Source of the DNA: an uncultured Elusimicrobia bacterium
Lineage (GTDB): Bacteria; Elusimicrobiota; Elusimicrobia; 2-01-FULL-59-12
Direction: 5' to 3'
DNA length: 64,000 bases
Assembly (NCBI GenBank): GCA_963702895.1
Contig: OY969767.1
Location: 608,001-672,000, forward strand
A program made the position numbers and the translations under genes. The notes under the pieces were generated by a model. The model did no database searches. It saw only the letters and a program-made list of their open reading frames with translations, and was not told the origin of the DNA. Numbering within the stretch: position 1 is the stretch's first letter; each line of letters opens with the position of its first letter. This document shows positions 1 through 64,000 of the stretch, one piece after another.

Positions 1-2
1 CC

Positions 3-1235
3 GTTCCCGGAGTCAACGCGGAAGCGCTGCGCGGATTTTTCGCCATGCAGCAGAACACGCTCCTGGGATTCTTGGACATTTTTTCAGGCGGCGCCATGGG
101 GCGCCTCGCGATCTTTGCCATGGGCGTTGGCCCCTATATCAACGCCTCCATCATCATGAGCTTGCTGCAGGGGGCCCATGTCATTCCCTATCTGGATCGC
201 CTGGCGAAAGAAGGCGAGCAGGGCCGCAAGCGCCTCAACCAGATCACGCGCTATCTGACCCTGGTGCTGGGAGGGTTGCAGTCTTTTGGTTTGGCGCTGA
301 CGATCTCCAAGATGACGGGGCCTGGAGGCGCGTCCATTGTGCTGGATCCTTCCGCGGGATGGATTGCCTTGTCGGTGTTGACGCTCACCACCGGTTCGGT
401 CTTTATCATGTGGCTGGGAGAGCAGATCACAGAACGCGGCATTGGCAATGGCACGTCCCTGATCATTTTCTCCGGAATTGTTGACCGCATTCCGGCAGGG
501 GTGGCGGACCTGATTCGCCTGGTGCGGGTGGAAGAGTACACGCTCTTCCGAGCGATTTTCCTTGTGGCACTGGTCGTTGTGATCACAGGGCTTGTGGTGT
601 GGGTGGAGACCGCCCAGCGCAAAATTCCCGTGCAATACGCCAAACGCGTGGTCGGGCGCAGGATGTATGGCGGTGCGAGCACCTATTTACCGCTCAAGGT
701 CGATCAATCGGGCGTGATCGCGGTCATTTTTGCGGTATCGCTGCTCGCCGTCCCCGTCACGGTGGCCGCGTTTTTCCCGGAAAACGTGTGGGCGACCAAG
801 ATCGCACAGCTCGAGCAGCGCGGGAGCTGGATGTATGAGCTCCTTTACGCGGGTTTGATTATTTTCTTTTGCTATTTTTACAACTCGGTTCAGTTTAACC
901 CGAATGATTTGGCTGAAAATTTACGGAAATGGGGTGGTTTTGTCCCTGGCATCAGGCCGGGCGAGGCCACGGCCCGTTACATTGAGACGATCCTTGAGCG
1001 GATCACCCTGGGTGGCGCGCTCTTTGTGGCGGCGATCGCCGTGCTTCCGGACTATATGAGGAAGATTCTCAACGCTCCGTTTTTTTTCGGGGGGACGGCC
1101 CTCCTGATTGTGGTGGGTGTGGCTCTCGATACCATTGGGCAAATCCAATCACACCTGATCATGAGACATTATGATGGGTTTTTTAAAGGCGGCGGTGGCT
1201 TTAAGGGCCGCTGGTTCAATGTGGGGGGTAAATGA
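3..1235 (+). CDS. secY: Preprotein translocase SecY (5' end outside window)
   Basis: Motifs LGEQITERGIGNGTSLIIF, RKIPVQYAKR, FVPGIRPG; frame is open to the window start. Confidence 0.98.
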   Translation, partial: VPGVNAEALRGFFAMQQNTLLGFLDIFSGGAMGRLAIFAMGVGPYINASIIMSLLQGAHVIPYLDRLAKEGEQGRKRLNQITRYLTLVLGGLQSFGLALTISKMTGPGGASIVLDPSAGWIALSVLTLTTGSVFIMWLGEQITERGIGNGTSLIIFSGIVDRIPAGVADLIRLVRVEEYTLFRAIFLVALVVVITGLVVWVETAQRKIPVQYAKRVVGRRMYGGASTYLPLKVDQSGVIAVIFAVSLLAVPVTVAAFFPENVWATKIAQLEQRGSWMYELLYAGLIIFFCYFYNSVQFNPNDLAENLRKWGGFVPGIRPGEATARYIETILERITLGGALFVAAIAVLPDYMRKILNAPFFFGGTALLIVVGVALDTIGQIQSHLIMRHYDGFFKGGGGFKGRWFNVGGK

Positions 1236-1882
1236 GTCGATTTGTTTTTTTAGGGCCTCCTGGCGCGGGCAAAGGGACCCAAGCAGCGGTTGTGAGCGAG
1301 AAGCTGGGGTTTCCGGCGATTGCGACCGGAGCGATCTTTCGTGCGGCCATCGGCAAGGACACTTCACTGGGCCGGCAGGTCGCGCAGTTCGTGAACTCGG
1401 GGTTGCTTGTGCCCGATCAGCTGACCAATGCCGTGGTCGCGGAGCGCCTCAAGGAAAAGGATTGCAAAAAAGGTTTCATCCTGGATGGTTACCCGCGGAG
1501 CCTCGTTCAGGCGAAGGCGCTCGATGCCTTCTTGCAGAAGGCCAAGACACCGCTGGCCAGCGTGCTGTATTTTAAAGTTGTGGCCGGCGTCGTCGTTGAG
1601 CGCATGGGCAAAAGACGTGTCTGCGGGCAATGCGCGATGACGTACAACCTGGTCTCTCAGCCTCCGAAGCGGGAAGGGAAGTGCGATAAGTGCGGTGCCG
1701 CGCTCGTCACGCGCACCGATGATGAGCCGCAGTCCATTCGGAAGCGTCTGGAGATTTACGAAGAGACCATCCAGCCTCTTCTTCAATATTACGAGAAGAA
1801 GGGTGTGCTGAAGATTTGCGACGCCTCGTTGCCGGTCCAGGACGTGGCCAAAGGCGTCATGCAGATTTGTGGTGTGAAATAA
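1232..1882 (+). CDS. adk: Adenylate kinase
   Basis: GPPGAGKGTQ P-loop, LDGYPR, Cys-containing LID; follows secY. Confidence 0.98.
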   Translation: MSRFVFLGPPGAGKGTQAAVVSEKLGFPAIATGAIFRAAIGKDTSLGRQVAQFVNSGLLVPDQLTNAVVAERLKEKDCKKGFILDGYPRSLVQAKALDAFLQKAKTPLASVLYFKVVAGVVVERMGKRRVCGQCAMTYNLVSQPPKREGKCDKCGAALVTRTDDEPQSIRKRLEIYEETIQPLLQYYEKKGVLKICDASLPVQDVAKGVMQICGVK

Positions 1883-1894
1883 GGTCCGCCCTTG

Positions 1895-2698
1895 ATGGCG
1901 CAGGCCGCCCGTATTGAGCTGAAGAGTCCACGGGAAATTGATCTTTTAAGAACAGCCGGTCATGTTGCGGCCGAAGTCCTTTTCTCGCTCAAGAAAAGTA
2001 TCGTCGCCGGCATGACCACGCGAGAGATCGATGCGATGGCTGCCAAAATGATGCGCGAGCGCAGCGCGGTGCCGTCTTTTCTCCATTACCGGGGCTATCC
2101 CGCGACCGTGTGCACATCGGTCAATGAGGAGATTGTGCACGGTATCCCGAGCCAGAGGCGATTGAAGGATGGCGATCTCCTGAGCCTTGATATCGGTATG
2201 TTTGTCGAAGGCTATTGCGGCGATACGGCGACCTCGTGGGTCATTGGCCCCAAGGTCACAGACGAACAAGAGCGTTTGATGAATGCCGGCAAAGCGTCAC
2301 TCGAGGCTTCCATCGAGGCGGCGCGCGTAGGACTCCGGCTGGGGGATGTCTCCTTTGCGATGCAGTCCGTCGTGGAGAGCGCTGGGTTCCAGGTCGTTCG
2401 AGAATACGGTGGCCATGGGATCGGCCGAGCGATGCACGAAGAGCCCCATGTCGCTTGCTTCGGGAGTCCCCACACCGGATTACGGCTTGTGGAAGGCATG
2501 GTGCTGGCTCTTGAGGTGATGGCCAATGTGGGAACAGCAGCCATTCGTCATAAGTCGGATGGCTGGACCGTGGTGACGCAGGATGGCAGCCTTTCTGTGC
2601 ATTATGAGAAGATGGTGGCCTTGACGGCCTCAGGCACGGAAGTGCTGACACCGCATGGCGACGAAAAGGAGCGGGATGACCAAAGAAGAAAAGATTGA
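1895..2698 (+). CDS. map: Methionine aminopeptidase type I
   Basis: [25 protein letters not shown] motifs. Confidence 0.97.
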
Positions 2699-2894
2699 GG
2701 TGGATGGCCGGGTGCTCGAGGCTTTTCCCAATGCGATGTTCAAGGTGGAAATCGAAGGCGGGCATACGGTGCTGGCGCATATTTCAGGGAAAATGCGCAT
2801 GCATTACATCAAGATTTTACCGGGGGACAAAGTCAAAGTCGAGTTGTCTCCCTACGACTTAAAAAGAGGTCGGATCACTTTCCGAGAGAAATGA
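2676..2894 (+). CDS. infA: Translation initiation factor IF-1
   Basis: [30 protein letters not shown] before ATG 2676. Confidence 0.98.
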
Positions 2895-2900
2895 TCAACC

Positions 2901-2956
2901 GTCATGCCGGCGAAAGCCGGCATCCAGCTCTGGACCCCGGCTTCCGCCGGGGTGAC
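2901..2956. repeat. REP-like double-hairpin palindrome (GTCAY...RTGAC family), copy 1
   Basis: GTCATGCCGGCGAAAGCCGGCATCCA...TGGACCCCGGCTTCCGCCGGGGTGAC; related copies elsewhere in window. Confidence 0.85.
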
Positions 2957-2970
2957 GTCAGGAGAATGAT

Positions 2971-3084
2971 ATGAACGTGCGAGCATCCGTCAAGCCCATT
3001 TGTGGTAAATGTAAAGTCATACGGCGCAAGGGCGTTGTGCGCGTCATTTGCAAAGAACCGCGGCACAAGCAGCGCCAAGGATAA
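2971..3084 (+). CDS. rpmJ: 50S ribosomal protein L36 (below ORF-track size cutoff)
   Basis: Manual translation [45 protein letters not shown]. Confidence 0.97.
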
Positions 3085-3186
3085 GTCCGAGATGATCGAA
3101 GAGGGACGACCGACGAGGCATCAACGTCACAGTGGGATCATGAGGACTCGTCCCTCATCGCTCGTCTCTCAGAACGAGGAGTAGGT

Positions 3187-3591
3187 ATGGCCAGAATCTC
3201 AGGAGTCGATCTTCCCAAAGACAAGCGTGTCGATATCGCGCTTGCCTATATTTATGGCATTGGTCGCAAGCTGGGGTCCGATATTATTTCAGAAGCGCAG
3301 ATCGACCCGGCGACGCGCGTGAAAAACTTGACCGAAGCCGAGGTCAATAAAATCAGCTCCATCATATCGGCCAAGGAAATACGCGTGGAAGGCGACCTGC
3401 GCCGGGACATCCAGGCCAACATCCGTCGCTTTATTGAGATTGGGTCGTATCGCGGCTTTCGTCATCGGAGAAATCTCCCGTGCCGCGGCCAAAGAACCAA
3501 AACCAACGCCAGGACACGCAGAGGCCGCCGCAAGACCGTCGGGTCGGCGCGCGCGGAGAAGCCGACGGCAGCAGCGCCCACGGCGAAATAG
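3187..3591 (+). CDS. rpsM: 30S ribosomal protein S13
   Basis: [10 protein letters not shown]...[12 protein letters not shown]. Confidence 0.98.
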
Positions 3592-3615
3592 CAGGAAGTC
3601 AGAACAGGAGAATTT

Positions 3616-4071
3616 ATGGCAGAAGAAAAGCTACCACCCCCCAAGTCCTCTGAGGCGAAACCTCAGGCCGGCGCCGCCGCGCGCGCAAGTGCCGGGTCCG
3701 CCAAGAAAAAGAAACTTTGGAAGAATGTGACTGTCGCGCGGGCCTGTATCCAGTCTTCATTCAATAACACGATCGTCTCGATCACCGATGAAGCAGGTCA
3801 GGTGATTGTGTGGTCGACGGCCGGCGCATGCGGTTTTAAGGGAACGAAGAAAGGCACGCCGTTTGCCGCGCAAGTCACAGCCGATACGGCCGCCAAGAAG
3901 GCGATGGAATTGGGCGTCAAACAGGTGCACGTGCTGGTGAAAGGGCCAGGATCAGGCCGAGAGACCGCGATCCGAGGGCTGCAGGGGGCCGGGCTTGCCA
4001 TTCTGTCGATTCGGGACGTCACGCCGATCCCCCATGACGGGTGCCGCCCACCCAAGCCGAGGAGAGTCTAG
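3616..4071 (+). CDS. rpsK: 30S ribosomal protein S11 (N-terminal extension)
   Basis: [34 protein letters not shown]. Confidence 0.98.
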
Positions 4072-4073
4072 CT

Positions 4074-4706
4074 ATGTCGAGATATATTGGACCCGTTTGC
4101 CGGCTGTGCCGCCGAGAAGGCACGAAGTTATTTCTGAAGGGCGAGAAGTGCTACAACGCCTGCATCCTCGACAAAGGCAAAAGAAAATCCGCCCCGGGCA
4201 TGCACGTGAAGCAGCGTGTGAAAGTGTCGGAATACGGCCGTCGTCTTCGTGAGAAACAGAAAACCAAGCGTATCGCCGGCTTGACCGAACAGCAGTTCCA
4301 CCATTATTTCGAGCAGGCGGAACGGCAACAGGGGCTCACCGGCGAGAACCTTCTCCGGATGCTCGAGACGAGGCTTGATAACGTGATCAAACGGTTAGGG
4401 TTCGCTCTGTCCATGCCTCATGCCCGACAGCTGGTGCTGCATGGGCATGTCAGCGTCAACGACAAGCGTGTGGATGTGCCGTCTTATCAAGTGCATCCCG
4501 GTGATAAAGTCAGTTTATCGGAGAAGGCCCGCCAGAATGTCGCTGTGCAGCAGGCCCTGGCGGCCCTGCAGAAGCGCGGTCCACTGCCCTCTTGGGTGGA
4601 AGTCAATGCCTCACACGTCTCTGGCAAAGTGCGCAGCTGGCCGAGCCGTGACGAAATGTCTTACCCCATTGATGAACAATTGATCGTGGAGCTGTATTCG
4701 AAATGA
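4074..4706 (+). CDS. rpsD: 30S ribosomal protein S4
   Basis: MSRYIGPVCRLCRREG, LETRLDN, LIVELYSK. Confidence 0.98.
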   Translation: MSRYIGPVCRLCRREGTKLFLKGEKCYNACILDKGKRKSAPGMHVKQRVKVSEYGRRLREKQKTKRIAGLTEQQFHHYFEQAERQQGLTGENLLRMLETRLDNVIKRLGFALSMPHARQLVLHGHVSVNDKRVDVPSYQVHPGDKVSLSEKARQNVAVQQALAALQKRGPLPSWVEVNASHVSGKVRSWPSRDEMSYPIDEQLIVELYSK

Positions 4707-4720
4707 CAGCGATTGTTGCT

Positions 4721-4794
4721 GTCATCCCGGCCGGTCGTAAGCCGGGATCCAAAGTTTAAAGATGGATCCCCCGCTTACAACCGCGGGGGATGAC
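4721..4794. repeat. REP-like double-hairpin palindrome, copy 2
   Basis: GTCATCCCGG...CCGGGATCCA...TGGATCCCCCGC...GCGGGGGATGAC. Confidence 0.85.
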
Positions 4795-4816
4795 GATTAA
4801 TAAGGAGGACGTACAG

Positions 4817-5833
4817 ATGAAATTACGCGATTTGGTATTGCCACAAAGCCTCGAGTGTGATCAGGAAACCCTGACCGACACATTTGGGCGCTTTTACGCG
4901 GAACCCTTTGAGAAGGGATACGGCCACACGATCGGGAACTCGTTAAGGCGGATTCTTTTGTCCAGCCTGGAGGGCTGCGCGGTGACGGCCGTGAAAATCG
5001 ATAAGGTCGTCCATGAATATTCCACGATGAAGGGTGTGCGTGAGGACGTCATCACGATCCTCCTGAACCTTAAACAGCTCCGTTTTAAACTTCATACGCC
5101 TGAGCCGGAGATCTTGCATCTCTCCGTAAAAGGGGAGCGCGTCGTGCGCGCCAAAGACATCGAGGCCAACGCCAACGTGGAGATCCTCACTCCGGACCTT
5201 CCTATTGCGACGCTGGACACCAATGGCGAGATCAACATGCAACTCTGGGTCTGCCGTGGCCGAGGCTATGTGCCTTCGGATAAACAGGTCAAGGAAAATT
5301 ATCCTGCGGACAGCCTGATGATGGACGCGCTCTTTTCCCCGGTCATCAAGATCCACTACGATGTGGAAAACTCCCGTGTCGGTCAAGTGACGGACTATGA
5401 CCGCCTGGTCTTAGACGTATGGACGGATGGCTCTGTCGCGCCGGGGGACGCGATCGCTTATTCCGCCAAGATCCTCAAGGACAGTCTTTCCATCTTCATT
5501 ACGTTTGAAGAAGAAGAGGTGGTGCAGGCTCCGGAAACTTCTGCGCAGGCCCCCCAAGCCGGTCTTCCGGGAGCGGACAGCGATCGTTTGCGGGAGTTGC
5601 TGAACCAACCCGTGGACATCATTGAGCTCTCGGTACGCGCTTCCAACTGTCTCAAGGCAGCCAAGATCCGCACGATTGGGGACCTCGTTTCGAAGACGGA
5701 CGAGGAGCTGATCGGTTATAAGAACTTTGGTAAAAAGTCTCTGGACGAGATTAAGGAACGCCTCTCGGAGCTCAGCCTCAGCCTCGGGATGGACATCTCC
5801 TCCATGACGGGCCAGACGGCTAAAACGAACTGA
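4817..5833 (+). CDS. rpoA: RNA polymerase alpha subunit
   Basis: EPFEKGYGHTIGNSLRRILLSS, ELSVRASNCL, NFGKKSL; AAGGAGG RBS. Confidence 0.98.
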   Translation: MKLRDLVLPQSLECDQETLTDTFGRFYAEPFEKGYGHTIGNSLRRILLSSLEGCAVTAVKIDKVVHEYSTMKGVREDVITILLNLKQLRFKLHTPEPEILHLSVKGERVVRAKDIEANANVEILTPDLPIATLDTNGEINMQLWVCRGRGYVPSDKQVKENYPADSLMMDALFSPVIKIHYDVENSRVGQVTDYDRLVLDVWTDGSVAPGDAIAYSAKILKDSLSIFITFEEEEVVQAPETSAQAPQAGLPGADSDRLRELLNQPVDIIELSVRASNCLKAAKIRTIGDLVSKTDEELIGYKNFGKKSLDEIKERLSELSLSLGMDISSMTGQTAKTN

Positions 5834-5855
5834 AGGGAAAACCGAGGAGTCTTGC

Positions 5856-6206
5856 ATGAATACGGGAGCAGGTAGAAAACTTGGGCGACCCACGGGGCAT
5901 CGTTTTCAGATGCTCCGTAACATGGCGACGAGCCTTTTGCACTATGAAAAGATCCAAACCACCAAACCCAAGGCGCGCGAGGTGGCGCGCGTGGCAGAAA
6001 GGCTCATCAGCTTGGCCAAAGCCGGCGACCTTTCGGCTCGGCGCCGCGTGGCCAGGGATTTGAAAAGTCCTTCCGTAAACGCTAAGCTCTTCGATATCCT
6101 TGCGCCACGCTACAAGGACCGAAAGGGCGGTTATACGCAATTCGTGATGAAAGGGCCGCGTCTCTCGGATGGTGCGGAAATCGGCATCCTCAAACTTGTC
6201 TCCTAA
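5856..6206 (+). CDS. rplQ: 50S ribosomal protein L17
   Basis: RKLGR...[15 protein letters not shown]. Confidence 0.97.
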
Positions 6207-7240
6207 TGTTTAACTATCTCTTCAGCCTGTTCTCGAACGACATGGGTATCGACCTGGGCACGGCCAATACGCTTGTTTATGTCAAAGGGCAAGGCATTGT
6301 GCTTCGAGAGCCTTCCGTGGTCGCCATTGAGAAAGACACGAAGAATGTGCTCGCCATTGGTGTGGAGGCGAAGCGCATGCTGGGCAAGACGCCTGCCAAT
6401 ATCGTGGCGGTGCGCCCCCTGCGCAATGGCGTCATCGCGGACTTTGATGTGACCGAGCGGATGATCCGTTACTTTATCAAGAAAGTGCACAATCGACGGA
6501 GCCTCTTGCATCCCCGCATCGTGATTGGTGTTCCCTCCGGGATCACCGAGGTGGAAAAGCGAGCCGTTCGCGAGTCGGCACAACAGGCGGGCGCGCGCGA
6601 GGTGTATTTAATTGAGGAGCCCATGGCGGCCGCGATAGGCGCGGACATACCCATTAACGAGCCGCGAGGGCATATGATTGTGGATATGGGAGGCGGCACC
6701 ACGGAAGTGGCTGTCGTATCGTTGGGGGATATGGTGGTTTCAAAGTCGCTCGATGTCGCGGGGGACGAGTTGGACGAGGCCATCATTCAGTACTTTCGCC
6801 GTAAGTACAACCTGCTCATTGGTGAAACTTCGGCGGAGGAAGTCAAAATAAAGATTGGATCGGTTTTTCCGCTGCCTGAAGAGCAAGTGATGGAAGTCAA
6901 AGGCCGCGACCAGGTGACAGGGTTGCCCAAGACGGTCACCATTACCTCGGAAGAGGTGCGGCAGGCGCTCGCGGACCCGATCAAACTGATTATTGAAGTC
7001 ATCAAGCAAACTCTGGAAGAAACACCGGCTGAGTTGGCTGCCGATTTAGTGGATACTGGCATTGTTCTTGCCGGCGGTGGGGCCCTTTTAAGGGGACTTC
7101 CCGACCTCTTGTCGCAGGAAACGGAACTGCCAGTGGTGTTGGCCGCAGATCCTCTGACCTGTGTGGTCATGGGGACCGGGCGTTATTTGGAAGAGCTGGA
7201 TCAAATGCGGCGCGAGCGCCGCTCCCTTCCACTGCACTAA
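6206..7240 (+). CDS. mreB: Rod shape protein MreB
   Basis: [28 protein letters not shown]. Confidence 0.98.
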
Positions 7241-7321
7241 ACGAGCGCCACACGTCAGTCGCTCGTCCGACCGAAATGAGTCGGACGGTTATCTCCTAGA
7301 GTCCAAGAAGGGTTGATCCTG

Positions 7322-8164
7322 ATGGACTGGGACATTCGCGAGCGATACCGATCTACGATTCTTCTGGCGGGGCTTTTATTCACCTCTTCGGCCTTCCTGG
7401 CGTTCCATAAAAGAGAACCGATCCGGTTTTTGCAGGTTTTCCTGAGGCATTTCGCGCTTCCCCCGCAGAAATTTCTGATCAAACTCTCAACCTCCGTATC
7501 CCCTGCGGAGCTCGCTCCTGACCATCCGTCCATCGACCTGGACGCTGCGGAGCGATCTTCGCGCCTGGAGACCCTCTACCCGGCTGAACTCCAGAGAAAA
7601 ATGCAGATGCTCGCTGAAGAAAATCGAAAACTTCGCGAAATCCTCAACCTTCAAGCGGACCGATGGCCGAAGGCACTTCCCGCGCATGTCGTAGGACGCG
7701 ACCCGCAGCGTTGGTTCCAGGATATCGTCTTGGACAAGGGGACGGAAGATGGTCTCGCGGTCGATGATCCCGTGCTGGCCATTGAGGATGGACGGGAAGC
7801 CCTCATTGGGCGCATTTCAGAGGCTTCGGGCCGGGTCTCCAAGGTGATGCTCCTGCAGGACCCCCTCAGCGCGGTGGCGGCTGAAGTTCTTGGTGTGGCA
7901 GGGGAAGACGGTGTTGTTGAGGGAACCAACTCTCATGCGTTGCTCTTGAAGTACTTGGACCGCGGAAGTCAGGTGAAGATTGGAGATCTCGTGGTGACCT
8001 CGGGACTCGGAAAGATGTTCCCCGCCAAGGTGCCCATCGGCTGGGTCAAAGAGCTCGAGCCGGATCCTCGTCAGCTCTTTTTACAGGCTCACTTGCGTCC
8101 GGCGGTCAAATCCAGCGCCTTGCGCAACGTGCTGGTCATCATGCTTCCGAGGGCTGAACCATGA
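7322..8164 (+). CDS. mreC: Rod shape protein MreC
   Basis: N-terminal TM, EENRKLREIL coiled coil, GDLVVTSGLG; operon position. Confidence 0.93.
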   Translation: MDWDIRERYRSTILLAGLLFTSSAFLAFHKREPIRFLQVFLRHFALPPQKFLIKLSTSVSPAELAPDHPSIDLDAAERSSRLETLYPAELQRKMQMLAEENRKLREILNLQADRWPKALPAHVVGRDPQRWFQDIVLDKGTEDGLAVDDPVLAIEDGREALIGRISEASGRVSKVMLLQDPLSAVAAEVLGVAGEDGVVEGTNSHALLLKYLDRGSQVKIGDLVVTSGLGKMFPAKVPIGWVKELEPDPRQLFLQAHLRPAVKSSALRNVLVIMLPRAEP

Positions 8165-8661
8165 GAAAAGTGCTTTATTTTGCGCTTACCGTTTGGATCC
8201 TTCTCTGGGCCCAGGTGGTCAGCAATCATTTTCTGGGGGGAACGCTCTTTTCTATTCAGTGGATATTTCTCGCCGTTCTACACTTTGGGTTGGCGCGCGG
8301 CCCTTGGACAGGCGAAAGCATGGGTTTTGTCTGGGGGCTTCTCCTGGATGCCTCGACGCTGGGTTTTCTGGGCCTTCATAGCATGCTTTTTTCCCTCGCG
8401 GGTTACGCGGCAGGAATGTTTCGCCGTCAGCTGGATGCCTCGAAACTCTGGACGCAGACGATCCTCTCCTGGATGGCGTCGCTGGCTTACTTTACGGCAT
8501 ATTTCTTGGTGACACGCCTTTTGTCTTCGAGTGAAGAGTCCCTGCGTTGGGCGTTTCTCACCGTCCCGCTGCTCAATGCCCTCGCAGCGCCCTTGGTGTT
8601 CTACGTCCTGGACTTCTGGGCGCAGGTATGGGATCAAGATTCTGCCGAGAGGAAGATCTAA
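8161..8661 (+). CDS. mreD: Rod shape protein MreD
   Basis: Multi-TM protein with GFVWGLLLD; between mreC and mrdA. Confidence 0.88.
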   Translation: MRKVLYFALTVWILLWAQVVSNHFLGGTLFSIQWIFLAVLHFGLARGPWTGESMGFVWGLLLDASTLGFLGLHSMLFSLAGYAAGMFRRQLDASKLWTQTILSWMASLAYFTAYFLVTRLLSSSEESLRWAFLTVPLLNALAAPLVFYVLDFWAQVWDQDSAERKI

Positions 8662-10493
8662 TGGTCTTTGTCGTAGGGTTTTCTCATCAGGCCGTGAGGG
8701 CGTCGCGAACAAGGGTGCTCCTGGCCATTGCCATGGGTGCCTTGGCCGCGTGTTTTCTAAAGCTTTTTGTTCTTCAGGTGATTCGAGGAAAAGCTTTTGC
8801 CCGCGCTTCTGAAAGCAACCATACCCAAATTCTTGTTGAGCGTGCGCCGAGGGGGCGTATTCTTGACCGTCATGGTGCCGTGTTGGCGGATGATCAGCCG
8901 GTCTTTGTCGCTCTCTTTTCACCCCTTGGACTTGAACCGACGCGTTTTGAGCCCCTGTCGACACGCCTCGCATCGATCTTGCATGTCCAGGGTCCGGAGA
9001 TCCAGAAACGGATCTTTGCGGCCGTCAAATCAAGATCCATGATGCGGATTTCGGACCGCCTCACGCGCGCCCAGGCCTTTCAAATTCTACAGTCGAGGGC
9101 CCATCTGCCCGGGATTTCGCTGACCGTCGAAGAACAGCGCCACTACCCGATGGGTAAACTGGCTTCGCATGTGCTGGGCCATGTGGGACAGATCTCGGAC
9201 GCCGAACTGGAACATTTCGCCGACCAGGGATACCAACGTGGCGACTGGATTGGCAAACTGGGTCTTGAGCGCCTCTACGACCCCTCGCTTCACGGGCAGG
9301 ACGGTGGATTCTTGATCGAGGTGGATGCCCGCGGGAGGCAAGTTCGGGTGGTGCGCCACGTCCAGCCCCAGGCAGGAAAAGATCTCATCCTCACGCTGGA
9401 CCATAAGCTCCAGGCCCTCGCCGAACGGCAGCTGAGCGCGACCGGTCATCACGGAGCCGCTGTCGTCATGAACCCTAATTCGGGAGAGCTGCTCGCGCTT
9501 GCCTCCTCTCCGGGTTTTGACCCGAATCTCTTCATGCCGCTGGGAGATTCTGATGAACGCAGAAGAATTCTTCGAGACAATGTCCATAAGCCGCTTCTCA
9601 ATAGGACCATTCAAGAATACTACCCTCCTGGTTCCACGTTTAAGATCATCACCTCTCTGGCCGCCCTGGAGAAGAAAACGTTTGATCCCGCGAAGAAGGT
9701 GTACTGCAAAGGCTATCTCCTCTTTGGTAAAGAGAAGAGAAAGTTTCGTTGCTGGAAAGAACATGGCCATGGAGGGGTGGATTTTAAGCGCGCCCTCGCC
9801 GAAAGCTGTGACGTTTACTACTACCAGATCGCGGACGAGCTGGGACCTGAAGCGATAGAAGAGATGGCCCAGCGTTTTGGCCTTGGGGCCATCACCGGCG
9901 TCGATCTTCCGCACGAAAAGCACGCGAAGCTGCCGGTCGCACTCAAAAAATCAAAGTCGAGGGCTTCTGAGCGCTACTGGCACGGAGGTGACACTTTGAA
10001 TTACGCCATCGGACAAGGGGATTTGCAGGTGACGCCGCTCCAAATGACCAACCTGACCGCGACCTTCGCCTCGAGCGGCAATATGTGGCAACCCTACCTC
10101 GTTTCAGAATCACAACGCTTCGGCCACTTTCTGGAACGTCTCGGAGGGCCACGCCTGCTGAGCCGAATTAGTGTTTCGGATCCATCCTGGGCGCTCGTCC
10201 GAGAGGGTCTGGAAGAGGCGGTGCGAGCAGGGACGGGCATGGCGGCTCGCATATCCGGTATTCGTGTCGCAGGGAAGACCGGCACCGCCCAGGCGTCGAA
10301 GGGTGAGGATCACGCGTGGTTTGTCGCTTACGCGCCGGCCGATAACCCTCAGGTGGCCTGTGCGGTCTTGGTCGAGCATGGCGGGCATGGGGGGGCCGTG
10401 GCGGCTCCTATCGCGCATGATCTGTTGGCCATGGTCTTAAATACGGATCAAGTGGGTCGCCGAGAACAGCACGAGGTCATCGAGAGTGATTAG
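8661..10493 (+). CDS. mrdA: Penicillin-binding protein 2
   Basis: APRGRILDR, STFK (SxxK), SCD, KTG motifs. Confidence 0.95.
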   Translation: MVFVVGFSHQAVRASRTRVLLAIAMGALAACFLKLFVLQVIRGKAFARASESNHTQILVERAPRGRILDRHGAVLADDQPVFVALFSPLGLEPTRFEPLSTRLASILHVQGPEIQKRIFAAVKSRSMMRISDRLTRAQAFQILQSRAHLPGISLTVEEQRHYPMGKLASHVLGHVGQISDAELEHFADQGYQRGDWIGKLGLERLYDPSLHGQDGGFLIEVDARGRQVRVVRHVQPQAGKDLILTLDHKLQALAERQLSATGHHGAAVVMNPNSGELLALASSPGFDPNLFMPLGDSDERRRILRDNVHKPLLNRTIQEYYPPGSTFKIITSLAALEKKTFDPAKKVYCKGYLLFGKEKRKFRCWKEHGHGGVDFKRALAESCDVYYYQIADELGPEAIEEMAQRFGLGAITGVDLPHEKHAKLPVALKKSKSRASERYWHGGDTLNYAIGQGDLQVTPLQMTNLTATFASSGNMWQPYLVSESQRFGHFLERLGGPRLLSRISVSDPSWALVREGLEEAVRAGTGMAARISGIRVAGKTGTAQASKGEDHAWFVAYAPADNPQVACAVLVEHGGHGGAVAAPIAHDLLAMVLNTDQVGRREQHEVIESD

Positions 10494-11829
10494 GAAGGAC
10501 TCCTTTTTAGGAACTTGGACAAAGCGCATGGATTGGCCCACGATGGCCGTGGCCGCCGTCTTAGCGACGCTTGGCCTGATCGCGGTGTATTCTGCGGTCA
10601 ATCTTTCAAACGCCTCGACGCGCTTTGTCGTGAAGCAGCTCCTGGCGGTGGGTCTCGGTTTGATCGCGATCTTTGTCCTGAGCAGCCTCAATTACCAGAT
10701 CTTCCGTGCCTATCCTTCTGTCATCTATGGGATCACGGTGTTTCTCCTTCTGGCTGTGCTCGTGGTCGGCAGGCGCATCAATGGGGCCAAGAGTTGGATC
10801 GTCTTCGGGCCTCTTTCCTTCGAGCCTTTGGAGTTGGCGCGCCTAGGATTTATTGTCGTGATTGCGGCTCTCTTGGATTTTCCAGAAAAGGAAATGCGGC
10901 CGATCCGCTGGATGGCAAGCGTCTTTGGACTCGGCGCCTTGCACATGCTTCTGATCTTACGGCAGCCCTACCTGGGGGGGACTCTCGTCTACGGCCCCAT
11001 CATGCTGGGGATGCTCTATTTTGCGGGCGTTCCCCCCATCTACCTTTTGGCTGTGCTCTTTTATGGGAGTGTTGCCGTCGGGCTTCCCCTCATGTCCACC
11101 TTCTTTTCGATGCAGCCGCATCTTCTTGAGCAGCATCCTGTCCTACGCTTTCTTGTGGCAAGCGCCTCCGGGACACGTTCTGGGATCGAGTTGCTTGTCC
11201 TGACCACGGCGATTATTTTTGGGCTGTGGTGGTTTCTCCGTAAGATGCAGGTGCGTTTGCCTTGGCAATATCCCGGACTTCTTTCCATGATCGTGGCTCT
11301 TGGTGTTTACACGGCGCATGCCGTTCTCTTTTTCATCAAAGACTTCCAGCGCAAGCGTCTCGCTGTTTTCTTGAGCCCCGGGTTTGATCCTTTGGGTGCG
11401 GGCTATCAAGTCCTGCAATCCCAGATCGCTATTGGGAGCGGGCGGGTTCTCGGCAAGGGGCTTTTCTCCGGGAGTCAAACGCAGCTGGGCTTCCTCCCCG
11501 AAAAACATACGGACTTTATTTATTCCGTGATCGGCGAGGAAATGGGCTTTGTGTGGTCCGCTGTGGTGTTGATCGCTTTTGGGGTCCTCATCTGGAGAGC
11601 TCTTGTGATTGCGACAGAATCCCAGGACCGTTTTGGGTCGCTGATTGCGGTGGGGATTGCCTGCCTTTTTGGATTCCAAAGTCTGATGAACATCGGGATG
11701 ACCCTGGGGCTTTTGCCCGTGACCGGGGTTGCCCTCCCTTTCGTGTCGTACGGCGGCTCGCATATGCTGGGTGCGATGATCGCCATTGGCCTATTACAGA
11801 GCGTTAATTTTAGGAGGTATATCTACTAA
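10486..11829 (+). CDS. rodA: Rod shape-determining SEDS protein RodA
   Basis: GYQVLQSQIAIGSG, PEKHTDFI, LPFVSYGGS. Confidence 0.95.
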   Translation: MIRKDSFLGTWTKRMDWPTMAVAAVLATLGLIAVYSAVNLSNASTRFVVKQLLAVGLGLIAIFVLSSLNYQIFRAYPSVIYGITVFLLLAVLVVGRRINGAKSWIVFGPLSFEPLELARLGFIVVIAALLDFPEKEMRPIRWMASVFGLGALHMLLILRQPYLGGTLVYGPIMLGMLYFAGVPPIYLLAVLFYGSVAVGLPLMSTFFSMQPHLLEQHPVLRFLVASASGTRSGIELLVLTTAIIFGLWWFLRKMQVRLPWQYPGLLSMIVALGVYTAHAVLFFIKDFQRKRLAVFLSPGFDPLGAGYQVLQSQIAIGSGRVLGKGLFSGSQTQLGFLPEKHTDFIYSVIGEEMGFVWSAVVLIAFGVLIWRALVIATESQDRFGSLIAVGIACLFGFQSLMNIGMTLGLLPVTGVALPFVSYGGSHMLGAMIAIGLLQSVNFRRYIY

Positions 11830-13625
11830 TGGATGATTTAAAAGATCAAGAGAAGCAACCCCTTCTGCTGCCGGAACACGCCAAGGCTGCCGAGGAAATA
11901 CCGGGTGGAGCGCAGGACGAGCCAGACGATATCGAAATTATCGACGATATCGCTACGGAACCAGAGATTGAGCCGCGTGAAGAACAGCCCCAAGAGGAAA
12001 TCGAAGCGCTCCCCTTGCCGCGCGACAGACGTCCGCAAGGGCAGGCTCAAGAGCCTCGGGGTCGCCGTGACCAGCGAGGGGGACGGGACAATCGGGGCCA
12101 TCGTGACCACCGCGGCGGACAGAACAGCCACCACCGGCAGCATTCCTTTATTGAATCCCGTCACCGAGGACCGAACAACCACGCGAAGGATGCCAAGCGG
12201 GAGATCCTGGTCAACTGCTCTCCCGAAGAGACGCGCGTGGCCGTGTTGGAGAACAATCAGCTCATCGAGTTCCTGATCGAGCGCTCGGAATCCGAAAAGA
12301 TCGTTGGGAATATCTATAAAGGAAAAGTCGAAAATGTCCTCCCTGGGATTTCTTCGGCCTTTGTCAATATTGGCCTTGAGAAAAACGCCTATCTTTACGT
12401 CTCGGATGTCATCCCCACGCCGGGGCACCACCCCTCTGCCCAGATCGAGAAGATGATCGCGCGAAACGAAGTGATCATGCTTCAGGTGGCGAAGGAGGCC
12501 ATCGGCACCAAAGGCGTCAAGGTGTCCATGGACATCTCCCTGCCAGGGCGTTTTCTGGTGTATATGCCGCTCGCTGAACATCTTGGGGTCTCCAAAAACA
12601 TTGCGGAGCGTGCCGAGCGAGAGCGCTTGCGCAGCATCATTGAAAGCTGCGCCCCGGAAAAGGGGGGAGTCATCATCCGCACGGAAGCCGAAGGCGCTGA
12701 AGAGGAAGCCCTCCGGCGTGAGATGGCCTACCTCATCCGGTTGTGGGACTCCATTCAAAAGCGCTGTGAGTCTGGGCCGACGCCGTCGCTGGTGCACCGG
12801 GATCTGGGGCTTGTCTTCCAAACGGTCCGCGATGTGTTTACGGAAAATACATCGATCTTTCTTGTGGATTCACGGAGTGAATACCGCGATCTGATGGACT
12901 TCCTCGATAATATCAGCCCGGAACTGAAGAGCCGCGTGAAACTCTACGAGGGACGCACGCCTCTGTTCCAGGCGTTCCATATCGAAAAGCAGATCGAAAA
13001 GTTGCGCTCGGCTCGCGTGGACCTGCCCTCCGGCGGCTATATCATCATCCAAGAAGCCGAAGGTCTCTGCGCGATCGACGTCAACACCGGCAAATTTACC
13101 GGCAAGAAGTCTCAAGAAGAGACCGTCACGGCCACCAATGTCGAAGCGGCGAAGGAAGTGGCCCGCCAGCTCAGGCTTCGCAACATTGGCGGCATCATTG
13201 TGATTGACTTTATCGATATGCGCCATGCGCGTAACCGGCAAAAGGTGACGGAGGTCCTTGCGGACTTCACGCGCGATGATCGCGCCAAGATCAAAATCCT
13301 TCCGATCACCCGGCTCGGGCTTATTGAGATGACACGGGAGCGCAAGCGTGAGTCCTTGTTCGCGCTTTTGGGTGAAGAATGCCCGCAATGCCATGCGTCT
13401 GGCCGCGTTCTCTCCCAGGAATCCATGTACATCCGGCTCAAGCGCGAGATCCTCAACATGACCCATGGCCGTCACGGCAACGAGATTAAGATCTCGCTCC
13501 ACCCCTCGGTGGCGGACTATGTCAATGAGCGAAGGTCGAGGCTCGAAAACGCTATCAAACACAAGCTGATAGTGACGCCCGATCCCAATATTCTCTGGGA
13601 GGAGTACAGGATTCTCATTGAATAA
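11829..13625 (+). CDS. rng: Rne/Rng family ribonuclease with long disordered N-terminus
   Basis: VGNIYKGKV, IDVNTG, QLRLRNIGGIIVIDFIDM, CPQC Zn-link. Confidence 0.93.
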   Translation: MDDLKDQEKQPLLLPEHAKAAEEIPGGAQDEPDDIEIIDDIATEPEIEPREEQPQEEIEALPLPRDRRPQGQAQEPRGRRDQRGGRDNRGHRDHRGGQNSHHRQHSFIESRHRGPNNHAKDAKREILVNCSPEETRVAVLENNQLIEFLIERSESEKIVGNIYKGKVENVLPGISSAFVNIGLEKNAYLYVSDVIPTPGHHPSAQIEKMIARNEVIMLQVAKEAIGTKGVKVSMDISLPGRFLVYMPLAEHLGVSKNIAERAERERLRSIIESCAPEKGGVIIRTEAEGAEEEALRREMAYLIRLWDSIQKRCESGPTPSLVHRDLGLVFQTVRDVFTENTSIFLVDSRSEYRDLMDFLDNISPELKSRVKLYEGRTPLFQAFHIEKQIEKLRSARVDLPSGGYIIIQEAEGLCAIDVNTGKFTGKKSQEETVTATNVEAAKEVARQLRLRNIGGIIVIDFIDMRHARNRQKVTEVLADFTRDDRAKIKILPITRLGLIEMTRERKRESLFALLGEECPQCHASGRVLSQESMYIRLKREILNMTHGRHGNEIKISLHPSVADYVNERRSRLENAIKHKLIVTPDPNILWEEYRILIE

Positions 13626-13665
13626 GGGGCTTTGAAACTGATATTATGGCGGCTCGTTTCCGTCT

Positions 13666-13983
13666 ATGAATACTTACGCGATTATCGAAACCGGCGGCAA
13701 GCAATACCGTGTGGAGCAGGGCACAAGGCTACAGGTCGAGGCCCTTCCCTTTGAAAAAGGGGGAGAGGTGGTCCTGGACCGGGTGCTCTTCTTGTCAACG
13801 GATCAGGGCGTTCAGGTCGGCAAGCCCGTGGTGAGCGGCGCCAAGGTTGTAGCGCAGGTCACAGCCCAGGACAAAGGACCTAAGATTCTTGTGTTCAAGA
13901 AGCGCTCCAAGAAGACCTACAAGAAGACGATGGGCCACCGTCAGCGCTATACAGAACTCGTCGTCAAATCCATTTCCGCTTAA
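13666..13983 (+). CDS. rplU: 50S ribosomal protein L21
   Basis: YAIIETGGKQYRV, GHRQRYT. Confidence 0.97.
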   Translation: MNTYAIIETGGKQYRVEQGTRLQVEALPFEKGGEVVLDRVLFLSTDQGVQVGKPVVSGAKVVAQVTAQDKGPKILVFKKRSKKTYKKTMGHRQRYTELVVKSISA

Positions 13984-13998
13984 CAAAAGGAAGTTCTC

Positions 13999-14253
13999 AT
14001 GGCATCGACAAAATCACAAGGCAGTTCCAGTAATGGTCGCGATTCCGCCGGCCAGCGCTTAGGCGTCAAAGCCTATGGCGGCCAAAAGGTCACGGCGGGC
14101 TCCATCATCATCCGTCAGCGCGGCACCCGCTGTTTCCCGGGCTTAAACGTCAAGATGGGTTCCGACAATACGCTCTTTTCCCGCATCGACGGTATCGTCA
14201 CGTTTGAATGGCGCTCCAAAGACCGCAAGCAGGTGTCGGTCTATCCCTCCTGA
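13999..14253 (+). CDS. rpmA: 50S ribosomal protein L27
   Basis: [21 protein letters not shown]. Confidence 0.97.
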
Positions 14254-14254
14254 T

Positions 14255-14310
14255 GTCATTCCCGCGAAAGCGGGAATCCATGGATCCCCGCTTACGGCCG
14301 CGGGGATGAC
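14255..14310. repeat. REP-like double-hairpin palindrome, copy 3
   Basis: GTCATTCCCGCGAAAGCGGGAATCCA TGGATCCCCGCTTACGGCCGCGGGGATGAC. Confidence 0.88.
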
Positions 14311-14320
14311 AGAATAAAAA

Positions 14321-15664
14321 ATGCTCTCCGAATCTCGAGAACGATCTCTCTTTGTCGACCACACCCGCATTGTGGTGCGTGGCGGGAAGGGCGGCAACGG
14401 TTGCCTGTCTTTCCGGCGGGAAAAGTTTGTCCCCTTTGGCGGTCCGGACGGCGGCAACGGCGGCCGCGGGGGGGATGTGATCCTTGTCTCTGACCCTCAG
14501 AAGAAATCACTCCTGGACCTCACCTATCAACCGCATTACCACGCCTCGGAAGGGGACCCCGGGTCAGGTTCGAATAAAGTGGGTAAAAGCGCAGAAGATC
14601 TTCTTGTCTACGTTCCTGCGGGGACGCTGGTCATGCGTGATGGAAAAGTCTTGGCCGACCTGCGCGAACCGGCTGTGCGCTATGTGGCGGCCAAAGGGGG
14701 GCGCGGGGGTCGGGGCAACGCTTCTTTCAAGACCCAACGCAATACAGCCCCCCATCTTTCGGAAAAAGGCGAACCGGGCGAGGAGTTCACCCTGGAACTG
14801 GAGCTTAAGCTTCTGGCGGATGTGGGCCTCATCGGATGCCCGAACGCGGGAAAGTCCACGCTCTTGTCGCGCCTGACCAGCGCACGGCCCAAGATCGCGG
14901 ATTACCCCTTCACGACTTTAAACCCCAATCTCGGAGTGGCCGGGTGGCATGGTGTCCAACTGGTGCTGGCGGACATCCCCGGCCTGATTGAAGGGGCCCA
15001 CGCCGGCCGGGGACTGGGCCATGACTTCTTGCGTCATATTGAGCGCACGCGTGTCTTGTTTCATGTTGTGGACATGTCCGGTTTTGACGGGAAAGACCCC
15101 TACGAGTTGATTCAAATGATCCAAGCAGAGCTCAAGGCCTATTCGCCGAAACTCTTAAAAAAACCTACGATCTTGGTCGCTAATAAAATGGATGTCACAG
15201 GCGCCCGGGAAGCGCTTGCGGCCTTGAAAAAAAAGTTGAAGAAAACGAAAATCTATCCGATCTCGGCGGCCACCGGTGAGGGGCTGGATCCACTGCTGGC
15301 GTTTGCTGCCAGAGAGCTCGCCAAACCTATCGCGATGGAGGAAGCGGCGGAAGAAGAACCGTTTCGCTTTGTCATGGAGCTTGATTTTGAGGTGGAGCGG
15401 GAGGCGTCGGAAGGGAGACCCCTCTTCCGCGTGAAAGGGACCAAAGTCGAGAGGCTCGCCGCGATGACGAATTTTGGCCAAGACGAAGGCGCCCGGCGCT
15501 TTATGAACATTTTGAAGAAGATGGGTGTCGAGAAAGAGCTCGAACGCCAAGGGGTGGAACCCGGGGATACGGTCAAAGTCGGCCACATCGAGTTTTTCTA
15601 CGAATGGGATGATGAAGGGAAGAAACCTTATGCTAAGAAAAGGTATCGGCCGAGTCGTCGTTAA
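14321..15664 (+). CDS. obgE: GTPase ObgE/CgtA
   Basis: GGPDGGNGGRGG, PNAGKST, YPFTT, DIPG, NKMD. Confidence 0.97.
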   Translation: MLSESRERSLFVDHTRIVVRGGKGGNGCLSFRREKFVPFGGPDGGNGGRGGDVILVSDPQKKSLLDLTYQPHYHASEGDPGSGSNKVGKSAEDLLVYVPAGTLVMRDGKVLADLREPAVRYVAAKGGRGGRGNASFKTQRNTAPHLSEKGEPGEEFTLELELKLLADVGLIGCPNAGKSTLLSRLTSARPKIADYPFTTLNPNLGVAGWHGVQLVLADIPGLIEGAHAGRGLGHDFLRHIERTRVLFHVVDMSGFDGKDPYELIQMIQAELKAYSPKLLKKPTILVANKMDVTGAREALAALKKKLKKTKIYPISAATGEGLDPLLAFAARELAKPIAMEEAAEEEPFRFVMELDFEVEREASEGRPLFRVKGTKVERLAAMTNFGQDEGARRFMNILKKMGVEKELERQGVEPGDTVKVGHIEFFYEWDDEGKKPYAKKRYRPSRR

Positions 15665-16412
15665 GATCGGGACAAGTCTTCTCACGAAGGACGGCGGCCA
15701 TTTGCATCTGGCCCGGATGGCGCGTTTTGCCAAAGAGCTCTCGGCCCTGCGCAAAAGCGGCACGGAAGTCTTGCTGGTGAGCTCCGGCGCCATCGCGGCG
15801 GGCCTCGGCGAGCTGGGATGGAAGAAGCGCCCTTCCGAGCTCGCCAAAAAGCAGGCGGCGGCCGCTATCGGCCAGCCCAAGCTCATGGAGACCTACCGGC
15901 GGCTCTTTCGCGCGCGCGGCGTCAAAGTCGCCCAAGTGCTCCTGACGCGGGAGGATTTTGAGAATTCCATGCGCCGCCAGAACGCGCGCGCGACGCTCGA
16001 AACCCTCATCGCCTCGGGCATCATTCCGATCATCAACGAGAACGACACCGTGGCGGTCGAAGAAATCCGTGTGGGGGACAACGATACCCTGGCCGCCTAC
16101 GTCGCCGTCAAGGTCCAAGCGGATCTCCTGGTGCTCCTGACGGACGTCGAGGGTCTTTTAACCCGGCACCCGAAGCAGGGAGAGGGCCAGCTCATTCAGG
16201 AAGTCGCGCGGATGACGCCTGCGATCGAGTCGCTTGCCCACCACGCCCCGGGCTCGGAGGGCGGAACGGGCGGCATGATGACCAAAATCCGCGCTGCGAA
16301 GTACGCCACCATCCATGGCGTTGCCATGATCATCGCCTCCGGCCTCAAGGCCGGGGTCCTCGCGCGCCTCGTCCAAGGCGAACCGAGCGGAACCTATTTT
16401 CACGCCAAGTAA
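15630..16412 (+). CDS. proB: Glutamate 5-kinase (no PUA domain)
   Basis: VVKIGTS, VSSGAIAAG, INENDTV, GDNDTLA, GTGGMMTK. Confidence 0.95.
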   Translation: MLRKGIGRVVVKIGTSLLTKDGGHLHLARMARFAKELSALRKSGTEVLLVSSGAIAAGLGELGWKKRPSELAKKQAAAAIGQPKLMETYRRLFRARGVKVAQVLLTREDFENSMRRQNARATLETLIASGIIPIINENDTVAVEEIRVGDNDTLAAYVAVKVQADLLVLLTDVEGLLTRHPKQGEGQLIQEVARMTPAIESLAHHAPGSEGGTGGMMTKIRAAKYATIHGVAMIIASGLKAGVLARLVQGEPSGTYFHAK

Positions 16413-16643
16413 ACTCAAGCCGGAGACAGACAAACACTCAAAGCAGAGAAACGAAAGCAAAACAGGGAAAGCGCAACGCTGAGATTTCGGCGTTGCTCTT
16501 GGGCTTTCGTCGGTCTGCTTTGATATTTCGGTTCTGGTATGTATTCACCGAAACCCGTCCGGTTCCCCGCGCCTGCCCGCCGAAGCTTGAGCGGAGGCGG
16601 GTCTCCTCCGTCCGCCTATTCCGTCGTCTTCTGTAACCACCTC

Positions 16644-16690
16644 CCGTCTCAAAAATGAATATTTTCCTGGTTTCTGTATCTAAGAGATGT
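16644..16690 (+). promoter_or_regulatory. Cassette-head motif copy 1 (CCGTCT-N6-TGAATA-N15-TATCTA)
   Basis: Identical spacing in six copies; function inferred. Confidence 0.7.
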
Positions 16691-16852
16691 GGACACTCAT
16701 TGGATCAGAAATATGTCGGTGGTCATAAGGCCCAGAGAACAGCTGGCGAAGCCGGGGGAAGAGGAGCTGGTACGGCGTGCGGGACAGTACCGCGACCCGC
16801 GCATGCCAACGATCCCATCGATGGCAGACGCCGCCGCCCAAGAGGGTCATTT

Positions 16853-17941
16853 ATGAAGATCAATTTCAACGTGCTGGTGAACCATATTTCGCGCGTGCAC
16901 CGGCATTTTCAGGTGCAGGCGGCTCAAGCGGTCAACGTTGGGCTGACACTTCGAAACTGGCTGATTGGCTGTTATGTTCGGGAATACGAGCTCAGGGGAA
17001 GCGATCGGGCCGCGTATGGTGAACGTTTATTGGCCAAACTGGCGCATCAACTCTCTCAGAGCGGAGTCCCGCGATCTGAGGAGCGTGAACTCCGCCGATA
17101 CCGTCAGTTCTTTCTGGCCTATCCGCAGATTCGGGAGTCGCTGCCGCCCGAAGCCGTCGCCAGGCTGGCCGGTGGAGCCAGGCCGGCGGCCATTCGGGAG
17201 ACAGTGTCTCCCGAATCTCATCTTCCAGGAAAGGCCATGCTTGAAAGATTCTCGTTTTCCCATTTCGTCGAATTGCTTCAGCTCGAAGAGCCTCTTCAGC
17301 GCGCTTTTTACGAAGTCGAAGCGTATCGCGCACATTGGTCTGTTCGGGAGCTCAGACGTCAAATCGCCAGTCTGTATTACGAACGCTCACGACTCTCACA
17401 AGACAAGAAAAAGCTGGCCCGGCTTGCCCATGCCGGGGCCGAGCGGCCTGACCCCGCCCTGGCCATCCGTGATCCCTATATCTTTGACTTTCTCGGATTG
17501 AAGGCCAAAGAGGCGCTGACGGAAACCGCTCTTGAGGACTCGCTCCTGGGCCGCTTGCAGGACTTTTTGCTGGAGCTGGGCAGAGGTTTTTGCTTCGAAG
17601 CACGGCAGAAGCGGATCGTCATCGGCGGCGACTCTTTCTTCGTCGACCTGGTCTTCTATCACCGGATCCTGAAATGCCACATTCTGCTCGAACTCAAAGT
17701 CGATGACTTTCGACACGAGCATCTGGGGCAGCTCAATACCTACGTGAATTGGTTTCGCCTTCATGAAAAAGCGCCCGGCGACAATCCGCCTCTCGGCATC
17801 CTGCTTTGTACGAAGAAAAACGAGGCCTTGGTGGAATATGCCTTGGCCGGAATGGACAACCGGCTCTTTGTCTCCAAATATCAGCTCCAACTCCCCAGAA
17901 AAGCGGACATCCAGAACTTCCTCAAAGAGCAGATCAAGTAG
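16853..17941 (+). CDS. YhcG/DUF1016 PD-(D/E)XK nuclease family protein
   Basis: AVN..LTLRNWLIG, WSVRELRRQI, RDPYIFDFL, FLLELGRGFCF, DLVFYHRIL, ELK, DNPPLGILLC. Confidence 0.92.
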   Translation: MKINFNVLVNHISRVHRHFQVQAAQAVNVGLTLRNWLIGCYVREYELRGSDRAAYGERLLAKLAHQLSQSGVPRSEERELRRYRQFFLAYPQIRESLPPEAVARLAGGARPAAIRETVSPESHLPGKAMLERFSFSHFVELLQLEEPLQRAFYEVEAYRAHWSVRELRRQIASLYYERSRLSQDKKKLARLAHAGAERPDPALAIRDPYIFDFLGLKAKEALTETALEDSLLGRLQDFLLELGRGFCFEARQKRIVIGGDSFFVDLVFYHRILKCHILLELKVDDFRHEHLGQLNTYVNWFRLHEKAPGDNPPLGILLCTKKNEALVEYALAGMDNRLFVSKYQLQLPRKADIQNFLKEQIK

Positions 17942-17946
17942 AAGCC

Positions 17947-18241
17947 GATCACCAGCCTGTCCGCCGTCTCCGCCCCGACTGGAAGAAGTAACGGAGTAAC
18001 GGAGTAACGGAGTATCGGAGTAACTTCAGGATCGCAGTAAGGGCCGTGACTCCGATACGCCGATACTCCGGTACACCGTTACGCCTTCAGGCTGTGACTC
18101 CGATACCCCGGTACTCCGTTACGCCGGTTCCCCGTTTCGCCCCGTCTCCCCGTCTCCGCGTCCCCGCGTCTGTCGTCTCCGCCGTCCGTTAATTCCGCCA
18201 CCCGTCTATTCCGCCGCCCGTCTATTCCGCCGTCTCCGTCT
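17947..18241. repeat. Degenerate 8-bp tandem repeat block (GTAACGGA, CTCCGATA, CCCCGCGT, CCGTCTAT units)
   Basis: Direct reading; inverted near-copy at 41560-41891. Confidence 0.9.
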
Positions 18242-18282
18242 GAAGAATGAATATTCCCCGGGTTTCTGTATCTAAGAGATGT
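18236..18282 (+). promoter_or_regulatory. Cassette-head motif copy 2
   Basis: CCGTCT gaagaa TGAATA N15 TATCTA agagat. Confidence 0.7.
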
Positions 18283-18313
18283 AGGCATTTTTACATCTTG
18301 GAGGATGCAGGCC

Positions 18314-18784
18314 ATGAAAGAACCAAAGACGCTCAGGCTGTCTTTGGATACCACGATTCCGAACTTTGTCTACGCATTGGACTCACCGGAACGAATGATG
18401 ATCACGAGACGTTTTATGCTGCTGAGGCGATCTCAAGCGTATGAAATGGTGATATCGGCCATCGTGATTGATGAATTGATGCGGGCGCCGGAGTCCAAGA
18501 GGGAGCTCTTGTTAGCGCAAGTCGACGGCCTGGAGCTGCTTCAGATCACGCCGGAAGCGGAGCATCTGGCGCGTCTCTATATCAGAAACAAGATCTTACC
18601 GGCGCGCTCCCTGGATGACGCGCGACACGTTGCCGTGGCGACCCTTCACCGAGTGGATGCGCTCGTGAGCTGGAATTTCGGGCATCTGGTCAATGTCCGA
18701 CGGACGATGGCCATCCATGAGCTCCATGCGCTGATGGGACTTCATATAATTAATATCGTGACGCCAGAGGAGGTTCTGGGATGA
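18314..18784 (+). CDS. PIN-domain (VapC-like) protein
   Basis: LDTTI, VIDEL, DARHVAVA, LVSWNFGHL, IVTPEEV. Confidence 0.9.
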   Translation: MKEPKTLRLSLDTTIPNFVYALDSPERMMITRRFMLLRRSQAYEMVISAIVIDELMRAPESKRELLLAQVDGLELLQITPEAEHLARLYIRNKILPARSLDDARHVAVATLHRVDALVSWNFGHLVNVRRTMAIHELHALMGLHIINIVTPEEVLG

Positions 18785-18930
18785 CAAAGATCGATAAATC
18801 ACTTCGCGAAGTCAGGCGTTGGAAGGCCAAAGTCTCGGCGAAAACAAGAAAAATGAAACCCGCCGAGGTCGTCGCGTATTTCCGTTCCGTCACAGCGCAC
18901 TATCGCCACCGCAAAAAAAGCGTAGCCTAG
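18781..18930 (+). CDS. 49-aa small protein overlapping PIN stop, probable antitoxin partner
   Basis: ATGA overlap; MTKIDKSLREVRRWKAKVSAKTRKMKPAEVVAYF... Confidence 0.6.
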   Translation: MTKIDKSLREVRRWKAKVSAKTRKMKPAEVVAYFRSVTAHYRHRKKSVA

Positions 18931-18949
18931 CGATATCAAGTCATCAAGG

Positions 18950-19090
18950 CCGTGACTCCGATACCCCGGCACTCCGATACTCCGATACGCGCGTCTCCCC
19001 GTCACCGCCCCGCCGCCGTCTCCGCCCCTCGCTGTCTCCGCCGTACATTCGTTCCGCCGTCCGTCTATTCCGCCGTCCATTCGTTCCGCG
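18950..19090. repeat. Degenerate 8-bp tandem repeat block
   Basis: GTGACTCCGATACCCCGGCACTCCGATACTCCGATAC...CCGTCTATTCCG. Confidence 0.85.
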
Positions 19091-19289
19091 GTGATCCGGT
19101 GCCTGGCACAGGGCTCCAATCTCACCCACCGATCAAACTCGTCATAGGATGACGGGCGGCGCGGGGGGATAGACCCTCTGCCTCCGATTTCGGGCCTCAC
19201 CGCCTCAAAAAGGCGCGCTCTGTTTTGAGTTTACGTCGTTTTAACACTGCCGTCACAGAAACGCAACGCAAGCCTGTCATACTGGGGTC

Positions 19290-19394
19290 ATGAAAACATG
19301 GTTTGCCAAACAGAGCTATTTAACGCCGCGTGATATTGCGATTCGCTTTTTCATCGGCTTCGCGATAGGCATGCTGTACCTTTCGCTGAAATAA
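19290..19394 (+). CDS. 34-aa putative single-TM peptide
   Basis: MKTWFAKQSYLTPRDIAIRFFIGFAIGMLYLSLK; CATACT 6 nt upstream of ATG. Confidence 0.35.
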   Translation: MKTWFAKQSYLTPRDIAIRFFIGFAIGMLYLSLK

Positions 19395-19477
19395 CCGCCC
19401 GCCTCTTCCGCCATCCTCGCGTGGGCCGGACAGGCCACGCGAGGACCTACTGCCGGCCGAACCGATCCGTAAGGATG

Positions 19478-19589
19478 CGGCGCCTGTCACAAAGCTCAAA
19501 TCGATTGCCTTATTTCCCGGTATGACCATTCCCTTTGGGCCCAGCCTGGCACGACAGACGCGCTATCTTCTCGCTCGGTGACAGGCACT
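19478..19589 (+). repeat. ~112-bp cassette-head repeat, copy a
   Basis: CGGCGCCTG(G/T)CAC..TCGATTGC..CCCTTTGGGCCCAGCCTGGCACG..CAGGCRCT; four copies. Confidence 0.9.
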
Positions 19590-19643
19590 GTATGTCCACT
19601 TCCGGTTCACTTTTCGGCGTATAATTATCATCGCGTCTTGAAA

Positions 19644-20030
19644 ATGATGACCCCTCTGCAAATCGTTGAATGCGCCGGACTTGCTATCCTGGGCGTCTTC
19701 GGGCATGAACTCCTTCTACGACGAAAAGCAAAAGAAGAACAAGGTCTAACCCCTGTCTTTGATTATCGGCTTGAGCCTGGGAGGTTGAATGGTCGCGTTA
19801 CTTTTTACGAATCACTTGTTGTTCGTTCCAACTTTCTGCAGCAGGTGTTTTCCTACGAGAAGATTAAATCGGTGAAGTGTCGTGGTACATTCATTCATGA
19901 GATCGTGATTCAATATGTTGATGGTCAACATGGACTCATCTCTTCCATGTCGATTATCGAAAACAATTCCAAACAGCGTGAGCAGCTGCTCGTTTTCCTC
20001 AGGCAAAAATGCCCCGCAGCGTCAGTTTAA
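19644..20030 (+). CDS. Hypothetical protein, N-terminal TM plus beta-rich domain (copy 1)
   Basis: ORF with upstream TATAAT; near-identical copy at 25470-25856. Confidence 0.7.
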   Translation: MMTPLQIVECAGLAILGVFGHELLLRRKAKEEQGLTPVFDYRLEPGRLNGRVTFYESLVVRSNFLQQVFSYEKIKSVKCRGTFIHEIVIQYVDGQHGLISSMSIIENNSKQREQLLVFLRQKCPAASV

Positions 20031-20057
20031 CCCGATAAGACCCGAAAAGGGTCAGTG

Positions 20058-21296
20058 TGGAATTGACCCGGTTTGATGGACACACGAAAGGGTAACTAAA
20101 ATGACCCTGGAGGTGTGTGATGAAGCAGAACGAACGGAAGAAGTGGAGCCGGGAATTCAAGCTGGAGGCGGTACGTCAGACGCAGGTGACGGGCAGGTGT
20201 GTGGCCGAGGTAGCGCGGGCGCTCGAAATTCCCGTCCATCAGCTGTATCGATGGCGGACGGAAGTGGATCATAAGGAAAAGGAAGCGTTTCCTGGATCTG
20301 GCCATGAGACGCCGAACACCGAGCTGGAAACGCTGCGTCGAGAGAATAAACGTCTGCGCGAAGAGCGCGAGATTCTAAAAAAAAGCCTAATCTTCTTTGC
20401 CAAGGACGCATCGCTCGGTACCGATTCATCGGGGAACACCGGCACGAGTTCCAAGTGAGCGTGATGTGCGACGTGCTGGAGGTGTCGCGGTCTGGCTATT
20501 ACGCCTGGCGCAGCCGGCCGATCAGCGCGCGCCAGCGTGCCGATGAGGCGCTCGTGAGTACTATTCGAGACGTTTTCCGGAAGAATCGAAAGGTTTACGG
20601 AAGTCCGCGGATTCATGATGCGCTGAAAGACCAGGGAATGCGGCTGGGTCGCAAGCGCGTGGCGCGCCTCATGCGGCAGAACGGGATTGTGGCTGAGCCC
20701 TATCGCCGGATGAAGTGGCGATGGTCGTTTAAGACCGCCCAAGCTGCCGGCAACTTGGTCCAGCGGCAGTTTGCAGTGAGTCAGCCGAACCGGATATGGG
20801 CCGCGGATATGACCTCGTTCTGGACAGGATCAGGCTGGGTGCATTTGGCGATTGTGATGGATCTTTGTTCGCGGCGTATCGTCGGGTGGTCGATGCACGG
20901 TCAGATGACGGAACGCTTGGTGGTGGATGCCCTTGAGATGGCGGTGCTGAGTCGCCAACCGACGGGACCGTTGGTGCACCATTCGGACCAGGGAAGCCAG
21001 TATCAAAGCCGTCTGTTTCAGGGAAAGCTTAAGGAACATGGAATTCAGCTGAGCATGAGTCGGCGCGGCAATTGCTGGGACAACGCGGTCGTGGAGAGCT
21101 TTTTCAGAACGACAAAGCAGGAATTACAGAACGACGCCCGATTCAAATCACGAGAAGAAGCTCGAACACAGCTATTTGACTATATCGAAGTGTTCTACAA
21201 TCGGCAACGGAAGCATTCAACGCTCGGGTATCTATCGCCCGCGCAGTTTGAATCAAATTTACCTATTCCTGTGTCCACAAAAGCGGGGTAATTCCA
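20058..21296 (+). mobile_element. IS3-family insertion sequence, 1239 bp, 3-bp target duplication GTG
   Basis: IRL TGGAATTGACCCGGTTTGATGGACAC, IRR(rc) TGGAATTACCCCGCTTTTGTGGACAC; empty site visible at 25881. Confidence 0.97.
20120..21291 (+). CDS. IS3 transposase OrfA/OrfB joined by -1 programmed frameshift at A8G (20377-20385)
   Basis: OrfA HTH (REFKLEAV); OrfB VSRSGYY, WAADMT, HHSDQGSQY, DNAVVESFF. Confidence 0.95.
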
Positions 21297-21357
21297 GTGT
21301 TCGTATTTCACATTTGAATCGAGCGGTTCATTCGCCAGCGGCAATGCCTTGAGTATA

Positions 21358-21469
21358 CGGCGCCTGGCACAGACCCCCAATCGATTGCGTTGTTTCCCGG
21401 TATGACCATTCCCTTTGGGCCCAGCCTGGCACGACAAACGCGCTCTATTCTCGCTCGGTGACAGGCGCT
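21358..21469 (+). repeat. ~112-bp cassette-head repeat, copy b
   Basis: Homologous to 19478-19589. Confidence 0.9.
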
Positions 21470-21511
21470 ATTATTCGGAACCTTTCCAAGGAAGATATAA
21501 TCGTTGTCTAA

Positions 21512-21967
21512 ATGCTTAAAGAAGTCCTCGCCATCGCATCGTGGCTATCCGCGCCGGTCCTATTCATCCGGGTCTGCTATTTCATTGTTTGGCAAACAAC
21601 CTCGGGTGTGCCTTCGCGGCGGGAAAGTCTTCTTTCGATGGGATTTGTGATGAGCGCATTTATTCTTGGTGCCTTGATGAGTCCGTTCTTTTCTATCAAA
21701 CCAGATGAGGAAGCTGCGAAACGGCGGTCAACCAACATGCGGCTATGGTTAGCCGGCATGGTCTATGGTTTTGTTTATTCCCTGATATGGAGCACTCTTC
21801 TGATCAAGAACACCAGTGACTCCGACTGGGGCCAAGGCGCCGGGATGGTCTGGATAATGTTTCTTGGTCCGTCCTATGCGGCCGGTTTCACTCTGTTCTA
21901 TGGGGTTTGGCCTTTTATTTCGTGGCAATGGAAACGATTCTGGCGGTCTGAGAAGGGCGGTCGTTAA
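21512..21967 (+). CDS. Hypothetical 4-TM membrane protein
   Basis: Hydrophobic ORF with upstream TATAAT. Confidence 0.65.
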   Translation: MLKEVLAIASWLSAPVLFIRVCYFIVWQTTSGVPSRRESLLSMGFVMSAFILGALMSPFFSIKPDEEAAKRRSTNMRLWLAGMVYGFVYSLIWSTLLIKNTSDSDWGQGAGMVWIMFLGPSYAAGFTLFYGVWPFISWQWKRFWRSEKGGR

Positions 21968-22084
21968 TCCTGACTAGTCACGAACGTTCCCAGCTGCGGC
22001 ACGGCGTTCGACCTCGCGCTTACCGGCTGGACGCTCCGCCCGCTGCTGCAGATACGGCTTTAAACGGCGCTACGGTGAGGGTCG

Positions 22085-22330
22085 CCGCTTCTGGAAAAAG
22101 TAACGGTGTAACGGGGTAAATGCTGTGACGCCGATACTCCGGCACGCCGGCACGCCGACCCGCCGGTTCGCCGCGTCCCCGCGTCTCCGCGTCTGCCGTT
22201 TCGCCGACCCGCCGACCCGCCGGTTCGCCGCCTCGCCCCGTCTCCGCGTCCCCGCGTCTCCGCGCCTGCCCGCCGCGCCGTAGTGGCGGGTCCCCGCGCC
22301 TGCCCGCCATGCCGTAGTGGCGGGTCACCC
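22085..22330. repeat. Degenerate 8-bp repeat block with two nested 26-bp CCTGCCCGCC..GGCGGG palindromes
   Basis: Direct reading; nested units at 22265-22290 and 22299-22324. Confidence 0.85.
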
Positions 22331-22570
22331 CTCCCACCCCCACCCCCTCCCTCCCCTGCCAACCGACTATAAATAGATGTAAAATCAGCGAGATTGCGAC
22401 GGCGATAAAGAGTAGCCTGGTAGACTACAGCGCACCTCCGCTTTTATCGAACGCCATACGGTCAAGCCGGAGCACTACTTGCGCTGAGTGAACCCCGCGG
22501 AGGCACAAATCTGAAATTTGGCGAATTGAGCCCACAATTCAGAGCGTAAGATTTATCCAAGGAATTGAAT

Positions 22571-22753
22571 ATGCCACGACCCAGAAAAGGCAAAGAAATG
22601 AAGAATGGCAATGGCGCCACGTTAGGCTTTGAGGAGATGCTTTGGCGGGCGGCCGCCAAGATGCGGGGGCTGACCCACCGGCTCGAAAGCCAGTTTTCAG
22701 AAGGGCGAAAGCTGGAAGAGCAGATCAGAAAGAATCTGGCGGGGATACACTAA
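22571..22753 (+). pseudogene. Internally collapsed type I HsdM remnant (N-terminus fused in frame to C-terminus)
   Basis: NGATLGFEEMLWRAAAKMRG resembles HsdM N-terminus; LTHRLESQFSEGRKLEEQIRKNLAGI resembles HsdM C-terminus. Confidence 0.75.
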
Positions 22754-22755
22754 AC

Positions 22756-23406
22756 GTGTGGTATCTCTTTCTGGATGAAAGCGGCGATTTGGGCTTCGAT
22801 TTTGTCAATAAGAGGCCATCCCGATATTTCACGATCTGCGTTCTGGCAACGGCCGACCCGGGGTGTTATCACGCGCTTCGCAAAGCGATCAAGAAAACCC
22901 TGCGGCGCAAGGTAAACTTGGGCGGCCGCGCGACACATTTAAAGAACGAAATATAGGGAACCGGTACAACGATCGGCGCCAAACGGCATTTCTACCAACA
23001 GGTTGAAGGCTTACGCTTTGGCATTTACGCACTGACGCTCAATAAGCGGCGGGTTTACGAATACCTGACTCAACGGAAGGACCAGGTTTACAACTTCGTT
23101 GCGCGAAAAGTTCTGGATCAAATTCCTTTTGAAAAAGCCAATACGGAAGTGTACTTGGCTGTCGACCGCAGCAAAGGGAAGGCGGAAATTCGCGATTTCA
23201 ACACGTATATTTTCCGTCAATTACAAGGACGCCTCGATCCCAAGGTCGTCTTGCGCATTGACCATTTAACGGGACCAGAAGAACCGGCGCTGCAAGCAGC
23301 AGACTTATTCTCCTGGGGAATCTTTCGAAAATACGAGAAAGACGATTCAGCGTGGTTCGATAATTTTCGTGACAGGGTGAGGTTTGATGAGATCTACCTG
23401 GGATAA
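22756..23406 (+). pseudogene. DUF3800-family protein with one in-frame TAG at 22954-22956
   Basis: YLFLDESGDLG, NEI*G (expected E-x-K-G), LQAADLFSW; both halves in same frame. Confidence 0.85.
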
Positions 23407-23503
23407 AAAAAGAAGGAGCGCGCCTCTTAGGCTCGTGATCCCGCGATTATGGCCCTCGATTGAGGGGAACATCGCAGGCACCTAAGTTGGACTTACCGCT
23501 CCG
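23405..23503 (-). ncRNA. Candidate DUF3800-associated structured RNA transcribed convergently
   Basis: Nested stems, own sigma70-like promoter, U-tract after closing stem. Confidence 0.6.
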
Positions 23504-23508
23504 ACATC

Positions 23509-23537
23509 AGTATAACACACACGCGCGACGACAACAA
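23509..23537 (-). promoter_or_regulatory. Sigma70-like promoter TTGTTG-N17-TATACT with extended -10 TG
   Basis: Read on minus strand; points into the 23415-23502 hairpin. Confidence 0.6.
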
Positions 23538-23650
23538 CAGGAAGTCGATTGCGGTAATGGCTAATTCGAATTCATATCTATATTTTGAGGTAATTCGCTG
23601 CGTTGCAGTGGCTGCCCCAAAGTCTTTGGAGTGTCCGGCATGAGCGATTC

Positions 23651-25261
23651 ATGGAAACCTTAAACGAAAAGCCATCTTTCGCGCAGATGAAGCGGGTGGG
23701 GTCGGCGGCCTTGGCCGACTACCAGAAGCTGGTGAGCGGACTGGACCAATTCGGCCGCAGGCCGGGTGAACGTTGGCATGCGCTGGCGGATGATTTCATC
23801 GGCCGTGTGCTGGAGTTGGAATCACTCCTTAAGGGGTTCAAGGGCAAGGCCTATCTGCTGGCGCGGGAAAAGCGAGAACTAACCCCCAAACTCGCCCAAG
23901 CGCTGTCTTCTCTCGAAGCGCAATGGCCGCGTCTGATCGCGGAACTGATCGCTGCCTGTCCGGTGGACGAAATCCCTCTGCCCGCCGACCCGCTGACCCG
24001 GACGGCCTTCGAAAAATACGACGCTCTGGCCGCCGAGATCGCGCTGCCCTGGTTTGAGCGGCGTGCCGTGCAGCGCCTCTTCCGCCGCGCCGACCAGCCC
24101 ACGGCGGTTCCTCTGCTCCTGCTGGGCCTGCCTGGCCGAGCGGATGCGATAAAAATATTCGAGCTGGTTCCGTTTCTTCAGATTCTGTTGGCTCAAACCC
24201 CTCTTCAGCAGGAGGGCGGCAAGACGTTGAAAGAGAGCCAGGCCGAGTGGCGGCGACAGGCCCTTTCCCGGGGCCGGGAACCCGCGGCAGGCCTACGGGT
24301 CTTCGACTCTTTTGTGGAGCGGGTCGGGTCCGCTGATCCAGAGCAGCGCAAAGCCGCCCGGAAGGAGCTGGCGAAGCTGCGCGATCAAAGCGTGGATGAG
24401 CGTTGGGGACGGCTGCCGGAGAATAACTGGCGCGCCAGCCGCGATCTCTTGGCCTATTGGGACGGTGTGCGGCTGGCGCTGAAGCATCCCGATCCGGTCT
24501 ACCGCCGGGCGGCTTTGTGCGCGCTGCCGGGGCTCCAGTTCAGTTTTGTCTTTGAGGATTTTCCGGAAGAGTGCATCGCTTTTATACTGGAAGGATTACA
24601 GGACACCGACGGCATGGTGCGCCACAAAGTCGCGATGTTCGGGAAGGATTTCTTCAACATCACCCGCCTCAGCCGCCCCGCCGTCGCGGACACGCTGGAG
24701 CGCCAGGTCCGCGATCTCTACCCCGCCGTCCGCAAAACGAACCCGGCCGCCCGCTCCAAAATCCGCGGCCTCATCAAGGAAATCGAATGGTTCCGGAACT
24801 ACGATCGTGAAGCCGGTTTTTCCCGGGCCAAGATCCGTCTTGGCGATATCGTGGAGGGTATTGAGATCGGTTCCCCGGAGATGACGGTCTATCTCGATTT
24901 GCGGACCGGAGAGATTTTGCCGGTCTCCGAGTGGTCCGATACGGAGGAGTCCCTGGAGGAGGTCGGGCCTGAGGAGTCTCTGCGGCGATTGCCCTATCCG
25001 AGCTCTTCGGAAGGGTATGAATGGATGGCGGCCTTTGCCCAGACCGTGACGGATCCGGTACTCTCCGGGAAGATCGTAGCCGCGCTGAACGGCCGAGGCG
25101 CGTTCGGCCGTTTCAGGGATGTACTCGCTGAGTATCCCGCCGAACGCGAGCGCTGGTTCGCCTTCAAATTGGAAAAGCTGCGCGAGCTCGCCCGCCAATG
25201 GGCAGAAGACGAAGGCATCCTTTTGACGGACGATCAACCAGAGCCTGTCGGCTATGTGTAA
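23651..25261 (+). CDS. Helical/HEAT-like protein with C-terminal UPF0158-like domain
   Basis: YLDLRTGEI, SSEGYEWMAAF, ALNGRGAFGRFRDVL, RERWFAF. Confidence 0.75.
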   Translation: METLNEKPSFAQMKRVGSAALADYQKLVSGLDQFGRRPGERWHALADDFIGRVLELESLLKGFKGKAYLLAREKRELTPKLAQALSSLEAQWPRLIAELIAACPVDEIPLPADPLTRTAFEKYDALAAEIALPWFERRAVQRLFRRADQPTAVPLLLLGLPGRADAIKIFELVPFLQILLAQTPLQQEGGKTLKESQAEWRRQALSRGREPAAGLRVFDSFVERVGSADPEQRKAARKELAKLRDQSVDERWGRLPENNWRASRDLLAYWDGVRLALKHPDPVYRRAALCALPGLQFSFVFEDFPEECIAFILEGLQDTDGMVRHKVAMFGKDFFNITRLSRPAVADTLERQVRDLYPAVRKTNPAARSKIRGLIKEIEWFRNYDREAGFSRAKIRLGDIVEGIEIGSPEMTVYLDLRTGEILPVSEWSDTEESLEEVGPEESLRRLPYPSSSEGYEWMAAFAQTVTDPVLSGKIVAALNGRGAFGRFRDVLAEYPAERERWFAFKLEKLRELARQWAEDEGILLTDDQPEPVGYV

Positions 25262-25304
25262 GCGTCCCGGGGGCACTTGTTCAACTGAAAACAAGATCTC
25301 GGGA

Positions 25305-25415
25305 ACGCCCGGCACATCCCTCCAATCGATTGCGTTGTTCCCCGGCATGGTCCTTTCCCTTTGGGCCCAGCCTGGCACGACAGACGCGCTATCTTCTCGC
25401 CCGGCGACAGGCACT
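25305..25415 (+). repeat. ~112-bp cassette-head repeat, copy c
   Basis: Homologous to copies a, b, d. Confidence 0.88.
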
Positions 25416-25469
25416 GTATGTCCACTTCCGGTTCACTTTTCGGCGTATAATTATCATCGCGTCTTGAAA

Positions 25470-25856
25470 ATGATGACCCCTCTGCAAATCGTTGAATGCG
25501 CCGGACTTGCTATCCTGGGCGTCTTCGGGCATGAACTCCTTCTACGACGAAAAGCAAAAGAAGAACAAGGTCTAACCCCTGTCTTTGATTATCGGCTTGA
25601 GCCTGGGAGGTTGAATGGTCGCGTTACTTTTTACGAATCACTTGTTGTTCGTTCCAACTTTCTGCAGCAGGTGTTTTCCTACGAGAAGATTAAATCGGTG
25701 AAGTGTCGTGGTACATTCATTCATGAGATCGTGATTCAATATGTTGATGGTCAACATGGACTCATCTCTTCCATGTCGATTATCGAAAACAATTCCAAAC
25801 AGCGTGAGCAGCTGCTCGTTTTCCTCAGGCAAAAATGCCCTGCCGTGTCAGTTTAA
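25470..25856 (+). CDS. Hypothetical protein (copy 2 of 19644-20030)
   Basis: Identical protein except one residue near the C-terminus. Confidence 0.7.
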   Translation: MMTPLQIVECAGLAILGVFGHELLLRRKAKEEQGLTPVFDYRLEPGRLNGRVTFYESLVVRSNFLQQVFSYEKIKSVKCRGTFIHEIVIQYVDGQHGLISSMSIIENNSKQREQLLVFLRQKCPAVSV

Positions 25857-25941
25857 CCCGAAAAGACCCGAAAAGGGTCAGTGTTCGTATTTCACATTTG
25901 AATCGAGCGGTTCTTTCGCCAGCGGCAATGCCTTGAGTATA

Positions 25942-26053
25942 CGGCGCCTGGCACAGACCCCCAATCGATTGCGTTGTTTCCCGGTATGACCATTCCCTTT
26001 GGGCCCAGCCTGGCACGTTAAACGTGCTCGATTCTCGCTCGGCGGCAGGCACT
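25942..26053 (+). repeat. ~112-bp cassette-head repeat, copy d
   Basis: Homologous to copies a-c. Confidence 0.9.
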
Positions 26054-26523
26054 GGATGTCCTAAGTTAGCCCACCTTCGCTGGACCGCGTTGTAGCGCCG
26101 ATCAGAGATCCGATCACCTGGAATTCAAAGCCGAGCTGGCGTGGTCGGGAAATTAAATTAGCATTTGCGTCAACTAAAGATTGGCTGCACTCTTGATCTT
26201 GCTTGTCTACTCCCAATACATCGCGCGTGAATAGCTCTGTATTCCCAGCGCCGACTAACAATCCTGCGGGACGGTCCTCCGTCCTGCGGGACGGTCCTCG
26301 GTTACTCGGTATCTCTTCGAATGGATTCACAGGTTCGCCTTAAATCAAAGACGTTCATCTCCGGCAAGCAGGTGGCAGGCACTCTGAAAGCAACCGACAT
26401 TCTTTGGCCAGGAAGCGGCCGCGCTGGTGTGCTTCGTTGATGGAGCCGAATCCCATGCGCGACTATACGGCCAGCACCTGGCCGGGGACCACCAAGAGCT
26501 CGGTGTCGGAATACACCCACAAA

Positions 26524-26730
26524 GCACGGGCTTACGCCACTGGTCGGCGCCGGTTATGATCAACCGAGTTACCGAGGACCGTCCCGTATTTCGCACGGGC
26601 TTACGCCACTGGTCGGCGCCGGTTATGATCAACCGAGTTACCGAGGACCGTCCCGTATTTCGCACGGGCTTACGCCACTGGTCGGCGCCGGTTATGATCA
26701 ACCGAGTTACCGAGGACCGTCCCGTATTTC
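26524..26730. repeat. Perfect 69-bp tandem repeat x3
   Basis: Units start 26524, 26593, 26662; no spacers. Confidence 0.97.
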
Positions 26731-26803
26731 GCGTATTCCACCCTGGCAGTGGCGACACCCCAAGTGAATAGGCTGCAGCCGAACGTGTAGTACCATATTA
26801 GCG

Positions 26804-27202
26804 ATGCGCACGATTCTGAACCTCCTCTGGTTTGTCCTCGGCGGTTTCCAAATGGGCCTCGGCTGGTGGGTCGCCGGCATCCTGATGGCCGTCTCGATCA
26901 TCGGGATTCCGTGGGCGCGCGCCTGCTTCATGTTCGGCAAATTCTGTTTCTGGCCGTTCGGTCGGGAAGCGATCGATCGCGAAGAGCTCACGGGTCGGCC
27001 CGACGTAGGCACCGGCGCGCTCGGCTTCCTCGGTAACGTGATTTGGTTCGTCTTCTGCGGATTCTGGCTCTGCATCGGCCACCTCTCGGCCGCGCTCGCG
27101 CACTTCATGACCATCATCGGCATCCCGTTCGCACTCCAGCACTATAAGCTCGCCATGTGCGCGCTCGCTCCGATCGGCAAGACCATCGTCGAAAAGGAAT
27201 AA
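26804..27202 (+). CDS. yccF: YccF-domain inner membrane protein
   Basis: LNLLWFVLGG, IIGIPW, FWPFGR, GNVIWF, IIGIPF. Confidence 0.9.
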   Translation: MRTILNLLWFVLGGFQMGLGWWVAGILMAVSIIGIPWARACFMFGKFCFWPFGREAIDREELTGRPDVGTGALGFLGNVIWFVFCGFWLCIGHLSAALAHFMTIIGIPFALQHYKLAMCALAPIGKTIVEKE

Positions 27203-27453
27203 CCGGCCGCGGAGCGTTTGAGGCCGGTCAGCTTTTCGACATCCTCGCGAGCCCTGAAAGTCCCCCCCCCGCTCTCAACAACCAGGACCCGCTTCAAGCC
27301 GCCTCGATCAGAAATCCGAACTCTCGTCTATAGAGGAGTGCTGAGTAACCGTTTGGCACTTTCAGTCCCAACGCGGTCAAATACGTCCTCCGGGCGGCCA
27401 TAAGCGGGGAAACAATGTTAGTCTTGGAATGGCGCCTCTGTTAAAATCGTATA

Positions 27454-28125
27454 GTGAATTCTATTCGGTTTCTCCCAACCAAGTTCCTTTTTAGTCCACG
27501 CAAAGTGCTTGAACGGTTTGATGACCTTCGCAGAAAGCATGGCGATAACGCTGTTTTTTCTCAAGCACTGTTCAAGCCCGCTAGAGAAGCGCGTGCCGCA
27601 GCCATTTTTGCCATAGGTATTGGTAAAGATTCTCAGAGGGAGTTTTGGATTGGAAGCCCGGAAAAAGACCCACCGGACGCATGGATGGTTGAATTAATTA
27701 AAAGAACCAAAGGAATTAGCCGGTCGAATTTCCCAATCGAAGTCATGGAATGGGAGTCTAGTTCACCGTTTAATGACATTACTGAAGCCATAGATAACAA
27801 ACTCAAAAGGAAGAATTACCTCAAAAATACTATTCTCGTTGTTGACGTTGAGAAGCCTAATAGCCCCATTCAATCGATGAATGTCGTGAATCATTTCAAG
27901 AGCAACCGGCCTAACATCGCCGAAATATGGCTTCTTTGTGCGAATGCGAGTGGGTTATGGCCGAGCGATATGAATGTCAGAGTGTTTCCACAACAAAAGG
28001 CAATTCACTTTGACGTGCATCTAGAGTTTCGGCGATTAGCCGCTCAGCGTGGAGTTATCGACCTCCGCCGCGGAACAAAAAAGGGGGTAGATTTGCCACG
28101 AATGGAGGAGATTGAGTTGCCCTAA
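27454..28125 (+). CDS. Hypothetical protein, possible PD-(D/E)XK-like fold
   Basis: Low-GC ORF with DPPDAW...PIEV pattern; fold is inference. Confidence 0.6.
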   Translation: MNSIRFLPTKFLFSPRKVLERFDDLRRKHGDNAVFSQALFKPAREARAAAIFAIGIGKDSQREFWIGSPEKDPPDAWMVELIKRTKGISRSNFPIEVMEWESSSPFNDITEAIDNKLKRKNYLKNTILVVDVEKPNSPIQSMNVVNHFKSNRPNIAEIWLLCANASGLWPSDMNVRVFPQQKAIHFDVHLEFRRLAAQRGVIDLRRGTKKGVDLPRMEEIELP

Positions 28126-28351
28126 CTTAGTTATTCCCGACCTGGCCAAAATTGCAGCCCCCTAACTGTCCAGTCTACTGAAACCGCCATTGTTCCCGCC
28201 GACCCGATCAGAATTCCGAACAACCAACCACAGCCAACTCCAACGAACTCCTAGAAATTCGTCGAAAAAACAGCGAAAATAGTCGTCGGCGACAGAAGAG
28301 CCTGGTAGCCTACACGGCTACTTCGCCCGCTATGGAGGAGTCATCTGACTT

Positions 28352-29806
28352 ATGTTTGAGCAAGCCTTCAAAAATATTGATGCAATCCTCCGGAAAGAGT
28401 CGGGTTGCACTACCGAGCTGGACTATACCGAGCAGACGTCCTGGCTCCTATTCTTGAAATACCTCGACGCCTTGGAGCAGGACAAAGCGGACGAAGCAAA
28501 GCTTGAGGGAAAGAAGTACTCCTTCATTCTGGACACACCTTACCGTTGGGAAAGCTGGGCCGCTCCCAAAGGCAAAGACGGCAAACTCGACCACAACGCC
28601 GCCATGACGGGCGACGATCTGCGGGACTTCGTCAACGGGAAGCTCTTTCCTTACCTTCACAAATTCAAGCAGAAGGCCAGCGGCCCGAACACGATTGAAT
28701 ACAAGATCGGCGAAATCTTTGGCGAGATCAAGAACAAGATCGCCAGCGGCTACAATCTGCGTGAAGTCATCGAGCATATCGACGAGCTGCGCTTCCGTTC
28801 CCAGAACGAAAAGCATGAGCTTTCCCACCTCTACGAAGCCAAGATTAAGAACATGGGCAATGCTGGACGCAATGGCGGTGAGTACTACACCCCGCGCCCA
28901 CTCATTCGTGCCATTATTCAGGTGGTGCAGCCGAAGATCGGAGATCGAATCTATGACGGTGCGGTCGGTTCAGCAGGCTTCTTGTGCGAGGCGTTTGAAT
29001 ACCTGAAGGCGAAGAAGAATCTCACCACGAAGGACCTCGAAATCCTCCAGACAAAGACTTTCTACGGAAAGGAAAAAAAGTCCCTCGCCTACGTGATTGC
29101 GATCATGAACATGATCCTTCACGGGATCGAAGCCCCCAATATCATTCATACCAATACCCTGACGGAGAACCTCGCCGACATCCAGCAAAAGGACCGCTTC
29201 GATGTGGTCCTCGCCAATCCGCCCTTCGGCGGCCAGGAACGCGCGGAAGTGCAGCAGAACTTTCCCATCCGTACGGGGGAAACGGCGTTCCTCTTTCTTC
29301 AGCACTTCATCAAAATGCTGAAAGCGGGAGGGAACGGCGGCGTGGTCATCAAAAACACCTTTCTCTCCAACACGGATAACGCATCAGTGAGCCTGCGCAA
29401 GCTCCTATTGGAAAGCTGCAACCTGCACACCGTCCTCGACTGCCCTGCCGGCACATTCCAAGGCGCAGGCGTAAAAACGGTGGTGCTTTTCTTTGACAAA
29501 GGTGCGCCCACCAAAAAGACTTGGTTTTATCAGCTAGACCCTGGACGCAACCTCGGCAAGACAAACCCCCTAAATGATGACGACCTTGCGGAGTTCACCA
29601 AACTGCAGAACACCTTTGCCGACTCACCCAAAAGCTGGAGCATCGATGCCAAGACTATAGATCAGGCGACCTTCGATCTTTCAGTAAAGAATCCTGGAGG
29701 TGGCGAAGAAGTGAAGCACCAGAGTCCACAGGAAATCATCGAAGAAATTGTTGCGCTGGATGCCGAAAGCGCGAAAGTGCTGAGAAATATCAAATCACTG
29801 CTATGA
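28352..29806 (+). CDS. hsdM: Type I RM methyltransferase subunit M
   Basis: GEYYTPR, YDGAVGSAGFL, VLANPPFGG. Confidence 0.95.
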   Translation: MFEQAFKNIDAILRKESGCTTELDYTEQTSWLLFLKYLDALEQDKADEAKLEGKKYSFILDTPYRWESWAAPKGKDGKLDHNAAMTGDDLRDFVNGKLFPYLHKFKQKASGPNTIEYKIGEIFGEIKNKIASGYNLREVIEHIDELRFRSQNEKHELSHLYEAKIKNMGNAGRNGGEYYTPRPLIRAIIQVVQPKIGDRIYDGAVGSAGFLCEAFEYLKAKKNLTTKDLEILQTKTFYGKEKKSLAYVIAIMNMILHGIEAPNIIHTNTLTENLADIQQKDRFDVVLANPPFGGQERAEVQQNFPIRTGETAFLFLQHFIKMLKAGGNGGVVIKNTFLSNTDNASVSLRKLLLESCNLHTVLDCPAGTFQGAGVKTVVLFFDKGAPTKKTWFYQLDPGRNLGKTNPLNDDDLAEFTKLQNTFADSPKSWSIDAKTIDQATFDLSVKNPGGGEEVKHQSPQEIIEEIVALDAESAKVLRNIKSLL

Positions 29807-31014
29807 CGAGTGGATGGGAAACGAAACGGCTGGACGACGTCTGTCAGTTCTCTAACGGTCTATGGAAAGGAAAGAAACCACCTTTCGTCAAGGTAGGCGT
29901 CATTCGCAATACAAACTTCACCAAAGAAGGAACGCTGGATGATTCAGATATCGCTTACCTCGACGTCGAGGCAAGAAAGTTGGAAAAGCGTCGCCTTCGA
30001 TACGGTGACATCATTCTCGAAAAGTCAGGCGGAGGCCCGAAACAACCGGTTGGTCGTGTAGCCCTTTTTGACAAAAAGGATGAGGACTTTTCGTTCAGCA
30101 ATTTTACAGCCGCGATCCGAGTCCTACATTCTCATGAATTGGACTTCCGCTTCCTACATAAGTTCTTATTTTGGACTTATCTCTCTGGTGTCACTGAGAA
30201 GATGCAGAGTCACTCCACAGGCATACGAAATCTCGACGGAGATGCCTACAAGGCCATCAGTATTAGTTTCCCATCGATATCCGAACAGAAACGCATCGTC
30301 AGTGTTCTCGACAAAGCATTTGACGGCATCGCCACTGCCAAAGCCAATGCCGAAAGAAATCTCCAAAACGCCCGAACCCTCTTTGAAAACCAGCTCGACT
30401 TAATATTTGCCAAGTGCGGTACGGGGTGGGTGAATAAGAAGCTTAGTGAACTGTCTGAGATTAACTATGGATATACCGAGTCTGCCTGCGCTGAACAACT
30501 AGGGCCAAAGTTTCTGCGAATTACGGACATTCAGGACAACCATGTAGACTGGAACACCGTGCCTTACTGTCCAATCGGTGCCTCCGAAGTTCCGAAATAC
30601 CGACTGGTTGATGGAGACATTGTCTTCGCGCGTACAGGTGCGACGACAGGCAAAAGTTATCTCATCGCTGAACCACCCGTTGCGGTATTCGCCTCGTATC
30701 TTATCCGAGTGAAACTTGCCTCTAAAGAGATCCTGCCGCCGTTCCTATATTTGTTTTTCCAGACGAAGTCGTATTGGGACAGCATCAGGTCAGGCTCGTC
30801 GGGCAGTGCGCAAGGTGGGTTCAATGCGACCAAGCTAGGGGAATTGGTTATACCGTATCCGAAGCTTGCGAAAGAACAGCAGATCATTATTGAGAAGCTC
30901 AATGAGCTTTCTGAAGTGACCGTACGCCTTGCTTCCCTCTATAGGAACAAGCTCGCTAATCTGGAAGAATTAAAGAAATCTCTGCTCCATCAAGCCTTTA
31001 GCGGAAACCTCTGA
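29803..31014 (+). CDS. hsdS: Type I RM specificity subunit S
   Basis: Two TRDs, PSISEQKRIV and EQQII, KKSLLHQAFSG. Confidence 0.93.
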   Translation: MTSGWETKRLDDVCQFSNGLWKGKKPPFVKVGVIRNTNFTKEGTLDDSDIAYLDVEARKLEKRRLRYGDIILEKSGGGPKQPVGRVALFDKKDEDFSFSNFTAAIRVLHSHELDFRFLHKFLFWTYLSGVTEKMQSHSTGIRNLDGDAYKAISISFPSISEQKRIVSVLDKAFDGIATAKANAERNLQNARTLFENQLDLIFAKCGTGWVNKKLSELSEINYGYTESACAEQLGPKFLRITDIQDNHVDWNTVPYCPIGASEVPKYRLVDGDIVFARTGATTGKSYLIAEPPVAVFASYLIRVKLASKEILPPFLYLFFQTKSYWDSIRSGSSGSAQGGFNATKLGELVIPYPKLAKEQQIIIEKLNELSEVTVRLASLYRNKLANLEELKKSLLHQAFSGNL

Positions 31015-33419
31015 TGCCTTTGAACGAAGCTGAAACCCGAGCTGAACATATTGATCCCGCCCTAAAAGCGGCGGGCTGGGGCGTGGTGGACGGAAGCCGA
31101 ATCCGGCGCGAATATCCGATTACGCTTGGCCGCCTTGAAGGCCAGGGGAGACGTGGCAAGCCGCTTACTGCAGATTACGTCTTGGAATATCGCAACACAA
31201 AACTGGCAGTTAACGAGGCCAAGGCTTGGAATGAAGACCTGACTGAAGGTGTCGGGCAGGCTAAGAACTACGCTCAAAAGCTGGCGGTGCGGTTCGCGTT
31301 TTCGACCAATGGGCATGGCATCTACCGCATTGATATGCAGACTGGCAAGGAAGGTGAGATTGCTGCCTATCCCACACCTGAAGAGCTATGGAACCTTACC
31401 TATGCCAAGCCTGATTCTTGGCGGGACAGCTTTGCTACCGTCCCCTTCCAGGATAAGGGCGGATCGCACACCAGCCGCTACTATCAGGACATCGCTGTTG
31501 AACGGACGATGGAAGCGATTGCGGCGAATAAGCAAAGGATTCTCCTCACGTTGGCGACGGGAACAGGGAAGACATTCATCGCCTTCCAGATCGCTTGGAA
31601 GCTGTTTCACACCCGCTGGAATCTAGGCCACGAGCCATCTCGCCGACCGCGAATCTTGTTCTTGGCTGATCGTAATATCCTGGCAGATCAGGCATATAAC
31701 GCCTTCTCATCATTCCCAGAGGATGCAATGGTGCGAATCGCGCCAGACGACATTCGCCATAGAGGCCGCGTGCCGACAAACGGAAGTCTATTTTTCACGA
31801 TCTTTCAGACCTTTATGAGTGGGCTGGAGTACGATGGCAAGCCTACCCCCTATTTCGGTGATTACCCGCGGAATTTCTTCGATTTTATCGTCATTGACGA
31901 GTGTCACCGCGGAGGTGCGAACGACGAGAGTAATTGGCGAGGAATCCTGGAATACTTTTCGCCAGCTGTTCAATTGGGTCTCACCGCCACCCCCAAAAGG
32001 AAGGACAACGTCGATACCTACGCCTACTTTGGCGATCCGGTCTATATCTATTCGCTGAAAGATGGGATCAACGACGGTTTCCTGACGCCCTTCCGGGTGA
32101 AGCAGATCCAGACGTCGCTGGACGAATACATCTACACGTCGGACGATGTCGTGGTGGAAGGCGAAATCGAGGATGGCAAAACCTACTTGGAAGAAGACTT
32201 TAATCGCAGTATCGAAATTCGGGAACGGGAAAAGAAGCGCGTAGAAATCTTTATGAGCCAGATCGACCAGAACGAGAAGACCCTGGTGTTCTGTGCCAAT
32301 CAGTCCCACGCCTTGCTCGTCAGAGACCTCATCAACCAAGTCAAGAAGAACCCCGACCCGAATTACTGCCAACGAGTGACCGCAGACGAAGGCGAGCTGG
32401 GCGAACAATACCTGCGTGATTTCCAAGACAATGAGAAGACAATCCCGACCATCCTGACCACGTCGCAAAAGCTCTCCACGGGCGTTGACGCGCGGAATAT
32501 CCGCAATATCGTCCTCATGCGCTCGATCAGGACAATGATAGAGTTCAAGCAGATCATTGGGCGGGGAACCCGGCTGTTTGACGGAAAAGATTATTTCACG
32601 ATCTACGACTTCGTGAAGGCACATCTGCATTTTCAGGATCCGGAATGGGATGGCGAGCCGGTCGAGCCGGAGCCATGCCGGAAATGCGGGTCCCAGCCTT
32701 GTGTCTGCGAAAGAACGCCACTAAATCCGTGTCCTGTATGTGGACAAAAGCCCTGTGTCTGCGACAGTGAGCCTTGCCCAGAGTGCGGCAAAAGGCCGTG
32801 CGTTTGCCGGAAGCAGGAGAAGGTCAAGGTAAAACTGGCTGATGGAAAGGCTCGCACCATCCAGCACACAATGGCTACGACCTTTTGGCATCCGGACGGC
32901 TCCCCCATTTCGGCCCAGCAATTCTTGGAATTGCTATTCGGTAAACTGCCGGAGTTCTTCAATAGTGAAGAGGAGCTTCGCGCGATCTGGAGTGCACCGG
33001 ATACGCGTGCAGGTCTCCTCCATGCTCTGGCGGAGGATGGCTACGGCAAGGCGCAACTGACCGAAATGCAGAAGATCATCGATGCCGAGAAAAGCGACAT
33101 CTACGATGTGTTGGCCTACGTCGCCTATGCGTCTGAGCCCCTCACAAGAGAACAACGGGCAGCGAAGGCCAGACCTGAAATCAGAAGGATTTTCAACAAC
33201 AAACAGCAGGCTTTCCTAGATTTTGTCCTCTCCCACTATGTCGAGGAAGGTGTTGACGAGCTCGATCAGGAGAAGCTCCGCCCCTTGCTCCTCCTGAAAT
33301 TCGGCAACGCCATCGCCGATGCGGTCGCCGAACTAGGCAGGCCAGAAGAAATCGGCAAGATCTTTGCAGGATTCCAGAAATATCTCTATCAAAAGGGTGA
33401 GCAATCCCTTGCAGCCTAG
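31014..33419 (+). CDS. hsdR: Type I RM restriction subunit R (EcoEI-like)
   Basis: ADYVL..EAK, ATGTGKT, DECHRG, LTATP, QIIGRGTR. Confidence 0.95.
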   Translation: MPLNEAETRAEHIDPALKAAGWGVVDGSRIRREYPITLGRLEGQGRRGKPLTADYVLEYRNTKLAVNEAKAWNEDLTEGVGQAKNYAQKLAVRFAFSTNGHGIYRIDMQTGKEGEIAAYPTPEELWNLTYAKPDSWRDSFATVPFQDKGGSHTSRYYQDIAVERTMEAIAANKQRILLTLATGTGKTFIAFQIAWKLFHTRWNLGHEPSRRPRILFLADRNILADQAYNAFSSFPEDAMVRIAPDDIRHRGRVPTNGSLFFTIFQTFMSGLEYDGKPTPYFGDYPRNFFDFIVIDECHRGGANDESNWRGILEYFSPAVQLGLTATPKRKDNVDTYAYFGDPVYIYSLKDGINDGFLTPFRVKQIQTSLDEYIYTSDDVVVEGEIEDGKTYLEEDFNRSIEIREREKKRVEIFMSQIDQNEKTLVFCANQSHALLVRDLINQVKKNPDPNYCQRVTADEGELGEQYLRDFQDNEKTIPTILTTSQKLSTGVDARNIRNIVLMRSIRTMIEFKQIIGRGTRLFDGKDYFTIYDFVKAHLHFQDPEWDGEPVEPEPCRKCGSQPCVCERTPLNPCPVCGQKPCVCDSEPCPECGKRPCVCRKQEKVKVKLADGKARTIQHTMATTFWHPDGSPISAQQFLELLFGKLPEFFNSEEELRAIWSAPDTRAGLLHALAEDGYGKAQLTEMQKIIDAEKSDIYDVLAYVAYASEPLTREQRAAKARPEIRRIFNNKQQAFLDFVLSHYVEEGVDELDQEKLRPLLLLKFGNAIADAVAELGRPEEIGKIFAGFQKYLYQKGEQSLAA

Positions 33420-33479
33420 GTATCGATGGGAGATAACAGGGGTCTGTCCCGATATTCTATAGAGAGAGGGAAAACAACT

Positions 33480-33989
33480 ATGAGCGAAAATGAGAATATC
33501 CTTGAACAATACAGGCTTCTTTATGACCGAAATTGGCGTTACAATGACCTTCTTTGGAAGAACTTCCTAGCCTATGGAACTAGCTGGGCTATTCTTGTTT
33601 CCCAAGCGCAAAGCTTAGACATCCTTCGTAATAAACCATGGCCAGGTCTTGTGGTCGGTGTTATCACTTATATGCTGTCGACACTTCAGCTTAGTTTTGT
33701 TTCTGGCTTGGGACGAGCTGTTGTCCGTATTGTAAGGTTTGAACAAGAAAACAAGTATAAGCTGGTGACCCGTAATCCCACGTGGACCACTGGTTATGGT
33801 GCTTATGCAATTGCTGCCATAAGTATGACGATCTCCTCTGCTTCGTTATGTTTCGTCAGTAGCTATTTTATTAACGGATATTTCTTATGCCTGCCATTAA
33901 CAGTAATAATTCTTTGTATATCTAGCGTTTTTTTCTACAAAATATTTACAGTCCAATCTGATGTTGATCCAAAGGAGCCAAAAGTTTAA
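33480..33989 (+). CDS. Hypothetical low-GC multi-TM protein
   Basis: Hydrophobic ORF downstream of hsdR. Confidence 0.6.
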   Translation: MSENENILEQYRLLYDRNWRYNDLLWKNFLAYGTSWAILVSQAQSLDILRNKPWPGLVVGVITYMLSTLQLSFVSGLGRAVVRIVRFEQENKYKLVTRNPTWTTGYGAYAIAAISMTISSASLCFVSSYFINGYFLCLPLTVIILCISSVFFYKIFTVQSDVDPKEPKV

Positions 33990-34289
33990 AAGCGGTGCCT
34001 TCTCTGAAAAAAGTCAAGTGAACTCCTGTAGAGCCGATAAAGAAAAATGGGAATGAGTCTTCTCTCCATCCGTCAGACGTCTGGCGGATACGATGAAATC
34101 CATCCACAATGCGAATAGTGCCAGTCGCGGCGGCGGGGACGGACCGGCAGGAGCGTAAGGCGGCTCGCCGGAACATCGCCCCATCCATCTTTTCTCCTCC
34201 GTCTTTGTTTTATAAGCTTACCACCGCCAGCCGACGGGCCGGGGTTTGCGGCCTGTCGCTGAGAATTGACCTCAAGGGAGGAGAACGTC

Positions 34290-35516
34290 ATGCCCACCGC
34301 GCCTGTCGCGACAACCACGATCGCCATCGACCAGATTCACCCCAACCCGAACCAGCCCCGGCAGTTTTTTGATCCGGAGGCCATCGAAGATCTCAAAAGA
34401 AGCATGACCGAGCGTGGACTCATCAATCCCATCTCGGTTGTGAAATCCGGGGAATGGGACTACACCATCATCGCGGGCGAGCGCCGTTACCGGGCCGCCC
34501 GGGAGCTGAAGTGGGACGAGATCGATTGCCGGATCTGGCCCAAAGAGACCAGCCCCGAAGAGGTCGAGCTCATGGCCATGGTGGAAAATGTCCAGCGGAC
34601 GGATTTGAAGCCGCTCGAGGTTGCCAAAGGCTATCAGCTCCTGTCCCGGCCGCCGTTCAACATGACTCAGACAGCGATTGCCCAACAGGTCGGGAAAACG
34701 CAGCAGGCCATCCAGCAATATCTCGCCATCGCCAATTTGGACCCCAAGGTCCAGGAAAATACAAATCGATTTGTATTTCTTGGACTGGCGCATCTTCTGC
34801 AGATCAGCCGGCTCAAAGACCCCGGCCAGCAACTGGAGATGATCGAGCAGGCCGGCAAGAACGAGTGGTCTGTGAAGGAAATGACACGAAAAGTCGATTC
34901 GATATTAGATGTGAAAGAGAGCGGCAAGGTTCGGCTGGGGATCAACGTCGCGCCGAAGGATCCGCTGGCGGGGGTATGGGAAGCTGTCCAAGGTAAGCCG
35001 GACTTCGCGCCGGAGGTGCTCTGGGAAGTGGACTATAAGGCTCATCCACTGACACCCAAGGCAAAGCGTGACGGGCAGGATGCTCTCCGCGGTTGGAATT
35101 TCTTTGTGATGGTTCCTGCTGCCGAAAGCTTCCAAGCAACATTGGCCACGTGGTTTGCACAAATGGCCAAGGCGCTCCAGGGCCAGAAAACGGAGTCGCT
35201 CGTGCCGGAAGGGGTCAAGCTCGAGCAGGAGTTGAACAGCAAGATGCGTGACATCATGGGAATGGCGGCCCAGCATCCTCAAGGAGAGACTTCAAGTCCT
35301 GCAGGGGGTCCGAGGCTGCCGCGGACCGCGCAGGAGGAGCGGGAGCTCGAAGCGATCGCGGTCCGCGGAACCCCCAAAGACGTGTATGCCTGGATCTACG
35401 GCCCGGAGAGTTTCATGACCAAGGCCGTGCCGTTTGCCACCTGGGAACAATCCGGACAATCCCCGCAGGAAGGTCTCAAAGCCATCTTGGACGGCATCAA
35501 GCGGGTTCGGGGGTAG
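34290..35516 (+). CDS. ParB/Spo0J-like protein with unrecognised C-terminal extension
   Basis: PNPNQPRQFF, IIAGERRYRAA, ENVQRTDL, HTH; no adjacent parA. Confidence 0.85.
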   Translation: MPTAPVATTTIAIDQIHPNPNQPRQFFDPEAIEDLKRSMTERGLINPISVVKSGEWDYTIIAGERRYRAARELKWDEIDCRIWPKETSPEEVELMAMVENVQRTDLKPLEVAKGYQLLSRPPFNMTQTAIAQQVGKTQQAIQQYLAIANLDPKVQENTNRFVFLGLAHLLQISRLKDPGQQLEMIEQAGKNEWSVKEMTRKVDSILDVKESGKVRLGINVAPKDPLAGVWEAVQGKPDFAPEVLWEVDYKAHPLTPKAKRDGQDALRGWNFFVMVPAAESFQATLATWFAQMAKALQGQKTESLVPEGVKLEQELNSKMRDIMGMAAQHPQGETSSPAGGPRLPRTAQEERELEAIAVRGTPKDVYAWIYGPESFMTKAVPFATWEQSGQSPQEGLKAILDGIKRVRG

Positions 35517-35829
35517 AGCGAGGCGGCCTTCCGGAGAGGCGGCCCCGTCCACCTGTGGAGTTCTAAATTGTCGGGGCCGTCCCGACCGATGAGAACATCA
35601 TTAGGAGGACGGGACGGCCATCCGGAACAGCGCCCCGCACAGCCGGTCGCTGACCGGCAGTAGGGGCAGTCCCTGCACCCCATAGGGGTGGCCGGGACGG
35701 CTCACCAGAGCGGCGGCGATAGGTAGTCTTATAAGAGACTTCCACTCGCTGACCCTCCGGAATGCCGATGCTCTGGAGTGCCGCCGTTCCGGAGTGCGGA
35801 CACCCTGGTGTCAGTCTCTGGGACTTTCC

Positions 35830-36345
35830 CTACAGGATCGAGGGATGGATGGGGCCGTCGGGGTCGGTTCTCCGCTTGTGCTTCTCAAAGTCCTGCACCA
35901 GCAGCCGGATGTCGGTCTCATGCATGTCCACCTTGCCTTCCAGTTTCTCCACGCGCCGGGCGATGGCCTGGTGAGCTAGCACCGCATGCCGCAGTTTCAC
36001 AAAGGCCCTCATAATCGCGATGTTGACCTGGATGGCGCGTTCGCTGTTCAGGACGCTCGACAGCATGGCGATGCCCTCTTGTGTGAACGCGAAAGGAGCG
36101 AACCTTCTTCCACCCCTGCCCCTGTTTGATATTCCAATTTGGAATGTCAAACGATGCCATTCCAGTACCGTCAGTTGGAACATGAAATCGACCGGGAAAC
36201 GTCCTGGGTTTCGTTTTACCGATTTGTTCAAGTTGAACGTTTCTACACCATAGAGTGCTGCTAAGTCTGAATCCAACATCACTTGTTGTCCTCGAATACG
36301 GTAGATACGGCTTTGAAGATCGTCCGGCAGAGTTGAGTCGTTCAT
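35830..36345 (-). CDS. ORF6N-domain protein
   Basis: IRGQQVMLDSDLAALYGV, RFPVDFMFQLT, FTQEGIAMLSSVLNS, IMRAFV. Confidence 0.92.
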   Translation of the reverse strand: MNDSTLPDDLQSRIYRIRGQQVMLDSDLAALYGVETFNLNKSVKRNPGRFPVDFMFQLTVLEWHRLTFQIGISNRGRGGRRFAPFAFTQEGIAMLSSVLNSERAIQVNIAIMRAFVKLRHAVLAHQAIARRVEKLEGKVDMHETDIRLLVQDFEKHKRRTDPDGPIHPSIL

Positions 36346-36364
36346 AGAGGCCTCCTATCCCTTA

Positions 36365-36443
36365 CCCCGATTCCTTCAATCACAGCTATAGGCCGGGGTA
36401 ATCCCGGCTATATCGCGCATAGCGCTTGATAGGAGGATCGGGA
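36365..36443. mobile_element. 79-bp palindromic MITE-like insertion with TA duplication inside motif copy 3
   Basis: Removal restores CATCTAAGGGATAGGAGG; imperfect terminal IRs. Confidence 0.6.
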
Positions 36444-36482
36444 TAGATGGGAAACTGTTGGAAATATTCATTCCTCAGACGG
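36444..36482 (-). promoter_or_regulatory. Cassette-head motif copy 3
   Basis: CCGTCT gaggaa TGAATA N15 CATCTA on minus strand. Confidence 0.7.
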
Positions 36483-36579
36483 AGACGGCGGAATCGACGG
36501 ACGGCGAATCGGCGGGTCGGCGACGAGGGCGAGGCGGTGACCCGCCACTACGGCATGGCGGGCAGGCGCGGCGAGGAAT

Positions 36580-36717
36580 TTAGTTTGAGTTAAAGTTGAA
36601 CAGTTCGCGGACGATGGCGACGCTGATTTTGGCGGCCTTTGAGGTGTGGAGTATGCTTTGCTCGCTGACAAACTGGCTCCGCTGCTTCCGTCGATTGAGT
36701 AAGGCGTGCGGGCTCAT
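36580..36717 (-). pseudogene. In-frame internally deleted copy of the 40456-40755 ORF6N-like gene
   Basis: MSPHALLNRRKQRSQFV...AAKISVAIVRELFNFNSN; both ends match 40456-40755. Confidence 0.85.
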
Positions 36718-36722
36718 CGAGA

Positions 36723-37067
36723 TCAGGCTGCCTTACGATGGGGTTTGAACGATTTCCTCGAAGAGACAATCTTTGCGCCTTCTGGGATGATGGCCAGGCG
36801 CGCCTTCAATAGTTTCGCGAGCTTTTCGTAAAGACCGACAAGGTGGCTGGAGTCTTCTTTCTCCAGCTTGGAGAGAAAGGACTGAGTCACATGCATGCGT
36901 GCGGCGAGCTCCACTTGGGAAATGCCCCGCATTCGCCGGAGGAGTGCGACTTGGACGGCCAGCGGCCTGTCGGCCAATTCCGCAAAGAAAGCGTCAGCAA
37001 ACTCGCGGTCTTCCTCAACGTGCTTCCATGTGTCCCTCTCAAAGGGCGATGATGTCTTTTTGATCAT
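36723..37067 (-). CDS. Xre/HigA-like HTH antitoxin
   Basis: LRRMRGISQVELAARMHVTQSFLSKLE; downstream of RelE-like toxin. Confidence 0.85.
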   Translation of the reverse strand: MIKKTSSPFERDTWKHVEEDREFADAFFAELADRPLAVQVALLRRMRGISQVELAARMHVTQSFLSKLEKEDSSHLVGLYEKLAKLLKARLAIIPEGAKIVSSRKSFKPHRKAA

Positions 37068-37429
37068 GGTTTTTGAACCTTCCCCGACAAGATATCCGCC
37101 ATGCGCCTAAACGCCAAGTCCAGATCCCTCCGAGGGGTCTTCATCGTCTTCTTCTCGATGGCGTGCAGAAGCCACAACTCCCGCCCCTTTAAACAGAAGA
37201 AAATGCGATAGGCAACACCCTGATACTCCCGTTTGAGTTCCCATAAGGGTTCATGGCCTTTCATCGGACGCACGCTGACATTGAGCCTGGCCGGCCAATA
37301 TTCCTGCAGCGTCAGGATATCCAAATCAAGCTTGGCGACCGCTTTCCTGCGTTGGCCATCATTTTTCAGCTCATCGATGAAGTCTTTGACAAACCCGTCT
37401 GTCCAGTTGGGAAAATACCCAACGTCCAT
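37064..37429 (-). CDS. RelE/Gp49 (HigB-like) toxin
   Basis: LWELK, YRIFF, LLHAIEKKTMKTP; own TTGATG-N17-TATACT promoter upstream. Confidence 0.88.
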   Translation of the reverse strand: MDVGYFPNWTDGFVKDFIDELKNDGQRRKAVAKLDLDILTLQEYWPARLNVSVRPMKGHEPLWELKREYQGVAYRIFFCLKGRELWLLHAIEKKTMKTPRRDLDLAFRRMADILSGKVQKP

Positions 37430-37504
37430 TCTGTCCGCCTCTCCAGTATATTCCATCTAAGGAATATCATCAACAGTCGATTCTTGGGGCCATCGCACTG
37501 CCCT

Positions 37505-37551
37505 CTATCCCTTAGATGCAGATAGTCAGAGAATATTCACTTCTCAGACGG
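37505..37551 (-). promoter_or_regulatory. Cassette-head motif copy 4
   Basis: CCGTCT gagaag TGAATA N15 CATCTA agggatag. Confidence 0.7.
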
Positions 37552-37664
37552 AGACGGTGAGCGGCAGACACGGGGACCCGCCACTACGGCGCGGCGGGCA
37601 GGCGCGGGGACGGGGCGAAACGGCAGACGCGGGACTCGAGACGCGGGACGCAGGACCCGGGACA

Positions 37665-37880
37665 GGCCTTCATTTGCCGAAGTCTCCCGCGGAAGAAAAG
37701 GAATTGGAAGCGATCGCGGTCCGCGGGACCCCCAAGGATGTGTACGCTTGGATCTACGGCGCGGACAGTTTCATGACCCAAGCCGTGCCGTTTGCCACAT
37801 GGGAACAACCCGGACAGACGCCCCAGGAAGGGCTCAAAACCATCCTGGCCGGCATCCGCCGGGGTGACGGCCTGAGTTAA
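37665..37880 (+). pseudogene. Diverged 3' fragment paralogous to the C-terminus of the ParB-like gene
   Basis: ELEAIAVRGTPKDVYAWIYG..SFMT.AVPFATWEQ shared with 35310-35516. Confidence 0.8.
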
Positions 37881-37906
37881 CTCGGAATCTTTTTCTGAAA
37901 GCGGGC

Positions 37907-38105
37907 GCAAGTAATTTCTGCCAGAAACAAAGCTCCCTCTTTGCCTTCTTTCTTTGAAGGCCTTTTAAAGTGTGGTAAGCGTCCTCGGTGTTCGCCCCGA
38001 CGTTTGTCGTTAAGCTGAACTCACACTTTTCTTCGTCCACATCGTCTGGACACTGTAATAGTTCGAGGTCGAGTCCCTTACGCTCAGTTTAAACGCAACC
38101 GCCCG
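37907..38105 (-). ncRNA. Candidate bridge/seek RNA region of the IS1111-type element
   Basis: Position expected for IS1111 group; contains 11/12 match to the left junction. Confidence 0.55.
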
Positions 38106-39149
38106 TTAAGATTTCGACAAGGCGACTCGACCAAATCGATACACTTTCTCTTGGTACTTCCGCTTGTTCTTTAAGCACACCCACATAATCTCTGCCATCT
38201 TTCGCGCCACCGCCACAATCGCGACTGAGGCGGTCTTCCGTGTCTTCAAACGCTGATAGAACGATCGAAAATAGGGAGACACCTGAACAGCCGTCCACGA
38301 TGCCTCAATAAACGCATAGCGCAGGTATCGATTGCAGGACGGGATCAATCCCCCGTGGTACGTTTTACCGCCTGAGCTATACGTGCTACACACCAACCCA
38401 CAGTAAGACGCAAAGCGCGAAGCCGACGGAAATCGCTCGATCTGGTCAATTTCCAGCGACATCAGGGCGCTCAAGATCTTGCCTACCCCAGGAAAAGAAT
38501 CGACAAGCTCTCGTAAGGGGTGTTCGCTTAAGACACGATCAATCCACTCTTCGGTTGCTCGGACCTGAAGCCGAACCTCATCCAACAAGGCCATATGCGA
38601 CTTGAGCAGGTGTTGATGCATCTCGGGAAGAATCAACTCCTTCAGCCACGCCCTCCCATGAGCCCCAAACAGATCGCTGCGCTTGGGCACGTCCACATGC
38701 AGCCGGTCCAGTAAATCATGAATCCGATTCTTGATCAGCGTTTGGCTTTTGACCAACCACAATCGATGTCGCAATAACGACTTCTGCTCTCGTCGGTCAC
38801 GCGCGGGAACGTGAATCATCGGCGTCATCCCTAATCGCAACAACACCGCCTGTGCCGTCGCATCAATCTTGTCCGTCTTGATGTACGAATCCGCGATCAA
38901 CCGAGTTTTGTACGGATTGGCCAACACCGGATTCATCCCGAGATCTTCCAGAATGTCATAGGCAATGCCCCAGCTCCGTCCAGATTCCAATACACTTTGC
39001 ACCGGTTCTCCTGGAGGAATCGCCTCTTTAACTTGTGCAAGACCTTCTCGCCGTGTGGGGACTTGACCTTCCCATACAATCTCGCCAGACTCCCTCATAG
39101 CCACAACCTGACAATACTTCTTGTGATGATCAATGCCGATGGATATCAT
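38106..39149 (-). CDS. IS110-family DEDD transposase/recombinase
   Basis: IGID, VLES, KTDKIDA, SFPGVG, SYCGL..SSGG, AVARK. Confidence 0.96.
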   Translation of the reverse strand: MISIGIDHHKKYCQVVAMRESGEIVWEGQVPTRREGLAQVKEAIPPGEPVQSVLESGRSWGIAYDILEDLGMNPVLANPYKTRLIADSYIKTDKIDATAQAVLLRLGMTPMIHVPARDRREQKSLLRHRLWLVKSQTLIKNRIHDLLDRLHVDVPKRSDLFGAHGRAWLKELILPEMHQHLLKSHMALLDEVRLQVRATEEWIDRVLSEHPLRELVDSFPGVGKILSALMSLEIDQIERFPSASRFASYCGLVCSTYSSGGKTYHGGLIPSCNRYLRYAFIEASWTAVQVSPYFRSFYQRLKTRKTASVAIVAVARKMAEIMWVCLKNKRKYQEKVYRFGRVALSKS

Positions 39150-39269
39150 GATTTTGGGCCTCCTGGGGTTATTAAGGTGTCTTTACCGACAGCCTTGTTT
39201 ATAACTCTCTTGAGGCCCGCTTTCATATTACGCTCGGTTCTATGGAACACCCTCGCCCGCGGAACGCCG

Positions 39270-39515
39270 GAGAGGTCGCCAAGACTGTCGGCGACTCGCC
39301 GGATGTCTGGCGAGGCGGGGGTGAGGGCAAGGCTCCGTCGAAAGATGAGGCTGTGCCCTCACCCTTTACCCTCCCACTTACGACCGTGGAACCAGCGCCC
39401 CGACAGGTCGCCAGGGGCGACCGTAGGGGCTGTCCCTCCACCCGCAGGGTGGACGGGACGCGCTATAGGAAATTGCGGAAGCGCGGGTCTCCCACCTTGC
39501 GGCGGGAGAGGGGAC
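39270..39515. repeat. Cluster of nested REP-like palindromes (CCCTCACCC..GGGAGAGGG and GTAGGGGC types)
   Basis: Several short inverted repeats read directly. Confidence 0.6.
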
Positions 39516-39568
39516 AAAAAAGTGCGGCAGGTTCAGACGGCAGGACCTGGTCAATGGAAGATTTCGGG

Positions 39569-39901
39569 CTAGCGGGTAAGGCGTTGGAAGAGAATTTCCT
39601 CGAGGTCCCGTCGGCCATCGAAGATCCCATGGACATAGACCTTCTTTCCCTGGACGCGCAGGAGGATGCGGTAGGGATCGATCACGATCTCACGATAGAC
39701 ATCAAGGCCGATGGCTTTGAGTTCAGGGACCAGCCGGCTGCGATAGGGAACGGAGGTAAGCGTCCCTACGCGCTTCTCGATTTTGCGCCACAGCCTCCCG
39801 GCATTGAGTGGATTGCGCTCCGAGACAAAGGCGACGATATGCTCAAGGTCCTGCCTGGCGGCTTCTGACCAGAGAACGTCGTAGGCCGCGGGCTCATTCA
39901 T
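39569..39901 (-). CDS. RelE/ParE-family toxin
   Basis: VLWSEAARQDLEHI, VPEL, YRILL, IFDGRRDL. Confidence 0.9.
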   Translation of the reverse strand: MNEPAAYDVLWSEAARQDLEHIVAFVSERNPLNAGRLWRKIEKRVGTLTSVPYRSRLVPELKAIGLDVYREIVIDPYRILLRVQGKKVYVHGIFDGRRDLEEILFQRLTR

Positions 39902-40172
39902 GCGACGATAATTTCTTTTCGATGAGCTGTGAAAGTTCTTTGTGGCGGATGACGCGTCCCGAGCGGACATCGGCCTCGCTTTGCGCCGTGAGTTTGAGCA
40001 GGAGGAGGGCTTTGCGGGTGAGTTCGTAGCTCTCCACGTCCTGAACGACCGCCTTCGCCTGTCCGTTCTGTGTGATGATCATGGGCCGGCGGGTGCGATT
40101 GACGGTGGAAAGAATATCCGCCGGCCGAAGCTTTAAGTCGGTCACCGACTTGATGTCACGCTGGAGATCCAT
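39894..40172 (-). CDS. Phd/YefM-family antitoxin
   Basis: DIKSVTDLK, PMIITQNGQAKAVV. Confidence 0.9.
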   Translation of the reverse strand: MDLQRDIKSVTDLKLRPADILSTVNRTRRPMIITQNGQAKAVVQDVESYELTRKALLLLKLTAQSEADVRSGRVIRHKELSQLIEKKLSSHE

Positions 40173-40234
40173 AAGAGCGCTCCTGGGTTGAGAAGGATGA
40201 GTTGGTGCTAAATAGGGTGCCATAAATAGCACCA

Positions 40235-40336
40235 TTATGCAAGCCCCATTTCCACGGAGGATCCCCACCGGCGGGCTGCCGCCGACCGGATGCGCTCTTT
40301 GATTTCGCCCAGCAATTGACCGTACGGAATTGCCAT
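40235..40336 (-). pseudogene. Collapsed YhcG/DUF1016-like remnant after motif copy 5
   Basis: AGGAGG RBS, MAIPYGQLLGEIKERIRSA (YhcG-like N-terminus), then out-of-frame PPVGIL like C-terminal PPLGIL. Confidence 0.55.
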
Positions 40337-40341
40337 CTATA

Positions 40342-40393
40342 TCCTCCTATCCATTAGATGCGAAAAGGCGGGAAATATTCATTCCTCAGACGG
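40342..40393 (-). promoter_or_regulatory. Cassette-head motif copy 5 with RBS
   Basis: CCGTCT gaggaa TGAATA N15 CATCTA atggataggagg. Confidence 0.7.
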
Positions 40394-40455
40394 AGACGGC
40401 GGAATAGGCGGACGGCGAATCGGCGGGTCGGCGTGTCAGCGACGGGCCGAGGAAT

Positions 40456-40755
40456 TTAGTTTGAGTTAAAGTTGAACAGTTCGCGGACGATGGCGACGCT
40501 GATTTTGGCGGCATTTGAGTTGCGGAGTACGCAGGATACCATCAGGATTCCACTTTCGGTGAAGTAGTACGGGTGGTGCTCTTCCAGCATGAATTCAGGG
40601 GAGGGGAACCGCGCGATATGGCGCTTGACCGTACCTCTCAGTCGCCCCAGCGAAACTCCGTAGAGTTCTGCCACATCTTTGTCGAGCGCAACCCGTTGCC
40701 CGCGGACAAAGTGGCTCCGATGCTTCCGTCGATCGAGTAAGGCGTGCGGGCTCAT
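40456..40755 (-). CDS. Short ORF6N-like protein
   Basis: VRGQRVALDKDVAELYGV, RFP, FTESGILMVSCVLRNS. Confidence 0.8.
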   Translation of the reverse strand: MSPHALLDRRKHRSHFVRGQRVALDKDVAELYGVSLGRLRGTVKRHIARFPSPEFMLEEHHPYYFTESGILMVSCVLRNSNAAKISVAIVRELFNFNSN

Positions 40756-40757
40756 GG

Positions 40758-41012
40758 TCAGGCGGCGTGGTGGTGAAGAATTTCGGAGATGAAGGTCTGA
40801 TAGGGAATACCGAAACTCTTCGCTTTTGCTTTGAGGTTGTTGAGATCGCCTTTATTAATCCGGATATTGAGCACGGCGTCTTTTTTCCGCTTTGAAATAT
40901 GCTCGGCAATGGCCCTGGCCATTTCTTCGAACGTCCCCCGGCTGACAGGAATGAATTCTGAAGCGGCCCTCTCAATCTCTCTTTCTTCCTTGGTAAGCTT
41001 CATCCGTTTCAT
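40758..41012 (-). CDS. BrnA/CopG-like antitoxin
   Basis: KKDAVLNIRI, GIPYQTFISEILH. Confidence 0.85.
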   Translation of the reverse strand: MKRMKLTKEEREIERAASEFIPVSRGTFEEMARAIAEHISKRKKDAVLNIRINKGDLNNLKAKAKSFGIPYQTFISEILHHHAA

Positions 41013-41272
41013 AGGAGGAGTCCCTTTCTGCGGTAGATGGCTGTAAACTTGCGGCTTCTGTAGGCTGTCTTCAAAAACCATTCGGCTTCGGTCTCTACAT
41101 ACGGCACGGCCCACAGATAATGCTCATACGCGAACAGCAAAATCCTCTGATGGGGCCGGCTTGGATGTTGGAGCAGATCGACCATAGGAGAGAGGGTCAG
41201 CTCCTCAAAGGACACTCCTCTTTCCCGCTTCAGCCAGTCGCTTTTGTCCGCGCTCCACCGCAGCGGCTTCAT
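41009..41272 (-). CDS. BrnT-like toxin
   Basis: WSADKSDWLKRERGVSFEE, VPYVE, FLKTAYRSRK; own TTGTAT-N17-TATACT promoter upstream. Confidence 0.85.
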   Translation of the reverse strand: MKPLRWSADKSDWLKRERGVSFEELTLSPMVDLLQHPSRPHQRILLFAYEHYLWAVPYVETEAEWFLKTAYRSRKFTAIYRRKGLLL

Positions 41273-41345
41273 CGACGGGCCTGATCAGTATACTGTAGGA
41301 CAAGTGTATATACAAGTGGATAGAGCTTGCGATTCATCGCCTTTG

Positions 41346-41396
41346 CCTCCTATCCCTTAGATGCAAAAACCCAATCTTTATTCACACCTTAGACGG
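41346..41396 (-). promoter_or_regulatory. Cassette-head motif copy 6 with RBS
   Basis: CCGTCT aaggtg TGAATA N15 CATCTA agggataggagg. Confidence 0.7.
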
Positions 41397-41529
41397 AATA
41401 TGAGAAAGAACCGGACATCCCTGGGACAGACCTCGGGCCTGTCCCTGGGTCGTAGGATTTCTCTCAACAGTGGTGAGAGTTTTGGTTTTCCGGCACAGCT
41501 TAGATACGCCGAATGGTGTCAATCGCAGC

Positions 41530-41891
41530 AGCGAGACGGACGGTGGAGACGGCGGGGGGGCGGAGACGACGAACGGCGGAGACGGCCGGCGGCGGATCTA
41601 CGCTACCGTACGGCGGATCTTCGGGACCATACGGCGGAGACAGCGAGGGGCGGTGACGGGGAGATGGGCGTATCGGAGTATGGGGGTATCGGTGTATCGG
41701 AGTCACAGCCTGAAGGCGTAACGGTGTACCGGAGTATCGGTGTATCGGAGTCACGGCCCTTACTGCGATCCTGCAGTTACTCCGATACTCCGTTACCCCG
41801 TTACCCCGTTACTCCGTTACCCCGTTACTCCGTTACCCCGTTACTCCGTTACTTCTTCCAGTCGGGGCGGAGACAGCGGACGGCGGATCAC
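41530..41891. repeat. 8-bp tandem repeat block, inverted relative to 17947-18108 and 18950-19050
   Basis: (T/C)CCGTTAC x8; shared unique spacer sequences. Confidence 0.9.
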
Positions 41892-41989
41892 AGGAGCTAT
41901 GCGGCGGAGCTTTGGAACCGTGAGGTGGATCAACGCTAGCGGATGGCGGATCCGTCCTTTGTTAGATCCATGTTTGACGTAAAGGAGAA

Positions 41990-42149
41990 TTACGCGATCG
42001 AGGGGTGGATGGGGCCGCGCGATGGTTTGGTGAGCCAGCACCGCATGCCGGAGTTTCATAAAGGCCCTCATGATCGCGATGTCCAGCTGGATGGCCCGCT
42101 CGCTGTTCAGGACGCTCGATCGCATGGCGATGCCCTCTTGCGCGAACAC
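41990..42149 (-). pseudogene. 3' remnant of ORF6N gene with further internal deletion
   Basis: FAQEGIAMRSSVLNSERAIQLDIAIMRAFMKLRHAVLAHQ matches 35830-36345. Confidence 0.85.
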
Positions 42150-42188
42150 TCACACCCGACATCCCACCGACATAGTATGCTATAGCCT

Positions 42189-42701
42189 ATGCGAGTTCGA
42201 AGCACGCGCCTGTCTCCTCTGCCTTTCATGCTCCTGGTCAGCGCTCTCCTGTGCGGATGCGCGCATTCTGGGCCGCCCTCACCTGACCCGGCTTATGATA
42301 CGGCGCGGTATATGTCTTTGCAGATTGAGCAAACGAAGAAAGAAAAGACAGTCGTGGTCTGTCTGCAGTCCGATGCGGCCACCAATCGGCGTCTGGAGAC
42401 GTATATGGTTCAGTATCTCAAGAAGGATGGTTTTCAAGCCGTGGGGACCCAAGATGTTTTTACCGTTCGGCCGTCCTATGCCCCGCGCGGGCTCTTAAGT
42501 GAGCTGCGTTCGGCAAAAGTTGCTGGAATTATCGAAGTCAAGTTTTGGGGGAACATCACGCGCGAAGGGGTCCCGGAGCACTTTACACTTGAGCATCGCC
42601 GTTTGAAGGTCAAAAAGAGAGATGTGAACCAACGGTCGTGCGCCACCCTCGCGGAGGCTCTCATGCACCTCATGATCGCGATGCCGGTTGCGAAACTTTA
42701 G
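42189..42701 (+). CDS. Putative lipoprotein
   Basis: Signal peptide ending LLCG-C. Confidence 0.65.
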   Translation: MRVRSTRLSPLPFMLLVSALLCGCAHSGPPSPDPAYDTARYMSLQIEQTKKEKTVVVCLQSDAATNRRLETYMVQYLKKDGFQAVGTQDVFTVRPSYAPRGLLSELRSAKVAGIIEVKFWGNITREGVPEHFTLEHRRLKVKKRDVNQRSCATLAEALMHLMIAMPVAKL

Positions 42702-42704
42702 ATT

Positions 42705-44588
42705 CTAGCCCGAACCCCACCCCAGAGCGCGCCCGACCTGATAGACCGTAAACGAGACCAGCCAAGCGATCGTGTTCATATAGATAAACATCATCATGGG
42801 GATTTTCCAGCCGCCGGTTTCATGGCGGGCAACCGCCAAAGTCGACATGCATTGCATGGCCAGAGCAAAAAAGATCATCAGCGACACCGCTGAGAGCGGC
42901 GTCATGCCAGACCGGAGCGCTTTTTGGAGGGTCGTGCGGTCCTTCTGGTGGTTGTCCACGCGATAAATGGTCTGGAGGGTGCTCACGATCACCTCCCGAG
43001 CGGCCTGGGCGGAAAGAAGTCCAATGCCAATTTTCCAGTCGAAGCCCAGCGGGCGGATGACGGGCTCGATCAGCGTGCCAATCTGCCCGGCGAAGGAATG
43101 CCGGATCCCCTCCGGTCCCGGTTTCTTGGGATAGCTGATGAGAAACCAGAGGACGATATTGACCAGGAGAATCACGGTGCCCGCCTGCTGCAAAAAAACT
43201 TTGGTACGATCCCACATGAGCAGAACGATCACTTTAAAATCCGGTATACGGAAGGGAGGGATCTCAATAAAGAAAGGGGTGGTGGAGGATTTAAGAATCG
43301 AACTCTTCAGGATCCAGGCGGTGCCGAGTGCCGCCCCAAAGCCCACGGCGTAGAGACCCAGGAGAGTCAGCGCGCGCAGACCAAAGAAATTGCCCAAGAG
43401 GGGGATGTCGGGGACAAAGGCACCGATCAGAAGCGCGTAGACGGGCAGGCGCGCGCTGCACGTCATAAAGGGCGCCACAAAGATCGTGGCCAGCCGGTCA
43501 TGGCGGTTTTCAATCGTGCGGGTTGCCATGATGCCAGGGATGGCGCAGGCATAGGAGCTTATCAGCGGCAGAAAAGACTTCCCCTGTAGGCCAATGACAC
43601 TCAGCACTCGGTCCATCACCGCCGCCGCGCGGGGGAGATACCCGAGGTTCTCCAGGATGGCGATAAAGAAAAAAACAATCAAAATCTGCGGCAAAAAAAC
43701 CAAGACCGATCCAACGCCAGCGATCACGCCGTCCGACACAAAATCATTCCAGAATCCCTCCGGCAGCGTGTGACGGACGAAAGTCGACATCGCCATAAAT
43801 CCAGAATCGATGGCATCCATGAACGGCTTGGCCCACGAAAAGATGGCCTGAAAGACGGTCATCACCACGATCCCAAACAGGAGGGACCCCCACACGGGGT
43901 GCATCACGAAGGTGTCGACTTGGTCTGACCAGGGGTGCGGCTGCAGCGGTTTCAGGATCACGCGGTCAGCGATGTCTCGGGCCCGGCGACGGATCGCCAT
44001 CACATCCTTCGTGCTGGGAAGGATAGGAAGCCGTTGAAAGGATGGAGGCTCCGTTTTAGGCCAGCCGTCCATGAGGTCAAGGAGCGCGTCGAAGTTTTCG
44101 TCTTGGGTGGCCGAAAGCGGCACGACAGGAATGCCGAGCTCCTTCGAGAGCTTCGGAATGTCAATCGCCGAGCCCCGCCGCGCCAACTCATCGCGCATGT
44201 TCAAAAGGAGCGCCGTGGAAACCCCCATCTGAATGACTTGCAGAACGAGGTAAAGGCTTTTTTCCAGGCAGGTGCTGTCGACCAAACAGAGGACGCCTTG
44301 CGGTTTGTCGATCTCCTTCAAGGTGCCCAGGATGATTTCGGAGGCGATGCGTTCCTCTTCGGATTTGGGGATCAGGCTATAGGTGCCCGGCAGGTCGATG
44401 AGCTCGACCGACGTCTTCTCCGTTTCAAATTCACCGGTTTTCTTTTCAACGGTGGCCCCCGGGAAATTCCCCACCTTTTGGCGCAAGCCGGTCAACCGGT
44501 TAAAGAGGGTGCTCTTGCCTGAATTGGGATTGCCCGCGATGGCCAGGACCACACGCGAGGGGGTCTTGGCGCAGAGGCTCTTATCCAT
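42705..44588 (-). CDS. feoB: Ferrous iron transporter FeoB
   Basis: GNPNSGKST, VGNFPGATVE, DLPG, PFMTCSARLP. Confidence 0.96.
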   Translation of the reverse strand: MDKSLCAKTPSRVVLAIAGNPNSGKSTLFNRLTGLRQKVGNFPGATVEKKTGEFETEKTSVELIDLPGTYSLIPKSEEERIASEIILGTLKEIDKPQGVLCLVDSTCLEKSLYLVLQVIQMGVSTALLLNMRDELARRGSAIDIPKLSKELGIPVVPLSATQDENFDALLDLMDGWPKTEPPSFQRLPILPSTKDVMAIRRRARDIADRVILKPLQPHPWSDQVDTFVMHPVWGSLLFGIVVMTVFQAIFSWAKPFMDAIDSGFMAMSTFVRHTLPEGFWNDFVSDGVIAGVGSVLVFLPQILIVFFFIAILENLGYLPRAAAVMDRVLSVIGLQGKSFLPLISSYACAIPGIMATRTIENRHDRLATIFVAPFMTCSARLPVYALLIGAFVPDIPLLGNFFGLRALTLLGLYAVGFGAALGTAWILKSSILKSSTTPFFIEIPPFRIPDFKVIVLLMWDRTKVFLQQAGTVILLVNIVLWFLISYPKKPGPEGIRHSFAGQIGTLIEPVIRPLGFDWKIGIGLLSAQAAREVIVSTLQTIYRVDNHQKDRTTLQKALRSGMTPLSAVSLMIFFALAMQCMSTLAVARHETGGWKIPMMMFIYMNTIAWLVSFTVYQVGRALGWGSG

Positions 44589-44829
44589 GTGTCCCGTCCT
44601 GGACGCGTACATAAATCAGGTCCCCCTCAGACTTCCGGATACAGAGGCGATATTCCATGAGCTCAATTTCAAGAGGGCCCCAGAACGGCGCCTTCCGGAT
44701 AAATCTGATCGATTCCCCCGGGCAAAAACCCAACTCAATGAGCTTGAGGCTCATGTCCTCCGGCATATCAAGGTGGTCAACAACCGCCTGTTGTCCGGGC
44801 TTCAAAGAGGAAAGGGGGAGTATCGGCAT
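44581..44829 (-). CDS. feoA: FeoA
   Basis: LIELGFCPG, APFWGP; upstream of feoB. Confidence 0.88.
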   Translation of the reverse strand: MPILPLSSLKPGQQAVVDHLDMPEDMSLKLIELGFCPGESIRFIRKAPFWGPLEIELMEYRLCIRKSEGDLIYVRVQDGTHG

Positions 44830-44933
44830 CGCGTCCTGAGCAGGGCTCCATTCTATCCAGATTCTGCGTTGGAGGCGCTGTCTGCCTCCAACGTCCATGC
44901 ATTATACAGCAAAGTTCTTAATTAGCAGACGCC

Positions 44934-44962
44934 TTGACAGGCTGCCAGCTAATCCGTAGAAT
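44934..44962 (+). promoter_or_regulatory. Sigma70 promoter of groESL, TTGACA-N17-TAGAAT
   Basis: Near-consensus hexamers with 17-nt spacer. Confidence 0.85.
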
Positions 44963-44988
44963 TAGCAATCAGAAATTGGGAGTGCTAA
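44962..44988. promoter_or_regulatory. CIRCE (HrcA operator)
   Basis: TTAGCAATC-N9-GAGTGCTAA, one mismatch to consensus. Confidence 0.92.
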
Positions 44989-45040
44989 CCGTAGTCGAAG
45001 TGCTACTACTCCACATTAATCGAACATCAGGAGGTTACGT

Positions 45041-45346
45041 ATGGCAGCAGCAACCGCAGTTCGTTTACGTCCCCTGGGCGATCGCGTCATCGTGAAGCCC
45101 ATTGAGAAGAAGGACGAAGTACGCTCCGGTCTCATCATTCCGGACACCGCGAAAGAAAAGCCCCAAGAAGGCGAAGTGATCGCGGCGGGTAAAGGGAAAA
45201 TCGGAGAAGACGGGAAACTCATCCCCATGGATGTCAAAGCGGGCGATAAAGTCCTCTATGGCAAATATTCGGGGACCGAGATCAAGATGGACAGCCAGGA
45301 ATACCTGATCATGCATCAGGACGATATCCTCGGCATTGTCGAATAG
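45041..45346 (+). CDS. groES: Co-chaperonin GroES
   Basis: [25 protein letters not shown]. Confidence 0.98.
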
Positions 45347-45350
45347 ATCT

Positions 45351-45415
<65 letters not shown>

Positions 45416-45425
45416 GGAGAAAGTT

Positions 45426-47063
45426 ATGGCCAAACAACTCAAGTATCAAGACGAAGCCGCGCGCGCCATTAAATCGGGCGTGGATAAGCTGGCGAACGCC
45501 GTAGGCATCACGATGGGCCCGAAAGGCCGCTACGTGGTGCTCGACAAGAAGTTCGGATCCCCCACCATCACCAACGACGGCGTTACCATCGCCAAGGAAA
45601 TCGAGCTGGAAGACCCGTTTGAAAACATGGGGGCTCAGCTGGTGCGAGAAGTGGCCTCGAAGACCAACGACGTCGCCGGCGACGGCACCACCACCGCGAC
45701 CGTCCTGGCGCAAGCCATCGTGAACGAAGGTCTGCGCAACATCACGGCCGGAGCCAACGCCATGCACGTCAAGCGCGGCATTGAAAAAGCCGTTGAAGCT
45801 GTTGTCACCTTCATCAAGAAACTGTCCAAGCCCGTCAAAGACCAGGAGATCGAGCAGATCGCGACGATTTCCGCCAATGACCGGGAAGTGGGCAAGCTCA
45901 TCGCGGACGCGATGAAAGCCGTTGGCAAAGACGGCGTCATCACCGTCGAAGAGGGTAAGTCCGCGAGGACCGAAATTGAGAAGGTCCAGGGCATGAAGTT
46001 TGACCGCGGTTACGTGTCGCCTTACTTTGTGACCGACCCCGAACGAATGGAAACGGTCCTGGAAGACGCGGCCGTCATCATTACCGACAAAAAGGTGAGC
46101 GCGTTAAACGAAATCCTTCCCTTCCTCGAAAAGCTCTTGCAGACCGGCAATAAGCCGTTTCTGCTGGTGGCCGAAGAGGTCGAAGGCGAGGCGCTAGCGA
46201 CCTTGGTGGTTAATAAGCTTCAAGGCCGCCTCAAAGTCGCGGCGGTGAAAGCCCCCGGCTTCGGCGACCGACGCAAAGAGATGCTTCAGGACATCGCGGT
46301 CTTGACCGGCGGCAAGGTCATTTCCGAAGAACTGGGCATCAAGCTCGAGAAGGCCGAAGTCACCATGGTCGGCCACGCCAAGCGCATCATCGTGGACAAA
46401 GAAAACACGACGATTGTGGACGGCGGCGGAGACAAGAAAGAGCTGGAAAAGCGCGTTGCTCAACTCAAAAAGCAGATCGAAGACACCACGTCCGACTACG
46501 ACAAGGAAAAACTCCAGGAACGCCTTGCGAAGTTGGCCGGCGGCGTGGCCCTCATTAAGGCCGGGGCCTCTACCGAGACCGAAATGAAGGCGAAGAAATT
46601 CAAGATTGAAGACGCCATGCACGCGACCCGCGCGGGCGTTGAAGAGGGAATCGTTCCGGGCGGCGGCACCGCGCTTCTGCGCGCGGCCGACGACCTGAAG
46701 TCCTTGAAAGGCGCTGATGTGGATGAGCAGACCGGCATCAACATCATCCGCAAGGCCCTGGAAACCCCCATCCGCCGCATCGCGGAAAACGCGGGCGTTG
46801 AGGGCTCGGTCGTGGTCGACAAAGTCCGGGCCAGCTCCGACCTCAACTTCGGCTTAAATGCCGAGACGGTGGAGTACGGCGACCTCCTCAAGCAGGGTGT
46901 TGTGGACCCGGCGAAGGTGGTCCGCACGGCCCTCCAGAACGCGGCCTCGATCGCAAGCCTGCTTCTGACAGCGGAAGTCCTGATTACGGACATTCCGGAG
47001 AAGAAGGGCGCGGCGGCCGGCGGCGGCATGCCCGGCGGAATGCCCGGCGGAGACATGTATTGA
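45426..47063 (+). CDS. groEL: Chaperonin GroEL
   Basis: [31 protein letters not shown] tail. Confidence 0.99.
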
Positions 47064-47101
47064 AGGCGAACGACTAAAATAGCAAATAGATAATAGTTAA
47101 A

Positions 47102-47137
47102 CAGAAGCCCCCGGCCCTTCATGGCCGGGGGCTTCTG
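47102..47137. terminator. Probable bidirectional terminator hairpin between convergent genes
   Basis: CAGAAGCCCCCGGCC / GGCCGGGGGCTTCTG 15-bp perfect stem. Confidence 0.8.
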
Positions 47138-47140
47138 CAT

Positions 47141-47926
47141 TTAGAAGATGTTGGCCTCGGCTCTGAGCGGCGCTGGCGCTTCTTCGACGGTGGGGAGATA
47201 CTCGAGCAACACGCGAATATTCACCAGGCGGTCAGACCCTGGGGCCATGACCACCGTCGCTTCAACGGTTTCTTTCGTGTAGCGTCTTTCGGTCAGCTCA
47301 CGCTCCGCTCTTTCCTTCGAAAGCGCGTACTCTTTCAAGAGCTCCTCGTGGAGCTTCACTCGGATGACCGACGCCTCATTCTTGTTCATGGGGAGGAACT
47401 GCAATTCGACACGATTTAATTTGCGCCTCTCGAAATAAAAGGTGACCCGGCTCCGCGTTCCATAAACCATGACCGGCAAACTGTATTGTTCACCGCTTCG
47501 CCCTTGCGGTATCGGCAGGGCCTCCCAGAGCCATTCGTGCGCCCGCTCCTGCAGAGCGCCTTCGACGCTTCGCTCACGGAGCTTGCGGCCGAGCTTGCGT
47601 TCAACTTCGGGCAACGACATCCCGAACGTTGTGCCCAAAAGCGCTTTATGAGAGGTTGCGGTTGAAAACGGACCGTAGGCGCGTGCCTTGAGATAAAGGA
47701 AGCCAATGGCGGCCAACAGGAACAGAGCACTCACGACGGCCCACTTGGCGTGTTCCAAAGCATGTCGGTACTCGTGCTCCAATCGGTGGATGGCAGCCGC
47801 GATGGCACCGGTCAGGAGCGGAATGCTTAAAACGAGAAAATAGCGGCTGCGCTGAAATTCAAGGAGGCCCAGCAAGCTAATGGCCAATACGAGTCCCCAC
47901 ACCGTCCACCAGACAATCGAGCGCAT
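47141..47926 (-). CDS. Hypothetical membrane protein (3 N-terminal TMs)
   Basis: Long ORF with hydrophobic N-terminus. Confidence 0.65.
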   Translation of the reverse strand: MRSIVWWTVWGLVLAISLLGLLEFQRSRYFLVLSIPLLTGAIAAAIHRLEHEYRHALEHAKWAVVSALFLLAAIGFLYLKARAYGPFSTATSHKALLGTTFGMSLPEVERKLGRKLRERSVEGALQERAHEWLWEALPIPQGRSGEQYSLPVMVYGTRSRVTFYFERRKLNRVELQFLPMNKNEASVIRVKLHEELLKEYALSKERAERELTERRYTKETVEATVVMAPGSDRLVNIRVLLEYLPTVEEAPAPLRAEANIF

Positions 47927-48243
47927 GGGTATTTTTTGTACGTAAGAGCCCTTTTTTCAAGGGTTATCCTGCGCCCTTGAGGAAACAGGGCTCTTCGGGG
48001 CGTCATCGGTCGTTTTGACCACTTCGCATCAAGCTCCCGGTTGTCATGTTCCCTCCGCGAATTCTGATCTTTTCGGGGGGCTCTAAGGGAAGAGCCTTGC
48101 GGGAGGATGACCCTTTCGGGGAGCGATGGTTTCTTCCGGTTTGGAGGTGCTCTTCCTTGCCCAGGACGAATAAAAAATCACATAACCATCGACTGTATTT
48201 GAGTATACTCTAGCCTGCAATTTCGATTTAAAAGGAGCTGGAT

Positions 48244-48402
48244 ATGGGAAGTAAAAAACCAAAATGGCTGGTTAAGCAGCAACGCTCGAACCTGAACGCT
48301 GCGCGCAAGGCCGCGCGCACAAAGAACCCGGGTACTAAAAATCTCGGCGTCCGGCACCTCGGCCGCCATGGCGGCGCGTTCAAGCAGGGCCACGGAGTAT
48401 AG
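48244..48402 (+). CDS. 52-aa highly basic small protein (not in ORF track)
   Basis: AAAGGAG RBS and upstream TATACT; MGSKKPKWLVKQQRSNLNAARKAARTKNPG... Confidence 0.6.
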   Translation: MGSKKPKWLVKQQRSNLNAARKAARTKNPGTKNLGVRHLGRHGGAFKQGHGV

Positions 48403-48451
48403 TTTAGTCCTTTAAATCGATTCGATTCGCTGATATGCTTTAAGTCGCGCT

Positions 48452-50887
48452 ATGAGCATCTCGGCTTCTCCCTTGAAGTGCCCTAACTGCGAAGGACAAA
48501 ACCTCGACGCAGTTAGCGCGCCTTCCGGAAATTGGTTCAATTGCCCTTCCTGTGGTGGAATCTTTATTCACCACGACCTTCTCCTTTCGCTCAGCCAAGA
48601 CCCAGCCGAATGCGCCCAAGTGCTTGAGGAAACCCGATTCCTTCTCCTGCCGACGGACCGTTCTTGTCCCCAGTGTTCGCAAAAACTCTCCGATGGGAGC
48701 GCGCGCAGCAGGGGTCTTATTTTCTCCCTTTGTACGGGATGCCAAAGTTATTGGACCCATCTCGACACCTTAGAGGGGCTCGATCAGGCCATTGAATCAT
48801 CGGTCAGGCTTTCCATGGAAAACCCATGGGTGCCGTCGTTGCCCGTGCTTCCCACACCCAGCGTCATCCATGTGGACTCAGGTTTTGGGAGTCTTGTTCG
48901 GTCGTTTGCCAAACTTTTCGATCAGCTCGCAGACCGATTGAGTAAGAAACAGAAGGCTCCGCCACAACCGCAAAGAAAGATCATTCCCCAGCAGCCAGCG
49001 CCATGGGACCTGCCGGCGCTGCCGTCTACCAAGCCTGCTTCATCGGCGCCTCTGCGCGCGATGCCTCCGACGGCACCGCCGCCAAAGACCCCTGCGGTGC
49101 CTCCTGAATGGCCCCCCGGTATGAACTATCCTCTTCCACCCCTTGAACCTTCCGATTTCGATTTTGACCTTCAAAGCCTGAGCTTGGAAGGCTTTGAGAC
49201 ACCTGGCCCCGTGTCGCCCGAACCGCCGTCCATGAAGCCTGTGTCGCCGCCCAGTCCTCCCGCTGCGGCCCCGACGCCGGAACCCCAGCGGCCCGAGCCC
49301 AAAGAGACAGCCAAAGAAGAACCACCTGTGGCCGAGCCGCCCAAAGCGGAACCCATCCGGGAAACTCCTCCAAGTCCTCCGCCGATGACGGAGACGGAGA
49401 CGGAGACGGAGGAGAAACCCATCATCGCGCCGTACATCGAAGATGAACTCTTTATCGCTCCAGAACCAATACTTGAGTCTCTGCCAGAACCCCAGCATTC
49501 TCTTGAACCGGAACTGAGGCTCGGGCCTCAACCTGAAACAAAGCCCGAGCCCGAAGCCGAGCCCAAGGCCATTCCAAAAATGGAGCCTGTTCTGGAAACC
49601 CAAGCGCTTCCCGTGCCGGAACAAATGCCGCAGCCCAAGCCGGTGCCATTGCCTGAGCCTGAACCCGAGCCCGAAGCCGAGCCCAAGGCCATTCCAAAAA
49701 TGGAGCCTGTTCTGGAAACCCAAGCGCTTCCCGTGCCGGAACAAATGCCGCAGCCCAAGCCGGCGCCATTGCCTGAGCCTGAACCCGAGCCCAAAGCCGA
49801 GCCCAAGGCCATTCCAAAAATGGAGCCTGTTCTGGAAACCCAAGCGCTTCCCGTGCCGGAACAAATGCCGCAGCCCAAGCCGGTGCCATTGCCTGAGCCT
49901 GAACCCGAGCCCAAAGCCGAGCCCAAGGCCATTCCAAAAATGGAGCCTGTTCTGGAGATCAAAGCGCTTCCCGTGCCCGAACAAATGCCGCAGCCCAAAC
50001 CGGTTCCGAAAGTCGTCACTCCCATCTCCTATGTCGCGAAAAAGAAAATAAGTCTTTGGGAATCCTTCAAACAGGCATGGAACCCCCAGCCAAGCAAGAC
50101 ATCGACATCCGCGAAAACAGTGGCTCCCGCGCCGGCAAAGAAGGAGGAAAAGAAGAAAGAGCCTCTCGCCGCTCCCAAACCTGCGCCGATTCCGGCCCCG
50201 ACATCAGCTCCGCCAGTCAAGCCTGCTCCTGCGCCCAAGCCCGCGCCCGTTCCAAAACCGGCGTCCGTTCCGAAGCCCGCGCCAGCCCGCAGGCCGAAGA
50301 AGGAGAAGGTGCCGGGGGAACCGTTTGATCATGTCGGTTTTTGGCTGCCTTGGGGTTTGGGCATTCTGAGTGTGGTGCTGAGCTCTTTCCGAGAATTTGG
50401 TTTTGAGGGAGAACCCGCGATTCTCTGGGGAATCATGGGATGGGCCCTTGGGATGTTGGCCCGGAGTCTTCGAATGTATCCCTTCAAGAAACACGAGGAG
50501 GCGACTCTTGCCAATCTTCTTGAAACGAAAGGCCCTCGGGGTTGGAAAGGAATTCCGGTCGCTCTCAAGGGGACAGTTCTTCCGGCTGAGGAGGCCCAGC
50601 ACAAGAGCTTATTGATCTTCAAGCAGGGAGAGATGACGATCGCCTTAAACCGCATAGCCCGTTGGGACATTTTGCCGCGCCTCTTCGGGCTGAGCAACCC
50701 AGGCCAGATTCTCAAAGGGGAAATTCGCCTGACGGGGTGGTTCCGTGGGGGTGTTGTGCCGTGGGTGGAAATCCGTACGATCGCATCAGAAAAGACATCG
50801 CGAGCCTCCATCGTCAAAGGGTTGAGGAGAGCCCTCCCCATCATCCTCTGGATCATCGCCTTCCTGATCAACCTTTCACTTGAATAA
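48452..50887 (+). CDS. Large protein: tandem Zn-ribbons, Pro/Glu-rich linker with 40-aa repeats, C-terminal membrane domain
   Basis: CPNC..CPSC and CPQC..CTGC pairs; C-terminal PV.LKG...GWFRG...PWVEI. Confidence 0.8.
49544..50004 (+). repeat. Coding 120-bp tandem repeat x~3.8
   Basis: [40 protein letters not shown] units. Confidence 0.95.
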
Positions 50888-51611
50888 GACGGTTTGGGGG
50901 TATCTCGTCTTCTCTGTCGCGCTCTGCGCGCCTTGGGCCTTCGCGGAGACCGTGCTCGACGTCGGCCAACAATGGCGCGCGCATGCCTCCTCCTCTGCCG
51001 CGCCTGCTTCCGAGAGGCCGCCAGGCCCTGGTGTGGGTGCGAGCTTGAGCACCACGTCTCCGGACGATGTTTCTTGCGCGTGTGAACCCATGACGCCCAA
51101 AGAGCATCTTGATGAAGCCACGTATGCCTTCACCGGTGTCGTCGCTGAAGTGCGCGCACTGAAGAAAAATCGTCGCGAGGTGACTTTTGATGTGAATGAA
51201 ATCTTCAAAGGCTCTCCTTCGACGGAAATGAAAATCGCCGTGGAAGACTCCGGAGATCGCTGTGATTTGCCCTTGGCCGCCGGTCAGTCCTATCTTGTCT
51301 TTGCGCGGTGGGAATGGGGAAACGTCTTCACCCATCGCTGCATGGGTACCAAGCTCCTGACCAAGGCGCGTCGTGACGGTCTAGGACTGAGCGAGCAGAT
51401 GAAGGAAAAGCTCTACAGTCGGCTGCATAACGCTTGCATGGGAAGGAAGGATACGCCCTGTTGCCTCTCCTCGCTCAAGGCGATGCGGGTTAGCTATTAT
51501 GTTCCAGAGCCGGAGGATGGATGTCCGGACGGGACTGTTCCTGACCGATTGCTGTGCGCGGGAAGTTATACGTGGTGTATTCCGGATACAGCCAAGAGGG
51601 CCAGGCCCTGA
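50880..51611 (+). CDS. Secreted Cys-rich protein, TIMP/NTR-like (SCAC...CD...SYLVFA...C)
   Basis: Signal peptide AFA; motif pattern; family is inference. Confidence 0.65.
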   Translation: MNKTVWGYLVFSVALCAPWAFAETVLDVGQQWRAHASSSAAPASERPPGPGVGASLSTTSPDDVSCACEPMTPKEHLDEATYAFTGVVAEVRALKKNRREVTFDVNEIFKGSPSTEMKIAVEDSGDRCDLPLAAGQSYLVFARWEWGNVFTHRCMGTKLLTKARRDGLGLSEQMKEKLYSRLHNACMGRKDTPCCLSSLKAMRVSYYVPEPEDGCPDGTVPDRLLCAGSYTWCIPDTAKRARP

Positions 51612-52340
51612 GTGATGAGTGAAATCCTGCTGAATCTTTCGAGAGTTCGAGAGCGGATCGCCAGGGCGGCGGCAAAATCAGGCCGTAAGCCGGAAGCGAT
51701 TACGCTTGTCGCGGTGACCAAAACCTTCTCCTTGGAGCGGGTGCGTCCGGCTCTTCAGGCGGGTCTCAGGGACATTGGAGAAAACCGTGTTCAGGAAGCG
51801 CTGTCGAAATACGCTGGCATGCCGCTCGCTGCGGCCACCCCTCCCCTGTTTCACCTGATCGGACCCCTCCAGTCCAACAAAGCTAAAAAAGCGGTCGGCT
51901 TCTTTGACGTCATCCAATCGCTGGACCGGCTTGAACTTGCGCGAGACATCAATCGGCACGCCGAGGCGCAGGGCAAGAAACAGAAATGTCTTATTGAAGT
52001 GAAAATATCATCCGAGCTCACCAAATCGGGGCTACGGCCTGAGTTGCTGCCTGAATTCCTTTCTCAGCTTCTCGAGTTTCCGGCCCTTGAAATCCGCGGG
52101 CTCATGGGCATTCCCCCGCTTTCAGCCGTTGGCGAGGCTTCCAGGCCTTATTTCAAAACGCTCTACAAACTCTTCGAGTCCGCTGCTGCCAATTGTCGGA
52201 TCCGCTCCATCGGCATGGAACGATCCTCCTTCGACACCCTCTCCATGGGCATGTCCTCCGACTTCGAAACCGCCATTGAAGAAGGCTCCACGATGGTACG
52301 TCTTGGCACTGCCCTTTTTGGTGTTCGCCAAGAAGGGTAG
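51612..52340 (+). CDS. yggS: PLP homeostasis protein YggS
   Basis: LVAVTK, GENRVQE, HLIGPLQSNK, LSMGMS.DFE.AIEEGST. Confidence 0.95.
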   Translation: MMSEILLNLSRVRERIARAAAKSGRKPEAITLVAVTKTFSLERVRPALQAGLRDIGENRVQEALSKYAGMPLAAATPPLFHLIGPLQSNKAKKAVGFFDVIQSLDRLELARDINRHAEAQGKKQKCLIEVKISSELTKSGLRPELLPEFLSQLLEFPALEIRGLMGIPPLSAVGEASRPYFKTLYKLFESAAANCRIRSIGMERSSFDTLSMGMSSDFETAIEEGSTMVRLGTALFGVRQEG

Positions 52341-52406
52341 TCTGAAATAAGCCCTAACGCCTCCCACCTAAAATCGACTATAATTTACGACAGATTCCTG
52401 TATTAG

Positions 52407-53222
52407 ATGACCAAGAAAATTGTGTTTGTAGGTGGCGGGAATATGGGTGAGGCTCTGATCGCGGGTCTTCTCAAGTCCGGCCATTGGAAGCCCTCCCAAA
52501 TCGTTGTCTGTGACATCCGCCACGATCAGCTTGTGAAACTCCAGCGGCGCTACAAAGTTAGAACAAGCGCCGACAGCCGTCGATCTGTTTGTGGAGCAAG
52601 CGTCATTCTGCTGGCGGTCAAACCCCAGCACATGAAGGATGTTTTAGAGGATCTTGGTCCGGTTATTAAAAAGAATCAACTCGTGTTATCGATCGCGGCA
52701 GGTGTCACAACCGCGATGATGGAAAGCTTTTTAGCGAAAGGTGTCCCTCTTGTTCGCGTCATGCCGAATACGCCGGCGCTTGTGGGGTTAGGGATGGCGG
52801 CGCTGGCTCGCGGCAAGGCCGCGCGGCAGTCACATCTGAGAATGGCGATGGGCATTCTGGGCACGGTGGGCGCTGTTGTTTCGATCCCGGAACGGGCGAT
52901 GGACGCGGTCACAGCCGTCTCGGGCTCAGGGCCGGCTTACATATTTTATGTTGCTGAAGCGATGAAGGACGCCGCGATCACCATGGGACTTGCTCCGCAG
53001 GTCGCGGATCAACTCGTTCGACAAACCATCCGAGGGGCAGGGGTGCTTCTCGCGCAGTCGCAGGAGGAGCTCAAGACCCTGCGCGCTCGCGTCACGTCCC
53101 CGGGAGGGACCACAGAGGCCGCATTAAAAATCATGGAACGGGCGAAGGTCCGTGCGATTTTCCAAAAGGCGCTGACGCGCGCCCAAGAGAGGTCAAGAGA
53201 GCTGTCTCAACTATCACACTAA
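52407..53222 (+). CDS. proC: Pyrroline-5-carboxylate reductase
   Basis: GGGNMG, RVMPNTP, SGSGPAY, VTSPGGTT. Confidence 0.96.
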   Translation: MTKKIVFVGGGNMGEALIAGLLKSGHWKPSQIVVCDIRHDQLVKLQRRYKVRTSADSRRSVCGASVILLAVKPQHMKDVLEDLGPVIKKNQLVLSIAAGVTTAMMESFLAKGVPLVRVMPNTPALVGLGMAALARGKAARQSHLRMAMGILGTVGAVVSIPERAMDAVTAVSGSGPAYIFYVAEAMKDAAITMGLAPQVADQLVRQTIRGAGVLLAQSQEELKTLRARVTSPGGTTEAALKIMERAKVRAIFQKALTRAQERSRELSQLSH

Positions 53223-53277
53223 TCCGTCGCATCGGCGGGTCCGTCAACGGCCCTGTGACGGTAGGGAGAATGTCTCA

Positions 53278-53541
53278 ATGATCATTCGTGTACGCGTGAT
53301 TCCCAATGGGATGGAAAATGAAGTGGTGGGACGCATTGGCAGTGTGGTCCGTGTCAAAGTCGTGACGCCGGAAGTCAGCGAAACGGCCAACCATGTCCTG
53401 ATCAGTTATCTCGCGGAGTTTTTTGATGTCAGACCCAAGTCGATCCATATTATGCGTGGTGAAAAGGCCAGAGAAAAAACGATTCAGGTCATCGGCCGCT
53501 CAGAAGACGAACTCAAGAGAGTGATGGACGAGATTCCATAA
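53278..53541 (+). CDS. DUF167/YggU-family protein
   Basis: VRVIP, ANHVLISYLA, GEKAREK; yggS-proC context. Confidence 0.8.
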   Translation: MIIRVRVIPNGMENEVVGRIGSVVRVKVVTPEVSETANHVLISYLAEFFDVRPKSIHIMRGEKAREKTIQVIGRSEDELKRVMDEIP

Positions 53542-53545
53542 ACAG

Positions 53546-53598
53546 CCGTCCGAAGTCCGACGTCCGAAGTCCGACGTCGGACGTCGCACGTCGGACGA
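53546..53598. repeat. Inverted heptamer array (GTCCGAM)n / (GTCGGAC)n
   Basis: CCGTCCGAAGTCCGACGTCCGAAGTCCGACGTCGGACGTCGCACGTCGGACGA. Confidence 0.9.
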
Positions 53599-53603
53599 AG
53601 ACC

Positions 53604-54617
53604 ATGAATTCCTTTCCTAAAACGCGGGCTTTTGTATGGAAGAACGGCCATCTTCTGGTGCTGGATCAGCGCCTCTTGCCGCAGAAGAAGGTCTGGGTGA
53701 AATGCCGCACGTGGCAGGAGGTGGCGCGCGTGATCCGAGACATGGTGGTCCGGGGCGCGCCAGCCATTGGCTGCGTGGCGGCCTACGGCGTGGTGCTGGC
53801 GGCCCGCCAGAAAGATTTACCCAGGGCTTATACCGGACTTCTCGAGGCGCGCCCCACGGCCGTCAACCTCCGCTGGGCGGTTGAGCGTATGCGCGCGGTG
53901 GTTGAGGTGACCCACGATATCGAGCGGGAGGCTCTGGCGATCGAAGAAGAAGATCGCTTGGCCAATCAGCGCATGGGGGAATACGGCGCGGCCCTTTTGC
54001 CCGAGGGTGCCGTGATGCTCACGCACTGCAATACCGGATCCCTGGCCACCGCGGGCCTCGGAACGGCGTTTGGTGTCCTGTGGACCGCCCACCGGCAGGG
54101 GAAGCTTAAGAAAGTGATGGCGACGGAAACTCGTCCGTATCTCCAAGGGGCGCGGCTGACCGCCTGGGAGCTCAAGCAAGAAAAGATCCCCTTTGAACTC
54201 ATCACGGACAATATGGCGGCACATTTTATGAAGACCGAAAAGATGGACGGGGTCATCGTGGGCGCGGACCGCATTGCGGCCAATGGGGACACCGCCAACA
54301 AGATTGGGACCTACAGCCTGGCGGTGCTGGCGCGTCAGCACAACATCCCTTTTTACGTCGCGGCGCCCACGTCGACCATTGACCTTCGCGCCGCGACGGG
54401 AGAGGGTATTCCGATTGAAGAGCGATCGACGCAAGAAGTGACCGAGATCCGCGGGGTGCCCATCGCCCCGTCGAATATCAAAGCGCGTCATCCGGCTTTT
54501 GATGTGACGCCGGCGGAATTCATCGCGGCCATCATCACCGAACGAGGGGCCGTCAAGCCCCCGTATTCGAAGACGCTCTCCCTGCTTGTTCCCAACGTCC
54601 CACTTTCGATCGTTTAA
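53604..54617 (+). CDS. mtnA: S-methyl-5-thioribose-1-phosphate isomerase
   Basis: VRGAPAIG, RPTAVNL, THCNTGSLAT, ETRP, ANKIGTY. Confidence 0.95.
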   Translation: MNSFPKTRAFVWKNGHLLVLDQRLLPQKKVWVKCRTWQEVARVIRDMVVRGAPAIGCVAAYGVVLAARQKDLPRAYTGLLEARPTAVNLRWAVERMRAVVEVTHDIEREALAIEEEDRLANQRMGEYGAALLPEGAVMLTHCNTGSLATAGLGTAFGVLWTAHRQGKLKKVMATETRPYLQGARLTAWELKQEKIPFELITDNMAAHFMKTEKMDGVIVGADRIAANGDTANKIGTYSLAVLARQHNIPFYVAAPTSTIDLRAATGEGIPIEERSTQEVTEIRGVPIAPSNIKARHPAFDVTPAEFIAAIITERGAVKPPYSKTLSLLVPNVPLSIV

Positions 54618-54622
54618 ATCGT

Positions 54623-57427
54623 ATGGACTATTCCAAAACAGTCAACCTGCCGAAGACGGATTTTCCTATGAAAGCCGATCTCCCCAAACGGGAGCCGATT
54701 TGGCTGGCCCAATGGGAAAAAGAGAATGTCTATCCGGAAGCGCTGCGACGCCGCAAAGGCAATCCTAAATTTATCCTCCACGACGGCCCGCCTTACGCGA
54801 ACGGCCACCTGCACCTGGGGCATGCCCTGAACAAGATTCTGAAGGACATCATTGTGCGATCGAAGATCATGGCCGGTTTCGATGCGCCCTATGTGCCGGG
54901 CTGGGATTGTCATGGCCTTCCCATCGAGCTCCAGCTCATGAAGGAGCTCAAAGTGAAGGACAAGCACCACGTGGACCGCTTCCAGTTTCGAGAGCAAGCC
55001 AAAGCCTTTGCCCAGCGCTTTATTGACATTCAGCGCCAGGAGTTTAAGCGCATGGGTGTTCTGGGCGACTGGGACCACCCCTACCTCACGATGGAGGAGC
55101 GCTACAAGGCCAAGATCGTTTCCACGTTTGAAGAGCTTCGCGAGAAAGGCTATGTCTACAAAGGGAAGAAGCCTGTCTACTGGTGTTCAACCGATGAGAC
55201 CGCGCTCGCGGAAGCTGAGGTTGAATATGAACAGGATGTCACCCCTTCGATTTACGTGGCTTTCCCGCACGCCCGAGAGGCCCGAACATTTTTTGTGATC
55301 TGGACCACCACCCCGTGGACGCTCCCGGCCAATGTCGGGATTGCATACAACAAGGCAGAAACATATGTCTTGTACGAGACTCATCAACTCCAGCCGTCAT
55401 TCCCCCCGGCCTTAAGGGGGGAATCCATCATGTCCGTGATGGATCCCCCGCTTACGTCCCCTTCCTTTGAAACTATGGGGAGGGACAGTCCCCCAGGTGT
55501 CGGGGGGACGGCCGCGGGGGATGACAAAAAGGGGAGCTCTCGCTATATCATCGCGAAAAAACTTCTGGATGATTTTCTCCAGAAAACAGGACTCCAAGGC
55601 CGAGTCGTTGAAGAGGTCTCCGGTTCTCGGTTCAAGGACTCATCGGCACACCATCCATGGATTCAGCGGACGGTGCCGCTCCTGCCGGCAGAATTTGTCG
55701 CGATGGACACAGGAACAGGGCTCGTGCATATCGCGCCGGGTCATGGCCGCGAAGACTATGCCTTGGGACAAGCGCAGCATCCGCCACTTCCTGTCCTTTC
55801 TCCCGTCAACGACCGCGGGCTTTTCACGGAGGAAGTCCCGGAGTGGAAGGGCGAACACGTGTTCAAAGCAAACGCGAAGATCGTGGACCACCTCCAGAAT
55901 CACGGTGCGCTTCTCTATTCTGGCCAGGTCCCCCATTCGTATCCCCATTGCTGGCGCTGCCATAAGCCGGTGATCTTTCGCGCGACCGAACAGTGGTTTC
56001 TGGACATCGATAAAGACGGCCTCCGCGCGCGTCTTCTGGAGGCGCTCAAGAAGGTCACCTTCTATCCGGAGTTTGGCCGCAACCGGATCACCGGCATGGT
56101 GGAAACAAGGCCGGATTGGTGCCTGTCGCGGCAGCGGCTCTGGGGCACCGAAATCCCAGAACTGCCGTCCGAGGTCCAAGGTCCGACGCCTACTGATTCA
56201 AATAGGACGTCGGACGTCGCACGTCGGACGACAGATCCGGACATCTTTGACGTCTGGTTTGAATCCGGTATTTCCTGGGCGGCGGTGCTCCAAGCGCGGG
56301 CTGAACTGGGCTATCCGGCCGATCTGTATCTGGAGGGCTCCGATCAGCACCGCGGATGGTTTCAAGTGTCCCTCATACCGTCCGTCGCGCTTCAAAATCA
56401 GGCGCCTTATAAGTCCGTGTTGACCCATGGGTTTGTGATGGACGGAGAAGGACGACCCATGTCCAAGTCGCTCGGCAATGTCATTTCTCCCGACGAGATC
56501 ATCAAGCAGTACGGTGCGGACATCCTGCGGCTCTGGGTGGCCTCCAGCGACTATGGTGGCGACGTGCGCCTCTCTCCTGAGATCCTGAAGGGTCTGGCTG
56601 ATAACTACAGGAAGCTCCGCAATACTTTTCGCTACCTGCTCAACAACCTCGGCGATTTTGATCCTGCCCAAGACGGCACCCCGGTCAAGGACCTCACGGA
56701 GCTGGACCGCTGGGTGCTGCATCGCCTGCAGGAAGAAATCCGGGACGCCGTGAAGGCCTATGACGAGTACCAATTCCACCGGGTGACCGGCAGGCTTGTC
56801 AATTTCTGCAATGCCGAACTTTCCAGTTTCTATCTCGATGTCATCAAGGACCGCCTGTACTGTGATCCTGCTGCCTCCTCGTCGCGCCGAGCGGCACAGA
56901 CCGTGCTCCATCAGCTGGCCCAGGCGCTCCTCCGGTTGCTGGCCCCCATTCTTCCCTTCACAACAGAGGAATGCTGGCGCTTCCTGGGCAGGCCGCAATC
57001 GATTGGACTTGAGGATTTTCCGAAAGAGGATTCGGCGTATCTTGATGAGAGACGGATGGAAGGCTGGAAGAACTTGCTGGCGCTGCGGCAAAGCGTGCTG
57101 GGGGAACTTGAGAAAGCGCGCACCTCCGGCCTGTTGAAGGCGCCACGTGAGGCCAAAGCCAAGATCCGGGTGGCCGAAGCGCCGCTTGCCGAGTTTTGTA
57201 TGCGCTACGGGGCTGGACTTTCGGGCGTGATCGGCGTCAGCCAGGCGGAAGTCGTCCTGGATGCGAGCGTCGGATCCGTCCTGGTAGAGATCGTGAAGGC
57301 GGAAGGCGCCAAATGTGAGAGGTGCTGGATTTATAAGAAAGACGTCGGATCTGTTACAAAGCGTCCGGATCTTTGCCGGCGTTGTGCAGAAGCCGTTCAA
57401 GAATGGGAGACCTTATGCGAAGCATGA
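54623..57427 (+). CDS. ileS: Isoleucine--tRNA ligase with two repeat-derived in-frame inserts
   Basis: DGPPYANG..HLGH, WTTTPWTLP, DWCLSRQR, EGSDQHRGWF, PMSKS, C-terminal Zn finger. Confidence 0.97.
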   Translation: MDYSKTVNLPKTDFPMKADLPKREPIWLAQWEKENVYPEALRRRKGNPKFILHDGPPYANGHLHLGHALNKILKDIIVRSKIMAGFDAPYVPGWDCHGLPIELQLMKELKVKDKHHVDRFQFREQAKAFAQRFIDIQRQEFKRMGVLGDWDHPYLTMEERYKAKIVSTFEELREKGYVYKGKKPVYWCSTDETALAEAEVEYEQDVTPSIYVAFPHAREARTFFVIWTTTPWTLPANVGIAYNKAETYVLYETHQLQPSFPPALRGESIMSVMDPPLTSPSFETMGRDSPPGVGGTAAGDDKKGSSRYIIAKKLLDDFLQKTGLQGRVVEEVSGSRFKDSSAHHPWIQRTVPLLPAEFVAMDTGTGLVHIAPGHGREDYALGQAQHPPLPVLSPVNDRGLFTEEVPEWKGEHVFKANAKIVDHLQNHGALLYSGQVPHSYPHCWRCHKPVIFRATEQWFLDIDKDGLRARLLEALKKVTFYPEFGRNRITGMVETRPDWCLSRQRLWGTEIPELPSEVQGPTPTDSNRTSDVARRTTDPDIFDVWFESGISWAAVLQARAELGYPADLYLEGSDQHRGWFQVSLIPSVALQNQAPYKSVLTHGFVMDGEGRPMSKSLGNVISPDEIIKQYGADILRLWVASSDYGGDVRLSPEILKGLADNYRKLRNTFRYLLNNLGDFDPAQDGTPVKDLTELDRWVLHRLQEEIRDAVKAYDEYQFHRVTGRLVNFCNAELSSFYLDVIKDRLYCDPAASSSRRAAQTVLHQLAQALLRLLAPILPFTTEECWRFLGRPQSIGLEDFPKEDSAYLDERRMEGWKNLLALRQSVLGELEKARTSGLLKAPREAKAKIRVAEAPLAEFCMRYGAGLSGVIGVSQAEVVLDASVGSVLVEIVKAEGAKCERCWIYKKDVGSVTKRPDLCRRCAEAVQEWETLCEA
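55396..55525. repeat. REP-like palindrome copy 5, inside ileS, with nested 54-bp insert
   Basis: GTCATTCCCCCC..GGGGGGAATCCA..TGGATCCCCCGCTTACG[..]GCCGCGGGGGATGAC. Confidence 0.9.
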
Positions 57428-57924
57428 CATCACGTGAAAAACTTTATGCCATTCGATTTGGAGGAATTCTCTCGATTGCCAGTGCTGTGCTCCTGCTCGA
57501 TCGGCTATCGAAGATGTGGGTGGTGCGCCATTTCGTGCTGGAAGAAAGTCGTCCGATCACCTCGTGGTTTTATCTGACCTATGTTCAAAACACAGGGAGC
57601 GCTTTTGGTTTTTTCCAGGGCAATAACAAAGCCCTTTTGATCTTGGCTTTGCTGATTTTGGTGGCGCTTCTCTACGGGGCGCGTGGTCTTTCGGAGCGAG
57701 GAGGATTTTGGGGCGCGCTCGGGGTGGCGTTGGTCCTGGGGGGCGCGCTCGGTAATATCTACGACCGCATTCAATATGGGCGGGTCATTGATTTCCTCGA
57801 CTTTCGCCTCTGGCCAGTCTTCAATATCGCGGATTCCGCGATCACGGTTGGAACCGCCTGCATCGTAATAGGTCTCTGGTGGGGCAACCGTCATCATGGA
57901 AGCGCAGAGGAGGTCAAGAGATAA
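57424..57924 (+). CDS. lspA: Lipoprotein signal peptidase
   Basis: NTGSAFG, GALGNIYDR, VIDF, FNIADSAI. Confidence 0.96.
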   Translation: MTSREKLYAIRFGGILSIASAVLLLDRLSKMWVVRHFVLEESRPITSWFYLTYVQNTGSAFGFFQGNNKALLILALLILVALLYGARGLSERGGFWGALGVALVLGGALGNIYDRIQYGRVIDFLDFRLWPVFNIADSAITVGTACIVIGLWWGNRHHGSAEEVKR

Positions 57925-58069
57925 ATATGGGAGGTCCGGTTCTTGGTGAGGGGGAAGGCATGAGGAAGACGGCTCTTCGAGCACGAAGAAACGAGGGCTC
58001 AGAACGGAAGTCGTGGGTCTCCGGTCGTTGCTCCTGCGTGTGCGACGCATCTTTCAGGGAAGCCTTCTG

Positions 58070-58843
58070 ATGTTTCCGATCCTCTTTCATCTCGGACCTT
58101 TGACGATCCGGACGTACGGCGCCATGGTCGCGCTCGCTTTCGTGGCGTCGTTGTATTTGGCCAAGGCGTCGGCCCGCTATCGCAAGATTGGGGAGTCCTT
58201 TCTCCTGGACTTGGTTGCGATCTTGGTGGTCAGCGGCCTCTTGGGAGCGCGCCTCTTCTACATCCTGATCAATTTGGCTTACTTTCGTGAGCATCCGGCG
58301 GAGAGCTTCAAGGTTTGGGAAGGAGGGCTTGTTTTTTACGGCGGGTTTCTCTTGGCAACTGTGGTGGGAATCATTTTTACACGCTACCGCGGTTACGCTG
58401 TCTCGGACGTGGCGGATGTGATCGCGCCGGCACTGGCCCTCGGGCAGGGCATTGGGCGGTGGGGATGTTTGTTCGCCGGATGTTGTTACGGCAAGCCAAC
58501 GGTCCTTCCTTGGGGTGTTCGATTCAAGGATCCCTCATCGCTAGCGCCCTTGGGGATCGAACTTCAGCCCGTTCAGATTTATGAATCGGCGGGGTGTCTG
58601 CTCTTGGCGATCTTCCTTTGGCGGATGCTCGTGAGTCGAAAAGAGACGCGTGGCGATATTTTCTGGCTCTATGTTCTCCTGTACGGGGCCCTGCGGTTTC
58701 TCATCGAGCTTTTCCGCGGCGATGAGCGCGGGGCGGCGTTGGGGGGGCTTTCTCCCTCCCAACTGATCGCTCTGGGAGCGGTCCTGGTGGCAGGGAGCAT
58801 CTTTCTGGTTCGAGTGGCGTCCAGAAATGACACGCACGCTTGA
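58070..58843 (+). CDS. lgt: Prolipoprotein diacylglyceryl transferase
   Basis: GARLFY, WEGGLVFYGG, GRWGCLFAGCCYG, PVQIYES. Confidence 0.95.
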   Translation: MFPILFHLGPLTIRTYGAMVALAFVASLYLAKASARYRKIGESFLLDLVAILVVSGLLGARLFYILINLAYFREHPAESFKVWEGGLVFYGGFLLATVVGIIFTRYRGYAVSDVADVIAPALALGQGIGRWGCLFAGCCYGKPTVLPWGVRFKDPSSLAPLGIELQPVQIYESAGCLLLAIFLWRMLVSRKETRGDIFWLYVLLYGALRFLIELFRGDERGAALGGLSPSQLIALGAVLVAGSIFLVRVASRNDTHA

Positions 58844-60041
58844 GCCCGACATCCTCTACGAGGACGCCGCGCTCCTCGTTCTTGATAAGCCCGCGGGGCT
58901 TGTCGTGCACCCGGCCCCGAGTTATAAGGGGCAAACGCTCGTGGACTGGGTGCGCGAGTATCTTGGACCGGGAGCCCCGTCCGATTTTGAGGCCATGGAC
59001 CGCCTGGGACTGGTGCACCGGCTTGACAAGGATACTTCAGGCGTGCTGGTGGTCACCAAAAGCTCGAGTGCGAAGACAGCCGTCGGCAGACAGTTTCATG
59101 ACAGACAAGTGAAAAAACAGTATGTTGCTTTTGTGCAGGGTGTTCCGCCGAAAAGAACAGGAATCATTTCTGCCCCTGTCGGAAGGTCCAAGAAGGTCCC
59201 GACGCGTATGGCGATCACCGGGACCGGCAGACCCTCAGAGACCCGTTTTGAGGTCACCGAAGCCATGAAGGAGGTTGCTCTTGTGAATCTCTATCCCAAA
59301 ACAGGACGTACCCACCAGCTGCGCGTGCATTGCGCCGCGATTGGTCATCCGATCGTGGGGGACAAGACCTACGGCGCAAGCGACAAGTGGTTGCGGGATT
59401 ATGGCGTGGCGAGGCCCCTTCTACACGCTGAAACGATTGAATTCGCGCATCCCACCACGGGCCGCACGGTTTTCTTTCAGGCACCGTGGCCCACGGACAT
59501 GAAGAAAGCGCGTTCTCTCTTTCGCCGCAGCTTTCAAGTGACCGTGTTGATGCTGATGCTTGCCTCCGCCGCGCAGGCTGCCAAGACCAAGCCGGACAGC
59601 TCGCCTGCCCCCAAGCAGAGCGCGAGCAGCGTTTCGTCGGGATCCACCGCTTCATCGGCCACTTCAGCATCGGCGATGAGGTCCCTGAAGCGAGAGATGG
59701 CGTCCTTGCGCGAGCAGTTTAAGACCTTGATCGAGGAGGTCTCTGCTCTTCAGGACCGGGTCAGCTCGGTCCAAGCCAATCTGGATGAGATGGGGGGGGC
59801 GCGTCGCCTCCGAGACCTGGAAAAGGCGATCTCGGATTTAAACGGCAAGGCCGTCGGGACCTTCACGATCTCGGAAGAAACAAAATCCCAAATGCTTGAT
59901 TTGACACGAAAGGTCAAGGCTCAGCAGGAGAGCTTCGAGCAGCTGCGCGATCAGGTCGACCGCTTGCAGCAGGAACTCATTCAATCTCGAGCCCGTGAGG
60001 AAAAAGTGTCAGATACCGTCCCAGCCGAGAGGCCTCGTTGA
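58827..60041 (+). CDS. RluA/RluD pseudouridine synthase with C-terminal hydrophobic helix and coiled coil
   Basis: DKPAGLVVHP, VHRLDKDTSG, TGRTHQLRVH, HPIVGD. Confidence 0.9.
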   Translation: MTRTLEPDILYEDAALLVLDKPAGLVVHPAPSYKGQTLVDWVREYLGPGAPSDFEAMDRLGLVHRLDKDTSGVLVVTKSSSAKTAVGRQFHDRQVKKQYVAFVQGVPPKRTGIISAPVGRSKKVPTRMAITGTGRPSETRFEVTEAMKEVALVNLYPKTGRTHQLRVHCAAIGHPIVGDKTYGASDKWLRDYGVARPLLHAETIEFAHPTTGRTVFFQAPWPTDMKKARSLFRRSFQVTVLMLMLASAAQAAKTKPDSSPAPKQSASSVSSGSTASSATSASAMRSLKREMASLREQFKTLIEEVSALQDRVSSVQANLDEMGGARRLRDLEKAISDLNGKAVGTFTISEETKSQMLDLTRKVKAQQESFEQLRDQVDRLQQELIQSRAREEKVSDTVPAERPR

Positions 60042-60043
60042 GC

Positions 60044-60649
60044 ATGAAGCCCTCCCAACGCAGGAAGCGACAAGGGCTGCTCCTGGTGGTGTCGGCAGGC
60101 TCAGGCGCCGGCAAAAGCACGCTCTGCCGGATGCTTCTCGCCAAACGGAAGAACCTTGTGTTCTCTATTTCGGTCACCACCCGTCTGCCTCGCCCCGGCG
60201 AAAAAGAGGGGCAAGACTACTTCTTCGTATCGGAAGCGGCTTTTCAAGCGATGCGAAAAAGGGGGGAGCTGATCGAATGGGCGAAAGTCCACCACCACCA
60301 CTATTACGGAACCCCGCGTTCCTATGTCGAGCGGATGCGCTCCCAGGGCAAGGACGTACTGCTCGATATCGATGTCCAGGGGGCCCTGCAAGTCAAACGC
60401 AAGTTCCCAGAGGCTGTCCTCATCTTTATCACGACGCCCAGCTTCGCGGAGCTCGAAAAGCGCCTGCGCAGCAGGTCTTCGGAGACCGAAGCCCAGATCC
60501 GGCAGCGCCTGGCGGATGCCCGCCAGGAACTGAAATACCTAGGCTTTTATAACTACAATGTAGTCAATGATCGGTTACCGCTCGCCCTGAAAAGGCTCGA
60601 AGCGATCCTCGATTCTGAAACCCTCAAGATTTCAAAGAAAACAAAGTAA
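60044..60649 (+). CDS. gmk: Guanylate kinase
   Basis: SGAGKST, TTRLPRPGE, YYGTP, LDIDVQG. Confidence 0.95.
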   Translation: MKPSQRRKRQGLLLVVSAGSGAGKSTLCRMLLAKRKNLVFSISVTTRLPRPGEKEGQDYFFVSEAAFQAMRKRGELIEWAKVHHHHYYGTPRSYVERMRSQGKDVLLDIDVQGALQVKRKFPEAVLIFITTPSFAELEKRLRSRSSETEAQIRQRLADARQELKYLGFYNYNVVNDRLPLALKRLEAILDSETLKISKKTK

Positions 60650-60660
60650 GGAGACCGTAC

Positions 60661-61050
60661 ATGACAGACTTGTTTCTGGAACCCAAAGTGTTGGATTATT
60701 CTGCGGACCGATATGAATTGATCCTGATGACACTCCGGTGGGCGCGCGCCCTGAAAGCCAAAGGAACGCCGGAGAGCATGCCCGTCTTGATCGAAAAGGC
60801 CTTGAAGGACATTGTGGACCAAAAAGTGACCTTTGAGGAAATTAAGGCCAACAAGGCCCAAGAGGAAACGCCCGTCGAAGAGATACCCGTGGTGGTGTCG
60901 GTCGCCGGCGAAGGTAAAACGGAGCTTCCTCCTGATGAAGAGGAGGGAAAAAAGAGTTCTAAAAAAGAAAAAGAAAAAGGGCTAGAAGTCTCTCTTAAAA
61001 TAATGGTCTATGATCCTTCTGGGCGTAACCGGATCCATCGCAGCTTATAA
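60661..61050 (+). CDS. rpoZ: Probable RNA polymerase omega subunit (3' end uncertain)
   Basis: DRYELI...WARAL...ALKDI; gmk-rpoZ-coaBC synteny. Confidence 0.65.
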   Translation: MTDLFLEPKVLDYSADRYELILMTLRWARALKAKGTPESMPVLIEKALKDIVDQKVTFEEIKANKAQEETPVEEIPVVVSVAGEGKTELPPDEEEGKKSSKKEKEKGLEVSLKIMVYDPSGRNRIHRSL

Positions 61051-61564
61051 GGCGGTCGAACTCCTGAGGCTCTTCCTCAAGGCGGGGCAGGATGTCCAGG
61101 TCGTGATGACCACTCCTGCGACGCGTTTTGTGGGGGCCCTCACGTTTCAGGCGCTTTCGGGCCATGCCGTCCTGACCGATGCCACGGATCCCCAGGCCTA
61201 CCAGATGTCGCACCTGGTGCTCGCTGAGAAGGCCGACGCCATGGTCATTGCGCCCGTGAGCGCCGAGACGCTGTCTCAACTTGCCCGGGGCGGCGCCCAG
61301 GACCTCGTTTGCGCCACGGTCCTTTCCGCGCCCCGCTCCTCTTCCGGGAAGCTCAAGACACCGGTCTTCTTAGCACCCGCCATGCATGAATCGATGTGGC
61401 TGCACCCTGCGACCCAGGAGAACGTCAAAACACTCAAAAGCTACGGGTATCAATTGATCGGACCTGAACAAGGCGCCTTGGGGCGTGCGGGGGATTCCGG
61501 GACAGGCCGTATGTCAGATCCTGCCGTGATCGCCTCTGTCGTTCTTAAGCGTCGTGCGCGTTAG
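61010..61564 (+). CDS. coaC: Phosphopantothenoylcysteine decarboxylase (stand-alone)
   Basis: LLGVTGSIAAYK, APAMH, GRM. Confidence 0.9.
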   Translation: MILLGVTGSIAAYKAVELLRLFLKAGQDVQVVMTTPATRFVGALTFQALSGHAVLTDATDPQAYQMSHLVLAEKADAMVIAPVSAETLSQLARGGAQDLVCATVLSAPRSSSGKLKTPVFLAPAMHESMWLHPATQENVKTLKSYGYQLIGPEQGALGRAGDSGTGRMSDPAVIASVVLKRRAR

Positions 61565-62228
61565 CCAGAAGCCCAACACCCTTCGCGACAAGAAAGTCCT
61601 GATCACAGCAGGTCCCACACGCGAATACTGGGACCCTGTCCGCTATCTGTCGAACGGCTCAAGCGGTCAAATGGGCATGGCCCTCGCCCAAGAAGCAGCC
61701 GAACTTGGCGCACGCGTCACGCTCGTCCTGGGACCCACTCCAGGACCCCTTCCTCCCCGAAGAAAGAATGTCCGGGTCGTGAGCATTGAGAGTGCCCTCG
61801 AGTTGGACAAAACAGTGCAGAAACATCTCCAAGGAGTCCATTTCTTTGTGGGTGCTGCTGCGGTATCCGATTACAGGCCGGCCGTGATCGCCAGGCAGAA
61901 AATTAAACAAAAACCGCCCTCTCTGACCCTTCAGCTTTTGCGCAATCCCGATGTCATTGCCAACGTCGCACACCGCGGGCCGAACCGGCCGCCGGTGGTG
62001 GTCGGCTTTGCGCTCGAAACGAAAGATGTCATAAGACATGCCATTCAAAAGCTGAAGCGCAAAGGGCTTGATTGGATCATCGCCAATCGCCATGCCAATC
62101 TCGGCTCCTCCGACGGCTCCGTCACCCTTCTTTCACGCTGGAACGATCGCATTACCATTGGCCGCATGAACAAGGAGCGCCTCGCGAAGCGGATCTGGAA
62201 GGCGCTGATGGAGAGGTCCGCTCCGTGA
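61554..62228 (+). CDS. coaB: Phosphopantothenate--cysteine ligase (stand-alone)
   Basis: ITAGPTRE..DPVRYLSN.SSG.MG, AAVSDY, VGFALET. Confidence 0.92.
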   Translation: MRVSQKPNTLRDKKVLITAGPTREYWDPVRYLSNGSSGQMGMALAQEAAELGARVTLVLGPTPGPLPPRRKNVRVVSIESALELDKTVQKHLQGVHFFVGAAAVSDYRPAVIARQKIKQKPPSLTLQLLRNPDVIANVAHRGPNRPPVVVGFALETKDVIRHAIQKLKRKGLDWIIANRHANLGSSDGSVTLLSRWNDRITIGRMNKERLAKRIWKALMERSAP

Positions 62229-63040
62229 GAGATCAGGGACGAGGGATGAGGGACGAGGCTCGAGAAGTCATGGAACAAGCGAAGCAGTGGCTTGAGCAGG
62301 AAAAAGTTTGGGACGACTCGCTTTACGCGACATCCAGGACTGACGCGGTGACGCGTCCCCTTGCCCGCGCGTCAAACCAGGAGCGCGCAAGCGCTTTGGC
62401 GGCGCTCTACGAGCGCTTTAAAGACTGCACCCGTTGTCCCCTCGGCACGTCGCGCATCAAGTTCGTCTTCGGGGTGGGCAGCCCCGATGCGGAGGTGCTT
62501 TTTATTGGTGAGGGACCGGGCTATGAGGAAGATCGCCGGGGTGAGCCCTTCGTAGGCAAGGCGGGGCAGCTGCTGGACCGGATGATGGCAGCGATCCATC
62601 TCTCACGCAAGGAGAATGCCTACATCGCCAATATCGTGAAGTGCCACCCCATGGCCAACCCCAAGACTCCCGATGTGCGAGGCAATGACCGGCCGCCGGA
62701 ACCGGAGGAAGTACGGGCATGCTCTCCCATCCTTCTCGCGCAAATCGCGATCCTTCAGCCGAAGGTCATCATGACGCTGGGCTCTCCTTCGACGAAGATG
62801 GTCCTGCACACCCAAGCGGCCATTACAGGACTCAGGGGAAAGCTTGTACCCTTTGATGTGGAGCATTTCTACCCACCGCTTGATCCCCACAGCGTTCAGA
62901 TCGATGAAAAAACACGGGAAGCCCTCTCCAAAACACAGGTGCTCCCCACCTTTCACCCGGCGGCGCTTCTGCGCAACCCCAACCTGAAAAAAGAATCCTG
63001 GGAAGACCTCAAGCTTCTCAAGAAACTCCTTGAGCCGTAG
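62225..63040 (+). CDS. Uracil-DNA glycosylase family 4 (start uncertain)
   Basis: CTRC, IGEGPG, PFVGKAG, NIVKC, TFHPAALLR. Confidence 0.92.
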   Translation: MRDQGRGMRDEAREVMEQAKQWLEQEKVWDDSLYATSRTDAVTRPLARASNQERASALAALYERFKDCTRCPLGTSRIKFVFGVGSPDAEVLFIGEGPGYEEDRRGEPFVGKAGQLLDRMMAAIHLSRKENAYIANIVKCHPMANPKTPDVRGNDRPPEPEEVRACSPILLAQIAILQPKVIMTLGSPSTKMVLHTQAAITGLRGKLVPFDVEHFYPPLDPHSVQIDEKTREALSKTQVLPTFHPAALLRNPNLKKESWEDLKLLKKLLEP

Positions 63041-63060
63041 ATTAACCCGGTATCTGTGCC

Positions 63061-63227
63061 GTCATCCCCCCCGGCTGTAAGGGGGGGACGCCACACAACA
63101 GGCGTCCGACCGCAGTGTGTCGGATCCATCAAGTCATTTTTGAAAATGATGGACCCCGTCCGCCACACGGCAGGGCGGACGGCCCGCCGGGCGTCTGGAG
63201 GGCCGGCTAGAGCCATGCCGGGGTGAC
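63061..63227. repeat. REP-like palindrome copy 6 with nested inserts
   Basis: GTCATCCCCCCC..GGGGGGGA[..]TCCA..TGGACCCCG[..]CCGGGGTGAC. Confidence 0.8.
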
Positions 63228-63335
63228 GTCTTAACTTTTCCAGCCAATCGGGGTGACGAACTGGGGATTTTGGTTAACCGGAAATTTTCGGTTCATTATG
63301 CCTCATCGTCTGAACTCGATGCACTTTTTTGTGCC

Positions 63336-63404
63336 GTCACCCCGGCGAAAGCCGGGGTCCAGTTCAACGACGATGGACTGGATCCCGGTTTTCACCGGGA
63401 TGAC
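63336..63404. repeat. REP-like palindrome copy 7
   Basis: GTCACCCCGGCGAAAGCCGGGGTCCA..TGGATCCCGGTTTTCACCGGGATGAC. Confidence 0.88.
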
Positions 63405-63413
63405 GACTACTGC

Positions 63414-64000
63414 AGCGTAATATGAAAGCGGGCCTCAAGAGAGTTATAAACAAGGCTGTCGGTAAAGACACCTTAATAACCCCAGGAGGCCCAAAATCAT
63501 GATATCCATCGGCATTGATCATCACAAGAAGTATTGTCAGGTTGTGGCTATGAGGGAGTCTGGCGAGATTGTATGGGAAGGTCAAGTCCCCACACGGCGA
63601 GAAGGTCTTGCACAAGTTAAAGAGGCGATTCCTCCAGGAGAACCGGTGCAAAGTGTATTGGAATCTGGACGGAGCTGGGGCATTGCCTATGACATTCTGG
63701 AAGATCTCGGGATGAATCCGGTGTTGGCCAATCCTTATAGATCACGATTGATCGCCGACTCGTTTATCAAAACAGACAAAATCGATGCAACGGCACATGC
63801 CCTGCTGCTACGTTTGGGGGTGACCCCAACAATCCACGTGCCGAGTCGAGATCGGCGGGAACAGAAAGCGCTATTGCGGCACCGACTATGGCTAGTGAAG
63901 GGACAAACGGTGATCAAGAATCGAGTTCATGATTTACTCGACCGACTTCATGTTGACGTTCCCGAACGAAGCGACTTGTTTGGAGCGCATGGCCGGGCGT
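63414..64000 (+). mobile_element. Second IS1111-type IS110 element, truncated by window end; transposase starts 63499
   Basis: Left end and 5' CDS identical to reverse complement of 38914-39234; IR at 63423-63433. Confidence 0.93.

Follow-up and report, generated by a model that had tools for sequence, protein, structure and literature searches.

A predicted competence promoter heads toxin–antitoxin, YhcG and ORF6N cassettes in a family of uncultured Elusimicrobiota

The SigX/ComX and SigH regulons each place comEC, comF, dprA, recA and pilus genes under one alternative sigma factor. These competence sigma factors are described from streptococci (SigX/ComX) and from S. aureus and L. sakei (SigH) (PMC7665891, PMC3486894, PMC3364868). 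In Haemophilus influenzae, the acquired RelE/HigB-type toxin–antitoxin (TA) pair toxTA lies under a competence promoter and is often deleted (PMC6957337). Transformation in Micrococcus luteus depends on a Flp/Tad pilus (PMC4322843), and YraN and ComM form a D-loop pair that is part of transformation (bioRxiv 10.1101/2024.02.06.579203). Here we analyse a 64-kb window, the whole stretch of DNA under study, from an uncultured Elusimicrobia bacterium. We put at about 70% the probability that a motif repeated in it is the promoter of a family-wide natural-competence regulon, with a receiver-domain/ECF sigma fusion (REC-ECF) as its predicted reader, and that the window carries six promoter-bearing cassettes of TA, YhcG and ORF6N genes.

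Motif geometry and start-site signatures

The window contains six exact copies of CCGTCT-N6-TGAATA-N15-YATCTA (0.02 expected from shuffles), at the positions and on the strands listed in the first-pass annotation: 16644(+), 18236(+), 36482(-), 37551(-), 40393(-) and 41396(-). As described there, all face the island interior, two left copies on the plus strand and four right copies on the minus strand, and their spacers are exact in length and variable in letters. For the 15-nt spacer, pairwise identity averages 0.51 over these six and 0.42 over all 39 genome copies. The motif had been seen solely inside the island, but a genome-wide scan returned 38–39 sites (shuffles 0–1). What recurs is the core GAATA-N17-TCTAA, with about 39 sites in the source genome against 0–1 in shuffles, and its spacing is strict: 37 matches at 17 nt, 0–3 at 13–16 and 18–21 nt, and two N18 variants in relatives. 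CCGTCT, proposed as a third conserved block, is carried by 8 of 39 sites; it belongs to the flanking 8-bp arrays, as their final unit, and not to the conserved element. Five of the six window copies do adjoin degenerate CCGTCT-type 8-bp arrays, and the 7/8-bp arrays form a dispersed family of their own: of 134 arrays, 12 lie within 1.5 kb of a motif site.

These sequence features make the motif a likely ECF-sigma-type promoter, one of the two readings first offered, with GAATA as -35, a 17-nt spacer and TCTAA as -10. It is non-palindromic, with neither dyad nor direct repeat, always lies upstream of and oriented toward a downstream start, and falls within long ORFs at 2 of 39 sites, versus 80% of random positions. 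Computationally, a pyrimidine-purine step follows TCTAA by 5 nt in 85 of 140 distinct sites. GGAG/GAGG words peak at that same predicted start position, and many ATG or GTG codons lie 5–8 nt after TCTAA, consistent with leaderless starts. In S. meliloti, the mapped TSS of the SMc01022 ECF26 promoter, GAATAAAAA...GTCTAA, lies 32 nt past the G (PMC6180224, Table 1), and the offset predicted for the motif is the same. The fixed spacer, the predicted start purine, the leaderless starts, near identity to an ECF26 promoter and a co-distributed ECF sigma all support this reading.

Competence genes and a candidate sigma factor

Across the family, the motif stands before core genes of DNA uptake and recombination. 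It lies upstream of comF in 11 of 11 family genomes and of recA in 8 of 9, versus 0 of 19 others in each case. comEC follows it in the source genome (G000), G001 and G003, with a ComEC-like gene in G009; yraN or comM in G000, G001, G003, G004 and G007; and a Flp/Tad pilus operon (flp-secretin-tad) in four genomes (G000, G003, G004, G007). A yraN-comM-dprA unit is among the motif-headed core genes across the family. Counting against a competence regulon, G005 has no motif at recA or yraN and only 8 copies in total, ssb lacks the motif, and radC was not found in the source genome. Together, comEC, comF, dprA, recA and comM/yraN are predicted to be a natural-transformation gene set under one promoter, and the Flp pilus may act in DNA uptake. 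The regulon had been proposed as a co-induced defence set; its conserved core is instead one of natural-transformation and recombination genes, with TA and nuclease genes accessory.

The same promoter and sigma might serve a LexA-independent response to DNA damage, phage or envelope stress, with uptake genes working in repair or nutrition and TA/nuclease cassettes as selected defence effectors. We judge this unlikely. recN, recQ (behind the motif in G004) and an XerD-like gene downstream of recA all lie within motif-headed units, so recombination repair fits too; the motif also precedes many TA and nuclease genes, the sigma operon encodes envelope proteins, and canonical ComEA was not recognised: just 3 of the 11 family genomes have HHH_3 matches, and none of these was recognised as comEA. 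Yet the motif is absent before uvrA, uvrB, uvrC, recG, mutS and lexA, before ruvB (a weak locus identification), and before the island's type I restriction-modification system; several of the cargo copies are damaged or reduced to stubs; and the uptake genes comEC, comF (11 of 11), dprA, comM, yraN and the Flp pilus are all included.

A search for an ECF sigma factor co-occurring with the motif found REC-ECF, encoded beside a histidine kinase and co-distributed with the motif; its distribution and predicted DNA contacts make it the likely reader. Of 61 genomes, 12 encode it: every one of the 11 family genomes and the one sister-family genome (12 of 12 genomes of the order versus 0 of 49 others). 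The motif numbers 8–37 copies in the 11 family genomes with REC-ECF, versus 0–4 for a reversed control; in G011, REC-ECF is present, yet the motif has 4 copies versus 1. Among 301 phylum genomes, motif excess appeared only in the 3 with a full-length fusion. REC-ECF and motif are limited to one clade, so their co-occurrence counts as a single event. The sigma operon runs PorV-like, Ig, TPR, histidine kinase, REC-ECF. Of the orthologous operons whose first gene lies on the contig, 6 of 6 are headed by the motif, 5 of them at N17 and 1 at N18; it is absent before 2 diverged paralogue operons in G006, and genes downstream of REC-ECF vary between genomes.

The ECF sigma4 code pairs Met171 with T at -31 (0.63), Arg and Lys with C (0.88 and 0.98), and Ser172 with G at -34 (0.83) (PMC7776599, Dataset S3). 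REC-ECF fits the motif -35 at both positions, Met171 with -31 T and Ser172 with -34 G. Met occupies the RpoE-Arg171 position in 104 of 114 homologues; the other four ECFs of the source genome have Lys or Arg there, and REC-ECF alone among its ECFs has the Met selecting -35 GAAT. On the other side, one genome, G001, and no other also encodes an ECF26-like sigma that carries Met171. In sigma2, the code for the Asn84 position, which concerns bases -13/-12 and is read from an uncertain alignment column, agrees with the base before TCTAA in G000, G003, G005 and G006 and disagrees in G002, G004, G007 and G009. The receiver Asp is kept in 114 of 114 homologues, and the AlphaFold model (pLDDT 90.5) has REC, sigma2 and sigma4 domains. 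The best NCBIfam match is TIGR02939 RpoE, below cut-off, and the closest solved sequences are 1or7 and 6in7 (RpoE/AlgU-like); top NCBIfam and PDB matches are RpoE/AlgU/SigW-type ECFs.

Another sigma could read the promoter, leaving the REC-ECF operon a mere regulon member; one example is an ultraconserved 275-aa RpoS/RpoD-like protein (G000 908447-909274), 95–99% identical across the family. The CATCT of the motif -10 resembles group-3 -10 elements, but this alternative is quite improbable: the protein occurs in 54 of 61 genomes, motif-free ones included, and retains the RpoD-type -35 helix RERIRQ, while the invariant spacer and the Met171/-31T match favour an ECF.

Cassettes between proB and groES and in relatives

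The window holds a tandem stack of promoter-headed cassettes at the empty proB-groES site (Table 1). Pfam confirmed the annotated cargo for YhcG, PIN, ORF6N, Gp49 with HTH, and Phd with ParE, and identified a CopG-type antitoxin. BrnT did not hold: the ORF so labelled (41009-41272) has neither a Pfam match nor a BLAST match to a Pfam-positive BrnT. The Phd-RelE pair assigned to the copy at 40393 is present, but it comes after a YhcG stub rather than directly at the copy; the YhcG gene is intact at G000 889984. Positions 40399-41363 are 94% identical to G000 890162-891127. The island also contains IS3-type and IS110 transposases.

Table 1. Features of the proB-groES island, in window coordinates
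Feature	Position	Strand	Basis or remark
Entire insertion between proB and groES	16413..45040		proB-groES adjacent in G001, G007
Promoter core copy 1 (-35 GAATA, N17, -10 TCTAA), predicted	16657..16683	+	Predicted start about 16689
YhcG nuclease-family gene (DUF1016_N + PDDEXK)	16853..17941	+	Pfam
Degenerate 8-bp arrays: an inverted GTAACGG/CCGTTAC block followed by a CCGTCT-type leader that ends at copy 2	17962..18248		
Promoter core copy 2	18249..18275	+	Predicted start about 18281
PIN-domain gene (18314-18784) and 49-aa partner (18781-18930)	18314..18930	+	Pfam
IS3-type element (HTH_Tnp_1 + rve), outside promoter system	20117..21291	+	Pfam
Type I restriction-modification genes M, S, R; no upstream motif	28352..33419	+	Pfam
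ORF6N gene	35830..36345	-	Pfam
81-bp hairpin insert splitting copy-3 -10; imperfect terminal inverted repeats, duplicated TA	36363..36443		Single copy in genome
Promoter core copy 3, -10 disrupted (TCTAT)	36443..36469	-	
Deleted remnant of small ORF6N-like linker gene	36570..36731	-	Paralogous to 40456-40766
Gp49/HigB-like toxin (37064-37456) and HTH antitoxin (36723-37067)	36723..37456	-	Pfam
Promoter core copy 4	37512..37538	-	Predicted start about 37506
IS110 element	37878..39239	-	99.8% identical to G000 416562-417923
Phd antitoxin and ParE/RelE toxin pair	39569..40172	-	Pfam
19-codon YhcG stub, original cargo of copy 5	40280..40336	-	
Promoter core copy 5	40354..40380	-	Predicted start about 40348, first base of AGGAGG
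Unclassified 87-aa ORF, CopG-type antitoxin, small ORF6N-like gene	40456..41272	-	Pfam
Promoter core copy 6	41357..41383	-	Predicted start about 41351, first base of AGGAGG
Degenerate 8-bp array block	41537..41874		Inverted counterpart of 17987-18185 (84% over 199 bp)

Genome-wide, accessory genes follow 32 of the 39 sites: TA pairs, four-helix-bundle, YhcG, ORF6N and RAYT. Within 1.5 kb downstream of a motif lie 8 of 10 four-helix-bundle, 7 of 8 ORF6N and 7 of 8 YhcG genes of the source genome, versus 1.1% for random positions. Cargo also sits between motif and core gene, at comF (G000, G001, G006), flp (G000), yraN (G001) and a sigma-type operon (G009), in some genomes and not in others. A second stack, of five cassettes, lies in G006:C49; in both stacks a repeated leader stands at each cassette start, and in G001 leader and motif are duplicated around a RAYT insert. 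The suggestion that cassettes are exchanged is upheld: relatives carry different cargo behind the promoter at the same locus, and a unit of repeat leader plus promoter is duplicated at cassette borders.

The two stacks, the RAYT duplication and the XerD-like gene after recA would suit the other original proposal, in which the motif is where the cassettes of an integron-like system recombine or land, any promoter activity being incidental. We regard this as highly unlikely: the motif is non-palindromic, always faces a start and gives each cassette its own promoter-like site; it heads cargo-free single-copy core genes, and signatures of a start site and a Shine-Dalgarno sequence follow it at a constant distance; and the arrays are mostly independent of it. 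As first annotated, no integrase was found, the 43 window ORFs scanned containing no tyrosine or serine recombinase and no integron integrase beside the array. An operator of LexA or another transcription factor is hardly credible, for although recA carries the motif and the source genome encodes LexA, lexA and the uvr genes lack it, lexA has a different site (GTAC-N4-GTAT), and the motif has -35/-10 geometry without dyad or direct repeat.

A predicted switch and its nearest relatives

In the competence regulon proposed here, an envelope signal would activate the histidine kinase, and phosphorylation of the conserved receiver Asp would release the sigma. Once free, the sigma would amplify its own operon and transcribe not only the genes for uptake and recombination but also each accessory cassette that has the promoter in front of it, so that passenger genes would be switched on with natural competence. 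Cassettes would move and build up stacks by RecA-dependent recombination, using either flanking genes or the shared leader-promoter unit, without a dedicated integrase. With a promoter, a sigma bearing a phosphorylation site and its kinase, the proposed competence switch of this uncultured lineage is open to test. It would tie chromosomal TA pairs and the ubiquitous but uncharacterised four-helix-bundle, ORF6N and YhcG families to the time of DNA uptake, and would bear on their scatter through bacterial chromosomes and their integrase-free movement.

A wider reading is possible, though we hold it as doubtful: four-helix-bundle (23S IVP), ORF6N, YhcG, RAYT, GIY-YIG and many chromosomal TA genes may be competence-timed passengers. 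As promoter-headed cassettes on transforming DNA, they would insert beside or before competence genes, adopt the lineage's competence promoter and act during uptake, the switch here being a kinase-phosphorylated sigma. Two other Elusimicrobiota families hint at such a class beyond this one, since a different ECF promoter, GGAAC-N16/17-CGTA (10 sites versus 0.8 expected, for a motif picked post hoc), heads ORF6N genes there and, in two genomes, yraN.

The motif resembles ECF26-type promoters (S. meliloti RpoE1/RpoE3/RpoE4; PMC6180224) in its -35 GAATA with A/T tract, its -10 (G)TCT and an equal -35-to-start distance; the SMc01022 example is nearly letter-identical, with a spacer of 18 there and 17 here. 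Unlike ECF26, the candidate sigma has an N-terminal receiver and no adjacent membrane anti-sigma gene, and its targets are transformation genes. The PhyR/ECF15 partner switch also joins receiver and sigma-like domain in one protein, but PhyR is an anti-anti-sigma decoy, whereas REC-ECF keeps DNA-contact residues and has its predicted cognate promoter in front of its own operon (PMC7826278). A functional sigma-receiver fusion is not among the regulation modes in the excerpted part of the ECF classification. Geobacter metallireducens has similar degenerate 7- or 8-bp tandem arrays paired on opposite strands, proposed there as regulator sites (PMC2700814); in the present genome such arrays border the cassettes and are the source of the CCGTCT block. 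As with toxTA (PMC6957337), horizontally acquired TA pairs lie at a competence promoter, here a predicted one, but toxTA is a single operon; the accessory genes behind 32 of 39 sites in this genome come from at least five families, and some are tandem-stacked. The Flp pilus and YraN-ComM precedents are experimental and from other phyla; for Elusimicrobiota the same roles are predicted. As with SigX/ComX and SigH, one alternative sigma is predicted to co-express comEC, comF, dprA, recA and the pilus. Unlike those systems, this one has a diderm host, a Flp/Tad pilus and no comEA found, and its candidate sigma is an RpoE/AlgU-like ECF rather than a ComX or SigH homologue, fused to a receiver, and a kinase is predicted to switch it directly.

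A promoter-like motif with a fixed 17-nt spacer

GAATA-N17-TCTAA is the conserved unit of the motif. The first-pass annotation had described CCGTCT-N6-TGAATA-N15-YATCTA, and its six exact matches are all present in the window where it placed them (0.02 expected). It had seen the motif only inside the island. A scan of the whole genome under study (G000), whose single 2.72-Mb contig holds the window at 608001-672000, gave about 39 sites, and an island-specific element was rejected. A weight matrix scored 38 G000 sites higher than 12 bits, with no such hit in three shuffles; a broader matrix found 39 above 13 bits and 0–1 in two shuffles. GAATA and TCTAA stand 17 nt apart in 37 matches, against 0–3 at each of the other spacer lengths between 13 and 21 nt. 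The three-block motif was rejected as the unit, since CCGTCT lies ahead of only 8 of 39 sites. CCGTCT is the final unit of degenerate 8-bp arrays, and these arrays are a dispersed family separate from the motif. Of the 134 such arrays in G000, which have degenerate 7- or 8-bp units, belong to several families and are often paired in inverted orientation, 12 lie within 1.5 kb of a motif site; seven of the 39 sites have an array within 300 bp upstream (0.8 expected). Similar paired arrays have been described in Geobacter (PMC2700814). A scan of viral contigs for the motif returned 21 single matches.

Sequence features indicate that the motif is likely a real promoter used across the family, the 11 related genomes that include G000. 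Intergenic position, a predicted start signature and likeness to ECF26 promoters agree with the earlier proposal of an ECF-sigma-type promoter. Just 2 of 39 sites fall inside long open reading frames, compared with 80% of random positions. A pyrimidine-purine step lies 5 nt past TCTAA in 85 of 140 distinct sites taken from G000 and the available loci of relatives. GGAG/GAGG words peak 5–7 nt past TCTAA (14, 28 and 21 counts, at most 9 elsewhere, overlapping words counted twice), and numerous genes have a predicted ATG or GTG start 5–8 nt past it, the pattern expected of leaderless mRNAs. The transcription-start-mapped ECF26 promoter of S. meliloti SMc01022 has GAATAAAAA and GTCTAA, with its start 32 nt past the G, the same offset as predicted for the motif (PMC6180224).

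Genes behind the motif

By predicted function, the gene set behind the motif is a natural-transformation set. Core units in G000 are recA with a XerD-like gene, comEC-nadK-recN, yraN-comM-dprA, a PorV-like operon and the genes of three conserved proteins of unknown function. The motif also stands ahead of comF and of the flp-secretin-tad operon, in each case with a cargo gene between. All 11 family genomes have a site upstream of comF, compared with 0 of 19 others; one match has an 18-nt spacer and lies in coding DNA. For recA the figures are 8 of 9, over family genomes whose contig includes the start of the gene (two truncated loci dropped), and 0 of 19. In several genomes comEC, comM or yraN, and flp have a site upstream as well, and in G004 so do recQ and a PLD nuclease. 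Both Flp pili (PMC4322843) and YraN-ComM (bioRxiv 10.1101/2024.02.06.579203) have precedents in transformation. We looked for comEA and radC and found neither, which counts against a complete transformation system. Small conserved regulon proteins are candidates for the missing uptake or ssDNA-binding parts; a protein atlas gave a collar-domain lead for one of 251 aa and retrieved no function for one of 53 aa.

No motif was found in the upstream regions checked of uvrA, uvrB, uvrC, recG, mutS, ssb and lexA, and lexA has a different site, GTAC-N4-GTAT, which led us to reject the motif as an SOS box.

The other first genes are accessory. Tallied by hand, the first genes behind the 39 G000 sites comprise 11 toxin-antitoxin (TA), seven four-helix-bundle, seven YhcG, three ORF6N and seven conserved core genes, two RAYT remnants (one recognised by eye only) and two small hypothetical genes. 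Seen from the cargo side, 8 of 10 four-helix-bundle, 7 of 8 ORF6N and 7 of 8 YhcG genes of G000 have a site no more than 1.5 kb upstream, as do 1.1% of random positions; in five non-family genomes four-helix-bundle genes were too few for comparison.

Cargo behind a given promoter differs between relatives. The first-pass annotation called for a search for swapped cargo, and comF provides it genome by genome: the promoter stands directly before the gene in eight genomes, two different four-helix-bundle genes flanked by 7- or 8-bp arrays intervene in G000 and its relative G001, and a GIY-YIG-like fragment does so in G006. In G001 a RAYT gene sits ahead of yraN with leader and promoter duplicated on either side, and in G009 an ORF6N gene separates the promoter from a PorV-like/Ig operon akin to that of the candidate sigma. 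The window is a stack of promoter-headed cassettes, as is a G006 contig (C49) with five tandem promoter-headed TA and YhcG cassettes and a repeated leader of another kind. In G001 and G007, groES directly follows proB, the two genes that flank the stack in the window. Simple segmental duplication, which the annotation named as a refuting explanation, covers copies 5 and 6 relative to G000 890–891 kb and the linker at 36.4–36.7 kb, and leaves the other copies unaccounted for. Copy 5 retains a stub of the YhcG gene it once headed, and behind another TA pair stands a remnant of a further copy of the small ORF6N-like linker.

Coordinates of features in the window, in G000 and in extracted loci (L) of the compared genomes
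Feature	Location	Observation
Example 8-bp arrays	window 17987-18232; 41537-41853	
Surroundings of IS3-type element	window 19472-20058; 21295-21469; 25306-26061	579-bp direct duplication (97%); 110-175-bp element present three to four times
DUF3800-like gene	window 22744-23406	internal stop codon
69-bp unit	window 26524-26732	three exact tandem copies
Hairpin splitting the copy 3 -10	window 36363-36443	81 bp, single copy; imperfect terminal inverted repeats, duplicated TA, MITE-like
Duplicated segment	window 40399-41363; G000 890162-891127	94% identical
120-bp repeat	window 49544-50004	encodes Pro/Glu/Lys-rich region of an 811-aa protein
REC-ECF gene	G000 2625500-2626459	319 aa
RpoS/RpoD-like sigma gene	G000 908447-909274 (L002:1012-1839)	275 aa; 95-99% identical in family, exceeding RecA in conservation
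rpoD	G000 1429362-1431136 (L007, L009)	split by apparent frameshift, probably assembly error
Candidate LexA box CGTAC-N4-GTAT(G/A)	G000 1322524; 1034908	before lexA and one other site; not before recA
Promoter + YhcG copies	G000 2035265-2039538 (L311)	three in tandem, 1551 bp each, two truncated
Small conserved proteins behind promoter	L054:1871-2029; L057:454-786; L060:990-1742; L343:2445-2621; L353:1819-2031	four in more than one genome
comEC-like start behind promoter	L048 (G011:C75)	runs into XhoI-type endonuclease and methylase
GGAAC-N16/17-CGTA, a different ECF-type site	L221, L235, L397, L402, L415, L416, L418 (families f10, f13, f14)	before yraN/ORF6N
Putative CCCTC(G/A)(A/G) motif	L077, L083, L088, L392, L412, L417 (family f4)	shared by the upstream regions of recA and ORF6N genes

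The candidate sigma factor

A fusion of a receiver domain to an ECF sigma (REC-ECF) is the candidate reader of the motif. G000 encodes RpoD, two RpoD-like sigmas and five ECFs; when it was searched for additional, divergent sigmas, only LuxR-type HTHs turned up. Every one of the 11 family genomes has REC-ECF, as does the one sister-family genome, compared with 0 of 49 others. The suggested check for an ECF sigma that co-occurs with the motif gave a matching distribution: 8–37 copies in the 11 family genomes against 0–4 for a reversed control, 4 against 1 in the sister-family genome, and background elsewhere. Of 301 genomes of the phylum, three carry the full-length fusion, and those three are also the ones with a motif excess. 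This co-occurrence is weak alone because it represents a single evolutionary event, and the assignment draws on two further agreements, the promoter of the REC-ECF operon and the residue at the RpoE-Arg171 position.

The REC-ECF gene is the last of a PorV-like/Ig/TPR/histidine kinase operon, and the motif heads 6 of 6 orthologous operons. It is absent before two diverged paralogues of the operon in G006. Aligned to RpoE, 104 of 114 REC-ECF homologues have Met at Arg171, where the other four G000 ECFs have Lys or Arg. Mutagenesis gives Met at this position 0.63 for T at -31, and for C the values are 0.88 with Arg and 0.98 with Lys (PMC7776599); Ser172 scores 0.83 for G at -34 (PMC7776599, Dataset S3). 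A residue-84 rule, for which the bases were counted by eye, agrees in four genomes and disagrees in four. All 114 homologues retain the receiver Asp, and a structure model has REC, sigma2 and sigma4 intact (pLDDT 90.5).

Other sigmas fit poorly. The remaining four G000 ECFs, with their Arg or Lys at 171, are patchy in the family. The RpoS-like sigma does not track the motif: 54 of 61 class genomes encode it, and most of these have no motif.

Other families may use a different site. Among their best 30 ORF6N loci, GGAAC-N17-CGTA stands directly before four genes, and it also precedes yraN in G019 and G052. In 27 loci of those families 10 GGAAC-type sites occur against 0.8 expected, a lead only, because the motif was picked post hoc.

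A regulon resembling competence control

The motif, its targets, the operon, the residues and the variable cargo are demonstrated, and from these we infer the rest of the mechanism. An envelope signal would reach the kinase, phosphorylation would free the sigma, and positive feedback would raise its level, with uptake, recombination and passenger genes transcribed together. Cassettes likely arrive on transforming DNA and would integrate through RecA-dependent recombination, either within flanking genes or within the common leader-promoter unit. The passengers could help, police or merely exploit transformation.

Our literature searches found no paper on competence regulation in Elusimicrobiota, none relevant that links the cargo families with competence, promoter or repeats, and none in which a receiver-ECF fusion serves as a sigma; response-regulator censuses may already note such fusions. 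The ECF classification describes N-terminal extensions, neighbouring two-component systems and PhyR, and the regulation modes in its examined parts include no receiver-fused working sigma (PMC7826278). We judge the regulon to be neither a member of the ComX/SigH type nor an integron. It probably works like a competence-sigma regulon, and a TA pair under a competence promoter is known from H. influenzae, but as a single case (PMC6957337).
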